DNA of 64,000 nucleotides from an uncultured Methanoregulaceae archaeon (GTDB lineage: Archaea; Halobacteriota; Methanomicrobia; Methanomicrobiales; Methanospirillaceae), in the NCBI GenBank assembly GCA_963701095.1, contig OY969564.1, positions 160,001 to 224,000 of the forward strand. The letters run 5' to 3'. Both the position numbers and the translations under genes were made by a program. Within the stretch, counting starts at the first letter, position 1, and each line of letters starts with the position of its first letter. Below are positions 1-64,000 of this stretch, one piece after another. The notes beneath the pieces are model-generated. The model was not told the DNA's origin. It saw nothing but the letters and a program-made list of their open reading frames with translations, and did no database searches.

Positions 1-347
1 ATGACCGGCAGATCCAGTACCTTTGCAATGGCTGCAGTACTTCCCGAATCATCCAGAGCTTCGGCACCTTCGTACAACCCGCGTACGCCTTCGACCAATG
101 CAATATCGGCGCCCCGGGAGCCCTGTAAGAAGATGTTACGGATCTGGCCTTCACTTAATACAAAGTTATCGAGGTTCCGGCAGGGCCTCCCCGAGACCGC
201 GGAAAGATAGGAGGGATCGATATAGTCCATGCCTACTTTGAATGTCTGGACAGTACCCTCGTTTTTTAAAAGAGCGGCAAGGGCAAGTGTGATGCTTGTT
301 TTCCCGCTTCCGGATCTGTCACCGGTTATAAGGAGAGATTTCATCAT
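1..347 (-). CDS. cfbB: Ni-sirohydrochlorin a,c-diamide synthase (5' part; runs off the window)
   Basis: Manual translation MKSLLITGDRSGSGKTSITLALAALL...; CbiA/CobB-type P-loop; start overlaps the cfbD stop. Confidence 0.85.
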   Translation of the reverse strand, partial: MMKSLLITGDRSGSGKTSITLALAALLKNEGTVQTFKVGMDYIDPSYLSAVSGRPCRNLDNFVLSEGQIRNIFLQGSRGADIALVEGVRGLYEGAEALDDSGSTAAIAKVLDLPV

Positions 348-1414
348 ACAAGACTCCTGAGCACAGCGCCAAATTCACTCTCCACAATGTCGCGTACCCC
401 AAGCGTCTTGGGGTGGAGATCAATCTCGACCAGCACATGTTCGTGGCCGATAGCATGCAGCGGCGCCACCTGCCGGGGCCCGTTGGTAACCGAGAAACAT
501 TCTATCCCGTTCGTATACGCCGGGGGAATAGCATGGGGCACGCCAGCAATAAAGGCAAACGTGGGTGCAATCTCCCGGATACGGGTGCCAAGGGTATCCC
601 CGTTTGCCCCGTACTCGTCCAATGCCCCTATTACTTCAAGCGGTACTCCGCGCCGGATCATTTCGTCCCGTATTCGTCCGGCATCGACCCGGACCTTGGG
701 TAGACCCCTGTTGTCGAGATTGGCGATATAGGTTATATCGGCATCCGGGCAGACTTCGTGGAGCGCGATAAGTTCATCGGCAAACATATAAGCTGTCTCT
801 TTTTTGGCATTGAGGATAGCGACGCCCTTTTTCCCGCTCCGTGCGCATGCGATGAGGCGCTCCCCGGCGAGGTGTTTTAAGTCCCCGCGCAAAGGTTCGA
901 GATATTCCTTTGACGCTGCCCCCCGGAGTTTCTCGACCTCATTTGCCTTTTCCATGAGCCGGTACTGGCGGGTAAGTTCTTCTTCGCTTATCCACCCTGC
1001 CTCTTTTGCTGCATCTAAAGTGGAGAGAACTCCGGCAATGTTTTCGGTGAAGCCGGCATGGATATCGACAGCAATAATCGGGGTCGTGACCCCGGCACTT
1101 TCGATGGCAGCTTGGAGGTCCTCACCGATGATCATCGAGACACAGGTTCCTATTACAGCCATTTTTTTGGGTGCAAACTGGTCCTCTGCATACCGTAACA
1201 CACTCTCAAGAGCCTTCTGGCCGCCAAAAACAAATTCGTTATCGGCAAGAGCAGTTGTCAGGACCCGCATCCCGTCCTCTTCAAGAAGCCTGGCATGTTT
1301 GAACGAGCAGCCGGAAGGGCCGTGCAGGATCGCGACGTCCACTTTGAGATCCCGTGCAGTGTAAAGAGCAGCTACAATAGAGCTTGGCCGTGGATGCATG
1401 AACCGTGTTGGCAT
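344..1414 (-). CDS. cfbD: Ni-sirohydrochlorin a,c-diamide reductive cyclase catalytic subunit (NifD-like)
   Basis: MHPRPSSIVAALYT, HGPSGC and GTCVSMIIGED motifs; cfb cluster context. Confidence 0.92.
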   Translation of the reverse strand: MPTRFMHPRPSSIVAALYTARDLKVDVAILHGPSGCSFKHARLLEEDGMRVLTTALADNEFVFGGQKALESVLRYAEDQFAPKKMAVIGTCVSMIIGEDLQAAIESAGVTTPIIAVDIHAGFTENIAGVLSTLDAAKEAGWISEEELTRQYRLMEKANEVEKLRGAASKEYLEPLRGDLKHLAGERLIACARSGKKGVAILNAKKETAYMFADELIALHEVCPDADITYIANLDNRGLPKVRVDAGRIRDEMIRRGVPLEVIGALDEYGANGDTLGTRIREIAPTFAFIAGVPHAIPPAYTNGIECFSVTNGPRQVAPLHAIGHEHVLVEIDLHPKTLGVRDIVESEFGAVLRSLV

Positions 1415-1417
1415 TTG

Positions 1418-2630
1418 TTATCTCCATGTCTTGACTGCGAGCACGATGGCGCCGGTAGTCGTCCTTTCAATGGCACACCGCTCTGCCTCTTCAAGAGTCG
1501 GAAAGATTGCATCGATTGCAATCGGAGCGTCAGATTCTTTGAGTGAAGGTGGATCCCCCACCCAGATAAGTATCCGGGGCCGGATGGTCCGGACTGCTTT
1601 GAGGATCTGGTCGTCTTTGAATCCTTCGCAGACCGCACCGTCACCCTTGACTGTGCCTATTACAAGAGTTATTCCGGGAGAACCCGCACTCATCCGGGCG
1701 TACCGTGCTGCGTCGATAGTTGTTTCCGCAGTCGTCCCGCTGTTTGCATTGTCTATAATGAGGATATTGTCCTGTTTCATCACCGACATACGTCCCGGTA
1801 TACCAGTAAATGTGTCCAGGAGTGAAGGGTCATAGCCAAGCATTATAGTCTGCAGCCCCGGCGAGGGTAAGGGGCACGCGGTACCCCGGTGTAGAAAGAA
1901 GTTGATTTGTAAATGAACCGGATCGCCCGTCCACTGAAAGTGTGCAAGATGCACCTGAAACGGAAACAATGTCGTCAAGCTTGACAATATTTGAACTCTT
2001 TCCGGTTTCTAACGACACTGCCATAAGCAACCGCCGGCTCTTTTGTGCCGAGGCAGCTTTTTCTTTAAGAGCACTTTTCTTCCCGGCCGCACACAGGTAG
2101 TCGTCCGGGGAGGTAATGATGGCAAGATCCCCAGCACCGGTTACACCAAGTGATTCTTCAGCGATAAGCCAGCCCCGCATAGATACTGCCTTCTGTGCGG
2201 CATCCAGAACTGAAGCCGGCGTAATGCTTTTTTTAAAAATCAGCCGTTTCTCTGGCATTTCATAGGTACCGGTTGAAGTATGTAACACGCCGGGTCCCGT
2301 AAGCAGATGAGCAAGAGCATGTGCTGTTGTAGTCTTTCCTTGTGCCCCGGTAATTTCAATCATCGGACTCGGCACATTTCCGCACAGCAGCTGCCGGACT
2401 GCGTCATGGTGGGAAATGACCGGTTCTCTCCTCCGGCAGACCAATGGGTGTTCCGGGTCGAGGTGAACCGGGGACACAACGAGATCGTAGGTTGTGTTTT
2501 TAGCCCGTTGCGCAACCTCAGGTGTTGAGCCCCGGTACACATCGACAATATCAACCGTGTTACCGGCCTCAGCAAACGCTGCTCCAATACGGTTGCCGCC
2601 ATGGATCGTATCGAGTACCAGGATCCGCAT
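1418..2630 (-). CDS. cfbE: Coenzyme F430 synthetase (Mur-ligase-like); apparent frameshift near 1848
   Basis: VLDTIHGG, EITGAQGKTTT, PGRM and DNANSGT motifs split across ORFs 1830-2630 and 1418-1987. Confidence 0.85.
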
Positions 2631-2638
2631 ATACGTTT

Positions 2639-3040
2639 TCAGATAAGCGTAAGCGCCTGATGGGCATTTTTTACCATCAGCTGTGCAAGAAGGGGATCAA
2701 TCCCGATGGGATCTGCATAGACAAGCGGAATGGATTTTCCGTTAAGGACAAACGTGCCCTTTTTTGTACCTTCAGGAAGGCCAATCTCGGATGGAATGTC
2801 TTTTTCGATGTGGACACCTTTTGCAAGAAAGAGGGGGACGACCACAAGCACATCGATATTTTCTTTCCTGAACTCAGCTAACGCATCCTTGATGGATGGT
2901 TTATTGATATTCATAAAACCGCATTTTACAACAAATTCTGACGTCTGCGACTGGATCAGTTTTCCTGTTGATTCAATGAGCTCCTTATTGTAAGGCATGG
3001 TGCTTCCATGGCCTACAAGTAACATTCCCTTGGTAACCAT
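2639..3040 (-). CDS. cfbA: Sirohydrochlorin nickelochelatase (CbiX-small family)
   Basis: LVGHGS and VPLFLAKGVH motifs; first gene of the cfb cluster. Confidence 0.92.
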   Translation of the reverse strand: MVTKGMLLVGHGSTMPYNKELIESTGKLIQSQTSEFVVKCGFMNINKPSIKDALAEFRKENIDVLVVVPLFLAKGVHIEKDIPSEIGLPEGTKKGTFVLNGKSIPLVYADPIGIDPLLAQLMVKNAHQALTLI

Positions 3041-3275
3041 TTATGTAACCTCAATATTTTTTAGAAGGTCCGTTATTGTGACAACGAACACGTGATGTAT
3101 GACAAATTGTTCACAATCGTAATAATTTTTATCGTTTTTATCCTCCTATTCGTGCTACTCGTCGAAGGTTTCCCCGGGGAGTCTGCATTTTTGCATTACT
3201 AAAAAACAGCGCTTATGGGTTTGTCAGCAGTATCGCGGGAGGTCTTGAATACCGGCACACCCGATGAAAAGAGGG

Positions 3276-3749
3276 TTATTTTGAAAGGATCCCGTCAGCA
3301 AACCGGCGGACAGTATCCTCATAGAGCCCGCTTTCCACGTCTTTTTCCACGATTGTAGCCGATGACATAAATCTCATACCTTTCTTTTCAAGCAGGTGGC
3401 ACACGACTTCTGTCGGCCGGTCCGAGCCAGGCGAACCTCGCTCAACGAGCACGTGGAATGGTTTTCCTTCAGCGCCGGTCAACAGGGAAAGGTACATATT
3501 AACATACGGCGGGATTTTGGTAGCCCAGACCGGAGTCGCTATGACAAGGGTATCAATACCGGCAAGATCAGTTCTACAGGGTTTGATAGGGGAGGTCATG
3601 GACATGAGCGCTTCCATGGCGCCAAACGCAAGATTCACCCGGCTTGCAGGCTCAATCCGGATTGTCTCTGCCCCAATCTTCTTGGCTAGCGATGTTGCCA
3701 CGGTCTGGGTGTGTCCGGTGCGGGAATAATAAACAACAAGAGGGGTCAT
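3276..3749 (-). CDS. Flavodoxin-like protein
   Basis: YYSRTGHT FMN loop; IATPVW motif. Confidence 0.8.
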   Translation of the reverse strand: MTPLVVYYSRTGHTQTVATSLAKKIGAETIRIEPASRVNLAFGAMEALMSMTSPIKPCRTDLAGIDTLVIATPVWATKIPPYVNMYLSLLTGAEGKPFHVLVERGSPGSDRPTEVVCHLLEKKGMRFMSSATIVEKDVESGLYEDTVRRFADGILSK

Positions 3750-4100
3750 GGGTCAATCCTCTGATATCTCGGTTTTTTCAAAAACCCTTGGAAAAATTGC
3801 CCCCGTGTCCTCAAGGGACAACTTGCATTCATATATGTATTGCTACTCTTGGTAATAAATATATATTTATCTAAAAAACTCTAGTTAAAATATGAAAACT
3901 ATATCTTAAGGGGCAGCATATTTACAAGATAGTGTGCGAATAAATTGTTTATCATTATTAATGCTCTTAGATAAAACATAATATCCGGGTTATCAGGTTT
4001 TGAGAGCCAGGAAACACCTTGCAAGCATTCGTATTCGGGTACAATCCATGCTAGCCTACCTCACCGCTCGACAAAATAACGACAGGGGCAGGTACATTCC

Positions 4101-4914
4101 GTGATCGAATATTTCGCCGCAGGCCTGATTGCGATTGGTATTGGCATTATTGCCGCTATAATCGGGCTTGGTGGTGGTTTTTTTTATGTCCCGACACTTT
4201 CGTTGATCTTCGGCCTTGATACGAAAACAGCAATCGGTACCAGCCTTACTATTATGATCTTCTCCGCTATGTCTGCCTCGGTACTGGTACCGGAAACAGG
4301 GTATTATCCTCTACAGAGTGGCGCTGATTATGATCATTCCCAGCATGATTGCTTCGGTTATTGGGACCTATCTAACAACGCTTGTGGATGCCCGGATACT
4401 TGTTTTTATTTTCTGCGTCATGCTCACGCTTATTTCGCTTGAGATGTTGATCCCTGCATTCCGGTTCCTCACTGAGGTAAAGTGGGGGCCTTCTTTTGTT
4501 CTTGAGACTCAGGTTGATCACCAGGGCAAACAGCCGGTCGAACGCATATGGTATTCCCATCTTGTATTCTGGGGATTTGCCGGGGGCCTGTTGAGTGGAG
4601 TCACCGGGACAAGCGGTGGGGCACTTTTTGTTCCTGCCCTTGCGACCGCCGGTATACCCGTGCATTATGCTATCGCAACCTCGATGTTTACCATTATTCT
4701 TGTTTCCATCACCGGAGCGACTGCTCATGCTTCTATCGGCCAGATCTCGTGGCCGTTTGTTGCCGTATACGGTGCCGGGGCAGCCTTTGGCGCATTCATT
4801 GGGGCAAATGTCGCGCCTAAAATCAAGGAACAGGAGATCAAGAAAATATTCGGCTGTCTTCTCTTGTTTATTGCTGTCCTTATGTTCCAGCAGAAAGTTC
4901 TGATGGGTATATAG
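4101..4914 (+). CDS. TauE/SafE (TSUP) family membrane transporter; apparent frameshift near 4281
   Basis: GLGGG..VP and AIGTSL / AIATS internal repeats split across two ORFs. Confidence 0.8.
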
Positions 4915-5005
4915 GTATCAGATATCTCTTATAAAAAATAATTAAAAAAGCCTGATCTATGCACAATGAAAGACGGGTATTGGGGACGGGAAAATACTGT
5001 GGTTT

Positions 5006-5269
5006 TCACCATTTACTGCCACAATTTTTGCAATACCATGTCTCTTCGCGATTTTTAACATCGCCAATAATCAGTTTGCCTTTCCGCTGTTGGTTTCTCA
5101 AGGTTGGGGAAACATCGTAAATGATGGGAATGACGCCTTCAGAATTCATGCAGACGAGGCAATCCGGAGCGAGCCTTTGCACTTCACTTATGCACTGCAT
5201 ATATGATATGTTCCATTTATTTTCATCACCATAAATGTTATGAAATGAACTTACCCCTATAGAAGGCAA
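5006..5269 (-). CDS. Small hypothetical protein with two CxxC motifs (possible Zn-ribbon)
   Basis: CLVC...WYCKNCGSKW; AT-rich; start uncertain. Confidence 0.35.
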   Translation of the reverse strand: MPSIGVSSFHNIYGDENKWNISYMQCISEVQRLAPDCLVCMNSEGVIPIIYDVSPTLRNQQRKGKLIIGDVKNREETWYCKNCGSKW

Positions 5270-5466
5270 TATTTGACATCTATATTTTGCCGATCCCGAA
5301 ATTTCACCGTTGATGGGGTTACCGTCTTGAATCCATTCCCGGTTTTCTGGAGAGCAAACCCCTTGTTGTCTTTGCTGCGGAGATGGTGGTGCGAACGGAT
5401 CTTTTCAAGCTGGACCGGAACATATGAAAAGACCTTTGTGATGCAAATCGTAACTAGTATGAATTC

Positions 5467-6606
5467 ATGATAGATGCGTTCGGGCGCTTCGGCCTTACTA
5501 TCAACAATCGCGTGGTCAAGACTCCTCTTGCAATAGCGTCCATGGCAGGCATCGTTGACGCGAGGTATGTCCTTGAACGTAAGGATCATATCGGTGTTGC
5601 ATTCATTGGCGGCTATGCAATCGACCAACCTACCATGGACGCTGCGCGTGAAATTGCTCATGACGGTACACGAAAAGAATTCCTGTATAACGATCCTCTC
5701 GAAGCATTGGGTGCCGAAATTACACTGCTCAAACCACTTGACCTTATCACCGGCATTAACCTTCGTGGCAGCTCACCGGATTCGTTTGTGCGCGTTGCCG
5801 AAGCTTTCGGAGAGGATGTGGTGTACGAAATTGACGCCCACTGCCGGCAGGATCCCATGGTCGCCGCCGGGTCCGGGGAACATTATCTTAAAAACCCTGA
5901 CGAACTTGTCGCGGTCATCAGGGCCCTCAAAGCAAAAAAGGTCGCAGTTTCGGTAAAGATTCGTGTAGGTGTTGCCGCGGATGATCGTGTGCTCGTCCGG
6001 AAAATCTGGAAAGCCGGTGCCGATATTATCCATGTTGATCTCATGGATGCCGGTGTAACAAAACTGCGGCAGATCCGGAACAGCTGCCCCCTTTTAATCA
6101 TTGCAAATAATGCCATTACGACGTTTGACCGGATGCGGGAGATGCTTTCACATGGAGCCGATCTCGTGTCGCTTGCCCGTCAGTCAGACGTAGATACGCT
6201 TGCCGGTCTTGATGCAGCCATTTCCCGGTACGCCGATAAAGAGGGCTGGTATAACTCACCAAAACAGTTGTGCCGGGGAGGAGATATCAGGGCACTGACG
6301 TTCTGTTGCATGCCGGTAAAGGAATGCCCTCTTATCCCGGCGCTCACAAGGATCGGTATTTCCCGCGACGAGTATGTCCGGCTCAAACTGGAAACAGTTA
6401 AAGGTACCCCTCTTGATTCAGGACCAAATACCTGTTTTGCAAGCCTTGCATGGTGCTGCAAAACATCTTCGCCCTGTATGTTCCGGGACATGACCCTTGC
6501 GAAGGAAGGTCTTTCAAAGAAAGAATATATGCGCCGGAAACGTGAGCTTTCAGATACGATAATGAGCCGTGTGTTTCATGACGTCCCATCTGATGAGTCC
6601 AGCTGA
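5467..6606 (+). CDS. Methanogenesis marker 9 domain protein (Dus-like TIM barrel plus Cys-rich C-terminal domain)
   Basis: ASMAGI and EIDAHCRQ motifs; C-terminal CRGGD.RAL.FCC.P.K.C and CFASLAWCC. Confidence 0.85.
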   Translation: MIDAFGRFGLTINNRVVKTPLAIASMAGIVDARYVLERKDHIGVAFIGGYAIDQPTMDAAREIAHDGTRKEFLYNDPLEALGAEITLLKPLDLITGINLRGSSPDSFVRVAEAFGEDVVYEIDAHCRQDPMVAAGSGEHYLKNPDELVAVIRALKAKKVAVSVKIRVGVAADDRVLVRKIWKAGADIIHVDLMDAGVTKLRQIRNSCPLLIIANNAITTFDRMREMLSHGADLVSLARQSDVDTLAGLDAAISRYADKEGWYNSPKQLCRGGDIRALTFCCMPVKECPLIPALTRIGISRDEYVRLKLETVKGTPLDSGPNTCFASLAWCCKTSSPCMFRDMTLAKEGLSKKEYMRRKRELSDTIMSRVFHDVPSDESS

Positions 6607-7399
6607 ACGTGCGCAGCTTGCGATGGTGCTTGAGGTATCAGCGTTTCCAAAGCCCGGGAATGTTGACCGGTGTCACGATTATCCGGATACACGGCTCGAG
6701 CATTTCCTTGCGTCGGTGATTTTTTCCCGTCCTTCCCTTGAAGAGGCTTCATCGGGGAGAGGCCGGATCGGGGAGATTATTGGCCACGCGGTCCGCCAGA
6801 CCAATGTGCACAGTGGCGGTAATACGCATTTCGGTGCATTCATTCTCCTGATCCCGCTCCTCTACGGGGGCACTATCGAAGGTGCACAGGAAGCGGTAAC
6901 AAAAACCGATGTCTCGGACGCAGTCGCGTTCTACAAAGCGTTTGCACTTACCAGCGTCCGGATGAACGAGACCGATGCACTCGACGTAAACGATCCTAAA
7001 GCCCTCGACGAGCTCCGGAATCGCAACTTGACCTTGTATGACGTGATGGAGCATTCTGCACCAAACGATATGGTAGCCCGGGAATGGGTCAACGGGTTTT
7101 TACTTACTAGGCGGGGTGCCGATATGCTCCACCAGATCGGGCCCGGCAGGGAAGCGATCGTCGAGATGTTCCTGACGTTATTTGCAACCGAGCCTGATAC
7201 GTTCATTATCAAAAAACATGGCCGGGAGGTCGCGGAACGGACCATGGAAAAAGCTCGCGAGGTTCTCACCGGCCGCAGGGTACTGGAAACCTTTGATGCC
7301 GAATGTATCGAGAAAGGTATTAACCCGGGCTCGATAGCTGATATTACAATTGCAGCTCTTTTTATCGCATTAGGCGAGGGGTGGGCATGGGACTCTTAA
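6569..7399 (+). CDS. citG: Triphosphoribosyl-dephospho-CoA synthase (CitG family)
   Basis: PKPGNV, GGNTHFG and INPGSIAD motifs. Confidence 0.85.
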   Translation: MCFMTSHLMSPAERAQLAMVLEVSAFPKPGNVDRCHDYPDTRLEHFLASVIFSRPSLEEASSGRGRIGEIIGHAVRQTNVHSGGNTHFGAFILLIPLLYGGTIEGAQEAVTKTDVSDAVAFYKAFALTSVRMNETDALDVNDPKALDELRNRNLTLYDVMEHSAPNDMVAREWVNGFLLTRRGADMLHQIGPGREAIVEMFLTLFATEPDTFIIKKHGREVAERTMEKAREVLTGRRVLETFDAECIEKGINPGSIADITIAALFIALGEGWAWDS

Positions 7400-7943
7400 A
7401 AACCGGCATTAACGAAATTATTGCCACATCTGCATTCAACGCGGCACCAATGGGTATCCATCTCCGAGACAAAGAAGCGACCATGTTCCTCTTTCCCGGC
7501 AGCCATACTGCGGAAAATGTGGTACGTGACGGCTGGATTGTCGCAAATATTATCCATGACCCTGTCATGTATGTGAAGACGGCATTCGATGATCTTCCCC
7601 GCGATGCGTTTGTCGAAGAGCCGGTTTCAGGGAGACTGATGTACCGTCTCCGGGACGCTGAGGCCTGGATTGCATTTACTACACAGTTTGAGCGCAATAC
7701 TGCCGGGGTACTGAAGGTCCATTTAACGAAGGAAAAAGAAATTATCGAAGGGGTTGCAGTGCATCCGGTGAACCGGGGATTCAATAGTATCATCGATGCG
7801 ACCGTTCATGCGACCCGTTCCGGGAAAACAAGGACCCGGAACTGAAACGGCTTATTGAGTACCATGCTGATCTTGTCCGGAAATGCGGCGGTAAAAAAGA
7901 AATGGAAGCGCTCGATCTCCTGATGCAGTATATCAGCTATTGA
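7387..7943 (+). CDS. DUF447 family protein; apparent frameshift near 7819
   Basis: NAAPMG, GSHT and NRGF..II.A.V..TR motifs; C-terminus continues in another frame to ...ALDLLMQYISY*. Confidence 0.75.
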
Positions 7944-7950
7944 AAAAAGA

Positions 7951-8946
7951 TCAGCACACCCGGGGGACCGGGTCACCCATGGGTGGTTCGATGAATCGTT
8001 CGCCCCCGATGGCTGTCTCCATGATCACATGGGATCCAGGAACAACCCTGCCAATAAGTGCGGCATCTTTCCCGAAACGGTGTGCATGCATCGCAGCAAG
8101 GATTGCATCAGCGTCACGGGCGGGAACGCCCATGACGACCTTGCCCTCGTTTGCCACTTCAAGCGGGTCAATCCCGAGCATACCGGCAGCACTTTTTACA
8201 CTACGGCGGATCGGGATACAGCTTTCTTCGATCCTCACCTGGACATGACTCTTTTTTGCCATCTCGTTTATGGCGCTTGCAAATCCGCCCCGGGTTGGAT
8301 CCTTCATCGCATGGATAGTACCAGCTTCGAGAACACCCTCCATCATCCCCCAGAGCGGGGCGACATCGGATAGGATCTGTTCACCAAGGTCAAACCCTTC
8401 GCGATGTGCCATAATGGCAATACCGTGGTCCCCAAGGGTTCCCGAAACGATAATGACATCGCCAGGAACGAGGCCGTTGTCCCGGACAATGGTCTTTGCA
8501 ACTCCAATCCCGGCGGTGTTGATGACAATCCCATCAAGCGAGCCACGTTCGACAACTTTAGTATCCCCGGTTACAAGGTTTGCCCCGGCTTCACCTAGGG
8601 CCTCGTCCATGGAACAAACGATCCGTTCGAGATCGGCGATATCAAAACCTTCCTCAATGATCATGCCGCATGAGAGTGCGACCGGCCGCCCGCCCATCAT
8701 GGTGAGGTCATTTATGGTGCCGCAGACTGCGATCCGGCCAATATCGCCACCCGGAAAAAAGATCGGGCGCACAACATGGGAATCGGTTGTGAACACAATA
8801 TTGATGCCATTGATGGGGATTACGGCACCGTCATCCAGGGACTCAAGACCGATACCACCGGCATTGTTGTGGGAGAATTTCGTGAGCGTCTGCAGGAGTT
8901 CTCCCATAACCTCGCCGCCGGCACCATGCATCAGGTTGACTTTCAT
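7951..8946 (-). CDS. hypE: Hydrogenase maturation protein HypE
   Basis: HGAGG, TTDSHVV and DPTRGG motifs; C-terminal PRVC. Confidence 0.96.
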   Translation of the reverse strand: MKVNLMHGAGGEVMGELLQTLTKFSHNNAGGIGLESLDDGAVIPINGINIVFTTDSHVVRPIFFPGGDIGRIAVCGTINDLTMMGGRPVALSCGMIIEEGFDIADLERIVCSMDEALGEAGANLVTGDTKVVERGSLDGIVINTAGIGVAKTIVRDNGLVPGDVIIVSGTLGDHGIAIMAHREGFDLGEQILSDVAPLWGMMEGVLEAGTIHAMKDPTRGGFASAINEMAKKSHVQVRIEESCIPIRRSVKSAAGMLGIDPLEVANEGKVVMGVPARDADAILAAMHAHRFGKDAALIGRVVPGSHVIMETAIGGERFIEPPMGDPVPRVC

Positions 8947-9290
8947 GGGGAATCAGCTACCTCTATTTCGACATTGGTTACAACAATTTCGCGGCCACGG
9001 ACGACTGATGGTAATCCACCACAACGGGGACAGACGTAAATCTCGTTTCCCTCGTACCCGCAGGGACATTTTGTTTCCGGCTCTATTTCAGTACAGTCGA
9101 GGATGGCGGCAGTAAAAAGGGGGTCGTCCTCTTTTATGGTATCAAACAAAAAAATCACCTGCTCCGGATTAACCATCGCCATCTTGCCTACGTCGACCCG
9201 GATCTTTTTTACCTGCATGGCGTTGTGATCGAGGGCTGCCTTTTTAGCGGTAGCATAGAGGTCGTAAGCGATGCTATACTCGTGCATCAC
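8943..9290 (-). CDS. hypA: Hydrogenase nickel metallochaperone HypA
   Basis: MHEYSIA start; CPCG and CPRCG motifs. Confidence 0.93.
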   Translation of the reverse strand: MMHEYSIAYDLYATAKKAALDHNAMQVKKIRVDVGKMAMVNPEQVIFLFDTIKEDDPLFTAAILDCTEIEPETKCPCGYEGNEIYVCPRCGGLPSVVRGREIVVTNVEIEVADSP

Positions 9291-9511
9291 TCCTCCAGCG
9301 CTGCGTAGACCTGTTTGAAGATCTCCCGTGTCTCCAACCCGTCCTCACGGGAAAGGCGCTGGATTGCAAACCCTACATGAACGAGAACAAACTCTCCAAT
9401 CTTGACATCAACGAGATCAAGCCGGACTTCCTGTTTGAGGTCACCGTAATCCACGACCCCGATATTTCCGTCCTTAATCTCCAGTACTTCTGCAGGAACT
9501 GCGACACACAT
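9287..9511 (-). CDS. hypC: Hydrogenase assembly chaperone HypC
   Basis: MCVAVP start; VLVHVGFA motif. Confidence 0.95.
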   Translation of the reverse strand: MCVAVPAEVLEIKDGNIGVVDYGDLKQEVRLDLVDVKIGEFVLVHVGFAIQRLSREDGLETREIFKQVYAALEE

Positions 9512-9626
9512 CGAAACTTCACACCTTTATCCGATTATGTACAATGGCATTTCCCTCCACATAAAAACAGTGATAATGGTTGCCCGGGAGGGAGCAGTGT
9601 ATTAAGGATAACAAAAATTACGAAAA

Positions 9627-9665
9627 AACGCCGGGGAAGGGCGTTTTAACTGAAGGTTAAGGTCT
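9627..9665. repeat. Left attachment site (tRNA-Ser 3' duplication plus inverted arm)
   Basis: aacgccggggaag|ggcgttttaactgaaggttaaggtct. Confidence 0.85.
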
Positions 9666-9704
9666 AACACTAAATTATTTAAAGATACAGCCCTATTTAG
9701 ATCG

Positions 9705-10961
9705 ATGGCAGCTACCAGCACCATACCCCAAATATCAAAGTTTCATCCAAACGATGGAACTTACCAAAAGTATTCCAGAAATGCTCTTGTCCGAGGGCTC
9801 GCGGAAAACCGGATAACCGCTGATGACGCCGAACTCATCCGGGAATTTGTCGCGGAAATCAGCGCAACACGACATATCAGTGCGGGCAGAGCGTTTAAGC
9901 TCACCCACACACTCATAAACCTTCGTGAATATCTCGGCCCTTATCGGCATAATGCAATATCTGATATCTATGCAGCAGTCGAGAAGGTCAGAACAGCACA
10001 CGAGCCGGATGGAACGCCAAAGTATAAGCAAAACACTTTCAGTGATTTTGTCCGATTCCTCAAACGGTTTTATCTCTGGATGTGTGACAACCACTACACG
10101 ACTGTTGAAGAGAAGAAGATCCTTAAAATTCATCCGCCGTCATATGATACCCAGACAAAAACTCCTGACATGCTCCTCACGGAAGACGATGTCAGGAAAA
10201 TGATTGAAGTTTGCCAAAACTCAAAAGACCGTGCAATAGTGTCGGTACTTTATGAAGGCGGACTCAGGATCGGTGAAATTGGGAATTTACGGTGGCGAGA
10301 TATAAAATTTTCTGATTGGAATGTAACCCTCTCCACGTCGTTTAAGACCGGCAAGTCCCGGACTATTCCCTTGGTAATGAGCCGCGCCTATCTTGCATCA
10401 TGGCGGAATGATTACCCGATGGAAGTAATACCAGATTCGTTTGTGTTCCTAAGCAACAGGCGAAGTCCTCTCACTTATCATGGAGTCACCAAGCAACTTC
10501 GTATAATCGCTAAGAGGGCGGGAATAACAAAACACATCACGCCGCACATCTTCAGACACACCAGGGCAACCATCCTTATCAGGCAGGGATATGGTGAGGC
10601 CATAACCAAAAAACTTCTCTGGGGCAACCTCAATAGTAAGATGTTTTCCACCTATCTGCATCTGGTTGATTCGGATGTAGAACGAGTGATAGCTGAGAAA
10701 GCCGGGATTGTTCCCAAAGAACAGAGATCAAAGACGTTGGAACCCCGGCAATGTCCCCGGTGCTTCACGGTCAATGGTCCCACATTAGGGTTCTGCGGTA
10801 CATGCGGATTCGAGTTGACGAAAGAAGCGATGGAAAAGGTCAAACAGTCAAAGGGACAGGCAGAGTTACAACCGGAATACCGGGCACTTGTGGACAAATA
10901 TGAAGCGGATTTGCTGGCTTTGCAGGAAGGTAAAAACATTGACATTAAGAGGGTGAAATAA
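9705..10961 (+). CDS. Tyrosine recombinase/integrase with C-terminal Zn-ribbon
   Basis: GLRIGE, PHIFRHT and catalytic Tyr in STYLH; CPRC...FCGTCG. Confidence 0.93.
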   Translation: MAATSTIPQISKFHPNDGTYQKYSRNALVRGLAENRITADDAELIREFVAEISATRHISAGRAFKLTHTLINLREYLGPYRHNAISDIYAAVEKVRTAHEPDGTPKYKQNTFSDFVRFLKRFYLWMCDNHYTTVEEKKILKIHPPSYDTQTKTPDMLLTEDDVRKMIEVCQNSKDRAIVSVLYEGGLRIGEIGNLRWRDIKFSDWNVTLSTSFKTGKSRTIPLVMSRAYLASWRNDYPMEVIPDSFVFLSNRRSPLTYHGVTKQLRIIAKRAGITKHITPHIFRHTRATILIRQGYGEAITKKLLWGNLNSKMFSTYLHLVDSDVERVIAEKAGIVPKEQRSKTLEPRQCPRCFTVNGPTLGFCGTCGFELTKEAMEKVKQSKGQAELQPEYRALVDKYEADLLALQEGKNIDIKRVK

Positions 10962-11144
10962 TTGAGTAATATGGTGCTTCCAATATCTGGAGAGTTTCAC
11001 CCGGAAGCTGTAATAGGGAAACCCTATCATCATGGGATGCTTCCCTACGGCGGCGGCTTCAGCCTCAAAACCGGGAAAGTGCTATTTGCAACCACCCGTG
11101 AAGAGCACCAGCGGATCATAGCAGAGCTCCGGACGCTTGAATGA
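10962..11144 (+). CDS. Small hypothetical protein
   Basis: 60-aa ORF directly after the integrase stop. Confidence 0.4.
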   Translation: MSNMVLPISGEFHPEAVIGKPYHHGMLPYGGGFSLKTGKVLFATTREEHQRIIAELRTLE

Positions 11145-11160
11145 CGGCAAATATGAGGCA

Positions 11161-11235
11161 ATTGACAAACTGGTGTACGAGTTGTTTGGACTGACGGCAG
11201 AGGAGATTACGGCTTTTGAATGGAGGGAGAAATGA
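11161..11235 (+). pseudogene. Relic of the C-terminus of a type IIG-like restriction-modification protein
   Basis: Translates IDKLVYELFGLTAEEI...; no upstream ORF. Confidence 0.55.
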
Positions 11236-11669
11236 AAATCTATATGGATGTCTGTTGTTTGTGCAGGCCTTTTGATGATCAGACCGTTGGGCGCATTCGT
11301 CTGGAAGTAACTGCCGTGCAGGAGATCATCCGTCGCTGCGCATCGCGGGAATATACGCTGGTCAATAGCGAAGCGATAACCGAAGAAATCTCAAAAATCC
11401 CCGATATCAGGAAACGTCTTCGCGTGGAGAAAATTGTATCCATAGCGGATGAACAGATAATTCTTGATGAAGATATCATTGCCCGGATGCACGTGCTCAT
11501 CACAATGGGAGGGGATGCGATGGACTCGCTCCATATCGCCTGTGCAGAATGTGCCGGGGCAATCCTTCTCACAACAGATGATGCCATGATAACATTTTTT
11601 AAGATGCACCGGGACATACAAATACGTATAGAAAACCCAGTTATCTGGTTAAAGGAGGAAAACAAATGA
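11232..11669 (+). CDS. PIN-domain (VapC-like) toxin
   Basis: IYMDVCCLCRPFDD, DSLHIACA and LLTTDD motifs. Confidence 0.85.
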   Translation: MKIYMDVCCLCRPFDDQTVGRIRLEVTAVQEIIRRCASREYTLVNSEAITEEISKIPDIRKRLRVEKIVSIADEQIILDEDIIARMHVLITMGGDAMDSLHIACAECAGAILLTTDDAMITFFKMHRDIQIRIENPVIWLKEENK

Positions 11670-11875
11670 GCGCCAGAACACTGCACCAGATTCAGCAGGA
11701 AGGACTTGATGTGCTGGTCGAGAAACTTGGCCCGGACGATGCTATCCGGTTCCTCCATATCTATGAAACAGGCAGCGGTGATTGGACAAAAGACCGGAAA
11801 AAATATCTGGAGAAAGACCCGGATAACATCATTAAAAACATCATGGAGCGCAGGAAAAAAGTTCCGGCTCCATGA
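11666..11875 (+). CDS. Putative antitoxin partner of the PIN protein
   Basis: ATGA overlap with the PIN gene; EGLDVLVEKLGP...GSGDWTKDR resembles small proteins adjacent to PIN genes. Confidence 0.7.
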   Translation: MSARTLHQIQQEGLDVLVEKLGPDDAIRFLHIYETGSGDWTKDRKKYLEKDPDNIIKNIMERRKKVPAP

Positions 11876-11938
11876 ACATAACGCCCTTGACCTGGCTTGG
11901 TTATCTTCGCCCATTACTTCTTTTCTCAAGCGGGATGT

Positions 11939-12325
11939 TTAATCAATAAAATTAATTATGTCCTGATTGAAGATGGGATTACATATAATTCTATCATCCC
12001 ATAGGGCTTCCTCCGTGAGATAAGAACACAAATCCTCCTCTTCGAATACTGAAATAAATTCATCTATAAGAGCGCGCTCATGAAGAAATTGTCCCGACCA
12101 ATCTAATAGATCCATATACACTTTTACATCGCCGCAAAGATTTTGATATTTTTCATAAAGGTCATTATAAGAGAGAATTACATCACTAGCACCTATCCGA
12201 CACCATCTATAATAGGTTCTATTTCTGTTTGGAGACTCTACGTCACAATTTTTTAACTGATTCTTTTGGATTAATCTTGCCTTTACCATATCATTCAGAA
12301 GTCGATCGATGTTTGGTGAGGCCAT
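11939..12325 (-). CDS. Hypothetical protein (AT-rich)
   Basis: 128-aa ORF; no recognised motif. Confidence 0.5.
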   Translation of the reverse strand: MASPNIDRLLNDMVKARLIQKNQLKNCDVESPNRNRTYYRWCRIGASDVILSYNDLYEKYQNLCGDVKVYMDLLDWSGQFLHERALIDEFISVFEEEDLCSYLTEEALWDDRIICNPIFNQDIINFID

Positions 12326-12627
12326 GTTAAAATGCTCTTTTAAGAACGTCTCTATCTCATTTCGTGAGACCCATACCCCTCGTGTCCTGTGATTGAGTCG
12401 ATAAATTTTCTTGGAATTTGATTTTCGGCGATTAAAGTGTGTAATAAAAAGATTGTGCTGCTCATTATGATCTCCGAAAAAACCTATGAGGCCTTCAGCC
12501 TGCTCTCTTCCTTTCCCCTTTCGCGATTTGATGAATAGCGTTTCGCGCGTTGTTGATTGAGGGATCCGAGATTTTTCATTTATTTGCTGTGTCTTATTGA
12601 AATATCGTGTAATTGTAATTCCTCCTT

Positions 12628-12650
12628 AATTATCAGATTAATTGATAATT
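12628..12650. promoter_or_regulatory. Inverted repeat AATTATCA-N7-TGATAATT in a divergent promoter region
   Basis: Perfect 8-bp arms; TATA-like CTTATAAA about 25 bp downstream. Confidence 0.4.
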
Positions 12651-12723
12651 TGACTCTATTTATCCAAAAACTAACTTATAAAACATACAACTGTGGGGTG
12701 TAAGTGATCCCACAGGAGGAAAG

Positions 12724-12894
12724 ATGGTAACGGTAACAACAGGTAAAGACGGAGTGGAATACATCCACACTAACGTAAGTATTCCCCGACAATTACGGGA
12801 TGAGGCAAAGGATCGAGGAATTTCATTGTCGAAAGAACTGAGAAAAGCACTGGAGATTAAAATAAAAGAAGGCGGTGCAGGGACCAAGCAGTGA
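12724..12894 (+). CDS. Small ribbon-helix-helix (CcdA/CopG-like) DNA-binding protein, 56 aa; below the ORF-track cutoff
   Basis: AGGAGG RBS; MVTVTTGKDGVEYIHTNVSIPRQLRDEAKDRGISLSKELRKALEIKI... Confidence 0.7.
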   Translation: MVTVTTGKDGVEYIHTNVSIPRQLRDEAKDRGISLSKELRKALEIKIKEGGAGTKQ

Positions 12895-12947
12895 CCAACA
12901 CACGAGGCCCCCGCATCCCTATCCAGCACTCACGATGAGGTGGACGA

Positions 12948-13142
12948 ATGAATTCTCTTTGTTCTGGTACTTCAACATTACCGCATCCCCGGCCCATCCC
13001 GGGTTTCACCATTGACCGGGAAACCCTGGAGCATCTCAAGCAGACCAGCCCTCTTCATTATCTTGTTGCCGTCGCATGTCTGAACGATGGTCGCTGGAAA
13101 TTGAAGGAGAATTATGCGATGACTTTGGAGGGCCCGCAATGA
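12948..13142 (+). CDS. Small hypothetical protein
   Basis: GAGGTG RBS upstream; co-oriented with neighbours. Confidence 0.5.
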   Translation: MNSLCSGTSTLPHPRPIPGFTIDRETLEHLKQTSPLHYLVAVACLNDGRWKLKENYAMTLEGPQ

Positions 13143-13171
13143 CATTAATCACCGGAGGATCTCTCATGACT

Positions 13172-13287
13172 GTGTTACCATGTAACACCCCCACCACCAC
13201 CACCAACCTGAGTACAAGTGTTACAGTACAACATAACATAACTTTTAGAAAAATCAGGAATCGGGAATTTGTGTTACCTGGTAACAC
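13172..13287. promoter_or_regulatory. Two perfect palindromes GTGTTAC-N3-GTAACAC plus one half-site
   Basis: 13172-13188 and 13271-13287; half-site at 13218-13224. Confidence 0.7.
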
Positions 13288-13301
13288 GGAGAAGATCACC
13301 C

Positions 13302-13682
13302 ATGGGTAAATCCCGGTCTACGGTTGTATTCAGCATCCGAATTGACGATGGACTTTATCGGACTGGCGAGTTTCTCAAATCCCGACATCCCCGGACTCTC
13401 ACTCAATCAAGGATCTATTTTGCCGGCCTTGAATCGGTTATTGCAACTCTCATCGGAAAGGGCGAGAATCTACCGGAAGATGTGATCGGTGCGATGATCA
13501 AATATCGCCAGGATGAAATCGACGCACTCTCACAAGAAGTTGAAGATCTCCGGGATCTCCAACAAAAACAGGTAGCCCGGGAAGGGAAAACCCTTGCTGG
13601 TCCGGCCGGGAGCTATAAGGTAAAACCGGGTTGTTGCGTAGAGATTGCGGAAGATGGAGTTGTTATGGGTGTGGAGGTGTGA
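13302..13682 (+). CDS. Hypothetical protein with possible N-terminal RHH and a coiled-coil
   Basis: MGKSRSTVVFSIRIDDGLY... beta-strand/helix pattern; stop abuts the next gene. Confidence 0.55.
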   Translation: MGKSRSTVVFSIRIDDGLYRTGEFLKSRHPRTLTQSRIYFAGLESVIATLIGKGENLPEDVIGAMIKYRQDEIDALSQEVEDLRDLQQKQVAREGKTLAGPAGSYKVKPGCCVEIAEDGVVMGVEV

Positions 13683-13683
13683 T

Positions 13684-14843
13684 ATGAGCGAACTTCTTTT
13701 CATTTCCGATATTAAACAAGATGCGGCAACTCAACCCCGGAATAAAATGGATATGGCGGTGATTGATGAGTATGCCGAAGGAATGAAAGCAGGCACAAAA
13801 TTCCCTCCCCTTCAGGTTTTCCGTGTTAAGGATCATTATATCCTAGTAGATGGATATCACCGCCTCTGGGCAGCCCAGAGTGCGAAGATTCAGCAGGTCC
13901 TTTGCAATGTTCACATGGGCACAATGCGGGATGCAATTTTGTTTGCTTCCGGTGTCAATGCCACTCATGGGATCCGGCGCACTAATGACGACAAGCGCAG
14001 AGCCGTAGAACGTCTTTTGGGAGATTCAGAATGGGGGCAGTGGTCGGATAACAAGATTGCAGAAATCTGTAATGTATCTCAACCATTTGTCAGTAAATTG
14101 CGTGGTGTCACTTCAAACGTTATAAGTGAGAAATCCGAGGAATCCCCGAAGGAATGTCTGTATGCAACCAAACACGGCACCGTTGCCAAGATGAATACCG
14201 GGAATATCGGAAAGAAGACAGTACCTGTCAGCCAAGAACATATCGACCCTAAGTATGAAGTCACCAAGAAATACGAACAAGAGGAACAAACTGAGGTCTC
14301 CAGCCATTCACTTGAAGTCACACCCTTATCTACACCTAGCGTGCAATCCGCGGGTAAGACACATGACAGCCAGCCGGAACAACCGGAAGAGCCGGCACCG
14401 GCTATCGTGACCGAGCCCGTACGGCTCCTGCAAAATGCGCCCTGCATCGATTCAAAGAAGTTCAAGCGTTGCCCGGACGGACAGGATCATTCTCATAAGG
14501 AGCCCCACACCCGGGTCGACTCTGCCTGCTCTGGAACCAACCGTGCAGCCAGCTCCCAAAAAACCAATGTTATTTTGATATGCAGCAACAGCACGCAGCC
14601 GAGCACCCGGAGATGACCCGGATATTCGATAAAGACCGGCCCGGGTTTCACCAGGCAAGCGCACGGCCAAGTATCCAGGGGATCCCGAAAGCAAGCACAG
14701 ACCCGGGCCGAACCGTGACGATAACTTTCGATGCAGAGCAATGGGAGATCCTCAAAAACCTCCAGCGGGATGACTTTGCGGATGGGTTCGAGGAAGCGGT
14801 CAAGTTCTGCGTAGACGAGATCGGACAGCGAAGTGATCGCTGA
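13684..14843 (+). CDS. ParB/Srx N-terminal domain protein with HTH; probable frameshift near 14510 joining ORF 14580-14843
   Basis: ILVDGYHRL, NATHG...DKRRAV and WSDNKIAEICNVSQPFV motifs; GGAGGTG RBS. Confidence 0.75.
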
Positions 14844-15080
14844 TATGAACAATAATCAAGGGGTTCACAATTTTCAAACCCCTTTTTGACATTTTCTCAC
14901 AGTCAGAGGGTGACGTTACGTCACAGACGGAGGAATCTGCGCTTTTTTGCCATAATATGTATCATCTCCGGCGTTCACGTAACATGTACATCCAGTTCTC
15001 AAGCGATGTCTTACTGAAGGTTGATTCGCCTGGTATTACGTCAATCTTGGAAAATACAGATCGGATATGGCGCGGCGCTA

Positions 15081-16112
15081 AGTGCCCCGAATTAAACTGG
15101 GGGAATTCCGGAATAATAGACACTGATATGAGGCGAAATCACGAAAATGAGCATGGAAACTGTTTAAAGTATCCCGAATTTTAACAGGTACATAAAAAAA
15201 GACTGCACCGGTCTGATCATACATCAAGCGGAAAGCAGTACCCCGACTTTCTGAAGTCCCTAAAAAGGAGCTTCGCATTTCTGTGCACTGTGAAAGGTCG
15301 CGAAGGACCTGGCTTTGTGAAATTTCCTAAATTAGATCACGGGCTTGTTCAAGGGGTTGACAAGTTGTCAAGGGGTTACGAACAAAAAAAGAGGTCTTGT
15401 AAAACTTTTCTAACCCTGTTGTGATATTTTGTCAACCATGCCTTTGACAGGATGTTAATGACGGAGGCGGAATCACGAATCTGATGATGGAAATCCCGTA
15501 AAGTATCCCGAATTTTTACGGATAAATAAAAAAAGGACAACAATCAGGTCGATCATGCATCTGATAGAACTGAGTACCCCGACTTTCTCAGTGCCATAAA
15601 AAGAGCTAAGACTCGGCTGATCATGTGTCGAGGGATACTAAATACCTGACTTTTTCAGGGAAAATCCCGACTTAATTGAGACCGATATGAGCTGGAATCC
15701 CGAAACTGAATATGGGAACAATGTAATGTATCCCAACTTTTCCGACGCCATAACAAGGGCTATGACTCGGTCATGCATCGTGCGGTACGAAGTGCCCTAA
15801 TTTACCCATAGAAAATCCCGAATTAATGAAGACCGATATGAGTCGGAATCACGAATCTGATGATGGAATCTGTGTAAAGTACCCCGAATTTCTTGTGTCC
15901 CTAAAAAGGGTTATGAAGGGCCCGATCACGTATCGAGCGGTACTCAGTACCCCATATTTTTGCACATACATAAAAAGGGAAAAGATCAGGAGGATCATGT
16001 ATCGAACTGTACTCGGTACCTGATTTTTCCGCTCCCATAAAAAGGGCAATGACCAGACTCATTATGCATCGAGCAGGATTGAGTACCCCGAATTTCTCCA
16101 GTCCCTAAAAAG
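15081..16112. repeat. Degenerate composite tandem array of ~68-bp and ~87-bp units
   Basis: Anchor AGTA(C/T)CCCGA(A/C)TTT or variants at 15081, 15168, 15237, 15502, 15573, 15641, 15727, 15791, 15878, 15946, 16015 and 16082. Confidence 0.85.
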
Positions 16113-16281
16113 GCTCTGACTTGCCCGATATCGATATCTTGGCACGGCTCTGTTCCCTCTTCAGTTGCGGATAGATCATTTCAAAAGAATTTGCATTTCA
16201 ACCGCAGACGCAACAGAACCGCAGGGGAAATTAGGGCAGTAGATGAGGCAATCATTCTAACCACTGCCCTCTGAAACGGTT

Positions 16282-16884
16282 TTAGAAGAAAAAATCCAGT
16301 TCTTTGGTTGGAGCCTCATTCTCAAAGCGGCGAAGTGCCTCAGGTACCCCTTTGAGCACCGCTTCCCGAACCCGCCGGCCCGGTTCTGTGATGCGCCCCC
16401 CGTACCGATGCTTGATATTATCTTCGCATGCAGCGATCACGGCATCAGTGGGGGTGCCGGAGACCCGGCCAGCGGCAAGCAGGGCCTCAGTTTTTGCCTC
16501 GGTCGCAACCATGATCGTTTCGAGCAGTGCCGCATCTTCCATCCCCTCGCTGCTGATTACGATAATATTAATGGTTCCAGCGGTCTTCTTCTCGGCTGGC
16601 TCTTGTCGTATACCAGCAGTTACAAAGACGGTGATAAAATCGTAATGGAGCACACAAAGCGTAGGAATCGGGACTGCAGTAAGGAGCCCCAGGACGTCCT
16701 GTCCAATACCGGCAGCGGCGGCGATACGTTCAATCTCTTTTTTTGGCTCAGCGTGATTCCAGTCTGCCGGGACAGTGTGGTTAAAGAGTATTGTAACATT
16801 TCGGATACCGCCCGAAATTCCCGTGCTCACGGCCCGGAACGATCCCCGGATAAAAAGCGTCGCATTATCAATATAATAGCGCAT
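16282..16884 (-). CDS. cbiZ: Adenosylcobinamide amidohydrolase (C-terminal extension apparently decayed)
   Basis: GLLTAV, GTINII, TEAK and SGTPTDAV motifs. Confidence 0.85.
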   Translation of the reverse strand: MRYYIDNATLFIRGSFRAVSTGISGGIRNVTILFNHTVPADWNHAEPKKEIERIAAAAGIGQDVLGLLTAVPIPTLCVLHYDFITVFVTAGIRQEPAEKKTAGTINIIVISSEGMEDAALLETIMVATEAKTEALLAAGRVSGTPTDAVIAACEDNIKHRYGGRITEPGRRVREAVLKGVPEALRRFENEAPTKELDFFF

Positions 16885-16888
16885 GTAT

Positions 16889-17646
16889 TCACCGACCTCT
16901 TACTACCCGGTTGTCAATCGACGACAAATATGCCACGCTTTTCTTGTATGCTTCCAAATCCTTGCATTCAATGATCCGGGACGCGGATGCCGGAAGGAGC
17001 GGGAGGAGTGTGGTAAAATCAATCGACCCGGTTCCGCAGGCTGCATGGTCGTCGTTTGTCCCGCTGTTGTCATGGAGGTGAATGTGGCAAGGCCGGCTCG
17101 TTGTTGCGAACTTCATAAGTTGATTGTTGAGTTGTGCGTGGCCGATGTCGAGGACAAAACCGATGTCATGGCTTTCGAGTTCCGGAAGAAATTCCGGATT
17201 CCGGAAAACAAAACACTCCCAGGATCCCATATTTTCGACCGCAATTCTGGTATCATGCTCGCGCTGGATTGCCGAAAGTGATGCAAGCGATTTCACTAGC
17301 GCTCCTCGCGCTTCTTTCTGCATGTGGGACCAGGGGAAATATCCCGGTGCACGACCAGTGTTTCCGCATTAATACCGTCGCATATCCCACAAAGGTCATT
17401 GATTACCTCGAGGCTTGTCCTCCGGATATGATCGTTTGCGCTTGCCAGGTTGATATCCGAAATCGGTGCGTGGACCGAGTAGTGTGCATCCACTGAATGG
17501 CAGATTTCGTGGAATTTGAAAAGGTCGTGATAACCTTCTGACATGATCTCGATGCGATCGGTTTTGTTCCGCAAGAGATCCAATGCCTTATCGAGAGGCA
17601 GATCCATGCAGCAGAATGTCGAGCAGCCGTAGTGTGTGGTGGTCAT
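16889..17646 (-). CDS. Sugar phosphate isomerase/epimerase (AP endonuclease 2 TIM barrel); apparent frameshift near 17344
   Basis: SVHAP, VVH(P)G, AVENM, LDIGHA and HIHLHDN motifs. Confidence 0.8.
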
Positions 17647-18893
17647 GGTTGTTTTTCCTCTTTGGATTTGCACCGGTCGAGCAGCTGGTTCAATGGCAGG
17701 ACAGCGAGTCTTTGTGACGTCATCATTTGATTGAGAAAAGCGGTTGCCTTTCCCTCAGTATAATCCGGAAGAGTGGCCCGACCGTCATCTGAAAGGAACA
17801 GCACTGGTGTCTTTGTGGCCTCTGCAAGGATGCGAATGTTGTCAAGGTTTCCTTTGCCAACTGGTGTTGCTGTCAGAACTACTACATCGGCTGCCGCAAT
17901 CTGTGCGGTAAGCCCTACACGTGAACTCTCTGTTATGGGTGAGAACGGTGGTTCAGTTATGCAGGTAATACCCAGCTTCATTGCTGCGGCGTAGTCCGTA
18001 TCGTTCATGGCTAGAACCCCGGCCGTTACCCTGCATCCCATCCGGGGCAGGGCCCGGATAATTTCTACACCTGTGCCTCCCCCGGAGATGACGTGTACCT
18101 TGAGATTGTTTCCCGGAATCACCTGCGATCCCGGGAGCGGAACGACAAATGGTTTTCCGGTAATGGGATGGATGCTGACCGCTGCATCCAGGTCAAAGAT
18201 GCTGCGAAGCATTGCTGGCGTCATCACCTCGACCGGTGAGCCGGTCGCTGCGATTTTCCCCGCTTTTATAACAATTATCTCGTCACAAAAGTACGAAGCA
18301 AGGTTAAGATCATGGAAGACGCCTATTACCGCGATCTCTTCTGATAATTTTTTGATAGTTAGGAGGATCTCTACCTGGTGGCTAATATCGAGGTGGGAGG
18401 TTGCCTCATCAAGCAGGAGGTGGCGGGGTTGTTGTGCGAGCGCCCGGGCGATGATCACGCGTTGGAGCTCCCCGCTGCTGATTTCATGGATTGAGCGATC
18501 GGAAAGATGAGTGATGCCGGTCAACGCCATTGCATTCTGGCAGATTGCATAATCCTCTTCATGTTCTTTGCCAAACCGGCTCAAGTGAGGATAGCGCCCC
18601 ATCATAACAACATCGCTGACCGTGAAATCAAATCCGGGACCGGTATCCTGTGCGACAACTGCAATTGATTGTGCAAGTTCGCGGCTGGAGATTGCTGAAA
18701 GCAGCTGCCCGTCAAGCCGGACAATTCCTCCAGTGGGCGTGATAACACGACTGATAGCCTTTAGGAGCGTAGTCTTTCCCGAACCATTCGGGCCGATGAT
18801 CCCAACAAAGACACCATTTTTTGCCTCAAACGAGATCGCATCCAGTACTTTTTTTGCTCCATAGTGCACGTCTACACCGGAAAGCTCGATCAC
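17643..18893 (-). CDS. btuD: Cobalamin/Fe-siderophore ABC transporter ATPase with C-terminal extension
   Basis: GPNGSGKTT, SSGELQR and LLLDE motifs; VHVISGGG extension. Confidence 0.8.
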   Translation of the reverse strand: MIELSGVDVHYGAKKVLDAISFEAKNGVFVGIIGPNGSGKTTLLKAISRVITPTGGIVRLDGQLLSAISSRELAQSIAVVAQDTGPGFDFTVSDVVMMGRYPHLSRFGKEHEEDYAICQNAMALTGITHLSDRSIHEISSGELQRVIIARALAQQPRHLLLDEATSHLDISHQVEILLTIKKLSEEIAVIGVFHDLNLASYFCDEIIVIKAGKIAATGSPVEVMTPAMLRSIFDLDAAVSIHPITGKPFVVPLPGSQVIPGNNLKVHVISGGGTGVEIIRALPRMGCRVTAGVLAMNDTDYAAAMKLGITCITEPPFSPITESSRVGLTAQIAAADVVVLTATPVGKGNLDNIRILAEATKTPVLFLSDDGRATLPDYTEGKATAFLNQMMTSQRLAVLPLNQLLDRCKSKEEKQP

Positions 18894-19852
18894 GTGCTAA
18901 ACCTCCTCTTTAAGAGCCAGATAAAAAATGGTGCACCAAGGAATGCGGTTACCACGCCAACCGGAACTTCGTTTCCGACAGTCCGCGCGACCGTATCCGA
19001 GAGGGCAAGGAGAATGCCCCCGGCGAGCATCGATGCCGGAATCAGGAACCGATGGTCGGGTCCGACCACGAGGCGCATGATATGGGGGGTAATGAGCCCG
19101 ACAAAGCCGATGCAGCCGGCAATGGCGACAGCAATCCCGGTGATGAGCGAGCTTGCCGCAAGGAGGATTATCTTGAGGCGCTCGACATTGACTCCGAGAT
19201 GAATTGCATCGTCCTCACCCATGGAAAAGATGTTGAGCTCACGCGAGAAGAGAAGGAGAGCAAGCGAGGCCGGGAGAATGATAATACCCAGTTTTACATC
19301 ATCCCATGATATATTCCAGAACCCTCCCATGAGCCAGAACAGGATCTGGTGCAGATCCTGACCGGCAGCGTACATAAGTGCAGAAAGGATTGCAGAAAAA
19401 AACATGGAGACAGCAATACCGGTGAGCAGCAGCTGTTCCACTTTCACGCGGCCGCCTTTCTGTGCGATACCATAGACAATAAATGATGCGGCAAGGCACC
19501 CGACAAAAGCGAGGATACTACGGAACATCCCTCCCAGAAAAACAATCGCAAGACTTGCCCCGAGCACTCCACCGGATGATGTGCCCAGCAGGTACGGATC
19601 TGCCATGGAATTCCGAAACAGTGCCTGCATCACGACACCGGCAGCGGCAAGACCGGCGCCTACAAGCATCGCGGCAATAACCCGGGGCAGCCGGATATCG
19701 AAAAGGATGAGCGACGTCGTGTTGTTGCCGGACAGGCCGAAAAACGGAATACCTGTCGGTCCGATACCCGTGCAGATCACGACTGTAGCGGCGGCCAGCA
19801 CTGCAAGGACAATGAGGGCCGCATACCCCGGCTTTTTCTTTATTTCATCCAT
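18890..19852 (-). CDS. btuC: FecCD/BtuC family permease
   Basis: IRLPR, FRNSMADPYLLG and IGFVGLITPH motifs. Confidence 0.85.
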   Translation of the reverse strand: MDEIKKKPGYAALIVLAVLAAATVVICTGIGPTGIPFFGLSGNNTTSLILFDIRLPRVIAAMLVGAGLAAAGVVMQALFRNSMADPYLLGTSSGGVLGASLAIVFLGGMFRSILAFVGCLAASFIVYGIAQKGGRVKVEQLLLTGIAVSMFFSAILSALMYAAGQDLHQILFWLMGGFWNISWDDVKLGIIILPASLALLLFSRELNIFSMGEDDAIHLGVNVERLKIILLAASSLITGIAVAIAGCIGFVGLITPHIMRLVVGPDHRFLIPASMLAGGILLALSDTVARTVGNEVPVGVVTAFLGAPFFIWLLKRRFST

Positions 19853-20876
19853 CGTATCGCAACCAACAATCCGATAGCAAGTGCGCCACATGCTGGTATG
19901 GCGTCAAATCCCGGGGCTCCTTGCGATGATGTTGCAATCGGTGTTTCAGTACCGACAGGATGAATGTCCTGCGCAAAGATCTCAAGAGCGTCCACAACCC
20001 GGGGCCGGCGCGGTCGACCACATCGGAATCGATAACGTAGACCCGGTGGTTCCGGATCGCAGCGACGTTGGCAAACCGGGTATCGTTCTCAAAGTATTGG
20101 GCAACGGAATCTTCTGTTCCGCCCATGCCCGATCCAGAATTGACAATAAGGATATCCGGATCCGCCGCGATGAAATCCTCGACGCCTACATTTGTCCAGC
20201 CCGGTTTGTTTGCAAAAGCATTCGTACCGCCAGCCATGCTGATGAGTTCATCCTGGAATGTCCCGTTTCCGCTCACATAGATGGGGTCGTTCCAGATGAT
20301 GTGGGCAACTTTGGGACGGGACGTGGTTGCGGAAGCATTCTGTTCTATATTCTGGATTCGCATGTTGAGTGAATCCACAAGCGCAGTAGCATTGTCATCC
20401 GCACCGGTTGCGGTCCCCACGAGCGTTATGTCGTTTAAGATACCGGAAACATTCTGCGGATTGAGAGTGATGACCGTCATGTTGAGTTTTTTGAGCTGGT
20501 CAACGAGTTCTTCACCATTCCCGTACGAGGCCACGATCAGGTCAGGTTTCTGGGTGATGACTTTTTCGACGCTGACCGTGCTGTAACCCCCGATGGACGG
20601 TTTTGTTTTTGCCTCGGCGGGATAATCGCAGTAATCGGTCACCCCGACTATCTGGTTGTCAAGGCCAAGTGCAAAGAGAATTTCTGTATTTGTCGGGGCA
20701 AGAGAGACGATTCTCTGGGGTTCGCCATAGATGGTGACCGTGGCGCCGGAGTCATCGGTAATGGTGCGTTCGAACGAGACGGTGGTATTCACTGGTGCAT
20801 CAGCATGTACCGGGACAGCTGCGATGCAAAGTATAGCGAGAAGAAAGATGAGGGTCAGAGTGGGTGAGGGTTTCAT
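19840..20876 (-). CDS. btuF: Cobalamin-binding protein with PGF-CTERM anchor; apparent frameshift near 20000
   Basis: RIVSLAPTNTEIL motif; corrected C-terminus RAGPRVVDALE...APGFDAIPACGALAIGLLVAIRWMK*. Confidence 0.85.
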
Positions 20877-21080
20877 TACTACCAGATCCGTTGTTACGGG
20901 ATTTTAAGGATTTTTTTAAATACATTTCTTCGGGTGGACCGCCGTGTACGACAAGACGATTTAAGAAACGGGATAGGTTTCCCTCTTGTCCGGAAGAAAA
21001 CCGGCCTGTCGAAACAATCTCCCAGCATTATGCCGGCTTCGCTCGAAAAAAAAGGGCGTTGAACCTTTTTCGCTCTTGTT

Positions 21081-21452
21081 TTAGGCATCATGATTGACGA
21101 TGCCCCTCTCATAGTCGAGTGCGTATTTGACAAAATTGTCGGTGTCGGTAAACGGCCCTGCTCCTAGTGCCGTCACTGTGCCCGGGTCGGAACGGAACAT
21201 ATTCAAAGTACCTTTTTCAGCGGGGGTGTATGTGTATCTCACTTCAAGGAGGTTTTCATGACCATGAAGCCCCGGGGCACGGGATTGGTTATACGCTACG
21301 GCAACGGCCCATGCGGTATCCTGTATGTCGAGGTATACTGTACCGACCAGCAGCCGGTTGTCCTTACGGATCATCACTTCGTTCTCGAATTTCTCAACTG
21401 CCTGCCGTGTAGGTGTGGCAGGTTTGCATCCGAAGAATTTTGCCATTTTCAA
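21081..21452 (-). CDS. Hypothetical protein
   Basis: 123-aa ORF with coding-like composition and an RBS-like sequence upstream. Confidence 0.6.
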   Translation of the reverse strand: MKMAKFFGCKPATPTRQAVEKFENEVMIRKDNRLLVGTVYLDIQDTAWAVAVAYNQSRAPGLHGHENLLEVRYTYTPAEKGTLNMFRSDPGTVTALGAGPFTDTDNFVKYALDYERGIVNHDA

Positions 21453-21634
21453 ATCATCCTTCCAGTAATGTTCACCAATTCCTGATACCTGTGGAAAAAA
21501 CTGTGCAATGTAATTTTTTTAGACTCCATGGCATGCCGGGAAATCATTAACCACTATCCTTTCCTGCTCGTCATCCCAAAAAAATAAGAGATCTATTGGT
21601 CACTTTTTTTGAGTTCATTCGTTAGAACGAATAA

Positions 21635-22159
21635 TTACAGAGTCTGAGTTCCTGTTGCAATCGTGCCTCCACTTGCCTTGTCAATGATACTCCACGATAC
21701 TTTGGTTTCGGCAGACATTGAGAAACTGCCGTAATCGATTGTATTGGTATAAGACTGGTCATCCGATCCGACAATGACGAAGCTGTCGCCAGGTTCGATC
21801 ATGGTACTTCCGGAAGCACTCCCTACTTTATTGAAATAAAGACAATAAGGCACATAACCTCCGGAAGAGGTTACATTCACCTCGTTAAGTGTGAGGGTGG
21901 TCTTTGTATCCCCAGACTGGAACACAACCTGAATATCATTTAAATCGAATGCGTCACCCCCATTGTTGGTGAACACGGTCTGATTTCCGTTCGGAGGGAG
22001 TGTAATCGTGGCTGAAACAGTTGCCTGAGGCGTTTTTGAATGTCCGCTAGATAATCCCCCGGCAAATGCGGAGACAACCGCTGCAATGACAATAGTCACC
22101 ACAAGCATGAGCATGACACCCACAACAGGTGAAACTGCTGAATTCCTGTGCTGGATCAT
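21635..22159 (-). CDS. Archaeal type IV pilin (DUF1628/Pilin_N)
   Basis: Class III signal peptide SA|VSPVVGVMLMLVVTIVIAAVVSAF. Confidence 0.88.
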   Translation of the reverse strand: MIQHRNSAVSPVVGVMLMLVVTIVIAAVVSAFAGGLSSGHSKTPQATVSATITLPPNGNQTVFTNNGGDAFDLNDIQVVFQSGDTKTTLTLNEVNVTSSGGYVPYCLYFNKVGSASGSTMIEPGDSFVIVGSDDQSYTNTIDYGSFSMSAETKVSWSIIDKASGGTIATGTQTL

Positions 22160-22878
22160 TCGACAGTCACCTCCTGATTATAGATCATCTTCCCGCTGGG
22201 GATGTGGATAACCTTGACCCCGACAATAGATCCTGTTCCAAATCCTCCGACTTGTTCCTGTTGAGTCACGTTAAATCCAAGAAGATAATCCATTCCGGGA
22301 TTGTCATGTGGTGAGGAGGGGCCGGTGTTATCGTTGTAATTCCCGCATGATCCTGCTGCTGTCGTTAAAATGTCACCTGGACGGAGGATCGCTGATGCAT
22401 TGCCGAACCAGCCACTTTGGCTACCTTCGTAACCCGGAACGATATAATATCCAAATCGATCCACATCGTTGAAGACGAGCACACCACTCTGTTGGCTTGT
22501 TCCAAAAGCGTTCCACCCGCTTTCGCCAGTTACTGCTGCTTCCCCGCTAAGGTTTCCAGCAAACATAGTTTCGCTGCTGTTGGTGTACGTGGTCGTGATC
22601 TTCAAGTCCTTGGTGGCAAGTGCATCTCCGCTGACTTCAGTTATGGTCATGGTCGGGACATAGAAACCCGTTCCATATCCTGGCATGCCTCCCTGATTTT
22701 CCAGTGCATGGATATGAACATCCAGCACCGCGGTTGGTGCTTTCTGCTGTGTGCCGGAGAGCCCCCCGGCAAAAGCGGAAACAACCGCTGCAATAATAAT
22801 GGTCACGACGAGCATGAGCATAACGCCCACAACCGGCGATACCGCCTGTGCATTCTGCTTTTCTCTCTGCGTTTTCAT
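22156..22878 (-). CDS. Archaeal type IV pilin (DUF1628/Pilin_N)
   Basis: QA|VSPVVGVMLMLVVTIIIAAVVSAF; C-terminal VIHIPSGKMI. Confidence 0.88.
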   Translation of the reverse strand: MKTQREKQNAQAVSPVVGVMLMLVVTIIIAAVVSAFAGGLSGTQQKAPTAVLDVHIHALENQGGMPGYGTGFYVPTMTITEVSGDALATKDLKITTTYTNSSETMFAGNLSGEAAVTGESGWNAFGTSQQSGVLVFNDVDRFGYYIVPGYEGSQSGWFGNASAILRPGDILTTAAGSCGNYNDNTGPSSPHDNPGMDYLLGFNVTQQEQVGGFGTGSIVGVKVIHIPSGKMIYNQEVTVE

Positions 22879-23192
22879 TAAGCACCTCTGCACCGTTACC
22901 CCAATTGGTACCCTGCGTCCGTATCACGGTGTCCGCTGAGAGGCAATTTCGGGTAGCGATAGACAAATGTACTTTTGTTTATACTATTTTAATTGATCAT
23001 TTTTGCCTGCGTTAAAACAGGTTAACTTTCATTATAATAGAAATATTTTTCGACTATTGATATACACCATTATCTGGTGCCAAGGTGTCATACGGTTTTG
23101 TTAACTTGGTGAGAGATCGGATATCTTATGAGGCGTTGGAAAATTGATAAATCCCTAACAAGTTAACAGAGCCGTTCCAAGCCTTTTGGTAC

Positions 23193-24308
23193 CTATGGAT
23201 AAACCATCTCTGATACATTTGTCTCGCTTACGTACTTCCCCGCATAGTCATTCAGCATCGCGTTTGGATCCATGTCTTGGAATGTATTTGGATGCAGGAT
23301 CTTTGCAGTATATACAAGTCCGATGTACGCCCGGGGGCCAAACATTATATCACTGTCAATTGCATAGACTTGGTTCTGCTGCACGGCCGGGATCGTATTC
23401 CAGCCCTCACGATCTTTAAGATTTTCGACAATCTCTGCAAGTGAAAGGGGGTTTGGAAATGAGACGACCTTCATAACGTATTGGGGTTGCTGGGTAACGA
23501 CCCATTCCGGGCTCACCGTCATGTAGGATGTCGACGAGTTTTCGGCAATATTTCTCCCTCCTGCGGCAACCAGCATTTCGTCAGACCCGGATCCGTTTGA
23601 GGCCGCGCTGTAATCGGTGTAGGATTCGAAATATACGGTCGGGCACTCATTATCCGGGATCGATTTTACCCGGGTGTTCACCTGTGCGACCGTATCTTCG
23701 ATCATTCGTGCATAGACTTCAGCCGTGGTCGATGTTCCGGTTAGCGTCCCTATTGCCCGGGCATCGGAAGGCAGTATATCGAGCTTGTAACAGTCAAGGG
23801 AGATTACTGTGATGTTGGCGGCTATAATCTGGTCAATGTTCTTTGGTTTGTAACTGGAGTATGAGATTACCGCGTCAGGATGGAGTGCGAGGATCTCCTC
23901 GATATTTGGCGTTTCCCAATCACCGATGCCTGTAGCATTCGGGATCTTGTCCATAATGTACGGGACGGACAGCGTCGATTGATCCACACCCACAATTTTG
24001 TTTGCCGCGCCAAATGCGATCAACATTTCTGCCGCATCACTATTTGCGACGATTAACCGTTCCGGCTGGCAGGGAAGTGTTATTGGAGTTCCGTCAGATT
24101 GGTTGATCGTGACCGGGGTACAGGAAGCGGTATTGTTGGCAGCCGCATTCAAGGCAGTACTCGTCATTCCGGTAGCGGATGTCGGAGATGCGCCGACAAG
24201 CGCGGATGGTTGTTCTCCGGTCCAAGCCATTCCCATAATCAGTGCGGCAGCACCTACTACTGCACAACAGAGAAGAAGTATCACCATTATTTTTACGGTT
24301 TTGTCCAT
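23193..24308 (-). CDS. ABC substrate-binding protein (BtuF/FepB helical-backbone family)
   Basis: N-terminal TM; PERLIV, PNIEEILALHPD and GPRAYIG..AKILHP motifs. Confidence 0.85.
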   Translation of the reverse strand: MDKTVKIMVILLLCCAVVGAAALIMGMAWTGEQPSALVGASPTSATGMTSTALNAAANNTASCTPVTINQSDGTPITLPCQPERLIVANSDAAEMLIAFGAANKIVGVDQSTLSVPYIMDKIPNATGIGDWETPNIEEILALHPDAVISYSSYKPKNIDQIIAANITVISLDCYKLDILPSDARAIGTLTGTSTTAEVYARMIEDTVAQVNTRVKSIPDNECPTVYFESYTDYSAASNGSGSDEMLVAAGGRNIAENSSTSYMTVSPEWVVTQQPQYVMKVVSFPNPLSLAEIVENLKDREGWNTIPAVQQNQVYAIDSDIMFGPRAYIGLVYTAKILHPNTFQDMDPNAMLNDYAGKYVSETNVSEMVYP

Positions 24309-24375
24309 AAGTTCACCATTCTACGGTCACATGTTCTCATTATTTTCCGGCAACCAGATAATCCGGTCAGCGGCA

Positions 24376-25101
24376 TCACACCGTCACCCGCCGGAACATC
24401 TGCATGCATATAGCAATCACGACCCCGCCCATCACTACAAGCAGACCGATCTGTAGGAGCGGGACGGTCCCAGTTCCTGCTGCACGGACGGCATCAATCG
24501 CATAACTTAAGGGATTAAGGTGGGCAATCGTCCGTAACCAGGCCGGCATCACGTTGTAGGGCATCAGTGCACTCGAAGTAAAGAACAGCGGCATTGAGAT
24601 CATCGTGTTGAACGCTGCATACGAATCATGGTCGCCGAGATAGAGCGAAATAGTCGTTGCGCACGCGGACATGAGGAACCCAAAAAGCAGGAGGATGAGA
24701 TAGATCATTCCGTACTGAGCTGGTGAAAGAATGGTCGCGCCGATAAGGACAGCAATCACAAGGATGATCGTGGCCTGGATCGCGCCCCGGATTGTAATAA
24801 AGAGAATCTTCCCAAACAGGATGCTCTCCCGGGGTGTGGGGAGGGCGAGGAACTTGTTCAAAAAGCCGAGGATCTTGTCAAACATCAGGAGTGTCCCGCC
24901 ATTGAGTGAAGACGAAAGCATGGTCATGACGAGGATGCTTGGCGTAATGAAGTCGAGATAATTGCCGGTGAAACTGACCGGAAGTGCAAGCCCCACAAAG
25001 ATCAGCCAGGCCGCCGGCATAACCAGCATGGATATAACCGAAACCGGGCTGCGGAGCCACTTGATCATGTCCCGTTCGATATAATCTGTTATCCCTCTCA
25101 T
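24376..25101 (-). CDS. ABC-2 type permease (DrrB-like)
   Basis: Multiple TM segments; MPAWL..IAHLNPLSYA motif. Confidence 0.85.
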   Translation of the reverse strand: MRGITDYIERDMIKWLRSPVSVISMLVMPAAWLIFVGLALPVSFTGNYLDFITPSILVMTMLSSSLNGGTLLMFDKILGFLNKFLALPTPRESILFGKILFITIRGAIQATIILVIAVLIGATILSPAQYGMIYLILLLFGFLMSACATTISLYLGDHDSYAAFNTMISMPLFFTSSALMPYNVMPAWLRTIAHLNPLSYAIDAVRAAGTGTVPLLQIGLLVVMGGVVIAICMQMFRRVTV

Positions 25102-26072
25102 TTCCGCCTCCGTAACATCGTTCTGAACTGCTGATAATCGAAATGACCGGCATCCTCGGTATTCCCTACTACATTGAGGAAGACATCGTCAAGGGTCGGT
25201 TCCCGCATGGAGAGCGACGTGACTGTAACCCCCTGCAGATCAAGTGCCCTGGTAATGAGTGGCAGGGCTTCCCGTCCGTTATCTGCAGTGAACGTGATCT
25301 CACCATCCTGCTTACCGAGGATACGGACGCCATCTATCTCGACCGAACCCGGGTTGCCGGACACTTTTGCAGTAATCACGTCTTTTTCTAGGTCCGCCTT
25401 TAATGCGGAAGGAGTGTCGAGTGCTACGATCCTTCCCTGGCTGATAATTCCTACTCGATCGCAGAACTGGTCGGCCTCATCCATGTAATGCGTGGTTACA
25501 AAGATCGTCATGCCGTTTTTCCTGAGCATCCTGATATGTCCCCAGATTTTTTTTCTCGCCCCCACATCGAGCCCGATCGTCGGCTCATCCAGGAAGAGGA
25601 CATCGGGTTCGTGCACAAGAGCCTGGGCAAGCTCCAGCCGCCGCCGCATTCCCCCGGAATACGTCCGTATCAAATCGTCGGCCCTGTCGGATAATTCCAT
25701 GATCGAGATCACTTCATCTGTCGTGTCCTTTGGGTTACTGATGCCGTACAGCTTGGCAAAGAGGAAGACGTTCTCCCGCCCGGTCAGTTTTATGTCAACG
25801 GCCATGTCCTGCGGGACATAGCTGAGCCTTTTCCTCACTTCCTCGCCCTCGTGTTCCACATCATAACCGCAGACGGCCGCACTCCCTTCATTTGGGCGGA
25901 GCAGGGTCGTGAGCATTAGCACGGTTGTTGTTTTACCGGAGCCGTTGGGGCCTAAGAGTGCAAAGATCTCGTTATTCACCGATAGAGACAGGTGATCCAC
26001 TGCGCAGAGTTTGTTGTAATATTTTGTCAGGCCGGTTGTCTCAATTGCGTTCATAGTCCTCCTCTTTTTCAT
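25098..26072 (-). CDS. ABC exporter ATPase (DrrA-like)
   Basis: GPNGSGKTT, YSGGMRRRLE and FLDEPTIGLD motifs. Confidence 0.9.
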   Translation of the reverse strand: MKKRRTMNAIETTGLTKYYNKLCAVDHLSLSVNNEIFALLGPNGSGKTTTVLMLTTLLRPNEGSAAVCGYDVEHEGEEVRKRLSYVPQDMAVDIKLTGRENVFLFAKLYGISNPKDTTDEVISIMELSDRADDLIRTYSGGMRRRLELAQALVHEPDVLFLDEPTIGLDVGARKKIWGHIRMLRKNGMTIFVTTHYMDEADQFCDRVGIISQGRIVALDTPSALKADLEKDVITAKVSGNPGSVEIDGVRILGKQDGEITFTADNGREALPLITRALDLQGVTVTSLSMREPTLDDVFLNVVGNTEDAGHFDYQQFRTMLRRRK

Positions 26073-26081
26073 AGTATACGT

Positions 26082-26797
26082 TCAGAGGTTCCTCGGACGT
26101 TTTGCGTGGACTTTTCCGAGGAGTCCGTCCATTGAATCTCCCCAGGATGCAATATCATCTTTTGTGATAATGTCCACATTGCCCCCTTGGTAATCCCCCT
26201 CACCTGCGAGGTCTTCCATCCACGATTCGATCTCAAGGTAATTTTCTTTAAGTTCCTCAAGCACCTGCTCGTTTGCATCCCAGAGTCCCCGCTGCTCGGC
26301 TTCAAGGAGTCGCCGGGCGATCTCCTCCAAGGCGTACGGGTTCTCCTTCTCGAAAAAATTCCGCATCTCCTCATCGTTCACAAACGATTTTGCGATATCA
26401 TCGAAGATCCAGTCGTCCACTTCCTGCGTTGATGCCTCCCAGCCGTACACTCTGGTGATGCGTTTCATCATGTCCGCCGCACCCTTGTATCCGTGTACCT
26501 TCATCCCGTCGATCCATTTTGGGTTCAACAGTTTTGTCCTCACGACGCGCCGGATCTCATCTGCCAGATCCCGGACTTCGACATGTTCCGGCTCCCGGGT
26601 GTCGCCATAGTACGGTTTCACCTCGTTTCCGGAATAATGGCGGGCCGCTGCTGTCATCCCTCCCTGGGTACCAAAATAACAGCAACAGCCGAGGAGGTCG
26701 TACTCATCAGACTGGACCTTGTTGAACGTAACAGAGACTGTTGAAAGGTTTGCGGTCAGTTGTTCGTGGGCGGCAGCACCTCGTGTCTCCTTCCCTC
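26082..26797 (-). pseudogene. cobN: C-terminal fragment of a CobN-family cobaltochelatase
   Basis: SDEYDLLGCCCYFG and RTKLLNPKWIDGMKVHGYKGA motifs; in-frame stop upstream, no start; only ~240 codons of a >1000-aa family. Confidence 0.85.
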
Positions 26798-27045
26798 CTC
26801 ATCTCTCAATATCCTATTTTTCATGCAAATGAATAGATTTGAAATAGTGTGCTCACACTTTTTCATACAAAAATAAAAAAATTTATTACTTCACCAGCCA
26901 AAAGAAAAACGGGGTGATGATTCCGGCGAACCATCCGTATCCACCCGAGCATCCTTCAGAAAACGGATGCTGTCGCTTGTTTCATTATCATCCCGATCAC
27001 CAAGAACGAACAAAATCCATCATTTGAGGAGTGTTGAAAAATAAG

Positions 27046-27156
27046 ATGGCTGACACTACAAAGAAAAAAAGCAAACCAGAAATAAAGCCCAAGACTACTG
27101 TGGCAGGAAAGGAAAAGAACGGGAAAGATCCACTACCAAAATCCCAAAAAAAGTGA
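27046..27156 (+). CDS. Lys-rich micro-protein (36 aa)
   Basis: GAGGAG upstream; MADTTKKKSKPEIKPKTTVAGKEKNGKDPLPKSQKK. Confidence 0.4.
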   Translation: MADTTKKKSKPEIKPKTTVAGKEKNGKDPLPKSQKK

Positions 27157-27356
27157 GAACTCCGTACTATCCATCTTTTAAATCGCAGGGGCGAATCGAA
27201 GGAGCATGGTCCGCCCCTGATTCCTAATTCCGTTAAGGTGCTATTGCGATAACTGGAATTAATAGGGATTATATCGTCGTAATCCATTAACGCTGGCTAT
27301 TAAAACATCCCGACAATTCAACCTCTCGTGAGTATCTGAAAAATTAACAAACAATA

Positions 27357-27441
27357 TGCGAGGGATGGAATTCGAACCCACTAACTCCTACGAGATTAGG
27401 CCCTCAACCTAATGTCTTTGACCTCACTTGGCTACCCTCGC
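27357..27441 (-). tRNA. tRNA-Leu(GAG), degenerate
   Basis: Acceptor stem GCGAGGG/CCCTCGC; anticodon arm TTAGG-TTGAGGG-CCTAA; long variable arm; TTCGAAT loop; D- and T-stem mismatches. Confidence 0.8.
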
Positions 27442-27599
27442 GCCATGTGTTTCTTTGGACGTTTCTCCTGCCCTACGGGTTTGAGTATGGGTCAAATGAA
27501 AAGAAGACCTGTTTTAAGGCTGTATGAAATCAGGATCATATTTTTCTATGCAAAAAACCATTGGGAAAATACAAGTAAATTAAGCCCAGAAATCGAAAC

Positions 27600-27632
27600 A
27601 GACCTTAACATTCAGTCAGAACGCCGGGGAAG
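27600..27632. repeat. Right attachment site (inverted arm plus core overlapping the tRNA-Ser 3' end)
   Basis: agaccttaacattcagtcag|aacgccggggaag. Confidence 0.85.
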
Positions 27633-27706
27633 AGATTTGAACTCTTGAGGTGCAGGGCACCAGTGGCTTTCAAGGCCACCGCCTTACCGGACTAGACTAC
27701 CCCGGC
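27622..27706 (-). tRNA. tRNA-Ser(TGA)
   Basis: Acceptor stem GCCGGGG/CCCCGGC; anticodon arm GTGGC-CTTGAAA-GCCAC; variable arm; TTCAAAT loop. Confidence 0.93.
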
Positions 27707-27863
27707 ATATGTTCTAACTATTTTGGCCGTACAATATAAAAAAGGCTTCTTTCCTTGTGCTCTTTTCCACGTTACTCGACGAACATTTTAGGCATGCCGC
27801 GATATTTTAAGGAAGGAATCTGTCTGACAGTACGATCTTCTTCATCTATGTACACGATCAACT

Positions 27864-28862
27864 ATGAGGCAGTCAATGATTGCGGAAAACCAGACAAAAC
27901 CGGTCGCATGCTGGCGTGGCAAGGAACGGTATGACAAAAAGACGCTCGAGTGTCTCACTATTATCTTTGAGTCCGGGGGTTGTTCATGGGCAAAATGCCG
28001 TATGTGCAGTTACCGTTTCGAGCGGTATAAAACCAAATCCTGCGAGGAATTGAGCCGGCATCTGCATGCCCAACTTGCCTGGGTTCGGTCCCAGTTCAAC
28101 CTTGATGAGTTTTTGATGATCAAGATATTCACGTCGGGAAGTTTCTTTGATCCAGACGAGGTCCCTTTAGCGTTCCAGAAAGACGTTGCAAAGACGTTCC
28201 GGGGAAAAATCGTTATCGCGGAAACCAGGCCGGAATTTGTCACTCCCTCTACCCTTGAGTGCTTCATCGCAGAGCTTGACAATGGCACTTATACAACACC
28301 TCTCTACTGCGCTATCGGCTTAGAAACTACAAGCGATCCTATCCGGCACAAATGCATCAATAAAGGCTTTACCTATGAAGATTTCACAAAAGCTGCCGCA
28401 ACTGCCCATAAAGCTGGTGCCGGGGTAAAGGCCTATCTCCTTCTCAAGCCGCTCTTTCTCACCGAAGCCGAGGCAATCGATGATATGAGATCATCACTTA
28501 AAGAACTTGCAGGGCGTGTTGAAATGGTCTCTATGAATCCCTGTACTGTCCAGAAACGGACAGAACTGGAATTTTATTGGCGCCAGGGCGCGTACCGGCC
28601 TCCCTATCTCTGGAGTGTTCTTTCCCTCCTCAAAGATTCCCCGGTTGAAGTTACCTGCGATCCTCTCGGCGGGGGCCAGAAACGAGGACCGCACAACTGC
28701 GGGACGTGCGACTACGAGATCACCCGCGGTATCCGGGACTACTCTCTTACCGGTGATCGCGATCTTATTGGGGCACTTTTGGATATGGAATGTGCCTGCA
28801 AAAGTGAATGGGCATATGTGCTTGCAGAGGAACGACCGTATTGCATGCCACTTACGAGATAA
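27864..28862 (+). CDS. raSEA: Archaeosine biosynthesis radical SAM protein (TIGR01210-like)
   Basis: GCSWAKCRMC, KIFTSGSF, ETRPEF and RGPHNCG motifs. Confidence 0.85.
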   Translation: MRQSMIAENQTKPVACWRGKERYDKKTLECLTIIFESGGCSWAKCRMCSYRFERYKTKSCEELSRHLHAQLAWVRSQFNLDEFLMIKIFTSGSFFDPDEVPLAFQKDVAKTFRGKIVIAETRPEFVTPSTLECFIAELDNGTYTTPLYCAIGLETTSDPIRHKCINKGFTYEDFTKAAATAHKAGAGVKAYLLLKPLFLTEAEAIDDMRSSLKELAGRVEMVSMNPCTVQKRTELEFYWRQGAYRPPYLWSVLSLLKDSPVEVTCDPLGGGQKRGPHNCGTCDYEITRGIRDYSLTGDRDLIGALLDMECACKSEWAYVLAEERPYCMPLTR

Positions 28863-28975
28863 GGACTTTTCTCTCATCTTTTTTTATCAGGCAAAAAACC
28901 TCTGTTTTACGTCCTGATCTTATTTTTCAATGTATGTTCTGAAAAGATAATATACCGTAAAAGCGATGAAACCGT

Positions 28976-31133
28976 ATGAATCCCCATGGACTGTCCGATC
29001 CTGGCGTTCCATTTCCCCCAGAACGGTTGCCGAACAGACTGATTCATGAAAAGAGTCCGTACCTGCTTCAGCATTCACATAACCCCGTCGACTGGTACCC
29101 CTGGGGGGAAGAGGCTTTCAACCGGGCAGCTTCTGAGGACAAACCTGTCTTTCTCTCGATAGGGTATTCGACCTGCCACTGGTGTCACGTGATGGCAAAA
29201 GAATCTTTTGAGGATACCAAGGTGGCATCTATCCTGAACCGGGAGTTTGTCAGTATCAAAGTCGACCGGGAAGAGCGGCCGGATATCGACAGTATTTACA
29301 TGGAAATCTGCCAGCGGATGACTGGGCGTGGCGGCTGGCCGCTCACTATTGTCCTTACTCCGGAGAAAAAACCTTTTTTTGCAGGTACCTACTTTCCGAA
29401 CGTAAGCCGATCCGGTATTGTAGGCATATCCGAGATTCTTCTGCGCATAGCAGACCTTTGGCATGGACAACGTGAAGAAATGTACCGAAAGGCAGACGAA
29501 ATTATCCGGCTTGCTTCTCCAGAATCCATAAATTCCGGAGAGGATCCGGATCAACGAATTCTGGATGCCGGGTTCCGTGATCTCAGCTACATCTTTTGAT
29601 AGAAAGAACGGAGGTTTCGGCTCAGCGCCAAAATTTCCGGCACCTCACATGCTGGTGTTTTTAACCAGGTACTGGAACCTGACGGGACAGACACGTGCTC
29701 TTGCCATGGCAGAACAGACGCTTACTGCAATTCGTTCTGGCGGTATATGGGACCAGATAGGATCCGGACTGCACCGGTACTCGACTGATGCCCAGTGGCG
29801 GGTACCGCATTTTGAAAAGATGCTATCGGATCAGGCGTTGTTTGTGATCGCCTGCACGGAAGCATATGAAGCGACTCGCAATGTATACTACAAGAATATC
29901 GCCAATGAATGCGTAAACTATGTGCTCCGCGAACTCCAGGATCCCGGTTGTGCGTTTTACACCGCCGAAGATGCGGACAGCCCGGATGGGGAAGGGGCAT
30001 ATTATACTTGGACACAAGAAGAAATTGTCAGGGTTCTTGGCCCGGAAGATGCAGAACGTTTCTTTTCCCTTTTTACTCTTGCACCCGTTGCCGATAATAA
30101 TACAGGTATTGGTGTGATGCCTGAAAACCAGCGCCGGGGCGTCATTTTCGCAGCCGGAGAGAGCGAGTCCCTTGCAAAAACACAAAACATTGCTCCGGAA
30201 GAATTTTCTGCCCTAAGGGATGCTCTCCGTTTACGGCTTTTATCTGCCCGTCAGGAACGTTCCCGGCCGAGACGTGATACTAAAATTCTGACCGATAACA
30301 ATGCACTTTTCTGTAAAGCACTAGCCTTAGCCGGTCGGGCATTTAACAATCCTGCATATATCGATGCGGCGTCCCGCGCACTGCGATTTATTCAGCTGAA
30401 TCTTTTCGATGACAAGGGAAGTCTTCTGCACTGCTATTATGAAGGTAAAAGTGGCATTTTGGCTTTTGCCGATGATTACGTCCACCTCATTTCCGCGTGT
30501 ATCGAGATGTATCGGTCAACCTTCGAAATAGCATACCTCAAAAATGCCCTTGATTTAAACACGCACCTTCTTCGCCATTTCGGTGATGCCAATAAAGGCG
30601 GGTTTTTCACGATCTCTGATACCGTCACGGATCTCCCGGTTCGAAGAAAAGAATGGTATGATGGTTCCATCACTTCAGCAAATGCGGTTGCTTTTGAAAA
30701 TAGTATGCAGCTCTCCAGGTTCACAGCTGATCCAGACCTTGAAAAAGTGGCACAGGGCTGCGCCCGGTTTGTGGCGGGATCGGCTGCTCGGTCCCCTTCG
30801 GCGGTAACAGGGTTTCTTTCCGCACTTTCTTGTTTTTCCCGGATCAAAAGCATTCTTGATATAGTGATCTCCGGTAATCCTTCGGACGAAAGTACATATG
30901 CATTAATCAATGTACTCAGGTCACGATATCTACCGGATCTGATAGTTTTACTTAGACCCCAGGGAAAAGCGGGGGATGATGTGGATGCGGTCGCTCCCCT
31001 TGCACGGGGTCGGGTTTCCGGTGATACTATCGCAATGGCGTATCTTTGCTCATCTTCAGCATGTCTGCCACCAGTAAAGGAGCCTCTTGAATTACGTAGA
31101 CTTCTTGACACGGAAATGGATGCATGTTTATGA
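28976..31133 (+). CDS. Thioredoxin-domain protein (YyaL/DUF255); apparent frameshift near 29583
   Basis: [31 protein letters not shown] and PHFEKML motifs. Confidence 0.88.
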
Positions 31134-31177
31134 TCCTTGGCGAATAACAACGTTTATTGTTTAAAAGAAGGGGAGTA

Positions 31178-32413
31178 TTACTTTTTTGCCTTGCTTTGTT
31201 TTTCGATCTGTTCGGCAAGGAGGGGAAAGAAGGTCCCGGCGTCTGATACTATCCCAATGGCCTGGGTTGTGCCGCGATCCATAAGCTTTGTTACTGATGC
31301 GGGGTTGATATCCACGCAGACTGTTTTGATACCGGAAGGCAGGCAGTTGCCGACGGCAATTGAATGCAGAAGTGTCGCGACCATCAGGACCATTTTGCAT
31401 CCGGGGACATACTTACGCATTTCATCCTGTGCTACCATGGTATCCTGGATAACATCGGGGATGGGACCGTCGTCACGGATGGAACCAGCGAGCACAAACG
31501 GCACATTGTGCTTCACGCACTCGTACATGATGCCCCCGGTAAGGATGCCCTGATCAACTGCATTTTTTAGTGAACCGACCCGCATGATCTCGCTGATAGC
31601 GTAGATATGGTGCCGGTGACCGCCCATAACAGGTTTGCCAGTTTTGATATCCATGCCAAGGGAAGTCCCATAGAGATTATACTCGACATCATGGGTGGCT
31701 AAAGCATTACCCGCAAAAAGGACATTGATGTATCCTTTTCTTACCATCTCAGCTACTGCTTTGTCTGCGCCGGTATGGATAATTGCGGGACCTCCCACAA
31801 GAATGATCTTTCCACCTGTTTTGTGGACTTCAAGAAGCTCCTTTGCAATCTGGGCAATCAGAGTCTCGCTGGGGCGTTCCGATGAGACGGTGCCGTGCAT
31901 AAATTCAAAGGTGCTGCTCGTCCGAGGCCGGTCCGGGTAGCTTACTGATACACCTTCTTCGCCGACAACGACAGGGTCACCTTTACGAATCTTTCCAAGA
32001 GGTGTGCACCGGGCCGTCTTTTTCACCGGGTCGACAACAATCAGGAAATCCATCTCTATGTTTTCGACCGGGACCCATTCATCGAAAAGCCTGACCTGGG
32101 TGGGATGGTTGGTGGTTGTATAGAACCCCCGGGGAACATTCCGGTCGTCCGTAGCGGGTTCGTAATTGACGGACTGGACCGAAGGCAGGCGGGCACCGAG
32201 CCTATGGAGTTCTGAAAGAATGGACCGGAGTTTTTCTTTATCCTGTGCAATAATTTTCAGACGGGCATAACTGGGATCGGTCTTTTTTTTGCCCACATCG
32301 AATACAAGAATTTCAAAATTCCCTCCCATATCCATGATCCGATCGAAGAGCCTGGTCATAATGCCCGAATCAATGATATGACCCTGCAGCTCGATCTCTT
32401 CTGACTCCACCAT
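31178..32413 (-). CDS. TIGR00300/LOR-SDH domain protein (ornithine cyclodeaminase-like)
   Basis: GHIIDSG, VSSERP, AGNALATHD and LAGSIRDDGP motifs. Confidence 0.85.
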   Translation of the reverse strand: MVESEEIELQGHIIDSGIMTRLFDRIMDMGGNFEILVFDVGKKKTDPSYARLKIIAQDKEKLRSILSELHRLGARLPSVQSVNYEPATDDRNVPRGFYTTTNHPTQVRLFDEWVPVENIEMDFLIVVDPVKKTARCTPLGKIRKGDPVVVGEEGVSVSYPDRPRTSSTFEFMHGTVSSERPSETLIAQIAKELLEVHKTGGKIILVGGPAIIHTGADKAVAEMVRKGYINVLFAGNALATHDVEYNLYGTSLGMDIKTGKPVMGGHRHHIYAISEIMRVGSLKNAVDQGILTGGIMYECVKHNVPFVLAGSIRDDGPIPDVIQDTMVAQDEMRKYVPGCKMVLMVATLLHSIAVGNCLPSGIKTVCVDINPASVTKLMDRGTTQAIGIVSDAGTFFPLLAEQIEKQSKAKK

Positions 32414-32556
32414 AATAACAATATATTCGACGCGCACCTTAATATTTATTCGTACTAAATACGGCAGCATCTGCCGTTTTTTGGGTGTAAAAGCGCAGAA
32501 TGGAGTTTTTTAATCCCGTTTTCGGCGGTAAAATTTTAATTTTAAGGTGACCGCAT

Positions 32557-33159
32557 TTACTCTCTTCCTTGTTTCCTGAGAAATTCTTCAGCTGCGTTTC
32601 GGTCTGTGGGTGTATTGACATTGATAGCTAGCCGGGGATCGTTTATAATCAGCTGGAGTTCATCTTGTGGCTCAGAAATAAGGGAGCCTTGCAGGATATT
32701 AAGACCGGTAGGACAGGATAATGTATCCCGGATTTTCGTTTTATATGCAAGATCGCCTTTGCAGTGTGTGACTATGTCTGTCGGGACCCATGTGGAGCAG
32801 GCATTTTTTCCCGAACTGATGTATGCATCGCAGACCTTGTCAATAATGTCTTTCTCAATACATGGAATATCCGAAACACTGATAAAAAGCGGATGAGTTT
32901 CTTCAAGGACAGTGACCGCTTCTATCATATCGGTTATATAATCCATTCCACCGGTATCGTAACTATCGATGCCATTTGCACGGCACCAGTTTTGGGTCAT
33001 AGGCGTTTTTGGAGATGTTGCCACAACGACGGTGCACCCTGCAGCGGTGAAAGCATTAATGATATAGCGGATCATCGGTTGGTTATTGATGAGAATAAGG
33101 GGTTTTTCCCCAAGGTTAAGACGGCTTCCCGCCCCTCCTGCCATAATCAGCGCACGCAT
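32557..33159 (-). CDS. cobY: Adenosylcobinamide-phosphate guanylyltransferase
   Basis: MAGGAGSRL..EKP and NVNTP motifs; adjacent to cobD. Confidence 0.8.
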   Translation of the reverse strand: MRALIMAGGAGSRLNLGEKPLILINNQPMIRYIINAFTAAGCTVVVATSPKTPMTQNWCRANGIDSYDTGGMDYITDMIEAVTVLEETHPLFISVSDIPCIEKDIIDKVCDAYISSGKNACSTWVPTDIVTHCKGDLAYKTKIRDTLSCPTGLNILQGSLISEPQDELQLIINDPRLAINVNTPTDRNAAEEFLRKQGRE

Positions 33160-34145
33160 GCGGATAATGCCTCTAAAAATCTGGAGTTCTCCTCATGGGT
33201 CCGGACAGCCACCCGGATACAGGAAGCAAGACCAAACGATGTACAGTCACGCACAAGGATATCGTGGGTTTCGAGTTTTGCACACAACGGTCCAACATCG
33301 CATGAACATTCGACGAGAAGGTAATTTGCAGAGGAGGGATAACACCTGAGGCCGGTTTCACTGATGCGCTTGTGGAGGAACTCGCATTCTTTTCTAATGT
33401 ACGCACGGGATTCTCCCAGCTGGTCCAAATGCCTGAATGCTGCAAGGGCAAATGACTCTGCATAGGCATTTACGCTCCAGGGTGGACGGGTTGTCTCTAT
33501 TCTCGCAATTAACTCCGGATCTCCAAACCCGTACCCGAACCGGATTCCGGGGACGGCAAAACTCTTGGTTAGTGAACGCAGGACAAAGAGGGATTCGTCG
33601 CATTCGTTGACAAGGGTCTGTGAAGGATCAGAAAGCTCGATAAATGCCTCGTCAGCAAATAGAATACCGCCATCAGAAGATACTTCATGAAGGTATGACT
33701 TCATTACAAAGTTGGTCTGCAGGTCACCGGTAGGATTGTTAGGATTACATGCAAACGAAACCGTTGCGTTTTTCGGGCTCAGTACCGGTACTGCACCTGT
33801 AAGGCGGGCAGAGAGGTCATACTCTCCGAACGTAGGAGATGGCGTAAAATAGGATTTTTTGCCGGAAAGAACCACAGAACAGAAAACGCGGATCAACTCA
33901 ATAGAACCGTTACCCACGCATATCTCATCAGTGCCACGATGAAATAAGTCTGCTATGCACTCCTTAAGCCGGCTATAATCATTATCAGGATAGGATGAGA
34001 TCAGATCCGGATCGCAGGTCCATTCGAACCGTGGTGGTAAAGGGTTAAGGCTCGCGCTGAAATCCAGCAGGTTTTTCCCGGTATTTTCACGCTGTCGCTT
34101 TCCTGTTCCCCCATGAACTGCAGGTTTTGGAAAATCGCCAGCCAT
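33147..34145 (-). CDS. cobD: L-threonine-O-3-phosphate decarboxylase (PLP, HisC family)
   Basis: HGG, DFSASLNP, CNPNNPTG and RSLTKSF.PG.RFG motifs. Confidence 0.8.
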   Translation of the reverse strand: MAGDFPKPAVHGGTGKRQRENTGKNLLDFSASLNPLPPRFEWTCDPDLISSYPDNDYSRLKECIADLFHRGTDEICVGNGSIELIRVFCSVVLSGKKSYFTPSPTFGEYDLSARLTGAVPVLSPKNATVSFACNPNNPTGDLQTNFVMKSYLHEVSSDGGILFADEAFIELSDPSQTLVNECDESLFVLRSLTKSFAVPGIRFGYGFGDPELIARIETTRPPWSVNAYAESFALAAFRHLDQLGESRAYIRKECEFLHKRISETGLRCYPSSANYLLVECSCDVGPLCAKLETHDILVRDCTSFGLASCIRVAVRTHEENSRFLEALSACVR

Positions 34146-34267
34146 CAAATTCTCCGTCTTTTTCAAAATTACTTGGCCGGGAAGTCATAAATGCGTTTGG
34201 AGATGTGGCCTAAAATGAACGGGAAGATATTTATATCATTGTGTTTCATTTTGGTGTATCTGGTTAA

Positions 34268-34328
34268 GTCAGACATGAGAGTTCCCTATGTCTGACATAT
34301 GTATGACAAAAAGCAGACATATGTCAGA
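34268..34328. promoter_or_regulatory. Clustered GTCAGAC/GTCTGAC inverted repeats upstream of cdrS
   Basis: gtcagacat-N11-atgtctgac and cagacatatgtcaga, downstream of TATA-like TTTATAT. Confidence 0.55.
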
Positions 34329-34340
34329 AATGGAGATACA

Positions 34341-34520
34341 ATGATGCAACGAATCACGCTCCGGTTACCCGAACAGCAGATAAGCCTCCTCCAGCAGATG
34401 GTGGACGCAGGCGAGTATCCCAATGTTTCTGAAGCTGTCCGGGCAGCTGTCCGCGATCTCGTTGAGAAACGAGCAGGCCGTGTCTTAAAGGATAATGACC
34501 AGGTTTCATTCAAGGTATGA
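34341..34520 (+). CDS. cdrS: RHH cell-division regulator
   Basis: MQRITLRLP...[15 protein letters not shown]; immediately upstream of ftsZ. Confidence 0.85.
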
Positions 34521-34530
34521 GAGGGTAGAA

Positions 34531-35698
34531 ATGCAGAGTATAATTAACGATGCGTTAAAAAATTCCGAACTTGAAAAAGATGTAAACAAGTCCGGATCCA
34601 ATGCACCGGATGACGATTTTCTTGGACAACCGAGAATAGTGATTATCGGCTGCGGTGGCGGAGGCAACAACACCGTAAACCGTATCCACCACATGGGAGT
34701 CGCCGGTGCGGAAACGATAGCAATCAATACGGACAAGCAGCACCTGGACATGATCCAGGCTGACAAACGTGTCCTGATCGGGAAATCCCTAACACGTGGT
34801 CTGGGTGCCGGCGGTTACCCCGATGTCGGTAAGCGTGCAGCTGAGATGGCCCGGCCTACTCTTGAGGCACTGCTTGAGTCAGCGGACTTGGTGTTTATCA
34901 CTGCCGGTATGGGAGGAGGTACCGGTACCGGTTCAGCACCGGTTGTCAGCTCAGGTAGCAAAAGAGCAGGGCGCTATTGTCGTCGGGATGGTCAGCTATC
35001 CGTTCCAGGTTGAAAAGGCCCGGCTTATCCGTGCAGAAGAAGGTCTTGAGGCACTTGCCGCGTCAGCAGATTCGGTTATTGTCCTCGATAACAACAGGCT
35101 TAAGAACTTTGTTCCAAACCTTCCCCTCGGCCAGGCATTCTCCGTTATGGACCAGCTTATTGGAGAGACTGTCAAGGGTATTTCGGAAACTATCACCGAA
35201 CCCTCGCTCATCAACATCGATTACGCTGATGTCCGTGCAATTATGTCCAAAGGCGGCGTCGCTTCTATGCTTGTTGGAGAGAGCAAGCAGCAGAACAAGG
35301 CTGAAAGTGTCGTCCGGGAATGCTTAAGCAACCCAATGCTCGACATTGACTACCGCGGAGCAACAGGAAGCCTGATCCACATCACCGGTGGAACGGATCT
35401 TACCCTGCAGGACGCAGAAGAGGTTGCAACTTCGCTCACTTATGAGCTCGATCCCCATGCAGATGTTATCTGGGGTGCCCGTGTAAGACCTGATATGGAA
35501 GGCAAGATCCGTGTCCTTGCCATCATGACCGGTGTCAAGAGTGCGCAGATCCTCGGGACCCGCCAGTCCTACAAGACCATGGTTCAGGAGATCGATGCAA
35601 AGAGGTCCAGCCCTAAACAGGTAGAAATGCCGCAGGGCCGGAAAGTTGCCCCCCGTGACATGCCAAGCGGTGGCGGCGTTCTTGAATGGGTCGGTTAA
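34531..35698 (+). CDS. ftsZ: Cell division protein FtsZ (FtsZ2 type); apparent frameshift near 34947
   Basis: [17 protein letters not shown] and INIDYADV motifs. Confidence 0.93.
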
Positions 35699-36166
35699 AC
35701 GTCCTGAAAAAATCAACTATAATCCAACAGAAAACCGGGGGCAATGGCGTGATTGCCAAAACTCCCGGACTTTTTCTATGAATGTTTAAAGAACGTTCGT
35801 TTCTGTGATTTTGTGTTTTGTTCCGTTAGCCGGCGAAATGCTTATGAGTACTCCCCGCCTTTAAAATATAGTACATTCGACCAGATCATCTGGAGGGAGA
35901 ATGGTGGGCGATATCCGTTTCCGTACGGGTGTCATCCGTGTATCGGGAGTTGAACATCATGAATCGAGTGTCGAACAAAGGCTTCTCCTGGAAGTCTTGT
36001 AAATATCGTACAACACGATCCTATTCTGATGTTTTTTGCCCTGCGTCAGGCAACCTGAGCAGTAATAATGGCATGCGCATTGTTTACGCGCATCCCTGCA
36101 CAGTACAGCCTCTGGCTCTCGCGCCTGCATATTCCCTACAGGAGACAGGATGAGGAGTGGTACCGC

Positions 36167-37026
36167 ATGTTGAATGACTTGATGGAAAAACGAAAGAAGA
36201 TCCTTGCTGAGTCCGAACAGCACAAGAACCGAAGAAATGAGCTCAATGCCGCTGCCAGCAAATTTGCACGGGAACGCAATACTCTTAACAACCAGACCCG
36301 GGAATTTGTTGAAGAGGCCCAGAAAAACAAGGATCTTAGGGATAAGAACAACCAGGAAGTTCTCGATCTCAAAGCACAGCGCAATGAACTGAACGACAAG
36401 GCAAATGTGCTGTTTGAAGACATTGAGGTCTTTAAAAAGGAGCACGGCTCGCTCAAGAACCGGGGCATCAAGGAACTCCAGAAACAGATTGAATACATGG
36501 AGTACCGGCAGCAGACCGAAGTCTTTACTACCGATAAAGAGCGTGAGCTCATCGAAAAGATCAAACAGATGAAAGGCCAGGTCAGGGAGCAGGAAGCCGA
36601 GCTCGAGCAGAATAAAGAGATGCGGACAAAGATCTCGTCTGCCCGGGATTTTCGTAGCTGGCATCCGATCTTCACGCAAAAGTGACTGAACTTGCCGAAC
36701 TTGCCCAGAAACACCATGATCTGATGGTCGAATCATACCGGAAAGCTGACAAGTCTCGCGAAGCTGCTGATGCCGCTCACAAAAGTTTTGTTGAAGCACA
36801 GGAATCTGCCGATGCCGAGCACAAGTCATTCATTGCCTGCCAGAAAGAATTGCGTGATTATGATAAGGTTATTTCCGGCCTGCGCAAGAAGACAAAGAAG
36901 GTTAAGGTAACAAAAGAACAAAAGGCAGTCCGCCAGGAAGCCGAGCACCTGTTCAAGAACTTCCGTGCAGGGGAGAAACTGACGACTGACGATATTCTCC
37001 TGCTACAACGCTCAAAACTCATCTAA
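36167..37026 (+). CDS. Conserved archaeal coiled-coil protein (COG1340-like); apparent frameshift near 36655
   Basis: Heptad-rich; QQT and GEKLTTDD motifs. Confidence 0.8.
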
Positions 37027-37098
37027 TCCTCTATTGTTAATCCTTTTTTCTCGTTCGCAGGTAATAATTAATAGATTTACGGTGATTTTAATATACCA

Positions 37099-38231
37099 AT
37101 GGCACAGGATCGGACGCTCGTCCTGAGTGTTGATCGGGACGACGATATCGGGTGGAAGGCAAAGATTGAAAGCCCGGTTATTGGCAGGCAGGAATGCCTG
37201 AAAGCTGCTACAACATTAGCTCTTGCTGATCCGGAAGACTCCGATGTTAATGCCATATTTTCTGCTGTAAAAATTTACGACGAACTGGTTGCAAAAGGCG
37301 AAGATGCAGTTGTTGCAGTAATCGCAGGAAATCACCTCCATATGATCGAAGGGGACAGGAAGATTGCAACGACCCTTGACGATGTGATAAAAGAAACGCA
37401 TCCCACGTCGTGTATCCTTGTTTCGGACGGTGCAGAAGATGAGTTCGTCGTACCCATCATCCAGTCCCGTATCCCTGTTGCGAGCATCCGCCGGGTTATC
37501 GTTAACCAGATGCCAAACCTGGAAGGGACCTATTATATCCTGAAAAAATTCTTTGACGATCCGAAAATTTCAAGGGTGGTATTTGTCCCTCTTGGTCTTG
37601 CCATGCTCTTGTATGCGATCGCCTATATTCTCGGGTACCGGGTACGGCTACCATCATTGTTATTGGAGTCATCGGGATGTATCTCCTCTATAAAGGATTC
37701 GGCCTGGACGAGTTTATCCACAGCATTATCAACGCACTCCAGGCTTCCATGTCCCGCGGCAAATTTTCCTTTGTCACGTACTCAACTACCATCGTCCTTG
37801 CCGTGATCGGTTTTACTATTGGTTTTTTTACTGTCCTGAACTATTACGCGTCAGATAATTCTCTTGGTGTTCTCCTCTATGTCATGAGTTTTATTTATGG
37901 TGCAATATTCTGGTTGATTATTGCCGGTCTTGTAACGTCGGTAGGTATAATTATAGATGTATATATCAATGAGCGGGAAAATCTCATAAAAGTCATCGTG
38001 TTTCCCTTCTTTGTGACAGCAATCGGGATTATCCTGTATGGAGCAAGCGCCTTCATTCTTGCCATAAGCAGCGTGACGGGTTTTCCTATCAGCGCTGCAT
38101 CCGGTGGCACCTATATTATGTATTCAACGTTGTTCGGCCTTGCCTGCGCAATTGCCGGAGTTGTTATCCAATTCGTTATGGCAAAACGACAGACAGAAAC
38201 CCAGAAAGAATCTATTATCGAAACCATCTGA
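37099..38231 (+). CDS. DUF373 family membrane protein; apparent frameshift near 37639
   Basis: VDRDDDIG, DPEDSDVN and VSDGAEDE motifs. Confidence 0.85.
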
Positions 38232-38356
38232 TATTCTCCTGAATTAATCTCCTTTTCACCAGCACTTTCCTCTCCATAACAGAAAGGGAAAAATCTGCCT
38301 TGAATGAGGGAGACCACCAAAATTCGACAGCCTTTTTTACCGATTCCAAACGAAGA

Positions 38357-38845
38357 TTAAGAAATACTTGGGGCCTGAGGCGGTGTCTGGTTTATCATTA
38401 CTGGATCAAAATACCCCATACCTTCGGGAAACAGGTTTGTATTGGAATAATTGCGTATGACCTGCGGTGATGATACAGCAAGCTTAGGAATAAGAAGGTT
38501 AAACTGGTGCGTCGGGAACCAGTATATGCCATTGCCATAGGAATAAGAAGCCTGGCCGACAGCAAATTCTGCATTGGTCAGGTTGATGTATTCCATACGG
38601 GTATTGTTAAAATTGAGAATGGTTTCAAGTTTATTCTTAAGATCCTGTTCTCCCAGCAAAAAAAAGATGATTCGGGTCCCTTCATCCACGGAGTAATGCA
38701 TGTCGATAATTGCCGTATCATTATGTAATTGGATTTGAACGGATTCAAGGGAAATATAACCGTATCGCTGATCATTGTCAGCTGCCACCGGTGCTATAAG
38801 TACAATCAGGAGAAGACCTACACACACGATGGCACGCATATTCAT
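38357..38845 (-). CDS. Secreted hypothetical protein
   Basis: Signal peptide ...IAPVAA|D. Confidence 0.65.
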   Translation of the reverse strand: MNMRAIVCVGLLLIVLIAPVAADNDQRYGYISLESVQIQLHNDTAIIDMHYSVDEGTRIIFFLLGEQDLKNKLETILNFNNTRMEYINLTNAEFAVGQASYSYGNGIYWFPTHQFNLLIPKLAVSSPQVIRNYSNTNLFPEGMGYFDPVMINQTPPQAPSIS

Positions 38846-38934
38846 AGCACTATAAGTTTGAAGGATAACATTAAATCGTTTACTATATTTGTCACGATTT
38901 ATAGTACATTTTCATGAAAAAACGATTAAAATAA

Positions 38935-39234
38935 TTATTTTTTGAGGATAATTTCGATGCTCGAGACATTGGTCCTGCCGGTATCAGTATCGATTACCTC
39001 AGTCGATGTTATGATATCTTTTTTGATGACACCGTCTAGGAACCTGTTTAACGCTATCTCTGCTGTATCAACGGCTCGGGAGATTGCTTTTCCCCGGGCC
39101 TTGATGGCTACCTCTCCGGCTCCATTGTTAAACTGGGTAACAACTGCCAGAACATAGTTCATGACCGGTTTGTTTCCAACAAAAACGGTATTTTCCTTCA
39201 TTTGCTGCATAGGGAGAATGTCCATAGAAATCAC
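38935..39234 (-). CDS. albA: DNA/RNA-binding protein Alba
   Basis: [11 protein letters not shown] and [12 protein letters not shown] motifs. Confidence 0.95.
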
Positions 39235-40247
39235 AGGTACTTCTTCTTGGTAATCAGTTCAGCATTCAGCACACTTGCACCCGCTGCCCCGCGGATCGTA
39301 TTATGCCCCATCGCCACAAACCTGAGGCCTTCCCTCACTCTGCCGACAGAGACCGTCATACCTTTGCCCCGCATACGATCCAGCCGGGGCTGGGGCCTGT
39401 CGTCATCCGGGAACAGGTGAACAGATTCTGCAGGCTGAGTAGGGAGACCTTTAATGGGGGGTTTGTAGGCAGTATAGGCTTGTTTCACTTTGGCTACCGG
39501 TTCCTTGATGTCGACCCAGACTGCCATGGTATGCCCGTCAATAACCGGTACCCGGTGACAACTTGCACTCACCGAGAACGGTGCATTTAGCACTTTCTTT
39601 CCTTTGAGAGTACCCATGATTTTAAGGGTCTCAGTCTCCATCTTTTCCTCTTCTTTTCCGATGTAAGGGATGACGTTGTCATAGATAGACATTGCAGCTA
39701 CGCCTGCAAAACCTGCTCCCGAAATGGCCTGCATGGTGGCCACCTGAATATGGGAAAACGAAAATTTGCGTAATGGTGCAAGGGCACAGACAAGCATAAT
39801 GGTGGAACAGTTTGGATTAGTGACGATAAACCCGTCTCTTCCGGCATCCCGCTGGACATCTATCAACCCGAGATGATCAGGGTTAACCTCAGGTACGACA
39901 AGCGGAACATTCTGTTCCATCCGGTGCGAACTTGCATTGCTGCAGACGGCTATACCTGCGTCAGCAAACGTGTTTTCTACATCCATTGCAATTTCAGCAG
40001 GAAGCGCGGAGAAGACCAGATCCACGTCTTTCATCGCGGAAGGGTCAATATTTGTGACTTTGAGTTTTGCAATCTTCTCCGGAAATGGCGTTTCAAGACG
40101 CCAGTTTACTACTTTCCCGTAGGGCTTTCCCGCACTACGTTCCGAGGCCGCGAGTGTTGTCAGATTGAACCATGGGTGATCTGATAATTGTTCGACAAAT
40201 CGCTGACCAACCGCGCCCGTAGCACCGAGCACTCCAACATTGATCAT
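39231..40247 (-). CDS. asd: Aspartate-semialdehyde dehydrogenase
   Basis: [15 protein letters not shown] and HNTIRGAAG motifs. Confidence 0.96.
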
Positions 40248-40464
40248 GGCTGACAGGTCCTGTGTAGTTTGTAATTCCCGTTTGAAATGATGGCGGGTTG
40301 TAAAGTCCCATTTCACCTGCGATAATAAAAACATTGTTTTTTATAGTTTTCACTAATCGGGCTGAGATGCATTCGAGAAAGGCAGCAACAATAAACAGAC
40401 CCTGCTTTCGTTTTTCAGACGGGTAAACCAGAATTGGGATAAAAAAAGAGTTGTATGAAAAAAA

Positions 40465-40638
40465 TTATTCCATCTGGATGGCTTCAGATGGGCATGCGTC
40501 TACGCAGGTCTGACAGTCAACACACATATCCTTGTCTACCTTTGCTTTCTCGTTTTCCATGGATATTGCCGACGCCGGGCATTCACTGACGCAGGTTTCA
40601 CAACCAGTACATTTTGTAGTATCAATCACTGCTACCAA
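40465..40638 (-). CDS. 2[4Fe-4S] ferredoxin (57 aa, TTG start; not in the ORF track)
   Basis: CTGCETCVSECP and CVDCQTCVDACP. Confidence 0.92.
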   Translation of the reverse strand: MVAVIDTTKCTGCETCVSECPASAISMENEKAKVDKDMCVDCQTCVDACPSEAIQME

Positions 40639-40713
40639 CTAGTTCACTCCATCGTAATAATTCGATTAAAGATAAAAAATAGGTTTCTATTAGAGACAGC
40701 GATTTTTAGGAAC

Positions 40714-41484
40714 TTATGTCGTTTTTTTGAGGTTGAGGACATCGTCCATGCCATAAATGCCTGGTTTTTTGTCCACAATCCAGCGGGCTGCACGCAGGGC
40801 ACCGCTTGCAAATACCGACCGATCGTAGGCTCGGTGGGAGAGTTCGATCGTCTCAAAATTTTTAGAGAACATGACCTTGTGGTCTCCGACAATATCTCCA
40901 CCCCGGATCACATGCACGCCGATTTCGTTTCCGCGTTCCATCATACCTTCGCGGCCGTAGAGTTTCTTGCGGTCACCGATCTCTTTATCCAGGATCTGCA
41001 GGATGGTTTTTGCAGTTCCGCTCGGGGCATCTTTCTTGTTCCGGTGATGTGCCTCGATGACTTCAATATCGTAATCACCGAGCAGTATGCCGGCTTCCCT
41101 CACCAACTGCCAGAAGATGTTAACTCCAACCGAGAAGTTGCTTGAGATGACAGCAGGAACGTGCCCCTTGATGGCCGCGGACATTGTTTCACGTTGTTCC
41201 GGGGTAAATCCCGTTGTCCCCACAATAAGGGCCACATGGTTTTTCACTGCGGCTTTTACATTTTCAACCGCTGCATGCGCGATGGTAAAATCGATAAGAA
41301 CATCCGGTTTCTTGCTTTTTAAGAGAGTTTCCATTTCCTGCGTGGGAACAATATCTGCCCCAAAGAAACAGCCTGAGTGAAGATCGATTCCGCCTACCAG
41401 TTCAAGATCGGTAGAATCGTTGACCATTCTTCCCAAGGTCTGCCCCATACGGCCGGAGGCACCGCAAATAACAACTTTGACCAT
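40714..41484 (-). CDS. dapB: 4-hydroxy-tetrahydrodipicolinate reductase
   Basis: GASGRMG, GTTG and EAHHRNKKDAPSGTA motifs. Confidence 0.95.
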   Translation of the reverse strand: MVKVVICGASGRMGQTLGRMVNDSTDLELVGGIDLHSGCFFGADIVPTQEMETLLKSKKPDVLIDFTIAHAAVENVKAAVKNHVALIVGTTGFTPEQRETMSAAIKGHVPAVISSNFSVGVNIFWQLVREAGILLGDYDIEVIEAHHRNKKDAPSGTAKTILQILDKEIGDRKKLYGREGMMERGNEIGVHVIRGGDIVGDHKVMFSKNFETIELSHRAYDRSVFASGALRAARWIVDKKPGIYGMDDVLNLKKTT

Positions 41485-41491
41485 ACCGGAT

Positions 41492-42420
41492 TCACCGCCG
41501 GCTGGATTTTGCAGCTGATTTTTTCTTTGAAGTTGTTTTCTTTGCAGCCGGAATCGTTGCGAGCACTTTTTTGAGTTCTTCTGTCTTTTTCTCGTCAAGA
41601 TTATCGAGAGGAAGCCTGACCGGACCCCGGCCATTCCCACCAGTTCAACGGCTTTTTTTACCGGAATGGGATTGGTGTCGATAAACATTGAGCGGAACAG
41701 GGGCGAAAGGGCATAGTGGAGATTAAGCGCTTTTTTCCAGTCTCCTTTTTCTGCCGCTTCGCATAATGCAACCATGCGGGACGGATCCACGTTTGCGGCA
41801 ACCGAGATTACACCTTTACCGCCAAGGGCCATGATCGGGAGGGTGAGATTATCATCTCCTGATATCACTGCAAAGTCTTCGTCCCGGGTCATTTCAATAA
41901 TCCGCGAGACCTGGCCGATATTGCCGCTTGCCTCTTTGATGCCGACGATACTGGGGTGTTGTGCAAGTTCAGCGATCAGGTCAGGTTCAAGGTTCTGGCC
42001 GGTGCGGCCCGGGACATTGTAGATGACCACCGGAATATCGAGATCTGCAAGTTTGGTGTAATGCTTTACCAGTCCTGCGCGGTTGGGCTTGTTGTAATAC
42101 GGGCTGATAACGAGCACGCCATCTGCGCCGGTGTCCTTTGCCGCCTTCGTGAGTATGACTGCTTCCGCCGTATTGTTTGAGCCCGTGCCGGCAAGTACAG
42201 GTACCTTGCCGTTGATCTTATCGATAGTAACACTGACTACTTTCTCGTGCTCGGCAAACGAAAGTGTTGCCGACTCTCCCGTAGAACCGCAGGGCACGAT
42301 CCCGTGAATACCACAGGACAGGAGATACGCAATGTTTCGCTCAAGACCCGAAACATCAAGGTCCATTGCGGAATTACGTTTAAAAGGAGTTATTATAGCG
42401 GGAAGGACACCTTCAAACAT
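41492..42420 (-). CDS. dapA: 4-hydroxy-tetrahydrodipicolinate synthase; apparent frameshift near 41626
   Basis: GSTGES, YNVPGRTG and GIKEASG motifs; corrected end GPVRLPL...KSSRR*. Confidence 0.93.
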
Positions 42421-42428
42421 ATGTAGCG

Positions 42429-42620
42429 TTATGGGTGTCTTTTTGTATTAATTTTTCTTGTTATATATCCCGCGACGCGGTTTCGGACGCGCTTGCTGTC
42501 GATCGAGGCTGAAGCTGAAAGCTGCTGCTTGTTAGCATCAAAGTTGTTTGAGAAGTACTCTCTCTGTGTGGTAAGGAGTGCGGTTCCGATGCTCTTGATA
42601 TACGATGGCTTTATTCCCAT
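42429..42620 (-). CDS. rps17e: 30S ribosomal protein S17e
   Basis: SKRVRNRVAGYITR motif. Confidence 0.95.
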   Translation of the reverse strand: MGIKPSYIKSIGTALLTTQREYFSNNFDANKQQLSASASIDSKRVRNRVAGYITRKINTKRHP

Positions 42621-42630
42621 GAATTATTCC

Positions 42631-43188
42631 TCAAAGTTCTATACGTATAATGCGGTTCGATAACATAATAGTATTGCCCGCTACAACGGTTGGGTTTTCA
42701 CCGAACAGGTGAACCTTTGCTAAACTTTCCGTGGTACCGGGATCCACGATCACCTCCGGCACACCTTTTTTGCAGCAGGCAGCAACACCCCAGTCCATCG
42801 AGCTGATACTGGAGGGTTGCAGTCGATGGTCAATCGTGCAGCACTCAAGAAACATATCTTCCAGGATACTTCCGGCCTCTTTGGTGTAATGGAGGGTCGC
42901 CGCACACCTTACATCCGGATTGAATTTCATTGCGGTGAGAAGCACTTTAGCCATTTCTGTATCGGCGCCAAACTCACAGGATCCTGCTGCCTGGACTGTG
43001 TTATTCTGTACGGTAAATCCACCAGCGACCGAGGCAACATCGGAAGTATCCCGGGCACCCCGGATGGCGTACCCGATGTTTGTACCGGCACCGGAAACCA
43101 GCACTGGTGCCAAGGATTCTGTAAGATGGGTAACAGCACGCGAAAGCTGCGCCAGCACGTCATTTCTCTGCTGCTCTGGACTGATCAT
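42631..43188 (-). CDS. Thiamine-phosphate synthase ThiN-like domain protein
   Basis: NIGYA..GA...DVA, EFGA and SMDWGV motifs. Confidence 0.7.
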   Translation of the reverse strand: MISPEQQRNDVLAQLSRAVTHLTESLAPVLVSGAGTNIGYAIRGARDTSDVASVAGGFTVQNNTVQAAGSCEFGADTEMAKVLLTAMKFNPDVRCAATLHYTKEAGSILEDMFLECCTIDHRLQPSSISSMDWGVAACCKKGVPEVIVDPGTTESLAKVHLFGENPTVVAGNTIMLSNRIIRIEL

Positions 43189-43244
43189 GGTAGTATCTTC
43201 AATTGGATCCGGTTGGTTCTTATTCCCTTTCTTTGTCCCGGACG

Positions 43245-43796
43245 TCAGGTCAGCCCAAGATCTTCCCGAATCGCCATCAGGCCATTAATTGCAACGGCGT
43301 AAAACTCCGGTAATGGAAGGATGGATTCGATGAGCACGATGCGGCTCCGGTCACAACCTGCGGCAAATGACTTTTCTTTTGCTTTTTTTGTTACCGTTTT
43401 TACTGTTACGTCCGAGAGTTTACCGCCCTTTACAAGAGCACAGGCTATCACGAGGCCCGAGGTACTATCCGCTGCCTGAAGTGCAATCTCTACTGGCTTT
43501 TCATAGGTTCCCGAAAAAAGCATGTGGTTGTGTCGCTGGACAATCGACACTATTGCCGGATCGATACCTGCACCAATGAGGATATCAGCGCCTTTCTTCC
43601 CATGTAGTTGCATGTCGCCGTGAATAAGTTCGAAATCAATGTCATGCAGGACACCTATGGTTTCCCAGAGCCCGGCATCTTCCCCAAGCTTTTCAGCAAG
43701 TGCTTTCATCACCGCACCTGTTGCCAGACAATGGTTTATAAGCCCGGGTTCGTGCACATATTGGTTGAGTAACCCAATCATGGCAGAGCGTTCCAT
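43245..43796 (-). CDS. HDIG-domain metallophosphohydrolase
   Basis: NHC, LHDIDFE, HN and AAD motifs. Confidence 0.85.
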   Translation of the reverse strand: MERSAMIGLLNQYVHEPGLINHCLATGAVMKALAEKLGEDAGLWETIGVLHDIDFELIHGDMQLHGKKGADILIGAGIDPAIVSIVQRHNHMLFSGTYEKPVEIALQAADSTSGLVIACALVKGGKLSDVTVKTVTKKAKEKSFAAGCDRSRIVLIESILPLPEFYAVAINGLMAIREDLGLT

Positions 43797-43877
43797 GGCC
43801 AGAGATGTACTCTCACGGAACATCAGGATAACGGCCTGTGGATATGCATATTACGGATTAACGCCAAAATGGTTGAG

Positions 43878-44054
43878 ATGGACGAACGACTGCTTGATGT
43901 TGTTATCGGCGTGATGGGCTTTGCTCTTCTGGTTATTCTTCTCGCAGTGCTCCCGCTTGCGATCAGCTCCGGGCCTGCTTACCTGATTGCCATTATCATT
44001 TTCATCCTGTTCCTCTCCGGGGCAGGCTATATGGTTAATGAAAAAATTGCATAA
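43878..44054 (+). CDS. Small two-TM membrane protein
   Basis: Two hydrophobic segments. Confidence 0.6.
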   Translation: MDERLLDVVIGVMGFALLVILLAVLPLAISSGPAYLIAIIIFILFLSGAGYMVNEKIA

Positions 44055-44070
44055 ACGATTGTAAATTTTT

Positions 44071-45162
44071 TTATTGCGTATTTGGATTGTTTGCAGGATC
44101 CGGTTTCTTCTCCACTGGTGCCGGTTTTCTCAGGGGCTTGGTTTTTTTCATTTTGTAGTAACTGAGAGGATGACTCACTTTCTCGCAGAGCGCGTCGCGG
44201 TGGACACACAGTCCGGTCGTCTGCATCGCAGCGCATGCGGGTGTTGTATATTCAGTCCCTGTTCCGCCGCGCCCGGTGATATGCTCGACTTGGTACAAGG
44301 TCTTCTCGATATCAAAGTCGGGCGAACGCGAATAGAGCTCTGCAATCCCGGTCGTATCCATGCCAATGTTATGAAGAAAAGCCGTTAACGAAAAGCGGCC
44401 GGCATGGGTGAGGTTAGTACCTGCCCCAAGTGCGTTAACAAGAGCCTGCATGCAGGGGGGAAACGCAGTTTCTTCAACTTTTCCGAACTGCCGGACCATC
44501 TGTTCTTGGTATACTTTCTTGATTTCCGCAACCTTTGGCGCAAGCTGTTCGCAGATATTTTTTGGCACCCGGTGAGGGAGGTCGCGGCGCTGGAGCACCC
44601 GGATCCGTTCACGTAAAAGATCGTAGCGTTCGTTTTTGTTGATTTTGACAAATCCTCGTTCCACATGCCGGTTGATAAGCCGGTAATGATCGTCATGTAT
44701 GGGTGCTATCAATTCGACGTAATCAGGGACCGGTATCCGGTCCTGGGAGATTCTGATACCCAGTTCATCGGCTATTGCGGTCCATAACCGGGAATATTCG
44801 CCTTCGTCCTGCGTGTACCTCGTGTTCCATTCTTCTTCGTTAACGAGGAAATAATAGCCCCGTTCGGCTTCATACCGCGTAAGCCGGTCAATAAGCTGTT
44901 TATCGTTAATACAGGATACGATGATTCGCGCAAGGGCATAAGCAGCAATTTCGTCTTCCGGCGAATCGATTACTTCGGGTACATGGTTTTTTTTCTTTGA
45001 GAGGGATTCCTGGATGCGATGGACTGCGGAAGAAATCAGTACCTGGCCTTTCTCTGTACCGAGAATTGTGCCTAGAGAAGAAAATCTGGATCTGATAAGG
45101 CCATGGGCATTTTTTAAAAACGGAAAATGGGAAAGTTCCTTGCCGGAAGGCACAAATTCCAT
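44071..45162 (-). CDS. priL: DNA primase large subunit
   Basis: FPPCM, H..RF, YQVEHI, Y..P.C and HPLSYY motifs. Confidence 0.93.
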   Translation of the reverse strand: MEFVPSGKELSHFPFLKNAHGLIRSRFSSLGTILGTEKGQVLISSAVHRIQESLSKKKNHVPEVIDSPEDEIAAYALARIIVSCINDKQLIDRLTRYEAERGYYFLVNEEEWNTRYTQDEGEYSRLWTAIADELGIRISQDRIPVPDYVELIAPIHDDHYRLINRHVERGFVKINKNERYDLLRERIRVLQRRDLPHRVPKNICEQLAPKVAEIKKVYQEQMVRQFGKVEETAFPPCMQALVNALGAGTNLTHAGRFSLTAFLHNIGMDTTGIAELYSRSPDFDIEKTLYQVEHITGRGGTGTEYTTPACAAMQTTGLCVHRDALCEKVSHPLSYYKMKKTKPLRKPAPVEKKPDPANNPNTQ

Positions 45163-45907
45163 TCAGTCAGCCTCAATCCGGGGTGCGAGCAGGTACTCCA
45201 CATGACCGTTGCCGCCCGCAATGTCAAAAGAGAACCTGACTGGATGATCAACGCCAAGACAAACTTCAACTTCCGAAGCCTTTGCCATGACTTTTCCCAT
45301 GTCTCGTAGGTAATCAAGGGAGAAAAGTGAGCGGGCCTCGACCGGGGAAAGGGATTTGAGCTCGTCTTTTCCGAATTCACGCTGGATATGATCGGTATCT
45401 CCTTCGGCAACCATGTAAAAAGTCTGTTCTTTGGGGTGAATGCCCATCGCGATTTTATCCGATATTACCGCGGCAGACTTTTATCGCATTGTTGAGGTCT
45501 TCACCGGAAATAACAACTTTTCCCGGGAGGTTGATTGTTGGCGAATTGGGGTCTTTTCGTATCGTGTTTGTGTCCAGGAGAGTGATTGAGTAATGGTACC
45601 CGTGGACACTGACTGCCATCTTCTGCGCATTGTCAGCGAGTTCGAGACTGATGAGATCGCCTTTCCCTCCCATATTGAAGATGTTCTTCATTTTCTGGAT
45701 ATCGACGCCAAGCTCGCTCTTGGTCGCCTTGAAGGTATCAAACGCCTCTTTTTTAAGCGTGAAGGCAATCATCGCGACGTTGGCGGTGTCAACGGCACGG
45801 GTGGAAATGCCATCTTCTGCAGTATGCAGCCGGCATTCAGGAACGAGTGCCGAAATCGCTTCAATGGCTTCCCGGAATATCTCTGCGTCAATGGTTGCTT
45901 TTAACAT
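45163..45907 (-). CDS. pcn: DNA polymerase sliding clamp (PCNA); apparent frameshift near 45477
   Basis: AVDTANVAM, SLFSLDYL and YLLAPRIE motifs. Confidence 0.93.
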
Positions 45908-45999
45908 CTCTTTCCCCTTAACAACTGTCTTATACAGTATATCGTCATACTTTAATTATAGCGTTTTGGGTGAGAATACCGTTTTTCAGGTGATTTGGC

Positions 46000-46581
46000 A
46001 TGGGTTCGCAATGGTCACGGGATAAAGTCTATCTTCGGGCAAAAAGTGAAGGATTCCGATCCAGGGCATCCTTTAAATTAATCGAAATCCAGGAGAAATT
46101 TGCCGTTATCCGCCGGGACGATAATATTATTGACCTTGGTGCAGCGCCGGGGAGCTGGTTACAGGTCCTCCGCTCCCTTACCGACGCAAAGGTTCTCGGG
46201 ATCGATCTAAACCCGATTGCCACGCTTGATGGGATCGAAACTCTCGAAGGGGATCTCACCGACCCAATTATCCAGAAAAAGGCACAGGATATGCTTGGGA
46301 CGGTCAGTGTTATTGTCTGCGACGCAGCCCCAAAACTTTCCGGTCATAAGAGCTACGACCAGGCACGTGCCACGGCTCTGGGCGAAGAGGCTCTCGCCTT
46401 TGCCTGCAACGTTTTAAAAATTGGGGGGAATTTTGTGATCAAATCGTTCCAGGGTGCGGATTTTCCCGAACTCCTGGCAAGCGTTAGGAAACATTTCCAC
46501 GCCGTGAAAACGTATTCTGCAAAAGCAACCCGGAAGGGAAGCACGGAAATTTATATTATCGCAAAGAATTTCAAAGGCTGA
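46000..46581 (+). CDS. rlmE: 23S rRNA 2'-O-methyltransferase RlmE/FtsJ
   Basis: RSRASFKL and DLGAAPGSW motifs. Confidence 0.93.
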   Translation: MGSQWSRDKVYLRAKSEGFRSRASFKLIEIQEKFAVIRRDDNIIDLGAAPGSWLQVLRSLTDAKVLGIDLNPIATLDGIETLEGDLTDPIIQKKAQDMLGTVSVIVCDAAPKLSGHKSYDQARATALGEEALAFACNVLKIGGNFVIKSFQGADFPELLASVRKHFHAVKTYSAKATRKGSTEIYIIAKNFKG

Positions 46582-46594
46582 AAACAAGATACCC

Positions 46595-47479
46595 ATGACC
46601 GAAACCCTCAGGGATTCCTACGGACGACCGGTGACAAACCTCCGTATAAGTCTTACGTCACGCTGTAACCTTTCCTGTATTTACTGTCATGCCGAAGGAG
46701 AGAAGAACCCGGATGCAGAGATGAACGCCCGGGAAATCATCAATGTGATGAATGTGGCGGCACAATTCGGCATACGGAGTATCAAATTTACCGGAGGTGA
46801 ACCACTCCTCCGTCCCGACCTTCTCGAAATCATACGGGCCGTTCCGGCGGATGTCGAATCATCCCTGACGACCAATGGCATCCTGCTCGCAGATATGGCC
46901 GGGGATCTAAAAAACGCCGGGCTTCGCCGGGTCAACGTCAGCCTTGACAGCCTGAATCACGATACCTACAAAAAGATCACGGGGAGCGACCGGCTGAATG
47001 AAGTGCTTGCCGGGATTGATGCAGCACTCCGGGCCGGTCTTACTCCGGTCAAAATCAATATGGTCGTCCTGTATGGGATCAATGACAGCGAAGTGGACGA
47101 TTTTATCAGGTATGTCCGGGGGAACCGGAATCTTGTCCTCCAGCTTATTGAGCTGATGCATTTTAACGACTGTGACTATCACGGCGATTTAGCCGGCGTC
47201 GAAGCAGTACTTGCCTCACGCGCAAGCCAGGTGCTTACCCGAAGGATGCATCACCGGAAAAAATATTGCATTGATGGTGCCGAAGTTGAGGTTGTGAGAC
47301 CGTTGCATAATACCGAGTTCTGCGCATATTGTAACCGGCTCCGCGTTACTTCCGACGGGAAACTTAAACCCTGCCTCCTGCGGGCCGATAATCATGTTTT
47401 GATCCGGGGTAAAAAAGGGGTAGAACTTGAAGCGCTTTTCCGGAGGGCAGTAGAAAAGCGGGAGCCCTTTTTCAGGTAA
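46595..47479 (+). CDS. moaA: GTP 3',8-cyclase
   Basis: CNLSCIYC and FCAYCNRLRVTSDGKLKPCL motifs. Confidence 0.95.
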   Translation: MTETLRDSYGRPVTNLRISLTSRCNLSCIYCHAEGEKNPDAEMNAREIINVMNVAAQFGIRSIKFTGGEPLLRPDLLEIIRAVPADVESSLTTNGILLADMAGDLKNAGLRRVNVSLDSLNHDTYKKITGSDRLNEVLAGIDAALRAGLTPVKINMVVLYGINDSEVDDFIRYVRGNRNLVLQLIELMHFNDCDYHGDLAGVEAVLASRASQVLTRRMHHRKKYCIDGAEVEVVRPLHNTEFCAYCNRLRVTSDGKLKPCLLRADNHVLIRGKKGVELEALFRRAVEKREPFFR

Positions 47480-47558
47480 ATGCCGGATCATGCCGGCTTT
47501 TTTATGATGTATGATAGTTACGGGGGTTTATTTACGATTCCTGCATATCTAGGATCGT

Positions 47559-48071
47559 ATGACTTCAGACCCGGAATACCTTCATGTTCTAACTCATCTT
47601 TACGAGAAGTCTCTCATTCTTCATGACACTTCGCTCTTCGACAAGACGTTATATTTCTATTTTGTCGATGCTATCGCACATATTGACTATACCTGCAGCA
47701 TCTACACGTTCAACTACCAGTCGCCGAAAAATATCATGGGCGCTGAGTATATGCGCTGGCGAGTCGACGAAGAAAAGAAAGGCGATAGGGTGCATTTCCC
47801 GGCATTTATGGTCTGGCTCAAGGAAAACAAACCTGAGAAATTTGCACGCCTTCCATCACTGTGGCAGATAATTTATGATCCCGAGGATCCAGCTAGTTAC
47901 CGAAGCTTCCGGATCGTCCCGGATCCTGATAGTAAACAGGGCATGCCACCCGGTTTTTTCATCGCCATTATCGACGAATTTTTTGACCAGGACTTCCTGA
48001 AGAGCCTGTATGAGGAAGCATCGCTTTCCCGGCTCTTTGGTGAATTTCTTGCTATAAGAAAAACTTCGTGA
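47559..48071 (+). CDS. Hypothetical protein
   Basis: 170-aa ORF with coding-like composition. Confidence 0.65.
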   Translation: MTSDPEYLHVLTHLYEKSLILHDTSLFDKTLYFYFVDAIAHIDYTCSIYTFNYQSPKNIMGAEYMRWRVDEEKKGDRVHFPAFMVWLKENKPEKFARLPSLWQIIYDPEDPASYRSFRIVPDPDSKQGMPPGFFIAIIDEFFDQDFLKSLYEEASLSRLFGEFLAIRKTS

Positions 48072-48074
48072 TGT

Positions 48075-49277
48075 GTGAATGTCGGCATGCACCCCCAGCA
48101 GATCTGTTCAGATCTTGTGAAAATCCGGAGTGAGAACCCCCCAGGGAATACCTCCGGGGTTATCGAATATATCCGGTATTTCCTTGACGCTCTTGGAGTC
48201 CCCTCACAGGTTATCTGTTCATCCGAAGGAGGGTGTAATCTAGTAACAACGGGGACACACCGGCCTCTCCTCTTCTGCGGCCATGCCGATGTTGTCCCGG
48301 CCCTTGATGAGGGATGGACATACCCCCCGTTTTCCGGAATGATGAGGGGGGGGTACGTCTGGGGGCGGGGTGCTAGTGACATGAAAGGTGGCTGTGCGGC
48401 TATCCTGTCAGCATGCGAAAAGTGCGTAGACTCGTGTGGAAGCTTACCGGCATCCCTTGTTTTTGTGTGCGATGAAGAGACCGGAGGGGAAAGGGGAATC
48501 CAGTACCTGCTCGAAAAAAATGTTCTTTCCCCCTGCGACTGCCTGATTGCCGAACCGACGCCTGTCCTGCACCCGTGCATAGGCCAGAAAGGGCTCTGCC
48601 GGCTGGAACTGAAATTTACCGGGACCCCCGGACACGGGTCACTGTATCCAGTAGTTGGGGTAAGTGCCGTAATGGAAGCAATGCGGGTGCTCGATTATCT
48701 GAAAAACATTCACAAGCGGTCATTTCACATGGACCGGAAAATGAAGGATATACTCAAAACGTCAGCTGAGGTAATCTCTGAAGAATTCCGGATCGAAAAA
48801 GGGAGCGAGATACTCGAGCATGTGACCTTCAATCCCGGTGTTATTAACGGAGGAGAGAAGGTAAATATTGTTGCCCAGTGCTGCAGTCTTGACCTAGAGA
48901 TGCGTATTCCCTGGGGATGCAATATTCAGGACCTGGTCAATGAAATTATGGTGCAGGCTTCTCACGCGGTGTTAATGAAAGAAACACTTCACGAACCGTC
49001 CCTCACGGATCCTTTGTGTGATTTTGCATCTTTGGTTTGCCGGGAAGTGGGAAATGTACAGGAGGGACTGGCATCTCCCATTGTCCAGTGGGCGGCAAGT
49101 GATGCCCGTCACCTGCGATCTGCCGGTTTCCGGGTCATAGAATACGGCCCGGGTGAACTCTCCACACTGCATGGAACCAATGAAAGAGTTGCTGTTGAGT
49201 CACTGGTGAAAGCCGCAGTGATCTACGAAAGGATCATGCTGGCGTACGAAAGCAAAGTCCATCCCAATCGTGCTTAA
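48075..49277 (+). CDS. M20 family metallopeptidase (ArgE/DapE-like)
   Basis: GHADVV, GRGASDMKGG, DEE and HGTNE motifs. Confidence 0.9.
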   Translation: MNVGMHPQQICSDLVKIRSENPPGNTSGVIEYIRYFLDALGVPSQVICSSEGGCNLVTTGTHRPLLFCGHADVVPALDEGWTYPPFSGMMRGGYVWGRGASDMKGGCAAILSACEKCVDSCGSLPASLVFVCDEETGGERGIQYLLEKNVLSPCDCLIAEPTPVLHPCIGQKGLCRLELKFTGTPGHGSLYPVVGVSAVMEAMRVLDYLKNIHKRSFHMDRKMKDILKTSAEVISEEFRIEKGSEILEHVTFNPGVINGGEKVNIVAQCCSLDLEMRIPWGCNIQDLVNEIMVQASHAVLMKETLHEPSLTDPLCDFASLVCREVGNVQEGLASPIVQWAASDARHLRSAGFRVIEYGPGELSTLHGTNERVAVESLVKAAVIYERIMLAYESKVHPNRA

Positions 49278-49315
49278 TTAATGAAATGAGAGATTCGTTT
49301 TCCTTTACACATTTT

Positions 49316-50320
49316 TTACCGGATCTTCCCTCTTCCAGGACGGTTTAGGATTATTGCGGCAGCTGCAAGCCCCGCGAAGACAGGAAAGAGGGACAAAGGA
49401 GAATACGTGGTCTTGATGGTAGCTGTTGCGGCGGCCGTTGTTTGTGGAACCGTAGTGGTCTGAACGATAGTTTGCTGTGTTTCTGTAACTGATGGCGTTG
49501 CAACAGTAGTCGGTGTCATTGTTGTCGGTGCTATGCCTCCAAGATACCAGGGGGCCAATGTTGGTTGCGGCGTGTTTGATGCAATTATAAGTTGTCCTTT
49601 CCCCATTGCGGCCTGTTTATTTGCCTGTGCTGCTGCATATGTGGGGTCAATGTTCAAGGCGGTGTTGAAGCAGTCTATTGCATCCTGGTACTGGCCGAGG
49701 GCGGCAAGTGCTTCTCCTTTATCATTCCAGATCTGTGCATCGGATGTCGTGAGTACGGTTGCTGAATTAAATGCATTGAGTGCATTTGCATATTGGCCGT
49801 TCGCCATGTAGAGTAGACCTATCTGGTTGTAGGCCAGAGGGTCGGACTGGTTGAGATTTGTGCATCGGGCATAGGAAGCGAGTGCCTGGTTTGTTTCATT
49901 CTCTTGGGCATACGAATAGGCAAGGTTGCAGTAAGCAGTGTACTGATTGTAAACAACGAGGGTATAATTCTGGTATGCACCGATAGCTTCGTTGTATTGG
50001 CCGAGGTAGAAGAGGGCATCAGCTTGTGCTCCAAGCGCAGTCGGGCTTGACCGTATAGCAAGCGCCTGGTTGGCAAATGAAAGGGCCTGCGAGTACTGGC
50101 CAAGTGCGTTAAGAGCAACTGCCTCCCCGGCCATCGCCGCATCATAGGTGGGGTTGAGTGCGATCGCGTTGTTATAATACGTAACAGCATTCGTATAATC
50201 ATGATTTGAGGCAGCATTCTGGGCTTTTGTGTACCAGTAAAGAGCATCCTCGGCGGTTACAGCGGGTACCAAAAAAATTACAATAAGAATCAGTATACCG
50301 ATCTTTGCAGTCATCTGCAT
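49316..50320 (-). CDS. Secreted TPR-repeat protein with Thr-rich linker and C-terminal TM
   Basis: Signal peptide; TPR repeats; ends TTYSPLSLFPVFAGLAAAAIILNRPGRGKIR. Confidence 0.85.
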   Translation of the reverse strand: MQMTAKIGILILIVIFLVPAVTAEDALYWYTKAQNAASNHDYTNAVTYYNNAIALNPTYDAAMAGEAVALNALGQYSQALSFANQALAIRSSPTALGAQADALFYLGQYNEAIGAYQNYTLVVYNQYTAYCNLAYSYAQENETNQALASYARCTNLNQSDPLAYNQIGLLYMANGQYANALNAFNSATVLTTSDAQIWNDKGEALAALGQYQDAIDCFNTALNIDPTYAAAQANKQAAMGKGQLIIASNTPQPTLAPWYLGGIAPTTMTPTTVATPSVTETQQTIVQTTTVPQTTAAATATIKTTYSPLSLFPVFAGLAAAAIILNRPGRGKIR

Positions 50321-50391
50321 ATCCGAAAATGCTCCTTTAAAACAGATGAATCTATTGTTATTTTGAACTCACAGGCATTTGGCATAGATTT

Positions 50392-51498
50392 TTACGGCCC
50401 TTGTGGCGGACCGTTTTTGAATTTGTTACTGAATAAGATGGCGACAGTCCCACCAAGGATCGCCGTAATAAGAAACGCCGGGAAAAAACCGACTTCATTT
50501 GCAATTATCCCTGAGACGAAAGGAAGAATAGTCATACCGAGATAACTGGATGTCGAGAAAAGACCCATGATACAACCTTGGCGATCCTGCTCGCATGAAA
50601 GTACCGACATCTGAGCAACCATAACGATCCCGGCGAGAGCGCCAAGAATAATAAACCCCAGTGGTGAGACATAGGCAAGCAGGACACCGCCTATCATGAA
50701 TACTGCCGACCATTGGATTGCAGGTATGGGGGGAAAAGAAAACCGGCTGGCGATGAGAACCGAGATAATCGTCGCTACACTCATGCAAGCAATCCACAGA
50801 CCGAGTATATCGGCCGGTACACCGGAAAATGAAGGGTACAGCGAAGTTACGACGCCGGTGATACCTACAAGAATAATTGCAGAATACCATAATCTGTTCT
50901 TTGAAACGATAAGATCGATGATATTCCGGAACTCAAATCCTTTACAACAGATGGTTTCAGGAGCGTCTTCCGGAGAAGTGTCCCGGATACAAAGAGCAAT
51001 AATCAAAGCCGCAAGGGAAAGGATGGTAAACACACCGATTCCAAGTGAAGGTCGCACAAACAGGACGGCAAGCCAGCCTGATGCAATGAGACCGATAACA
51101 AGTCCCAAGTTGAGCATTGCGAGGTAATACCCGCTCATGCGGGTATGATCGGGCCGTGAATTGATGTACGACATCCCGGCAGCAATAAAAAAGCCGGCGC
51201 CAATACCTTCGACAAAACGGAGTACAATTACAGGGGTAGGCATTGTAGTAAAGAAAAGCAGACCCCCACTGATTACAGTAAGCGTGAGACCAGCAATGAT
51301 AATCCTCATCTTACCGTACCGGTCGGAAAGGATCCCGCCAGGCAGTGTCGATAAAAATGCTCCTAAAAAATATGCAGCATAAATGGCTCCTTCCCATGCA
51401 GGGCCGGAGGCAAAAGCCGGTAGAACTGGCACTATCGCATTGGAGAGTGCCATCACCGCAAAGACACCCAGGCAGACAACATAAAAGTGTGCCTTCAT
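50392..51498 (-). CDS. MFS transporter
   Basis: GILSDRYGK motif A; ~12 TM segments. Confidence 0.85.
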   Translation of the reverse strand: MKAHFYVVCLGVFAVMALSNAIVPVLPAFASGPAWEGAIYAAYFLGAFLSTLPGGILSDRYGKMRIIIAGLTLTVISGGLLFFTTMPTPVIVLRFVEGIGAGFFIAAGMSYINSRPDHTRMSGYYLAMLNLGLVIGLIASGWLAVLFVRPSLGIGVFTILSLAALIIALCIRDTSPEDAPETICCKGFEFRNIIDLIVSKNRLWYSAIILVGITGVVTSLYPSFSGVPADILGLWIACMSVATIISVLIASRFSFPPIPAIQWSAVFMIGGVLLAYVSPLGFIILGALAGIVMVAQMSVLSCEQDRQGCIMGLFSTSSYLGMTILPFVSGIIANEVGFFPAFLITAILGGTVAILFSNKFKNGPPQGP

Positions 51499-51511
51499 TG
51501 AATGGCCCGGG

Positions 51512-53431
51512 TTATACCATACGATATGTCTCGAGATTCATGGGTGAGTGTGTCTGGATATGGTAGCGTTTGTAGATGGAACTGGCCAAGTCTATTGTGT
51601 TATTCTCATCGCCGTGAATACAGAAGATTTTTTCCGGCCTTGGTTGGATCTGGCCGATATAATTCATTAGCTGCCTACGGTCGGAGTGCCCTGAGAATCC
51701 ATCGATGGTGTCAATTTCGAGGTTGATAGTGATCGTACCTTTACGGCCCATGGGAACCTCACGCCATCCTTTCTGGATCCTCCGCCCCTGCGTTCCATCT
51801 GCCTGGTACCCGACAAAGACAAGCGCGTTTCTCTCATCTTCTGCAAGGTTAAGGAGATATTCCATGATAGGGCCCCCGTTGAGCATACCACTGGTTGATA
51901 TGATAACACACGGGTCGCCGTTGATTACTTTATCACGGAGATCGGAAGAGTCAACCTGCTGGAAACATTCGGCAAGGAAGGGATTCATTCCTTCCCGGAA
52001 GATGAGGTTGCGGAGATCGTTATTGAGGTACTCCGGATAGGTAGTATGGATTGCGGTTGCCTCACGGATCATCCCGTCGAGGTAGATCTTGACATTGGGG
52101 ATCTTACCAAGACGCATACCCTCTTCAAGGGCAAGCATGACTTCCTGCGATCTGCCGACGGCAAATGCCGGGATGAGGACTTTACCTCCCCTTGAAAGTA
52201 CCTTGTCGATAGTCTCGTATAACTTGAGTTCCGCATCGGAACGGGCTGGCTGGAAATCATTTGAACCACCGTACGTGCTCTCCATGAACAGTGCTTCAAG
52301 CCGGGGAAACTGGTTGATGGCCGGGTTGAAAAGACGACTTTTACTATAGTTAAAATCCCCGGTAAATGCTATGTTGTAGAGGCCGTCTCCTATGTGGAAA
52401 TGCGCGATGGCAGAACCAAGGATGTGCCCCGCGTTATGGAAGGTGAGCTTGATATCCGGGGCAATATCAGTAACACTGCCATAATTGAGAGTGATCGAAT
52501 GCTTGATGTACGTCTTGACTTCATTCGAGCTGTAGGGAATCTTCCGGTCTTCCTTATTGATAACGTCAAGGTAATCCAGCTGGAGCATCGCGGAAAGGTC
52601 CCGGGTCGGCGGGGTAGAATAGACCGGACCTTCGTAACCATATTTATAGAGAAGGGGGATGAGTGCACAGTGATCCAGATGCGCGTGGGTAAGGACTACT
52701 GCATCGAGCTGGGCTAATGGATGTATTTCCGGCACATAAAGATAGGGCGTCCCATTTGAGTTGTCAGGTTTTTCCCCGCAGTCGATGAGAACCCTGCTGT
52801 CGGGGGTAGTAAGGAGAAAAGCCGCTCTTCCAACTTCACGACAGCAGCCAAGTGTCGTCACCCGGACCCACTGGTCTTTTCTGGGGGCATCTTTGTTTGA
52901 GTCATCACGGCCCGGAATATCACGGTGGATCCGGCGACCGATGGTTCGGAGAAACGACTTTCGTTCTTCGTTGACCGAGCGAAGGTATTGGCGGATCTGT
53001 TTTACGGTGCTGCTTTCGATAGGCGGTGTGCGGACAACTTTGGGTGTCCAGCCGATATGTTTTGTGATCTCCCGTAAGGTAATGCCATTTTTCCCGATAA
53101 CAACACCGGGTTTCTCTGCCTCAATGAGGACTTCCCCGGTGTCCGGGTCGAAAAAAATGTCGGTGATGCCTGAAGATTCCGGTACAACGGCTCGTATTTC
53201 CGTTGCCGCTTTTTCGGGGTCTTCAAGAATCGTGGGACGAACGACAATACGTTTCCGAAGGTCACGGGCAAGAACCCGTATTAAATCAGCTTCATCGGCA
53301 AACCGTTTGGGATCATCGGTATAGATCACCAGTTCAGGCCCTTCAAATTCAACCTCGGTTACCTTGATGCCTTCAGGCACCCTTTCATTAATTTTATCCT
53401 TTAGCTCTTTGAGCCGATCTTCAATCAACAT
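51512..53431 (-). CDS. fttA: Beta-CASP ribonuclease aCPSF1 / termination factor FttA
   Basis: KH domains; THAHLDH, AGHILGS and GFSGHSD motifs. Confidence 0.95.
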   Translation of the reverse strand: MLIEDRLKELKDKINERVPEGIKVTEVEFEGPELVIYTDDPKRFADEADLIRVLARDLRKRIVVRPTILEDPEKAATEIRAVVPESSGITDIFFDPDTGEVLIEAEKPGVVIGKNGITLREITKHIGWTPKVVRTPPIESSTVKQIRQYLRSVNEERKSFLRTIGRRIHRDIPGRDDSNKDAPRKDQWVRVTTLGCCREVGRAAFLLTTPDSRVLIDCGEKPDNSNGTPYLYVPEIHPLAQLDAVVLTHAHLDHCALIPLLYKYGYEGPVYSTPPTRDLSAMLQLDYLDVINKEDRKIPYSSNEVKTYIKHSITLNYGSVTDIAPDIKLTFHNAGHILGSAIAHFHIGDGLYNIAFTGDFNYSKSRLFNPAINQFPRLEALFMESTYGGSNDFQPARSDAELKLYETIDKVLSRGGKVLIPAFAVGRSQEVMLALEEGMRLGKIPNVKIYLDGMIREATAIHTTYPEYLNNDLRNLIFREGMNPFLAECFQQVDSSDLRDKVINGDPCVIISTSGMLNGGPIMEYLLNLAEDERNALVFVGYQADGTQGRRIQKGWREVPMGRKGTITINLEIDTIDGFSGHSDRRQLMNYIGQIQPRPEKIFCIHGDENNTIDLASSIYKRYHIQTHSPMNLETYRMV

Positions 53432-53455
53432 AATAATGGACTTCCTAAAAAGAGA

Positions 53456-54097
53456 TTATACAGAATTTTTGGGGAGGTATTTGTTAAGCTGGTCCTCTCC
53501 CAGCACATGATATTTTTCTTTAGTAATGATGACCACATGGATTCCTTCGCCGGATCCTGCATCGCGTTTCATAGCTGACTTGAGTGCACGGACTGCAAGC
53601 TCAGTGGCTTCCTCTTCACTCATGTCCGGGCGATACCGGTCTTCCAGGACACCATAGGCCATGGGAGATCCGGAACCGGTCGAGACAATATCTTCTTCTT
53701 TAGTCGCCCCGCCCATTGCATCGACCGAATAGACGCTCGGCCCATGTTCATCGATACCGCCAACAAGCAACTGGACATAATACGGGAAATAACGGTTCTG
53801 GTTTAAATAATTGGAAAGCAACGTTGAAGCCGCACCCACCGTAATTGCCCGTGACCTGCGTATTTGGTACAGGTTACATTCAACTGTTATAATTCGTGCT
53901 AGCTGCTGTGCATCGCCCACACCGCCGGCAATAGTCATGCCAATTCTGTCGGCAATCTGGTAGACTTTCTTTGCACGCTTGCTTGCAATCATGTAACCCA
54001 TGGTCGCACGCTTCTCTGTGGCAAGGATAACCCCGCCGGCAAATATCAGACCTACCGTTGTCGTCCCGGTCATAGCTTCCTGGTATTGTTCAGGCAT
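53456..54097 (-). CDS. psmB: Proteasome beta subunit
   Basis: TG|TTTVG, TGSGS and RDAGSG motifs. Confidence 0.95.
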   Translation of the reverse strand: MPEQYQEAMTGTTTVGLIFAGGVILATEKRATMGYMIASKRAKKVYQIADRIGMTIAGGVGDAQQLARIITVECNLYQIRRSRAITVGAASTLLSNYLNQNRYFPYYVQLLVGGIDEHGPSVYSVDAMGGATKEEDIVSTGSGSPMAYGVLEDRYRPDMSEEEATELAVRALKSAMKRDAGSGEGIHVVIITKEKYHVLGEDQLNKYLPKNSV

Positions 54098-54181
54098 ATC
54101 ACACCTCAAAAATAAATGAACGCCGAAAATCAATTAAAAGCGTTTTATGGTATAAAATGACACGTTTAAATTTAAAGGTTG

Positions 54182-55033
54182 TTATTCTTCTGTGTCTTCT
54201 TTGCAGAGGACACGGATAAGATCCCGGTCATAAAGCATAGCCACAAGGCGCTTGTCACCATTTATCACCGGGAGTTGGTCAACCCGAGACCGTCGCATTT
54301 TAAGCGCACATTCACTGACTTCAGAATTTTTGGGGACAGCGATCACGTTTTTAATCATGGCAAGTTTTACCGGCCGGTTGGGAAGCTGGACCCGTGAGAT
54401 TCCGAAACTGATCGTATGGTTATCCCTGATACTCTCCCAAGTCCATTCATCGTCGTCAGTCCCATTGGAAAAGTCACTGACCCCGACTGAATCCTCGATG
54501 CTTGAATTCCTGATAAGATCGCGTTCTGAGATTATACCCTGGAGGATACTTTCGGAATTGAGAATCGGTATCGCATCAACACCGGAAATTTCCATGACAC
54601 GACCGACAAGCGGGAGGGGCGTGTCTTCCCAAAGCGCAAACGTCGTGCTCGTGTAGGTATCCTTGATCTCTTCTTTAATTTTCATCTGTGCGATCGCGTG
54701 GATCAGGTCAGCAACAGAAAGAAGTCCAATCAGTTTGTTATCCTCAATAACCGGGAGTCTCCGGATGTGGTTGTTTACCAATAGTTTAGCAGCTTCCCGG
54801 ACATCAGCATTAGGACCAATCGTTATTGGCTTGGATTCCATGAGAAGCCCGAGCTGGGTTTCTTCTGGTTTTCGGAGCAGGTCCTTTCTGGTGATAATAC
54901 CGACGAGCTTCTTATTCTTAAGTACCGGGACGCCGGATATACCGGTCCTTTTGAGGATTTTGAGGACATCATCCCGGTTGCCGGGAATATCGACGTGGAC
55001 GACGTCCGATGTCATGTAGTCTTTAACGAGCAT
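54182..55033 (-). CDS. CBS-domain protein (four CBS domains)
   Basis: Repeated (L)PV...GII..DL motifs. Confidence 0.88.
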   Translation of the reverse strand: MLVKDYMTSDVVHVDIPGNRDDVLKILKRTGISGVPVLKNKKLVGIITRKDLLRKPEETQLGLLMESKPITIGPNADVREAAKLLVNNHIRRLPVIEDNKLIGLLSVADLIHAIAQMKIKEEIKDTYTSTTFALWEDTPLPLVGRVMEISGVDAIPILNSESILQGIISERDLIRNSSIEDSVGVSDFSNGTDDDEWTWESIRDNHTISFGISRVQLPNRPVKLAMIKNVIAVPKNSEVSECALKMRRSRVDQLPVINGDKRLVAMLYDRDLIRVLCKEDTEE

Positions 55034-55038
55034 CTCTG

Positions 55039-55473
55039 TTATGATCTCACCACCATGGTTGTGACTGTACTATGGGTTGTTATATAGGTGCTGACACTTC
55101 CGAGAAGAATACTGTCGGTTGTGCTTTTCCCGTGGGATCCGGAAATAATAAGATCCACTTTTTCTTTCTGGGCAAGTGCAATAATCTCTGTGCCAGCATG
55201 GCCCCGTTTTAAATGCGTCGAAGCCACGATGCCCTTTTCTGCTGCGATCTTTTTTACTTTTTCAAGGGCTGCTTTTCCCTCCTTCTCAAGAACGCTATAC
55301 ATTATTTCAACAGTATTATCTATCGGAAGAGAAGAGAAGAGGCCGGTTTCAACGACATAAACGGCATGGAGCTTTGCATTCCATACTCTTGCCTCGTCGA
55401 CAGCCCGTTCGATTGACCGATCGCCCGGTTTTGAACCGTCTATTGCGACAAGTATGTTAGTGAACACTAGCAT
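55039..55473 (-). CDS. Universal stress protein
   Basis: ILVAIDGS and GSHG...LLGSVS motifs. Confidence 0.9.
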   Translation of the reverse strand: MLVFTNILVAIDGSKPGDRSIERAVDEARVWNAKLHAVYVVETGLFSSLPIDNTVEIMYSVLEKEGKAALEKVKKIAAEKGIVASTHLKRGHAGTEIIALAQKEKVDLIISGSHGKSTTDSILLGSVSTYITTHSTVTTMVVRS

Positions 55474-55496
55474 CACCCAAAACAAACATGCCATTT

Positions 55497-56543
55497 TTAT
55501 TGAGTTTTCAAATTAAAAACGTTATTCCCAATTCTCATTAACTGTGCGCGTTTTACTAGCGAAGTTATGGGATCCCGGGAAAAAGCAAGAGCTGACCGTG
55601 TCGGATCTATCGTAAAGAGGGCTGCGCGTGCTCCTTTCCGGATAAAGAACGGGGAGCCGGTGAGTTGAGATCCAGCGACCGCAGACCAGAGAATCGTTTT
55701 TGCAGGGAGATGGTATACCGTCAAAGTAAATGCCATCTCTGAAAACATGTCAGGGGGTACAAACATCACATTGTCTGTGCCGAGCAGGATGGTGCACCCG
55801 AGCTCCCGCATCGTTTCCAAGGGGGGATACCGTGACGATGCGGTTACGCCAAGCTCCCAGTTGGAACGGGGACAGACGGCTATAGGGATTCCCTGTTCTG
55901 CACAAAAACGGAGCTGCTTTCTAGTGGCATGGGTCATATGGACAAGAAGATCCGGCTCGAACGAAAGGGCGGCATCGATATCATCATTATCGCGTTCCCC
56001 CGCATGGAATGCAATCTTTTTACCGGCATTCCGGGCAACTCTGATCTTGTGTTCTAAACCCTCTACATCCCGGGCACTACTTATACCAAAACCATCCGCA
56101 ACACTTTCGCCACCTTCCCTGCCAAAAATGACAGGCTCAAAGGTGAGACCTGCGCTCGCACGCTGGAGCAGAGAGACCCCCTTTTTTCCTCCTTCCCGGA
56201 AATCCGCACAGCCGAATGTTCCGGAACTGATCATCCCGGTAATAGACGCCCGCATCCCGGCTATAAGATTATCCGGAGAGGCGGCAGCGAGAAGCCGGTG
56301 TTTGAGGCCGTCAGGTGGTGTTACAATACTTGCCAGATTCCCGGTATATCCGCAATCCGTGGCTATAGTATCGGCAAGATGCGTGTGAGCATCAAATAAT
56401 GCCGGACAGATCCAGATCTGTGGCGCACTGGTTCTTTCTTCAATCGCGGTGACATAATCTCTCTCAATGACAATATCGACTGGCCTGAGATCGAGATCTT
56501 CACCAACGAATGCCTGGCCTGACAGAACCTGTGGGGTTTTCAT
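55497..56543 (-). CDS. Amidohydrolase family protein
   Basis: DAHTH, HAGE and LGTDN motifs. Confidence 0.85.
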   Translation of the reverse strand: MKTPQVLSGQAFVGEDLDLRPVDIVIERDYVTAIEERTSAPQIWICPALFDAHTHLADTIATDCGYTGNLASIVTPPDGLKHRLLAAASPDNLIAGMRASITGMISSGTFGCADFREGGKKGVSLLQRASAGLTFEPVIFGREGGESVADGFGISSARDVEGLEHKIRVARNAGKKIAFHAGERDNDDIDAALSFEPDLLVHMTHATRKQLRFCAEQGIPIAVCPRSNWELGVTASSRYPPLETMRELGCTILLGTDNVMFVPPDMFSEMAFTLTVYHLPAKTILWSAVAGSQLTGSPFFIRKGARAALFTIDPTRSALAFSRDPITSLVKRAQLMRIGNNVFNLKTQ

Positions 56544-56591
56544 GGGGTGTCGTGTCTCCCTTTTATATATCGAAAAATGAAATATATTCTC

Positions 56592-56762
56592 ATGGCAAAG
56601 AAAAAAGGCGGTAGGTTACTTTCTTCGGCGGGTCTCGTCAACTATTACGAGAGCGAGGACCGGCGGGCAATACATATTAGTCCAATAACGGTCATGGCAA
56701 TTGCTGCAATCGTAGGAATTATTGTCATGGTTTTCAATCTCCTCTATGCAAGTACGTCATAA
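56592..56762 (+). CDS. secG: Preprotein translocase Sec61-beta/SecG
   Basis: LSSAGLVNYY motif followed by one TM. Confidence 0.9.
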   Translation: MAKKKGGRLLSSAGLVNYYESEDRRAIHISPITVMAIAAIVGIIVMVFNLLYASTS

Positions 56763-56792
56763 ATAATTTTTATCTTTTGTATCTTTTTTCCT

Positions 56793-57546
56793 CTATGAAG
56801 GGCACTTTTCCTTGAGCAGCCTGCGGGTGATATCCTCGTCCTTGGTGAAATAGATATTATCGTGGCCGGCCCAAGGAGGGCAGTTATGAAACAGTACCTG
56901 CGGGAACACCGTTATTGCTTTCGCCCATGACAAAATTTGCAAACCCTGCTATTTCATCCACCACGGCTTCTTCGGTGATCTTAAGTTCGTGACCGAAAAG
57001 GTCGACATCACCCCGGAAATCCCGGATAGCCGTAAACCCGGCCCACCCGATAGCATGCCCGGTCTGTCCTCGCCGGAATGACCGCCCGCAGGTGTCCGTG
57101 ATAATGATACCCACGTTTTTTCCGGCGATCTGGCGGATTTCTTCCTGGACTTTTGCCGCAGCTTGCATAGGGTTGGGGGGGAGGAATATCACCATACCGT
57201 CATCAATATTGCTCTGATCGACACCGGCCCGGACACCGATATGGCCAAACGAAAGCTCAGAAAGGATGAAGGGGTATTCCATAATGATATCCACTGACGC
57301 ATCGAGCACAGCCTGGACAAAACGGGGGTCTTCACCGTTGAGTTTGCCAAGCCGCAATGCTTTGTCAGACGGTATGATGTCCACAAGAGCTTTTGTATAC
57401 CCTTTGGCCTTTGAGTAGATTGTAGAAGCTATTGAGACAATATCACCGTCCTCTATTGTTACCCGCTCACAGATCATCGCTGCAATATTATCACCGGCTT
57501 TGATCAGGGGAAGCCCCCGGATACCCGTGACGACAATATTTTCCAT
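56793..57546 (-). CDS. cofE: Coenzyme F420-0:L-glutamate ligase; apparent frameshift near 56897
   Basis: AGVDQSN, DTCGRSFRRG and MGE..GVP motifs. Confidence 0.9.
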
Positions 57547-57671
57547 AGTACTGGTTCTATGGAGTGATCAAAACGATATAGGGGTTTCGTTTGATTTTTC
57601 CTTATCTGGTCCATTTCTATAACAAACATCAATATATTTTTATAGATGTTAAACTGAAAATCTGATTACCT

Positions 57672-57944
57672 ATGTACCACATTCTCAGGTGCCCGGGGTG
57701 CAAAGCATTTACCTACGTGGATCGGTTCCAGAAATGGAAGCTTTGCCCGGCCTGTGGTCATGCGTACGAAGTTGCAAAGGTTCCTGCTTATCTCGAGGTT
57801 GAAGATTACCATGATGCCGAGCATATCATCCGGCAGATGGAAAAACACCTGTATACCTATAAGAAAAAGGATTTTACCCCGGAAGAATCCGAGGAACTCC
57901 GCCGGCATTATGCGGAGTGGTTCGGTAAGAAAAAGGTTCGTTGA
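57672..57944 (+). CDS. Zn-ribbon protein (DUF1922-like)
   Basis: CPGC...CPACG. Confidence 0.7.
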   Translation: MYHILRCPGCKAFTYVDRFQKWKLCPACGHAYEVAKVPAYLEVEDYHDAEHIIRQMEKHLYTYKKKDFTPEESEELRRHYAEWFGKKKVR

Positions 57945-58054
57945 AATCCAGTTTTTTTTCAGATAATACTTCGAGCATTTTTCATATAATTCCTTTCAAG
58001 GATACGCATTGCAAGATTCATGAGCCGGTAAAAGAGATATCCCTTGGGGAAACC

Positions 58055-59289
58055 GTGGGCCATTACGATGTTTGTGTTATAGGTGCCGGGCCGCGGTCTG
58101 TTCTGCGCGATCCATGCAGCCGGACATGGTGTCCGCGTTCTTCTTCTTGAAAAAAATGCAACGCCCGGTGTTAAATTAGCGATTTCCGGCACCGGCCAAT
58201 GCAATATTACCCATGATGGGGATATCCGGACCTTTTTTTCCCGGTATGGGTCGCACGGAACATTTCTCAAACCTGCATTGTTATCCTTTACCAATAAGGC
58301 GCTCATCAGTTTTTTTGCAGAACGAGGTCTTGGTATGGATATTGCTGAAGGAGGAAAGATCTTTCCGGAGAGCCGGGATGCCCAAGATGTCTGCTCCGTT
58401 CTCGTCAATGAATGCCGGAAGTGTGGCGTTTTCCTGAAATGCGGGGACCCGGTCAGAAAAGTCGAAAGAACCGATACGGGTTTTGCCATCAGGACTTCAG
58501 GTCAGGTATATTCCTCAAAGAATCTTGTTCTTGCCTGTGGGGGAGCATCGTACCCGAAAACCGGATCGACCGGTGACGGTTACCGGATTGCGGCATATTT
58601 AGGTCATACAATAGCCGAGATCGGTCCGGCGCTTGCCCCGCTTATTATCAAGAATTTCCCTTTTTCCTCACTTGCCGGTATGACTTTTCCTGAACTCTCC
58701 TTCTCGGTTTGGCGCATGAAGTGTAAGATTATCGAGGCTAAGGGAGATATTGTTTTTACGCACGCCGGTCTCGGCCGGGGTACTCGATCATTCCCGCGAC
58801 ATCCGCCCGGGTGACCGTATCCGGCTTTCATTTATCGGTCAAACACCGCGGGACGTTGTTGTTCAGGAGATACTTTCGGCCATTGCTATCAGCCCGGCGA
58901 AAACGATCAAAACACTTATCACCGGTATGGGTGTGCCTGAACGGCTTTCCCGCCTTCTGCCGGAAATGGCGGGAATTACACCGGATAGTACTGGCGCCCA
59001 TCTTTCTGCCGCGAACCGTAACCGGCTTATTGATTCCGTTACCGGATGTCAGCTGGAAATTTATGATGTGGGAAACCTTTCCGTTGCGATGGTGACGAGA
59101 GGGGGTATCAACCTTTCTGAAGTAGATCCGAAAACGATGGCATCAAAATTGGTGCCGGGGCTGTTTTTTGCCGGGGAAGTGCTGGACATTGATGGTGACA
59201 CCGGCGGTTTTAACCTCCAGGCTGCGTTTTCGACCGGCTTTCTTGCTGCTCAAGCAATACGGTCACGTGGAAAAAAGTCCTCCGAATAA
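58055..59289 (+). CDS. NAD(P)/FAD-dependent oxidoreductase (HI0933/BaiN family); apparent frameshifts near 58092 and 58771
   Basis: IGAG, SGTGQCNIT, GSTGDGY and TGGFNLQAA motifs. Confidence 0.85.
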
Positions 59290-59410
59290 TACAATCGTGT
59301 TAAGTAATGGGATCAAATTCTTCCCCGATTACGTTGAGTTTTTGTACGCAACTATGTCAATGTATATATTGGCCCATTAACGAGCCAGATTGGTACAGGA
59401 CGGATCCCCT

Positions 59411-59785
59411 ATGGATGATAATTTTGAGACTATAGAAACCGGTGAAAATGCAGCCAAGACAGAACCTTCAGCCTCGGTGGAATCTTCCTGCCAACCTCCT
59501 CCCGAAACAATCACCGGAATGAGCCTTGAAAAGATAATTGAAATCACCGGAGAATTCGAGCATCTTAACGAGCTCATTATGATTCACATACAACAAGCCG
59601 GAGGATTTACCGGTGTAGATGCGTATTTCCGGACCGTTCAACCTATACTGGATCTTCTGGAAGTTGAGATCCGTGTACGGTGCAGTGTAGGCATTAATCA
59701 ACAGCAGATGAAACTGGTGGTGCAGGACTGGATTGATCAGGAAATCAAGGCTTGTATGGAAAAAACTGCTGAGCTTGGCAGGTAG
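59411..59785 (+). CDS. Hypothetical protein
   Basis: Coding-like ORF. Confidence 0.55.
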   Translation: MDDNFETIETGENAAKTEPSASVESSCQPPPETITGMSLEKIIEITGEFEHLNELIMIHIQQAGGFTGVDAYFRTVQPILDLLEVEIRVRCSVGINQQQMKLVVQDWIDQEIKACMEKTAELGR

Positions 59786-59860
59786 GAAAAGAGAGGGGTT
59801 TCCACAGCCCATAAATACTATTTTTAAATAGGATTTTGAGGTAAAACAAGGAAAAAGGTT

Positions 59861-61069
59861 TTAGATCAACATGGATGCCCAAGCATACATATTGTGAAGA
59901 CCGGCGGAGATTACGGTTACCGGATCAATATGGAGCAGAGGGAAAATAAGAATGAAATATAGGAATGTACCAATGAGGCTTCCCAGGTTTGCCAGTGCTG
60001 CGACCAGGACAACTTTAAACAGCGGGACGCGCGCCATTTCCCCGATTGAATCGCACTCGTAAATCTTCCGGAAATCCGAGACGGGGGGTTTTCGCACCTT
60101 TGCTTCGACATAGGCAGCAAACCAACCAGCATGGAGCAGGGGGTTTAGGGAGGTCATCCACGCAACCGCAAAACAGGTCAGCGCTGAGTACGGATGGCCC
60201 CCGGCTATCAGCGTAAACACTGCTGCAAGTACCCCATGTATAACTATCCAGAAGAGAAGAGCATACAGGAGAACCATCAGGCCGACCCCGGAGAAAGCAA
60301 TCGCTGCTAAAAGAAATGCAAAAAGGCCGGTTACTGCAAATCCGAATATTTTTGCCCAGGGAAAGGATTTTGGTTCTTTTGCAAGCGCGTCAAACGGCGG
60401 AAGTTTCTGCGGATGTTCGATATAATCGTTGATTCCCTGACGGTGACCGGCGCCGACAATGGCAAGGATCCGGCCCTCAGGCCGTTGGGCTTTGAGGAGT
60501 ATAAGCTGGTGCGCAATGTAGGCATCACGTTCATCTATTAACGCGTGGGCACCATTTGGTGAGAACCTGCGAAACTCTTCCATGACAGCATCGATAATGT
60601 CCTGTTCCTTGAGCGATTCAATATCGAATTGCTGTTCAACGTTGTCCACTTCCGCTATGGAGTAGATTAACGCAAAGACCATCTTGATCTTTTCGATGAT
60701 GCCCATTGATTTCCAGAATCTGAGAAGCGTTAAACGTATGTCACGATCCACAAGGGCAATAGGAATACCCCGACTTTCCGCTTCCGCGATGGCAATTTTC
60801 ATCTCGGCGCCGGGTTCGACACCGACATCGACGCCTATTTTTCTCTGGAGGTAAGAAAGCAGCCACTGGACGAGGAGTGAATTAAAGTTTCTGACTTCAA
60901 GGACATCCTCAACTGTCGGATCCCGGGCCTGTTTTTTCAAAGCCGAATAACGGGCCGGATCCAATTCTATCGCTACAATATCCGGATGGAATTCCTCGAT
61001 TGCAGCCCGGACTTCATCGACGCTCTTCTGTGAGACATGCGCAGTCCCGACGATCTTCAACTCAGCCAT
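59861..61069 (-). CDS. TraB/GumN (pheromone-shutdown-like) family protein
   Basis: GTAHVS, PGAEM, LIDERD and VGAGH motifs. Confidence 0.9.
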   Translation of the reverse strand: MAELKIVGTAHVSQKSVDEVRAAIEEFHPDIVAIELDPARYSALKKQARDPTVEDVLEVRNFNSLLVQWLLSYLQRKIGVDVGVEPGAEMKIAIAEAESRGIPIALVDRDIRLTLLRFWKSMGIIEKIKMVFALIYSIAEVDNVEQQFDIESLKEQDIIDAVMEEFRRFSPNGAHALIDERDAYIAHQLILLKAQRPEGRILAIVGAGHRQGINDYIEHPQKLPPFDALAKEPKSFPWAKIFGFAVTGLFAFLLAAIAFSGVGLMVLLYALLFWIVIHGVLAAVFTLIAGGHPYSALTCFAVAWMTSLNPLLHAGWFAAYVEAKVRKPPVSDFRKIYECDSIGEMARVPLFKVVLVAALANLGSLIGTFLYFILIFPLLHIDPVTVISAGLHNMYAWASMLI

Positions 61070-61222
61070 TCGTCACCGTAATTCCAGTACTCTTGGTCTT
61101 TTGCCCTCTTTAATGATAGTATAGGCCGAAACGAAAAGAAGGGTTTATCCCCAGTGCATTAGCACCGTAACCGGGTTATTAAGCCTGTTTCACCAATATG
61201 TCCATAATTATCAGAGAATAGC

Positions 61223-62038
61223 ATGAAGATCGCCATAGCTGGGAAAGGGGGATCAGGCAAAACGCTGGTGGCTGGCAGCTTTTCGTATTTGCTTGCCCGC
61301 GCCGGGTACAAGACACTAGCTATCGACGCTGATTCAGCCCCGAATCTGGGATCGTTGCTCGGCCTTTCAGCACCTGAAACCACTACTATAATGCCGGTCT
61401 CAAAAAATGAAGACCTCATTTCAACGAAAACCAAAACAGGTTATCCCGGTGTATATTCCCTGAACTTCTCGGTGGCAGATGTGATTGGGAAGTATGCGGT
61501 GCCGACCCCAACCGGCGCTCACCTGCTGGTGATGGGCACGGTATCTTCTATGGGTGGTGGCTGTACCTGTCCGGCAAACAGTGTGATACGGGCTCTGCTT
61601 CGTCATCTTCTTGTTGAGCGTGATGAGATGGTTGTATTGGATATGGAAGCAGGTGTCGAACATCTCGGCAGGGGAACCGCGGAGAATGTCGATATTATGC
61701 TGGTTGCCAGTGATGCAAACCGCCAGTCACTTGCTATCGCGGAAACGATCCTCCGGATGGCACAGGATGCCGGTATCCCCCGGACCGCACTGATAGGGAA
61801 CAAAATTGCAAATCCCGGCCAGGAACAGATCATACAGGATTTTGCCCGAACCCGCGAGATCGCCATTGCCGGTATGATTCCATCAGATGATACTGTGACA
61901 AAAGCAGGTATAACCGGTGATTCGGTTATCTCACTTCAAAATTCACCGGCATTTGCTGCCATCCGGGAAATCCTCGCCGGGATTTGTATGGTGGCCAACG
62001 AAAATACGTCTTTACAGAATGGAAAAACCACATTATGA
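61223..62038 (+). CDS. cooC: CO dehydrogenase nickel-insertion ATPase CooC/AcsF
   Basis: GKGGSGKT, GCTCP and DMEAGVEHLGRG motifs. Confidence 0.9.
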   Translation: MKIAIAGKGGSGKTLVAGSFSYLLARAGYKTLAIDADSAPNLGSLLGLSAPETTTIMPVSKNEDLISTKTKTGYPGVYSLNFSVADVIGKYAVPTPTGAHLLVMGTVSSMGGGCTCPANSVIRALLRHLLVERDEMVVLDMEAGVEHLGRGTAENVDIMLVASDANRQSLAIAETILRMAQDAGIPRTALIGNKIANPGQEQIIQDFARTREIAIAGMIPSDDTVTKAGITGDSVISLQNSPAFAAIREILAGICMVANENTSLQNGKTTL

Positions 62039-62814
62039 AAACGCTGGTGACCATGGGCCGGGGTGGAACCGGCAAAACAGACTTTGTTGCGTTGCAGACA
62101 AAATATTTCCTGAAACAAAGCGATACGCCGCTTCTTTTAGTTGATCTTGATCCGGACCAGAACCTTGCTGAGATGGTTGGGGTTGACCTCGAGAAAGAAG
62201 GCGTAAAGACAATTGCTGAACTGGTCACGGATACGTTTATTAAAAAAGGTGGAACGATAACCGGGATCGCCCCTAAGGAAAGGATCGAAAGCCAGGTTCT
62301 TAGGGAAGGGCTGTATGAAGGCAGCCATTTTGATCTCATTGCCGTTGGCACTAAGTGGATCGAAGGGTGCTACTGCATGCCGGATGCAGCCCTTAAAGGA
62401 GCGCTTGAGTCGCTTTCGAAAAATTATTCCTATGTATTGGTCGATTCACCCGCAGGTCTTGAGCATCTCAATCGTAAGGTAACCGCACAGGTATCTGATA
62501 TTTTCGATGTGATGGGGCCATCCCACAAATCTCTTCTTCACGTGCGGCGAGCTGACCGGATCACCCGAGAGGTCGGTATCACCTTTGACAGATTCTTTAT
62601 CGTTGGTGGCTGTCTTTTTCCCTCAAGCCTTGAGAAAAGGGCACAGGAAGAGACCGGTCAGCAGTACCTGGGAAAAATTGTCTTCGATCCCATCGTACAG
62701 GAATCCGTCATCGAAGGCCGGTCGCTTCTCGACGTATCATATAATTCCCCAGCGTATCTCTCCGTTTGCACCCTCATGAAAAATGCCGGATATGGTGAGG
62801 CTGGATCTTCATGA
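62035..62814 (+). CDS. cooC: Second CooC-family ATPase
   Basis: GRGGTGKT, GCYC and DSPAGLEHLNR motifs. Confidence 0.85.
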   Translation: MKTLVTMGRGGTGKTDFVALQTKYFLKQSDTPLLLVDLDPDQNLAEMVGVDLEKEGVKTIAELVTDTFIKKGGTITGIAPKERIESQVLREGLYEGSHFDLIAVGTKWIEGCYCMPDAALKGALESLSKNYSYVLVDSPAGLEHLNRKVTAQVSDIFDVMGPSHKSLLHVRRADRITREVGITFDRFFIVGGCLFPSSLEKRAQEETGQQYLGKIVFDPIVQESVIEGRSLLDVSYNSPAYLSVCTLMKNAGYGEAGSS

Positions 62815-62920
62815 CCGGAAACATACCAGGTTTCCCGGGTTCGTATTCGATTTGGTTAAAAACCAGTACGACAAATATACTCCATCATTCCTTGATTTTA
62901 TCTGATATCTCTTACCGGTC

Positions 62921-64000
62921 GTGCTACGGTTGACAGAAAAAAAGATCGCGCTTACAATAAAGGAGCTGGACGCCGGCTTTGGCCGTATCAGGGATCTCTC
63001 TGTATCTATTGGAAAGCTCTCTTCAGGTGATTGGGTTGAACCTGAGGGTCCGACACCGTACCCCTCGCTTGCAACACTCCGTTCCTGGGACCGGAAACTC
63101 CTTTCCCGGTACCAACCCTTCTACATGCCGTTCTGCGACCTTTGCTGCATGTGTACATTTGGCAAATGCGATTTGACCGGCACCAAAAAAGGAGCGTGTG
63201 GAATTACGATGCCTGCCCAGCAGGCAAGGACCGTGCTCATGACGGCCTGTATCGGGGCAGCTACCCATACGAGCCATGCGCGTGAACTGGTGACGTACGC
63301 AATTAAACGTGCCGGACGTGATTGTATCATCGAACCGGGTGGCAATGCAATTGGCGTGGAAGCCCCGATTATCCGGCTTGTATGCGGCGAAAAACCCCAA
63401 ACCCTTGCCGATCTTGAAACTGTCCTCGATTACTGCGAGAGCCAGATCACATCTCTCCTTGCGGCCACGCATACCGGACAGGAAGGCGATCCCCTTGATT
63501 TCGAAAGCAAGGTGCTTCATGCCGGTATGATTGACCAGGTGGGAATGGAAGTGGCAGATCTGGCCCAGATTGCAGCTCTTGGGTATCCCAAAGCCGATCC
63601 TGACGCCCCGCTGGCTGCATTGGGTATGGGCACGGTCGAAACCACAAAACCCGTCATCCTTGTGATCGGCCATAACGTGCCACCTTCGGTAGCAATTATC
63701 GATTACCTTTCACGGGAAAATATGACCGATCAGGTCGAAGTTACCGGTATCTGCTGTACATCGATCGATGCGAGCCGGTACTCCCCGCGGGCAAAGATCA
63801 TAGGCCCCATGTCGTGGCAGCTCCGGTATATCCGGAGCGGGATACCGGATGTGATTGTCGTTGACGAGCAGTGCGTTCGGACTGATGCGTTTTCCGAAGC
63901 CTCATTGGTTGGTACGCCCTTTATTGCAACATCCGACAAGAACTGCATGGGCCTACCAGACCGGACCGATGACCCGGCCGATGCCATTGTTGCTGACCTG
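62921..64000 (+). CDS. cdhA: CO dehydrogenase/acetyl-CoA synthase alpha subunit (runs off the window)
   Basis: Manual translation: GPTP, FCDLCCMCTFGKCDL, GACG, GQEG, IGHNV, GICCT and DEQC motifs. Confidence 0.92.
   Translation, partial: MLRLTEKKIALTIKELDAGFGRIRDLSVSIGKLSSGDWVEPEGPTPYPSLATLRSWDRKLLSRYQPFYMPFCDLCCMCTFGKCDLTGTKKGACGITMPAQQARTVLMTACIGAATHTSHARELVTYAIKRAGRDCIIEPGGNAIGVEAPIIRLVCGEKPQTLADLETVLDYCESQITSLLAATHTGQEGDPLDFESKVLHAGMIDQVGMEVADLAQIAALGYPKADPDAPLAALGMGTVETTKPVILVIGHNVPPSVAIIDYLSRENMTDQVEVTGICCTSIDASRYSPRAKIIGPMSWQLRYIRSGIPDVIVVDEQCVRTDAFSEASLVGTPFIATSDKNCMGLPDRTDDPADAIVADL

Follow-up and report, generated by a model that had tools for sequence, protein, structure and literature searches.

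What occupies the 18 kb that separate hypC from tRNA-Ser in this methanogen, and how did it come to lie there? The DNA examined (the window) is a stretch of 64,000 nt (OY969564.1, positions 160,001 to 224,000, forward strand; assembly GCA_963701095.1) from the 2.63-Mb, single-contig genome of an uncultured Methanoregulaceae archaeon, a peat methanogen (Methanoregula) belonging to the Methanomicrobiales. A sequence-only reading had proposed an integrative element at positions 9627 to 27632 (18,006 bp, here el1). The best explanation overall, to which we give a probability of roughly 0.8, is that el1 is one of a family of Methanoregula integrative elements and that its own tyrosine integrase, an Xer-like enzyme, inserted it into tRNA-Ser(TGA) at the 3' end. 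It was compared with 18 same-genus genomes (labeled G004, G012, G031, etc.), with contigs from four metagenome runs (X1, X6, X7, and X14), and with JGI contigs such as L054. Since X7 and L054 could represent one organism and the related elements are kin, the counts of elements and contigs given below are not independent.

The two copies of the 13-nt direct repeat AACGCCGGGGAAG lie at 9627 to 9639 (attL core) and 27620 to 27632 (attR core) and are identical at 13 of 13 positions. With up to one mismatch allowed, the repeat matched twice in the whole window, against 0.14 matches expected, and 1 of 100 shuffles reached that number. An intact tRNA-Ser(TGA) was placed on the minus strand at 27621 to 27707 by ARAGORN and at 27622 to 27706 by Rfam (58 bits), and thus the right repeat takes in the 11 terminal nucleotides of the tRNA and 2 nt of its trailer, as in insertions that rebuild the tRNA from a 3'-end repeat. 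The T tract described outside the left end was confirmed as A6 at 9623 to 9628 (T6 on the tRNA strand, minus), with its last 2 nt within the direct repeat; it would be the native tRNA-Ser trailer, displaced by the insertion.

The inverted inner flanks were also as described. The P' arm (9640 to 9665, plus strand) and the P arm (27600 to 27625, minus strand) are identical at 23 of 26 positions (chance in a fixed register, 1.6e-11), and the arm pattern has only two copies in the 2.63-Mb genome, one at each element end, compared to none for a reversed control pattern. Each arm comprises 16 inner nucleotides (9640 to 9655 and 27610 to 27625) and an outer 10-bp box, GTTAAGGTCT, located at 9656 to 9665, directly upstream of the putative integrase promoter, and at 27600 to 27609 (on the tRNA strand). 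Because the right arm and the right repeat overlap by 6 nt (the last 6 of the arm, the first 6 of the repeat), the center of symmetry of the joined ends is the 7-bp GGGGAAG (9633 to 9639 and 27626 to 27632), in agreement with the attP originally written. That layout had been called typical of a crossover site, which holds only in part: joining the ends does give a symmetric attP, its center 7 bp long, and this layout recurs in relatives, but arms of 26 bp are roughly double the size of usual core half-sites, and the conserved part of each arm proved to be the outer box rather than the entire arm. The description of the tRNA duplication as unusually short did not hold, since 13 nt is ordinary in the family (12 to 15 nt) and archaeal att sites of 8, 11, and 13 bp are on record in a review (PMC8371274).

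In 16 of the 18 same-genus genomes, hypA/hypC and tRNA-Ser were found on one contig, separated by 46 to 1216 bp. Thus, the 18 kb is an insertion with its ends at synteny breakpoints, located between hypC and the tRNA's 3' end as first proposed; retention of the same 18 kb by relatives, the case that would speak against an insertion, was not seen in these 16 genomes. All eight empty sites fetched read ...ACGCC, GGGGAAG, and AGATTTGAAC without interruption, and a similar T4 run followed GGCG in three of these eight loci. The hypC-tRNA-Ser adjacency is ancestral.

The gene at 9705 to 10961 (plus strand) encodes a 418-aa Xer-like tyrosine integrase (PF00589, 5.6e-29), and a TATA-box-like sequence read by eye, TTATTTAAAG (9675 to 9684, plus strand), about 21 nt before the ATG, would represent its promoter. 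Sequences resembling TATATAAAG were found at the matching position in relatives, as was the box upstream of the integrase. In accordance with the initial reading, the gene is intact and full length and keeps R188, H281-x-x-R284, and Y317, which together with K214/K217 and W306 make up the catalytic R..K..HxxR..(H/W)..Y set of tyrosine recombinases. R188, K214, H281, R284, W306, and Y317, plus the four cysteines of a zinc ribbon (C350, C353, C364, and C367), were invariant across 42 homologues (41 to 76% identity). The best solved relative was XerA (5HXY, 5e-19; also 4A8E, 4e-16), whose His-II position aligns to N308, two residues after the invariant W306. The zinc ribbon is tethered at the C terminus and followed by two helices; an AF2 model (mean pLDDT, 87.7) places it behind a low-confidence linker (residues 333 to 347) and predicts the extra module at the C terminus, with no arm-binding domain set apart at the N terminus. 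An SSV-type "suicidal" integrase, with attP inside a split gene, was ruled out by the whole open reading frame (ORF) and by the att arm lying 40 nt upstream of the ATG. Neither does the gene encode the XerA chromosomal dimer resolvase, given an NF040815 score of 117.2 bits (cutoff, 220) and its location inside an insertion absent from relatives.

Six complete elements, in six different tRNAs and each with a tyrosine integrase at one end, constitute a family proposed here, the Methanoregula Zn-ribbon integrase elements. Five were measured by script: Ser-TGA (18,006 bp, the window element), Phe-GAA (12,184 bp), His-GTG (9,530 bp), Arg-GCG (30,748 bp), and Ser-GGA (6,676 bp), with integrases 49 to 73% identical to that of the window. 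In all five, the inverted 10-bp boxes were exactly 39 bp apart (10-16-7-16-10), and a repeat of 12 to 15 nt, corresponding to the tRNA 3' end at the same tRNA positions, contained the symmetric 7-bp center; in el1, the boxes matched at 10 of 10 positions. The sixth element, in tRNA-Gly(GCC) (∼15.1 kb), fits this geometry as judged by eye. A second element lies in a tRNA-Phe gene of the same genome; its integrase is 57% identical to that of el1, and its tRNA-proximal 50 to 70 nt are homologous to the end of el1, where a conserved sequence at 27543 to 27593 (GGGCTTAATTT...GTATTTTCCC on the tRNA strand) is common to the tRNA-Phe paralogous element and G031. The family backbone consists of the integrase, a ribbon-helix-helix (RHH) protein, a D5-type primase-helicase, and a resolvase. 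The window copy carries the first two, and a Pfam scan gave no D5_N/DUF5906 or resolvase match in it, unlike el2 and L038. The cargo of relatives included Mrr, a BrxC/D-like ATPase, a Shedu SduA-like protein, an OLD-family ATPase with a UvrD-type helicase, a methylase, and ArdC.

The interior of el1 is a mosaic. After the integrase comes a variable 935-bp module (10998 to 11932, plus strand) with what is left of a restriction-modification-type gene (its C-terminal part), a PIN-like ORF (11220 to 11669), a small ORF (11666 to 11875), and a 46-nt 5'-half fragment of tRNA-Leu(GAG) with its upstream flank (11879 to 11924); one X7 contig joins 10997 to 11933, its short side being only 35 letters long. 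It is followed by a 128-aa ORF of no family match (11939 to 12325, minus strand), conserved at ∼90% of amino acids at the end of the related element L040, and by the 56-aa RHH protein of the backbone (12724 to 12894, plus strand; CcdA/CopG-like in relatives), a candidate regulator or directionality factor. A 137-aa ORF of no family match (13269 to 13682, plus strand) lies upstream of, and overlaps, a gene for a ParB N-terminal-domain protein (13645 to 14843, plus strand; phrog_1033, 2.8e-20). The latter ORF stops at 14616 in the window, and three runs contain one extra G after 14512, with which the frame would extend to 14843. Next, an array of repeats of ∼70 to 150 nt (15080 to 16110, plus strand) holds eight same-strand copies of GTAYCCCNAMTTT (15169 to 16095); this motif gave 10 matches against 1.19 expected (0 of 100 shuffles), and 7 of 10 genome-wide matches fell in the array, which may serve the ParB-like protein as a centromere-like or iteron site. 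The right end carries a 96-aa ORF of no family match (26997 to 27287, minus strand) and an extra, element-borne tRNA-Leu(GAG) (27357 to 27441, minus strand; ARAGORN and Rfam), 92% identical to the chromosomal copy. This tRNA had been overlooked in the sequence-only reading, and a divergent variant in run X14 is without exactly 82 nt of it. As that reading had suggested, profile searches of the ORFs of el1 found no gene for replication, virion formation, packaging, conjugation, or transfer. Since the primase-helicase and resolvase of relatives are absent, with other modules in their stead, the window copy is probably non-autonomous for replication and transfer.

Metagenome contigs carried the element in other chromosomes. 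One X7 contig showed no differences from the window over 9628 to 10811, with 41 differences plus 748 inserted nucleotides in the hypC flank (9123 to 9580), and likeness to an X6 contig was also lost at 9628. A 21-kb X7 contig contained the cargo and the P end with three differences and at similar depth (59 versus 62), and the depth of X7 over the right flank of the window was 0.01. On the JGI contig L054, differences amounted to 2/849 in the element end, 1/87 in the tRNA, and 173/1147 in the right flank (84.3% identity). Overall, element copies were 99.8 to 100% identical in chromosomes with flanks 84 to 91% identical, the identity breaking at the att sites; near-identical copies beside flanks that diverge by 9 to 16% therefore indicate that the element has spread recently. 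Of the earlier "excisable island," the insertion is borne out, and near-identical copies lie in divergent chromosomes, but excision itself was not seen: neither an empty attB nor a circular attP junction was present among the 15 joints listed, of 22 across the four runs, in assembled contigs, which drop rare variants; both JGI contigs holding the P arm (2/2) were attR.

These data might also be read as a fixed, defective relic, its near-identity elsewhere being due to strains having exchanged a chromosomal block by homologous recombination. The absence of the primase-helicase and resolvase of relatives, a cargo of chromosomal type, and the absence of an excision junction among the contigs examined agree with such a relic, but the full-length integrase with all its invariant residues, the 13/13 repeat, and the 10/10 boxes argue against it. 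Moreover, the points at which identity to other hosts drops are not arbitrary: they are 9628 at the left end and the tRNA at the right end. We consider the relic unlikely and retain an element inserted by its own integrase.

The cargo (16187 to 26795, minus strand; ∼10 kb) is of chromosomal origin, with boundaries taken from loose contig ends at 16184 to 16187 and 26795. It encodes CbiZ, a CbiR-like TIM-barrel protein (the gene is interrupted in the window by a 1-nt gap at 17345), an ABC transporter for corrinoids of the BtuD/BtuC/BtuF kind, another binding protein resembling BtuF, two archaeal type IV pilin-like proteins, and a DrrAB-like ABC-2 exporter. It also includes the C-terminal 191 codons of cobN. 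The region is syntenic with another locus in G004 and G012 (70 to 83% identity) and is a captured block for corrinoid (vitamin B12) uptake, salvage, and remodeling. Contigs of all four runs and two JGI contigs diverge from the window at a 12-nt microhomology, TGTCTCCTTCCC (26784 to 26795), where all four runs hold ∼9.8 kb absent from the window; on one 21-kb contig, this segment lies between two copies of TGTCTCCTTCCC and begins with the remainder of cobN. Thus, 18 kb is not the natural size of the element. Among the contigs listed for the four runs, none bridged the window junction 26795/26796, so a deletion variant or an assembly error may lie behind the window copy.

That the cargo is native chromosome, framed by att-like ends through rearrangement or through a tandem or composite of two elements, would fit its core-gene-like identity to the G004/G012 locus (70 to 83%, compared to 70 to 81% for the flanks) and the internal breakpoints at 10997/11933, 16187, and 26795. 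However, the 21-kb X7 contig links cargo to P end beside a host flank that is 9% divergent, the repeat and arms have no internal copy, and the hypC-tRNA-Ser adjacency is ancestral; this account is very improbable. A DDE- or casposon-like transposon that had terminal inverted repeats of 26 bp, duplicated a 7-bp target site, and landed in the tRNA by chance formally fits the inverted ends and the GGGGAAG on either side, but it is scarcely credible: the 29 ORFs scanned against Pfam gave no transposase or Cas1 match, the duplication is of 13 nt and not 7, it coincides with the tRNA 3' end at the same positions in five of five elements (12 to 15 nt), and every member has its terminal tyrosine integrase. 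An assembly artefact, with the 18 kb misplaced or chimeric, can be dismissed, since despite the 1-nt gaps that the window shows at 14512 and 17345 (against three runs each) and at 20000 (against all four) and the missing ∼9.8 kb, an X1 contig bridges attL (9123 to 10811, 0 differences), X1, X6, and X7 contigs cross the attR core, and L054 runs through the tRNA into the right flank.

The integrative element read here shares features with several known systems. Heterobivalent lambda-type integrases likewise have a gene beside attP and arm-type attP sites absent from attB; in the window, the boxes stand only 16 bp from the overlap, one per side and in strict inverted symmetry, and the extra module of the integrase is predicted to be C-terminal. 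Cre/loxP and Flp/FRT use identical, compact palindromic partner sites with 13-bp arms and a 7- to 8-bp asymmetric spacer, in contrast to an attB (tRNA) that shares 12 to 15 nt with attP and is without boxes at the 16-bp position. Defence and cargo islands are known at tRNA genes; here the host is archaeal, and relatives carry defence genes, whereas the window copy carries a metabolic corrinoid uptake and salvage set. The XerA enzymes, closest by sequence among solved structures, act on dif, also a symmetric site of inverted half-sites with a short spacer; dif is 11-6-11 (PMC8371274), compared to 26-bp arms around 7 bp, and the window integrase is element borne and tRNA targeting. According to the same review, classical (non-suicidal) archaeal integrases of the XerA/XerC/pNOB8 group also keep an intact gene after integration and target tRNA 3' ends with a short att identity that rebuilds the tRNA (PMC8371274); the window integrase differs from them in its invariant zinc ribbon on a flexible linker, and its attP differs in the rigid 10-16-7-16-10 layout with T-arm-like outer boxes. 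SNJ2-type integrases, classical and related to the Xer/pNOB8 group, resemble it by description in their short att identity (13 bp) and are described as restricted to Halobacteria (PMC8371274; PMC5861418). A passage of the review on orders with documented tRNA targets lists seven groups, and the review text contains neither "Methanomicrobia" nor "Methanoregula" (PMC8371274).

From the symmetry of the site we infer the roles of the overlap and boxes. The circular form would carry a 59-bp attP, box(10)-16-overlap(7)-16-box(10), with strand exchange within the GGGGAAG overlap, at about tRNA positions 63 to 69 (our numbering). Since this overlap lies within the 12 to 15 nt common to attP and the tRNA, the tRNA would be rebuilt at attR, leaving an 11-nt stub and the old T run at attL. 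The outer boxes, T-arm-like decamers, would serve the integrase as accessory binding sites, which its tethered zinc-ribbon module may recognize, and the box on the integrase side adjoins the TATA box of that gene, which could allow autoregulation.

The boxes resemble the tRNA T-arm. Among the 45 scorable tRNAs of genome G000, 4 had a decamer 33 nt after the T-arm that agreed with the T-arm at no fewer than 6 of 10 positions (the other 41 scored 0 to 5), and 3 of these 4 are exactly the tRNAs that family elements occupy. We propose, tentatively and with considerable doubt, that the family integrases may read DNA resembling the universal tRNA T-arm, with the zinc ribbon as the reader. On each side of attP, an accessory decamer would stand exactly 16 bp away from the overlap, whereas in attB the overlap directly adjoins the T-arm proper. 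If true, T-arm reading would explain how one integrase family of one rigid geometry has colonized at least eight tRNA species by changing the 12- to 15-nt core alone, and the resulting attP, compact at 59 bp, would lend itself to retargeting.

The 18-kb segment at 9627 to 27632 was found to be bounded by two copies of the 13-mer AACGCCGGGGAAG (9627 to 9639 and 27620 to 27632), with no other copy in the window at up to one mismatch. Since the tRNA-Ser(TGA) gene lies on the minus strand at 27621/2 to 27706/7, the right copy spans the final 11 nt of the tRNA and reaches 2 nt into its trailer. Inverted arms at 9640 to 9665 (the integrase side) and 27600 to 27625 (the tRNA side) are identical at 23 of 26 positions, for which the chance in a fixed register is 1.6e-11, and the arm sequence occurs in these two copies only across the 2.63-Mb genome. 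A T6 run follows the left stub. The repeat, its overlap with the tRNA, the arms and the T6 run had all been described in the sequence-only reading, and all were present.

For the insertion itself, a 20-kb query was compared with 30 relatives (18 genomes of the same genus and 12 of other families). In 16 of the 18 same-genus genomes, hypA/hypC and tRNA-Ser were located on one contig, 46 to 1216 bp apart and followed by a radical-SAM gene, while in the remaining two (G001 and G006) they were on separate contigs. The hypA/hypC-tRNA-Ser adjacency was also observed in at least 4 of the 12 other-family genomes among the matches listed. Sites without the insertion were uninterrupted, running ACGCC-GGGGAAG-AGATTTGAAC, in all eight that were fetched. 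The sequence-only reading had held that the idea of an element should be given up if relatives lacking the integrase carried the same 18 kb between hypC and tRNA-Ser; given the adjacency in 16 of 18 genomes and the eight empty sites, that comparison favors an element, the 18 kb being an insertion absent from relatives. It sits at the 3' end of tRNA-Ser, with a conserved end geometry and an intact integrase, and the earlier interpretation was largely right, although the island is only putatively excisable.

The insertion is one of a family of elements. A 12,184-bp member in the same genome occupies tRNA-Phe(GAA) (G000:C1:1086824-1099075) and encodes an integrase 57% identical to that of the window, together with a D5-type primase-helicase, a resolvase, a PIN protein, a Zn-ribbon protein and a BrxC/D-like ATPase. 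Its tRNA-proximal 50 to 70 nt are homologous to window positions 27543 to 27593, so that the right end of the window element is a true backbone end. Four more complete members were found, three of them in tRNA-His (9,530 bp, locus L038), in tRNA-Arg(GCG) (30,748 bp, loci L046/L047, G073:C1:517901-557900) and in tRNA-Ser-GGA (6,676 bp, genome G031, integrase 49% identical). The fourth, the tRNA-Gly(GCC) element (G000:C1:347159-362243, about 15.1 kb), encodes an integrase 41% identical to that of the window, and this gene adjoins the intact tRNA.

The geometry of the ends was measured by script in the window, tRNA-Phe, tRNA-His, tRNA-Arg and tRNA-Ser-GGA elements. These carry a direct repeat of 12 to 15 nt and two 10-bp boxes resembling GTTAAGGTCT, one per end and inverted relative to each other. 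In all five, the box-to-box distance is exactly 39 bp and a symmetric 7-bp centre lies inside the repeat, at approximately tRNA positions 63 to 69 in our own numbering from the T-arm. In the tRNA-Gly element, analyzed by reading, the repeat measures 14 nt and the arms are symmetric, sharing GGCCATTA plus box-like decamers. The long palindrome that had been described is partly specific to this copy, since inner-arm symmetry is 13 of 16 in the window element versus 7 to 10 of 16 in the other scripted elements. What the family conserves is the boxes and their spacing.

The boxes resemble the T-arm of tRNAs (GTTCRANYC). To quantify this likeness, the decamer located 33 nt after the T-arm was matched with the T-arm in the 45 scorable tRNAs of the genome. 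Scores of at least 6 out of 10 were obtained for four tRNAs, the other 41 scoring 0 to 5, and three of those four were exactly the tRNAs occupied by the family (Ser-TGA, Phe and Gly). The fourth, tRNA-Arg(GCG) at G000:C1:528124-528240, scored 7/10 at +33; neither an integrase nor a second core copy was found within 72 kb of it, and its box-like decamer may have been left behind by an element since lost, or be a chance match. Among the relatives, 16 of 21 tRNAs adjoining a family integrase or element end scored at least 6, and three tRNAs of these loci that adjoin neither scored 2 to 4, the rows being kin and not independent.

Two further arrangements were observed at family sites. In locus L035 (12440 to 12490, G057:C9), an arm-like sequence and the same box flank both sides of an integrase-adjacent core; this looks like an intact attP in a chromosomal context and may represent a tandem-array junction, a relic or chance. 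In four other Methanoregula genomes (L036 at 7731 to 7860, L057 at 1288 to 1420, L066 and L068), an arm of another type, GTAC[CT]..AAT.CTGAC, comes after tRNA-Ser(TGA), and in two of the four an integrase gene directly follows this tRNA. The tRNA-Ser(TGA) gene is thus a hotspot for a sister element lineage as well.

The integrase gene (9705 to 10961) encodes an Xer-like tyrosine recombinase (PF00589, 5.6e-29) whose best solved relatives are the XerA structures 5HXY and 4A8E. Residues R188, K214, H281, R284, W306 and Y317 are invariant in 42 homologues (41 to 76% identity), which bears out the earlier statement that the R/HxxR/Y residues (R188, H281, R284 and Y317) are retained; cysteines C350, C353, C364 and C367 are invariant in the same set. 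An AlphaFold model (mean pLDDT, 87.7) consists of an N-terminal helical domain, a catalytic domain, a low-confidence linker (333 to 347) and a zinc ribbon followed by two helices. At E < 1e-20, 276 homologues were retrieved, with the source names Methanoregula, Methanofollis, Methanolinea, Methanospirillum and Methanocella, and a scan of IMG/VR with the integrase yielded no relative. On reading the sequence, including that of relatives, a TATA-like element was recognized about 21 to 25 nt before the integrase start, with the int-proximal box directly upstream.

An SSV-type element and a casposon were rejected, as was XerA proper, the XerA equivalog profile giving 117 bits against a cut-off of 220. 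The element works like the classical archaeal tRNA-integrating elements and shows the sequence-level features of that family. Strand exchange would take place within GGGGAAG, with cleavage predicted at its edges. The boxes would serve as accessory sites for the integrase, which would read them through its zinc-ribbon module (residues 333 to 418), and the int-proximal box would provide integrase autoregulation. Transfer would need a helper or another route.

The elements of relatives contain an integrase, an RHH protein, a D5_N/DUF5906 primase-helicase, a resolvase and defence cargo, including Mrr and a BrxC/D-like ATPase. The tRNA-Arg element of G073 is a defence island with a DNA methylase, a Shedu SduA-like protein, an ArdC-like antirestriction protein and an OLD-family ATPase-TOPRIM protein whose neighbor is a UvrD-type helicase, a pair that we take to be Gabija-like. 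The window element keeps the integrase and the RHH protein (12724 to 12894), is devoid of the helicase and resolvase, and encodes a ParB-N protein as well as an ORF of 137 aa. Beside these two, a 1-kb array (15.1 to 16.1 kb) contains eight same-strand copies of GTAYCCCNAMTTT, with 7 of the 10 genome-wide matches located here; it is a possible partition or iteron site. Searches with nine backbone ORFs in PADLOC gave no match, those with the small ORFs in PHROGs and NCBIfam matched only the integrase and ParB, and Rfam returned only the two tRNAs.

In a 935-bp module at 10998 to 11932, missing from one contig of metagenome run X7, the remnant of a restriction-modification gene is accompanied by a PIN-like ORF pair and a 5' fragment of tRNA-Leu. 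A nested element marked by this fragment (11879 to 11924) was rejected, given that the orientation is incompatible with an insertion between this fragment and the full tRNA-Leu; the conserved block to its left ends simply at a stop codon.

The element also bears a tRNA-Leu(GAG) gene (27357 to 27441), the second genomic copy, which the sequence-only reading had missed. Exactly those 82 nt are missing from a divergent form of the element end in metagenome run X14, and the L038 element carries a tRNA-Leu(CAG) internally. The 5' half of the chromosomal tRNA-Leu(GAG) (G000:C1:323813-324004) recurs as a 45-nt copy about 100 nt upstream of the gene, and a tRNA-Leu(CAG) at 2.54 Mb (G000:C1:2543528-2543613) has a 3' flank nearly identical to that of this gene. 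At a distance of 7 kb from each there is a weak integrase paralogue (316.3 and 2536.3 kb), which suggests a duplicated element-bearing segment at the two chromosomal loci.

The block at 16187 to 26795 carries CbiZ, a CbiR-like gene, BtuD/C/F-like transporter parts, two pilin-like proteins, a second BtuF-like protein, a DrrAB-like exporter and the end of cobN, names that are best matches rather than assignments, most NCBIfam scores being below the curated cut-offs. In G004 and G012, a chromosomal locus elsewhere shows synteny with the block at 70 to 83% identity, a level similar to that of core genes; the block was therefore captured from a Methanoregula chromosome.

Contigs from four metagenome runs (X1, X6, X7 and X14) were compared with window positions 9000 to 28500. 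An extra G was present after 14512 (three runs), 17345 (three runs) and 20000 (all four), and therefore the split CbiR-like gene (16889 to 17673) and the short ParB ORF are probably due to 1-nt assembly gaps; such gaps may lie behind the 86% completeness estimate of the genome. At 26784 to 26795 (TGTCTCCTTCCC), likeness to the window ends in contigs from each of the four runs and in two JGI contigs, and none of the listed contigs bridges the junction between 26795 and 26796. In one contig, about 9.8 kb lie between two copies of the 12-mer TGTCTCCTTCCC, and past 26795 the metagenome contigs continue cobN as in G004. Thus, the natural element is about 28 kb long with a full cobN, and the window copy is either a deletion variant or an assembly collapse. 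The last 674 nt of the 9.8-kb segment encode a 130-aa ORF that, from its sequence, looks like a hydrophobic membrane protein.

Metagenomes of peat, bog, wetland and soil contained the element in 20 runs belonging to 14 studies, and the best of these runs may be the source sample. A contig of run X1 bridges attL with no differences. In run X7, an attL contig showed no differences over 9628 to 10811, its hypC flank differed at 41 of 458 nt, and 748 extra nt separated the two matches; likeness to the window was also lost at 9628 in run X6. A 21-kb X7 contig matched 16191 to 26795 plus 26784 to 27650 with three differences, at a depth of 59.4 compared to 61.8 for the attL contig, and the depth of X7 on the right flank of the window was 0.01. 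Independently, JGI contig L054 differed at 2 of 849 nt in the element end, at 1 of 87 in tRNA-Ser and at 173 of 1147 in the flank beyond (84.3% identity). Near-identical copies are thus carried by divergent hosts, and identity collapses at both att sites, cargo included, as predicted by site-specific arrival in a different lineage. These comparisons are evidence that the element, with its cargo, recently entered chromosomes 9 to 16% divergent from that of the window. No empty-site or circle joint was among the 15 joints listed for the contigs of the four runs, a count that does not bear on excision, and a metagenome scan with the P arm plus core returned two contigs (JGI, 30.7 and 21.8 kb), both attR and neither attP. 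One X6 contig joins 15953 to 27268 with 31 other letters, at a depth of 5.5 and within repeats, a weak lead toward a variant without the cargo.

As a tRNA-borne island with a tyrosine integrase, the element is of an ordinary kind. In passages of the 2021 review PMC8371274, archaeal att identities are given as 8 to 13 bp, dif as 11-6-11, and one passage names seven groups for the orders with documented tRNA targets; the words "Methanomicrobia" and "Methanoregula" are absent from its text. In the titles and abstracts retrieved by literature searches, and in passages of PMC8371274 and PMC13323075, there was no account of the family, of an Xer-like integrase bearing a zinc ribbon, or of attP boxes that resemble the T-arm.

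What is noteworthy is the family-wide geometry of a 59-bp attP (10-16-7-16-10), with T-arm-like outer boxes and a zinc-ribbon Xer-like integrase, along with the corrinoid cargo and the evidence that the element has spread from one divergent chromosome to another. Being compact, and with only the core differing between tRNA targets, this attP is an attractive candidate tool for methanogen genetics. Methanogenesis depends on vitamin-B12-type cofactors, and the corrinoid set (CbiZ, the CbiR-like protein, a BtuFCD-like transporter and CobN) puts the acquisition of such cofactors on a mobile element in methanogens of peat, bog and wetland.
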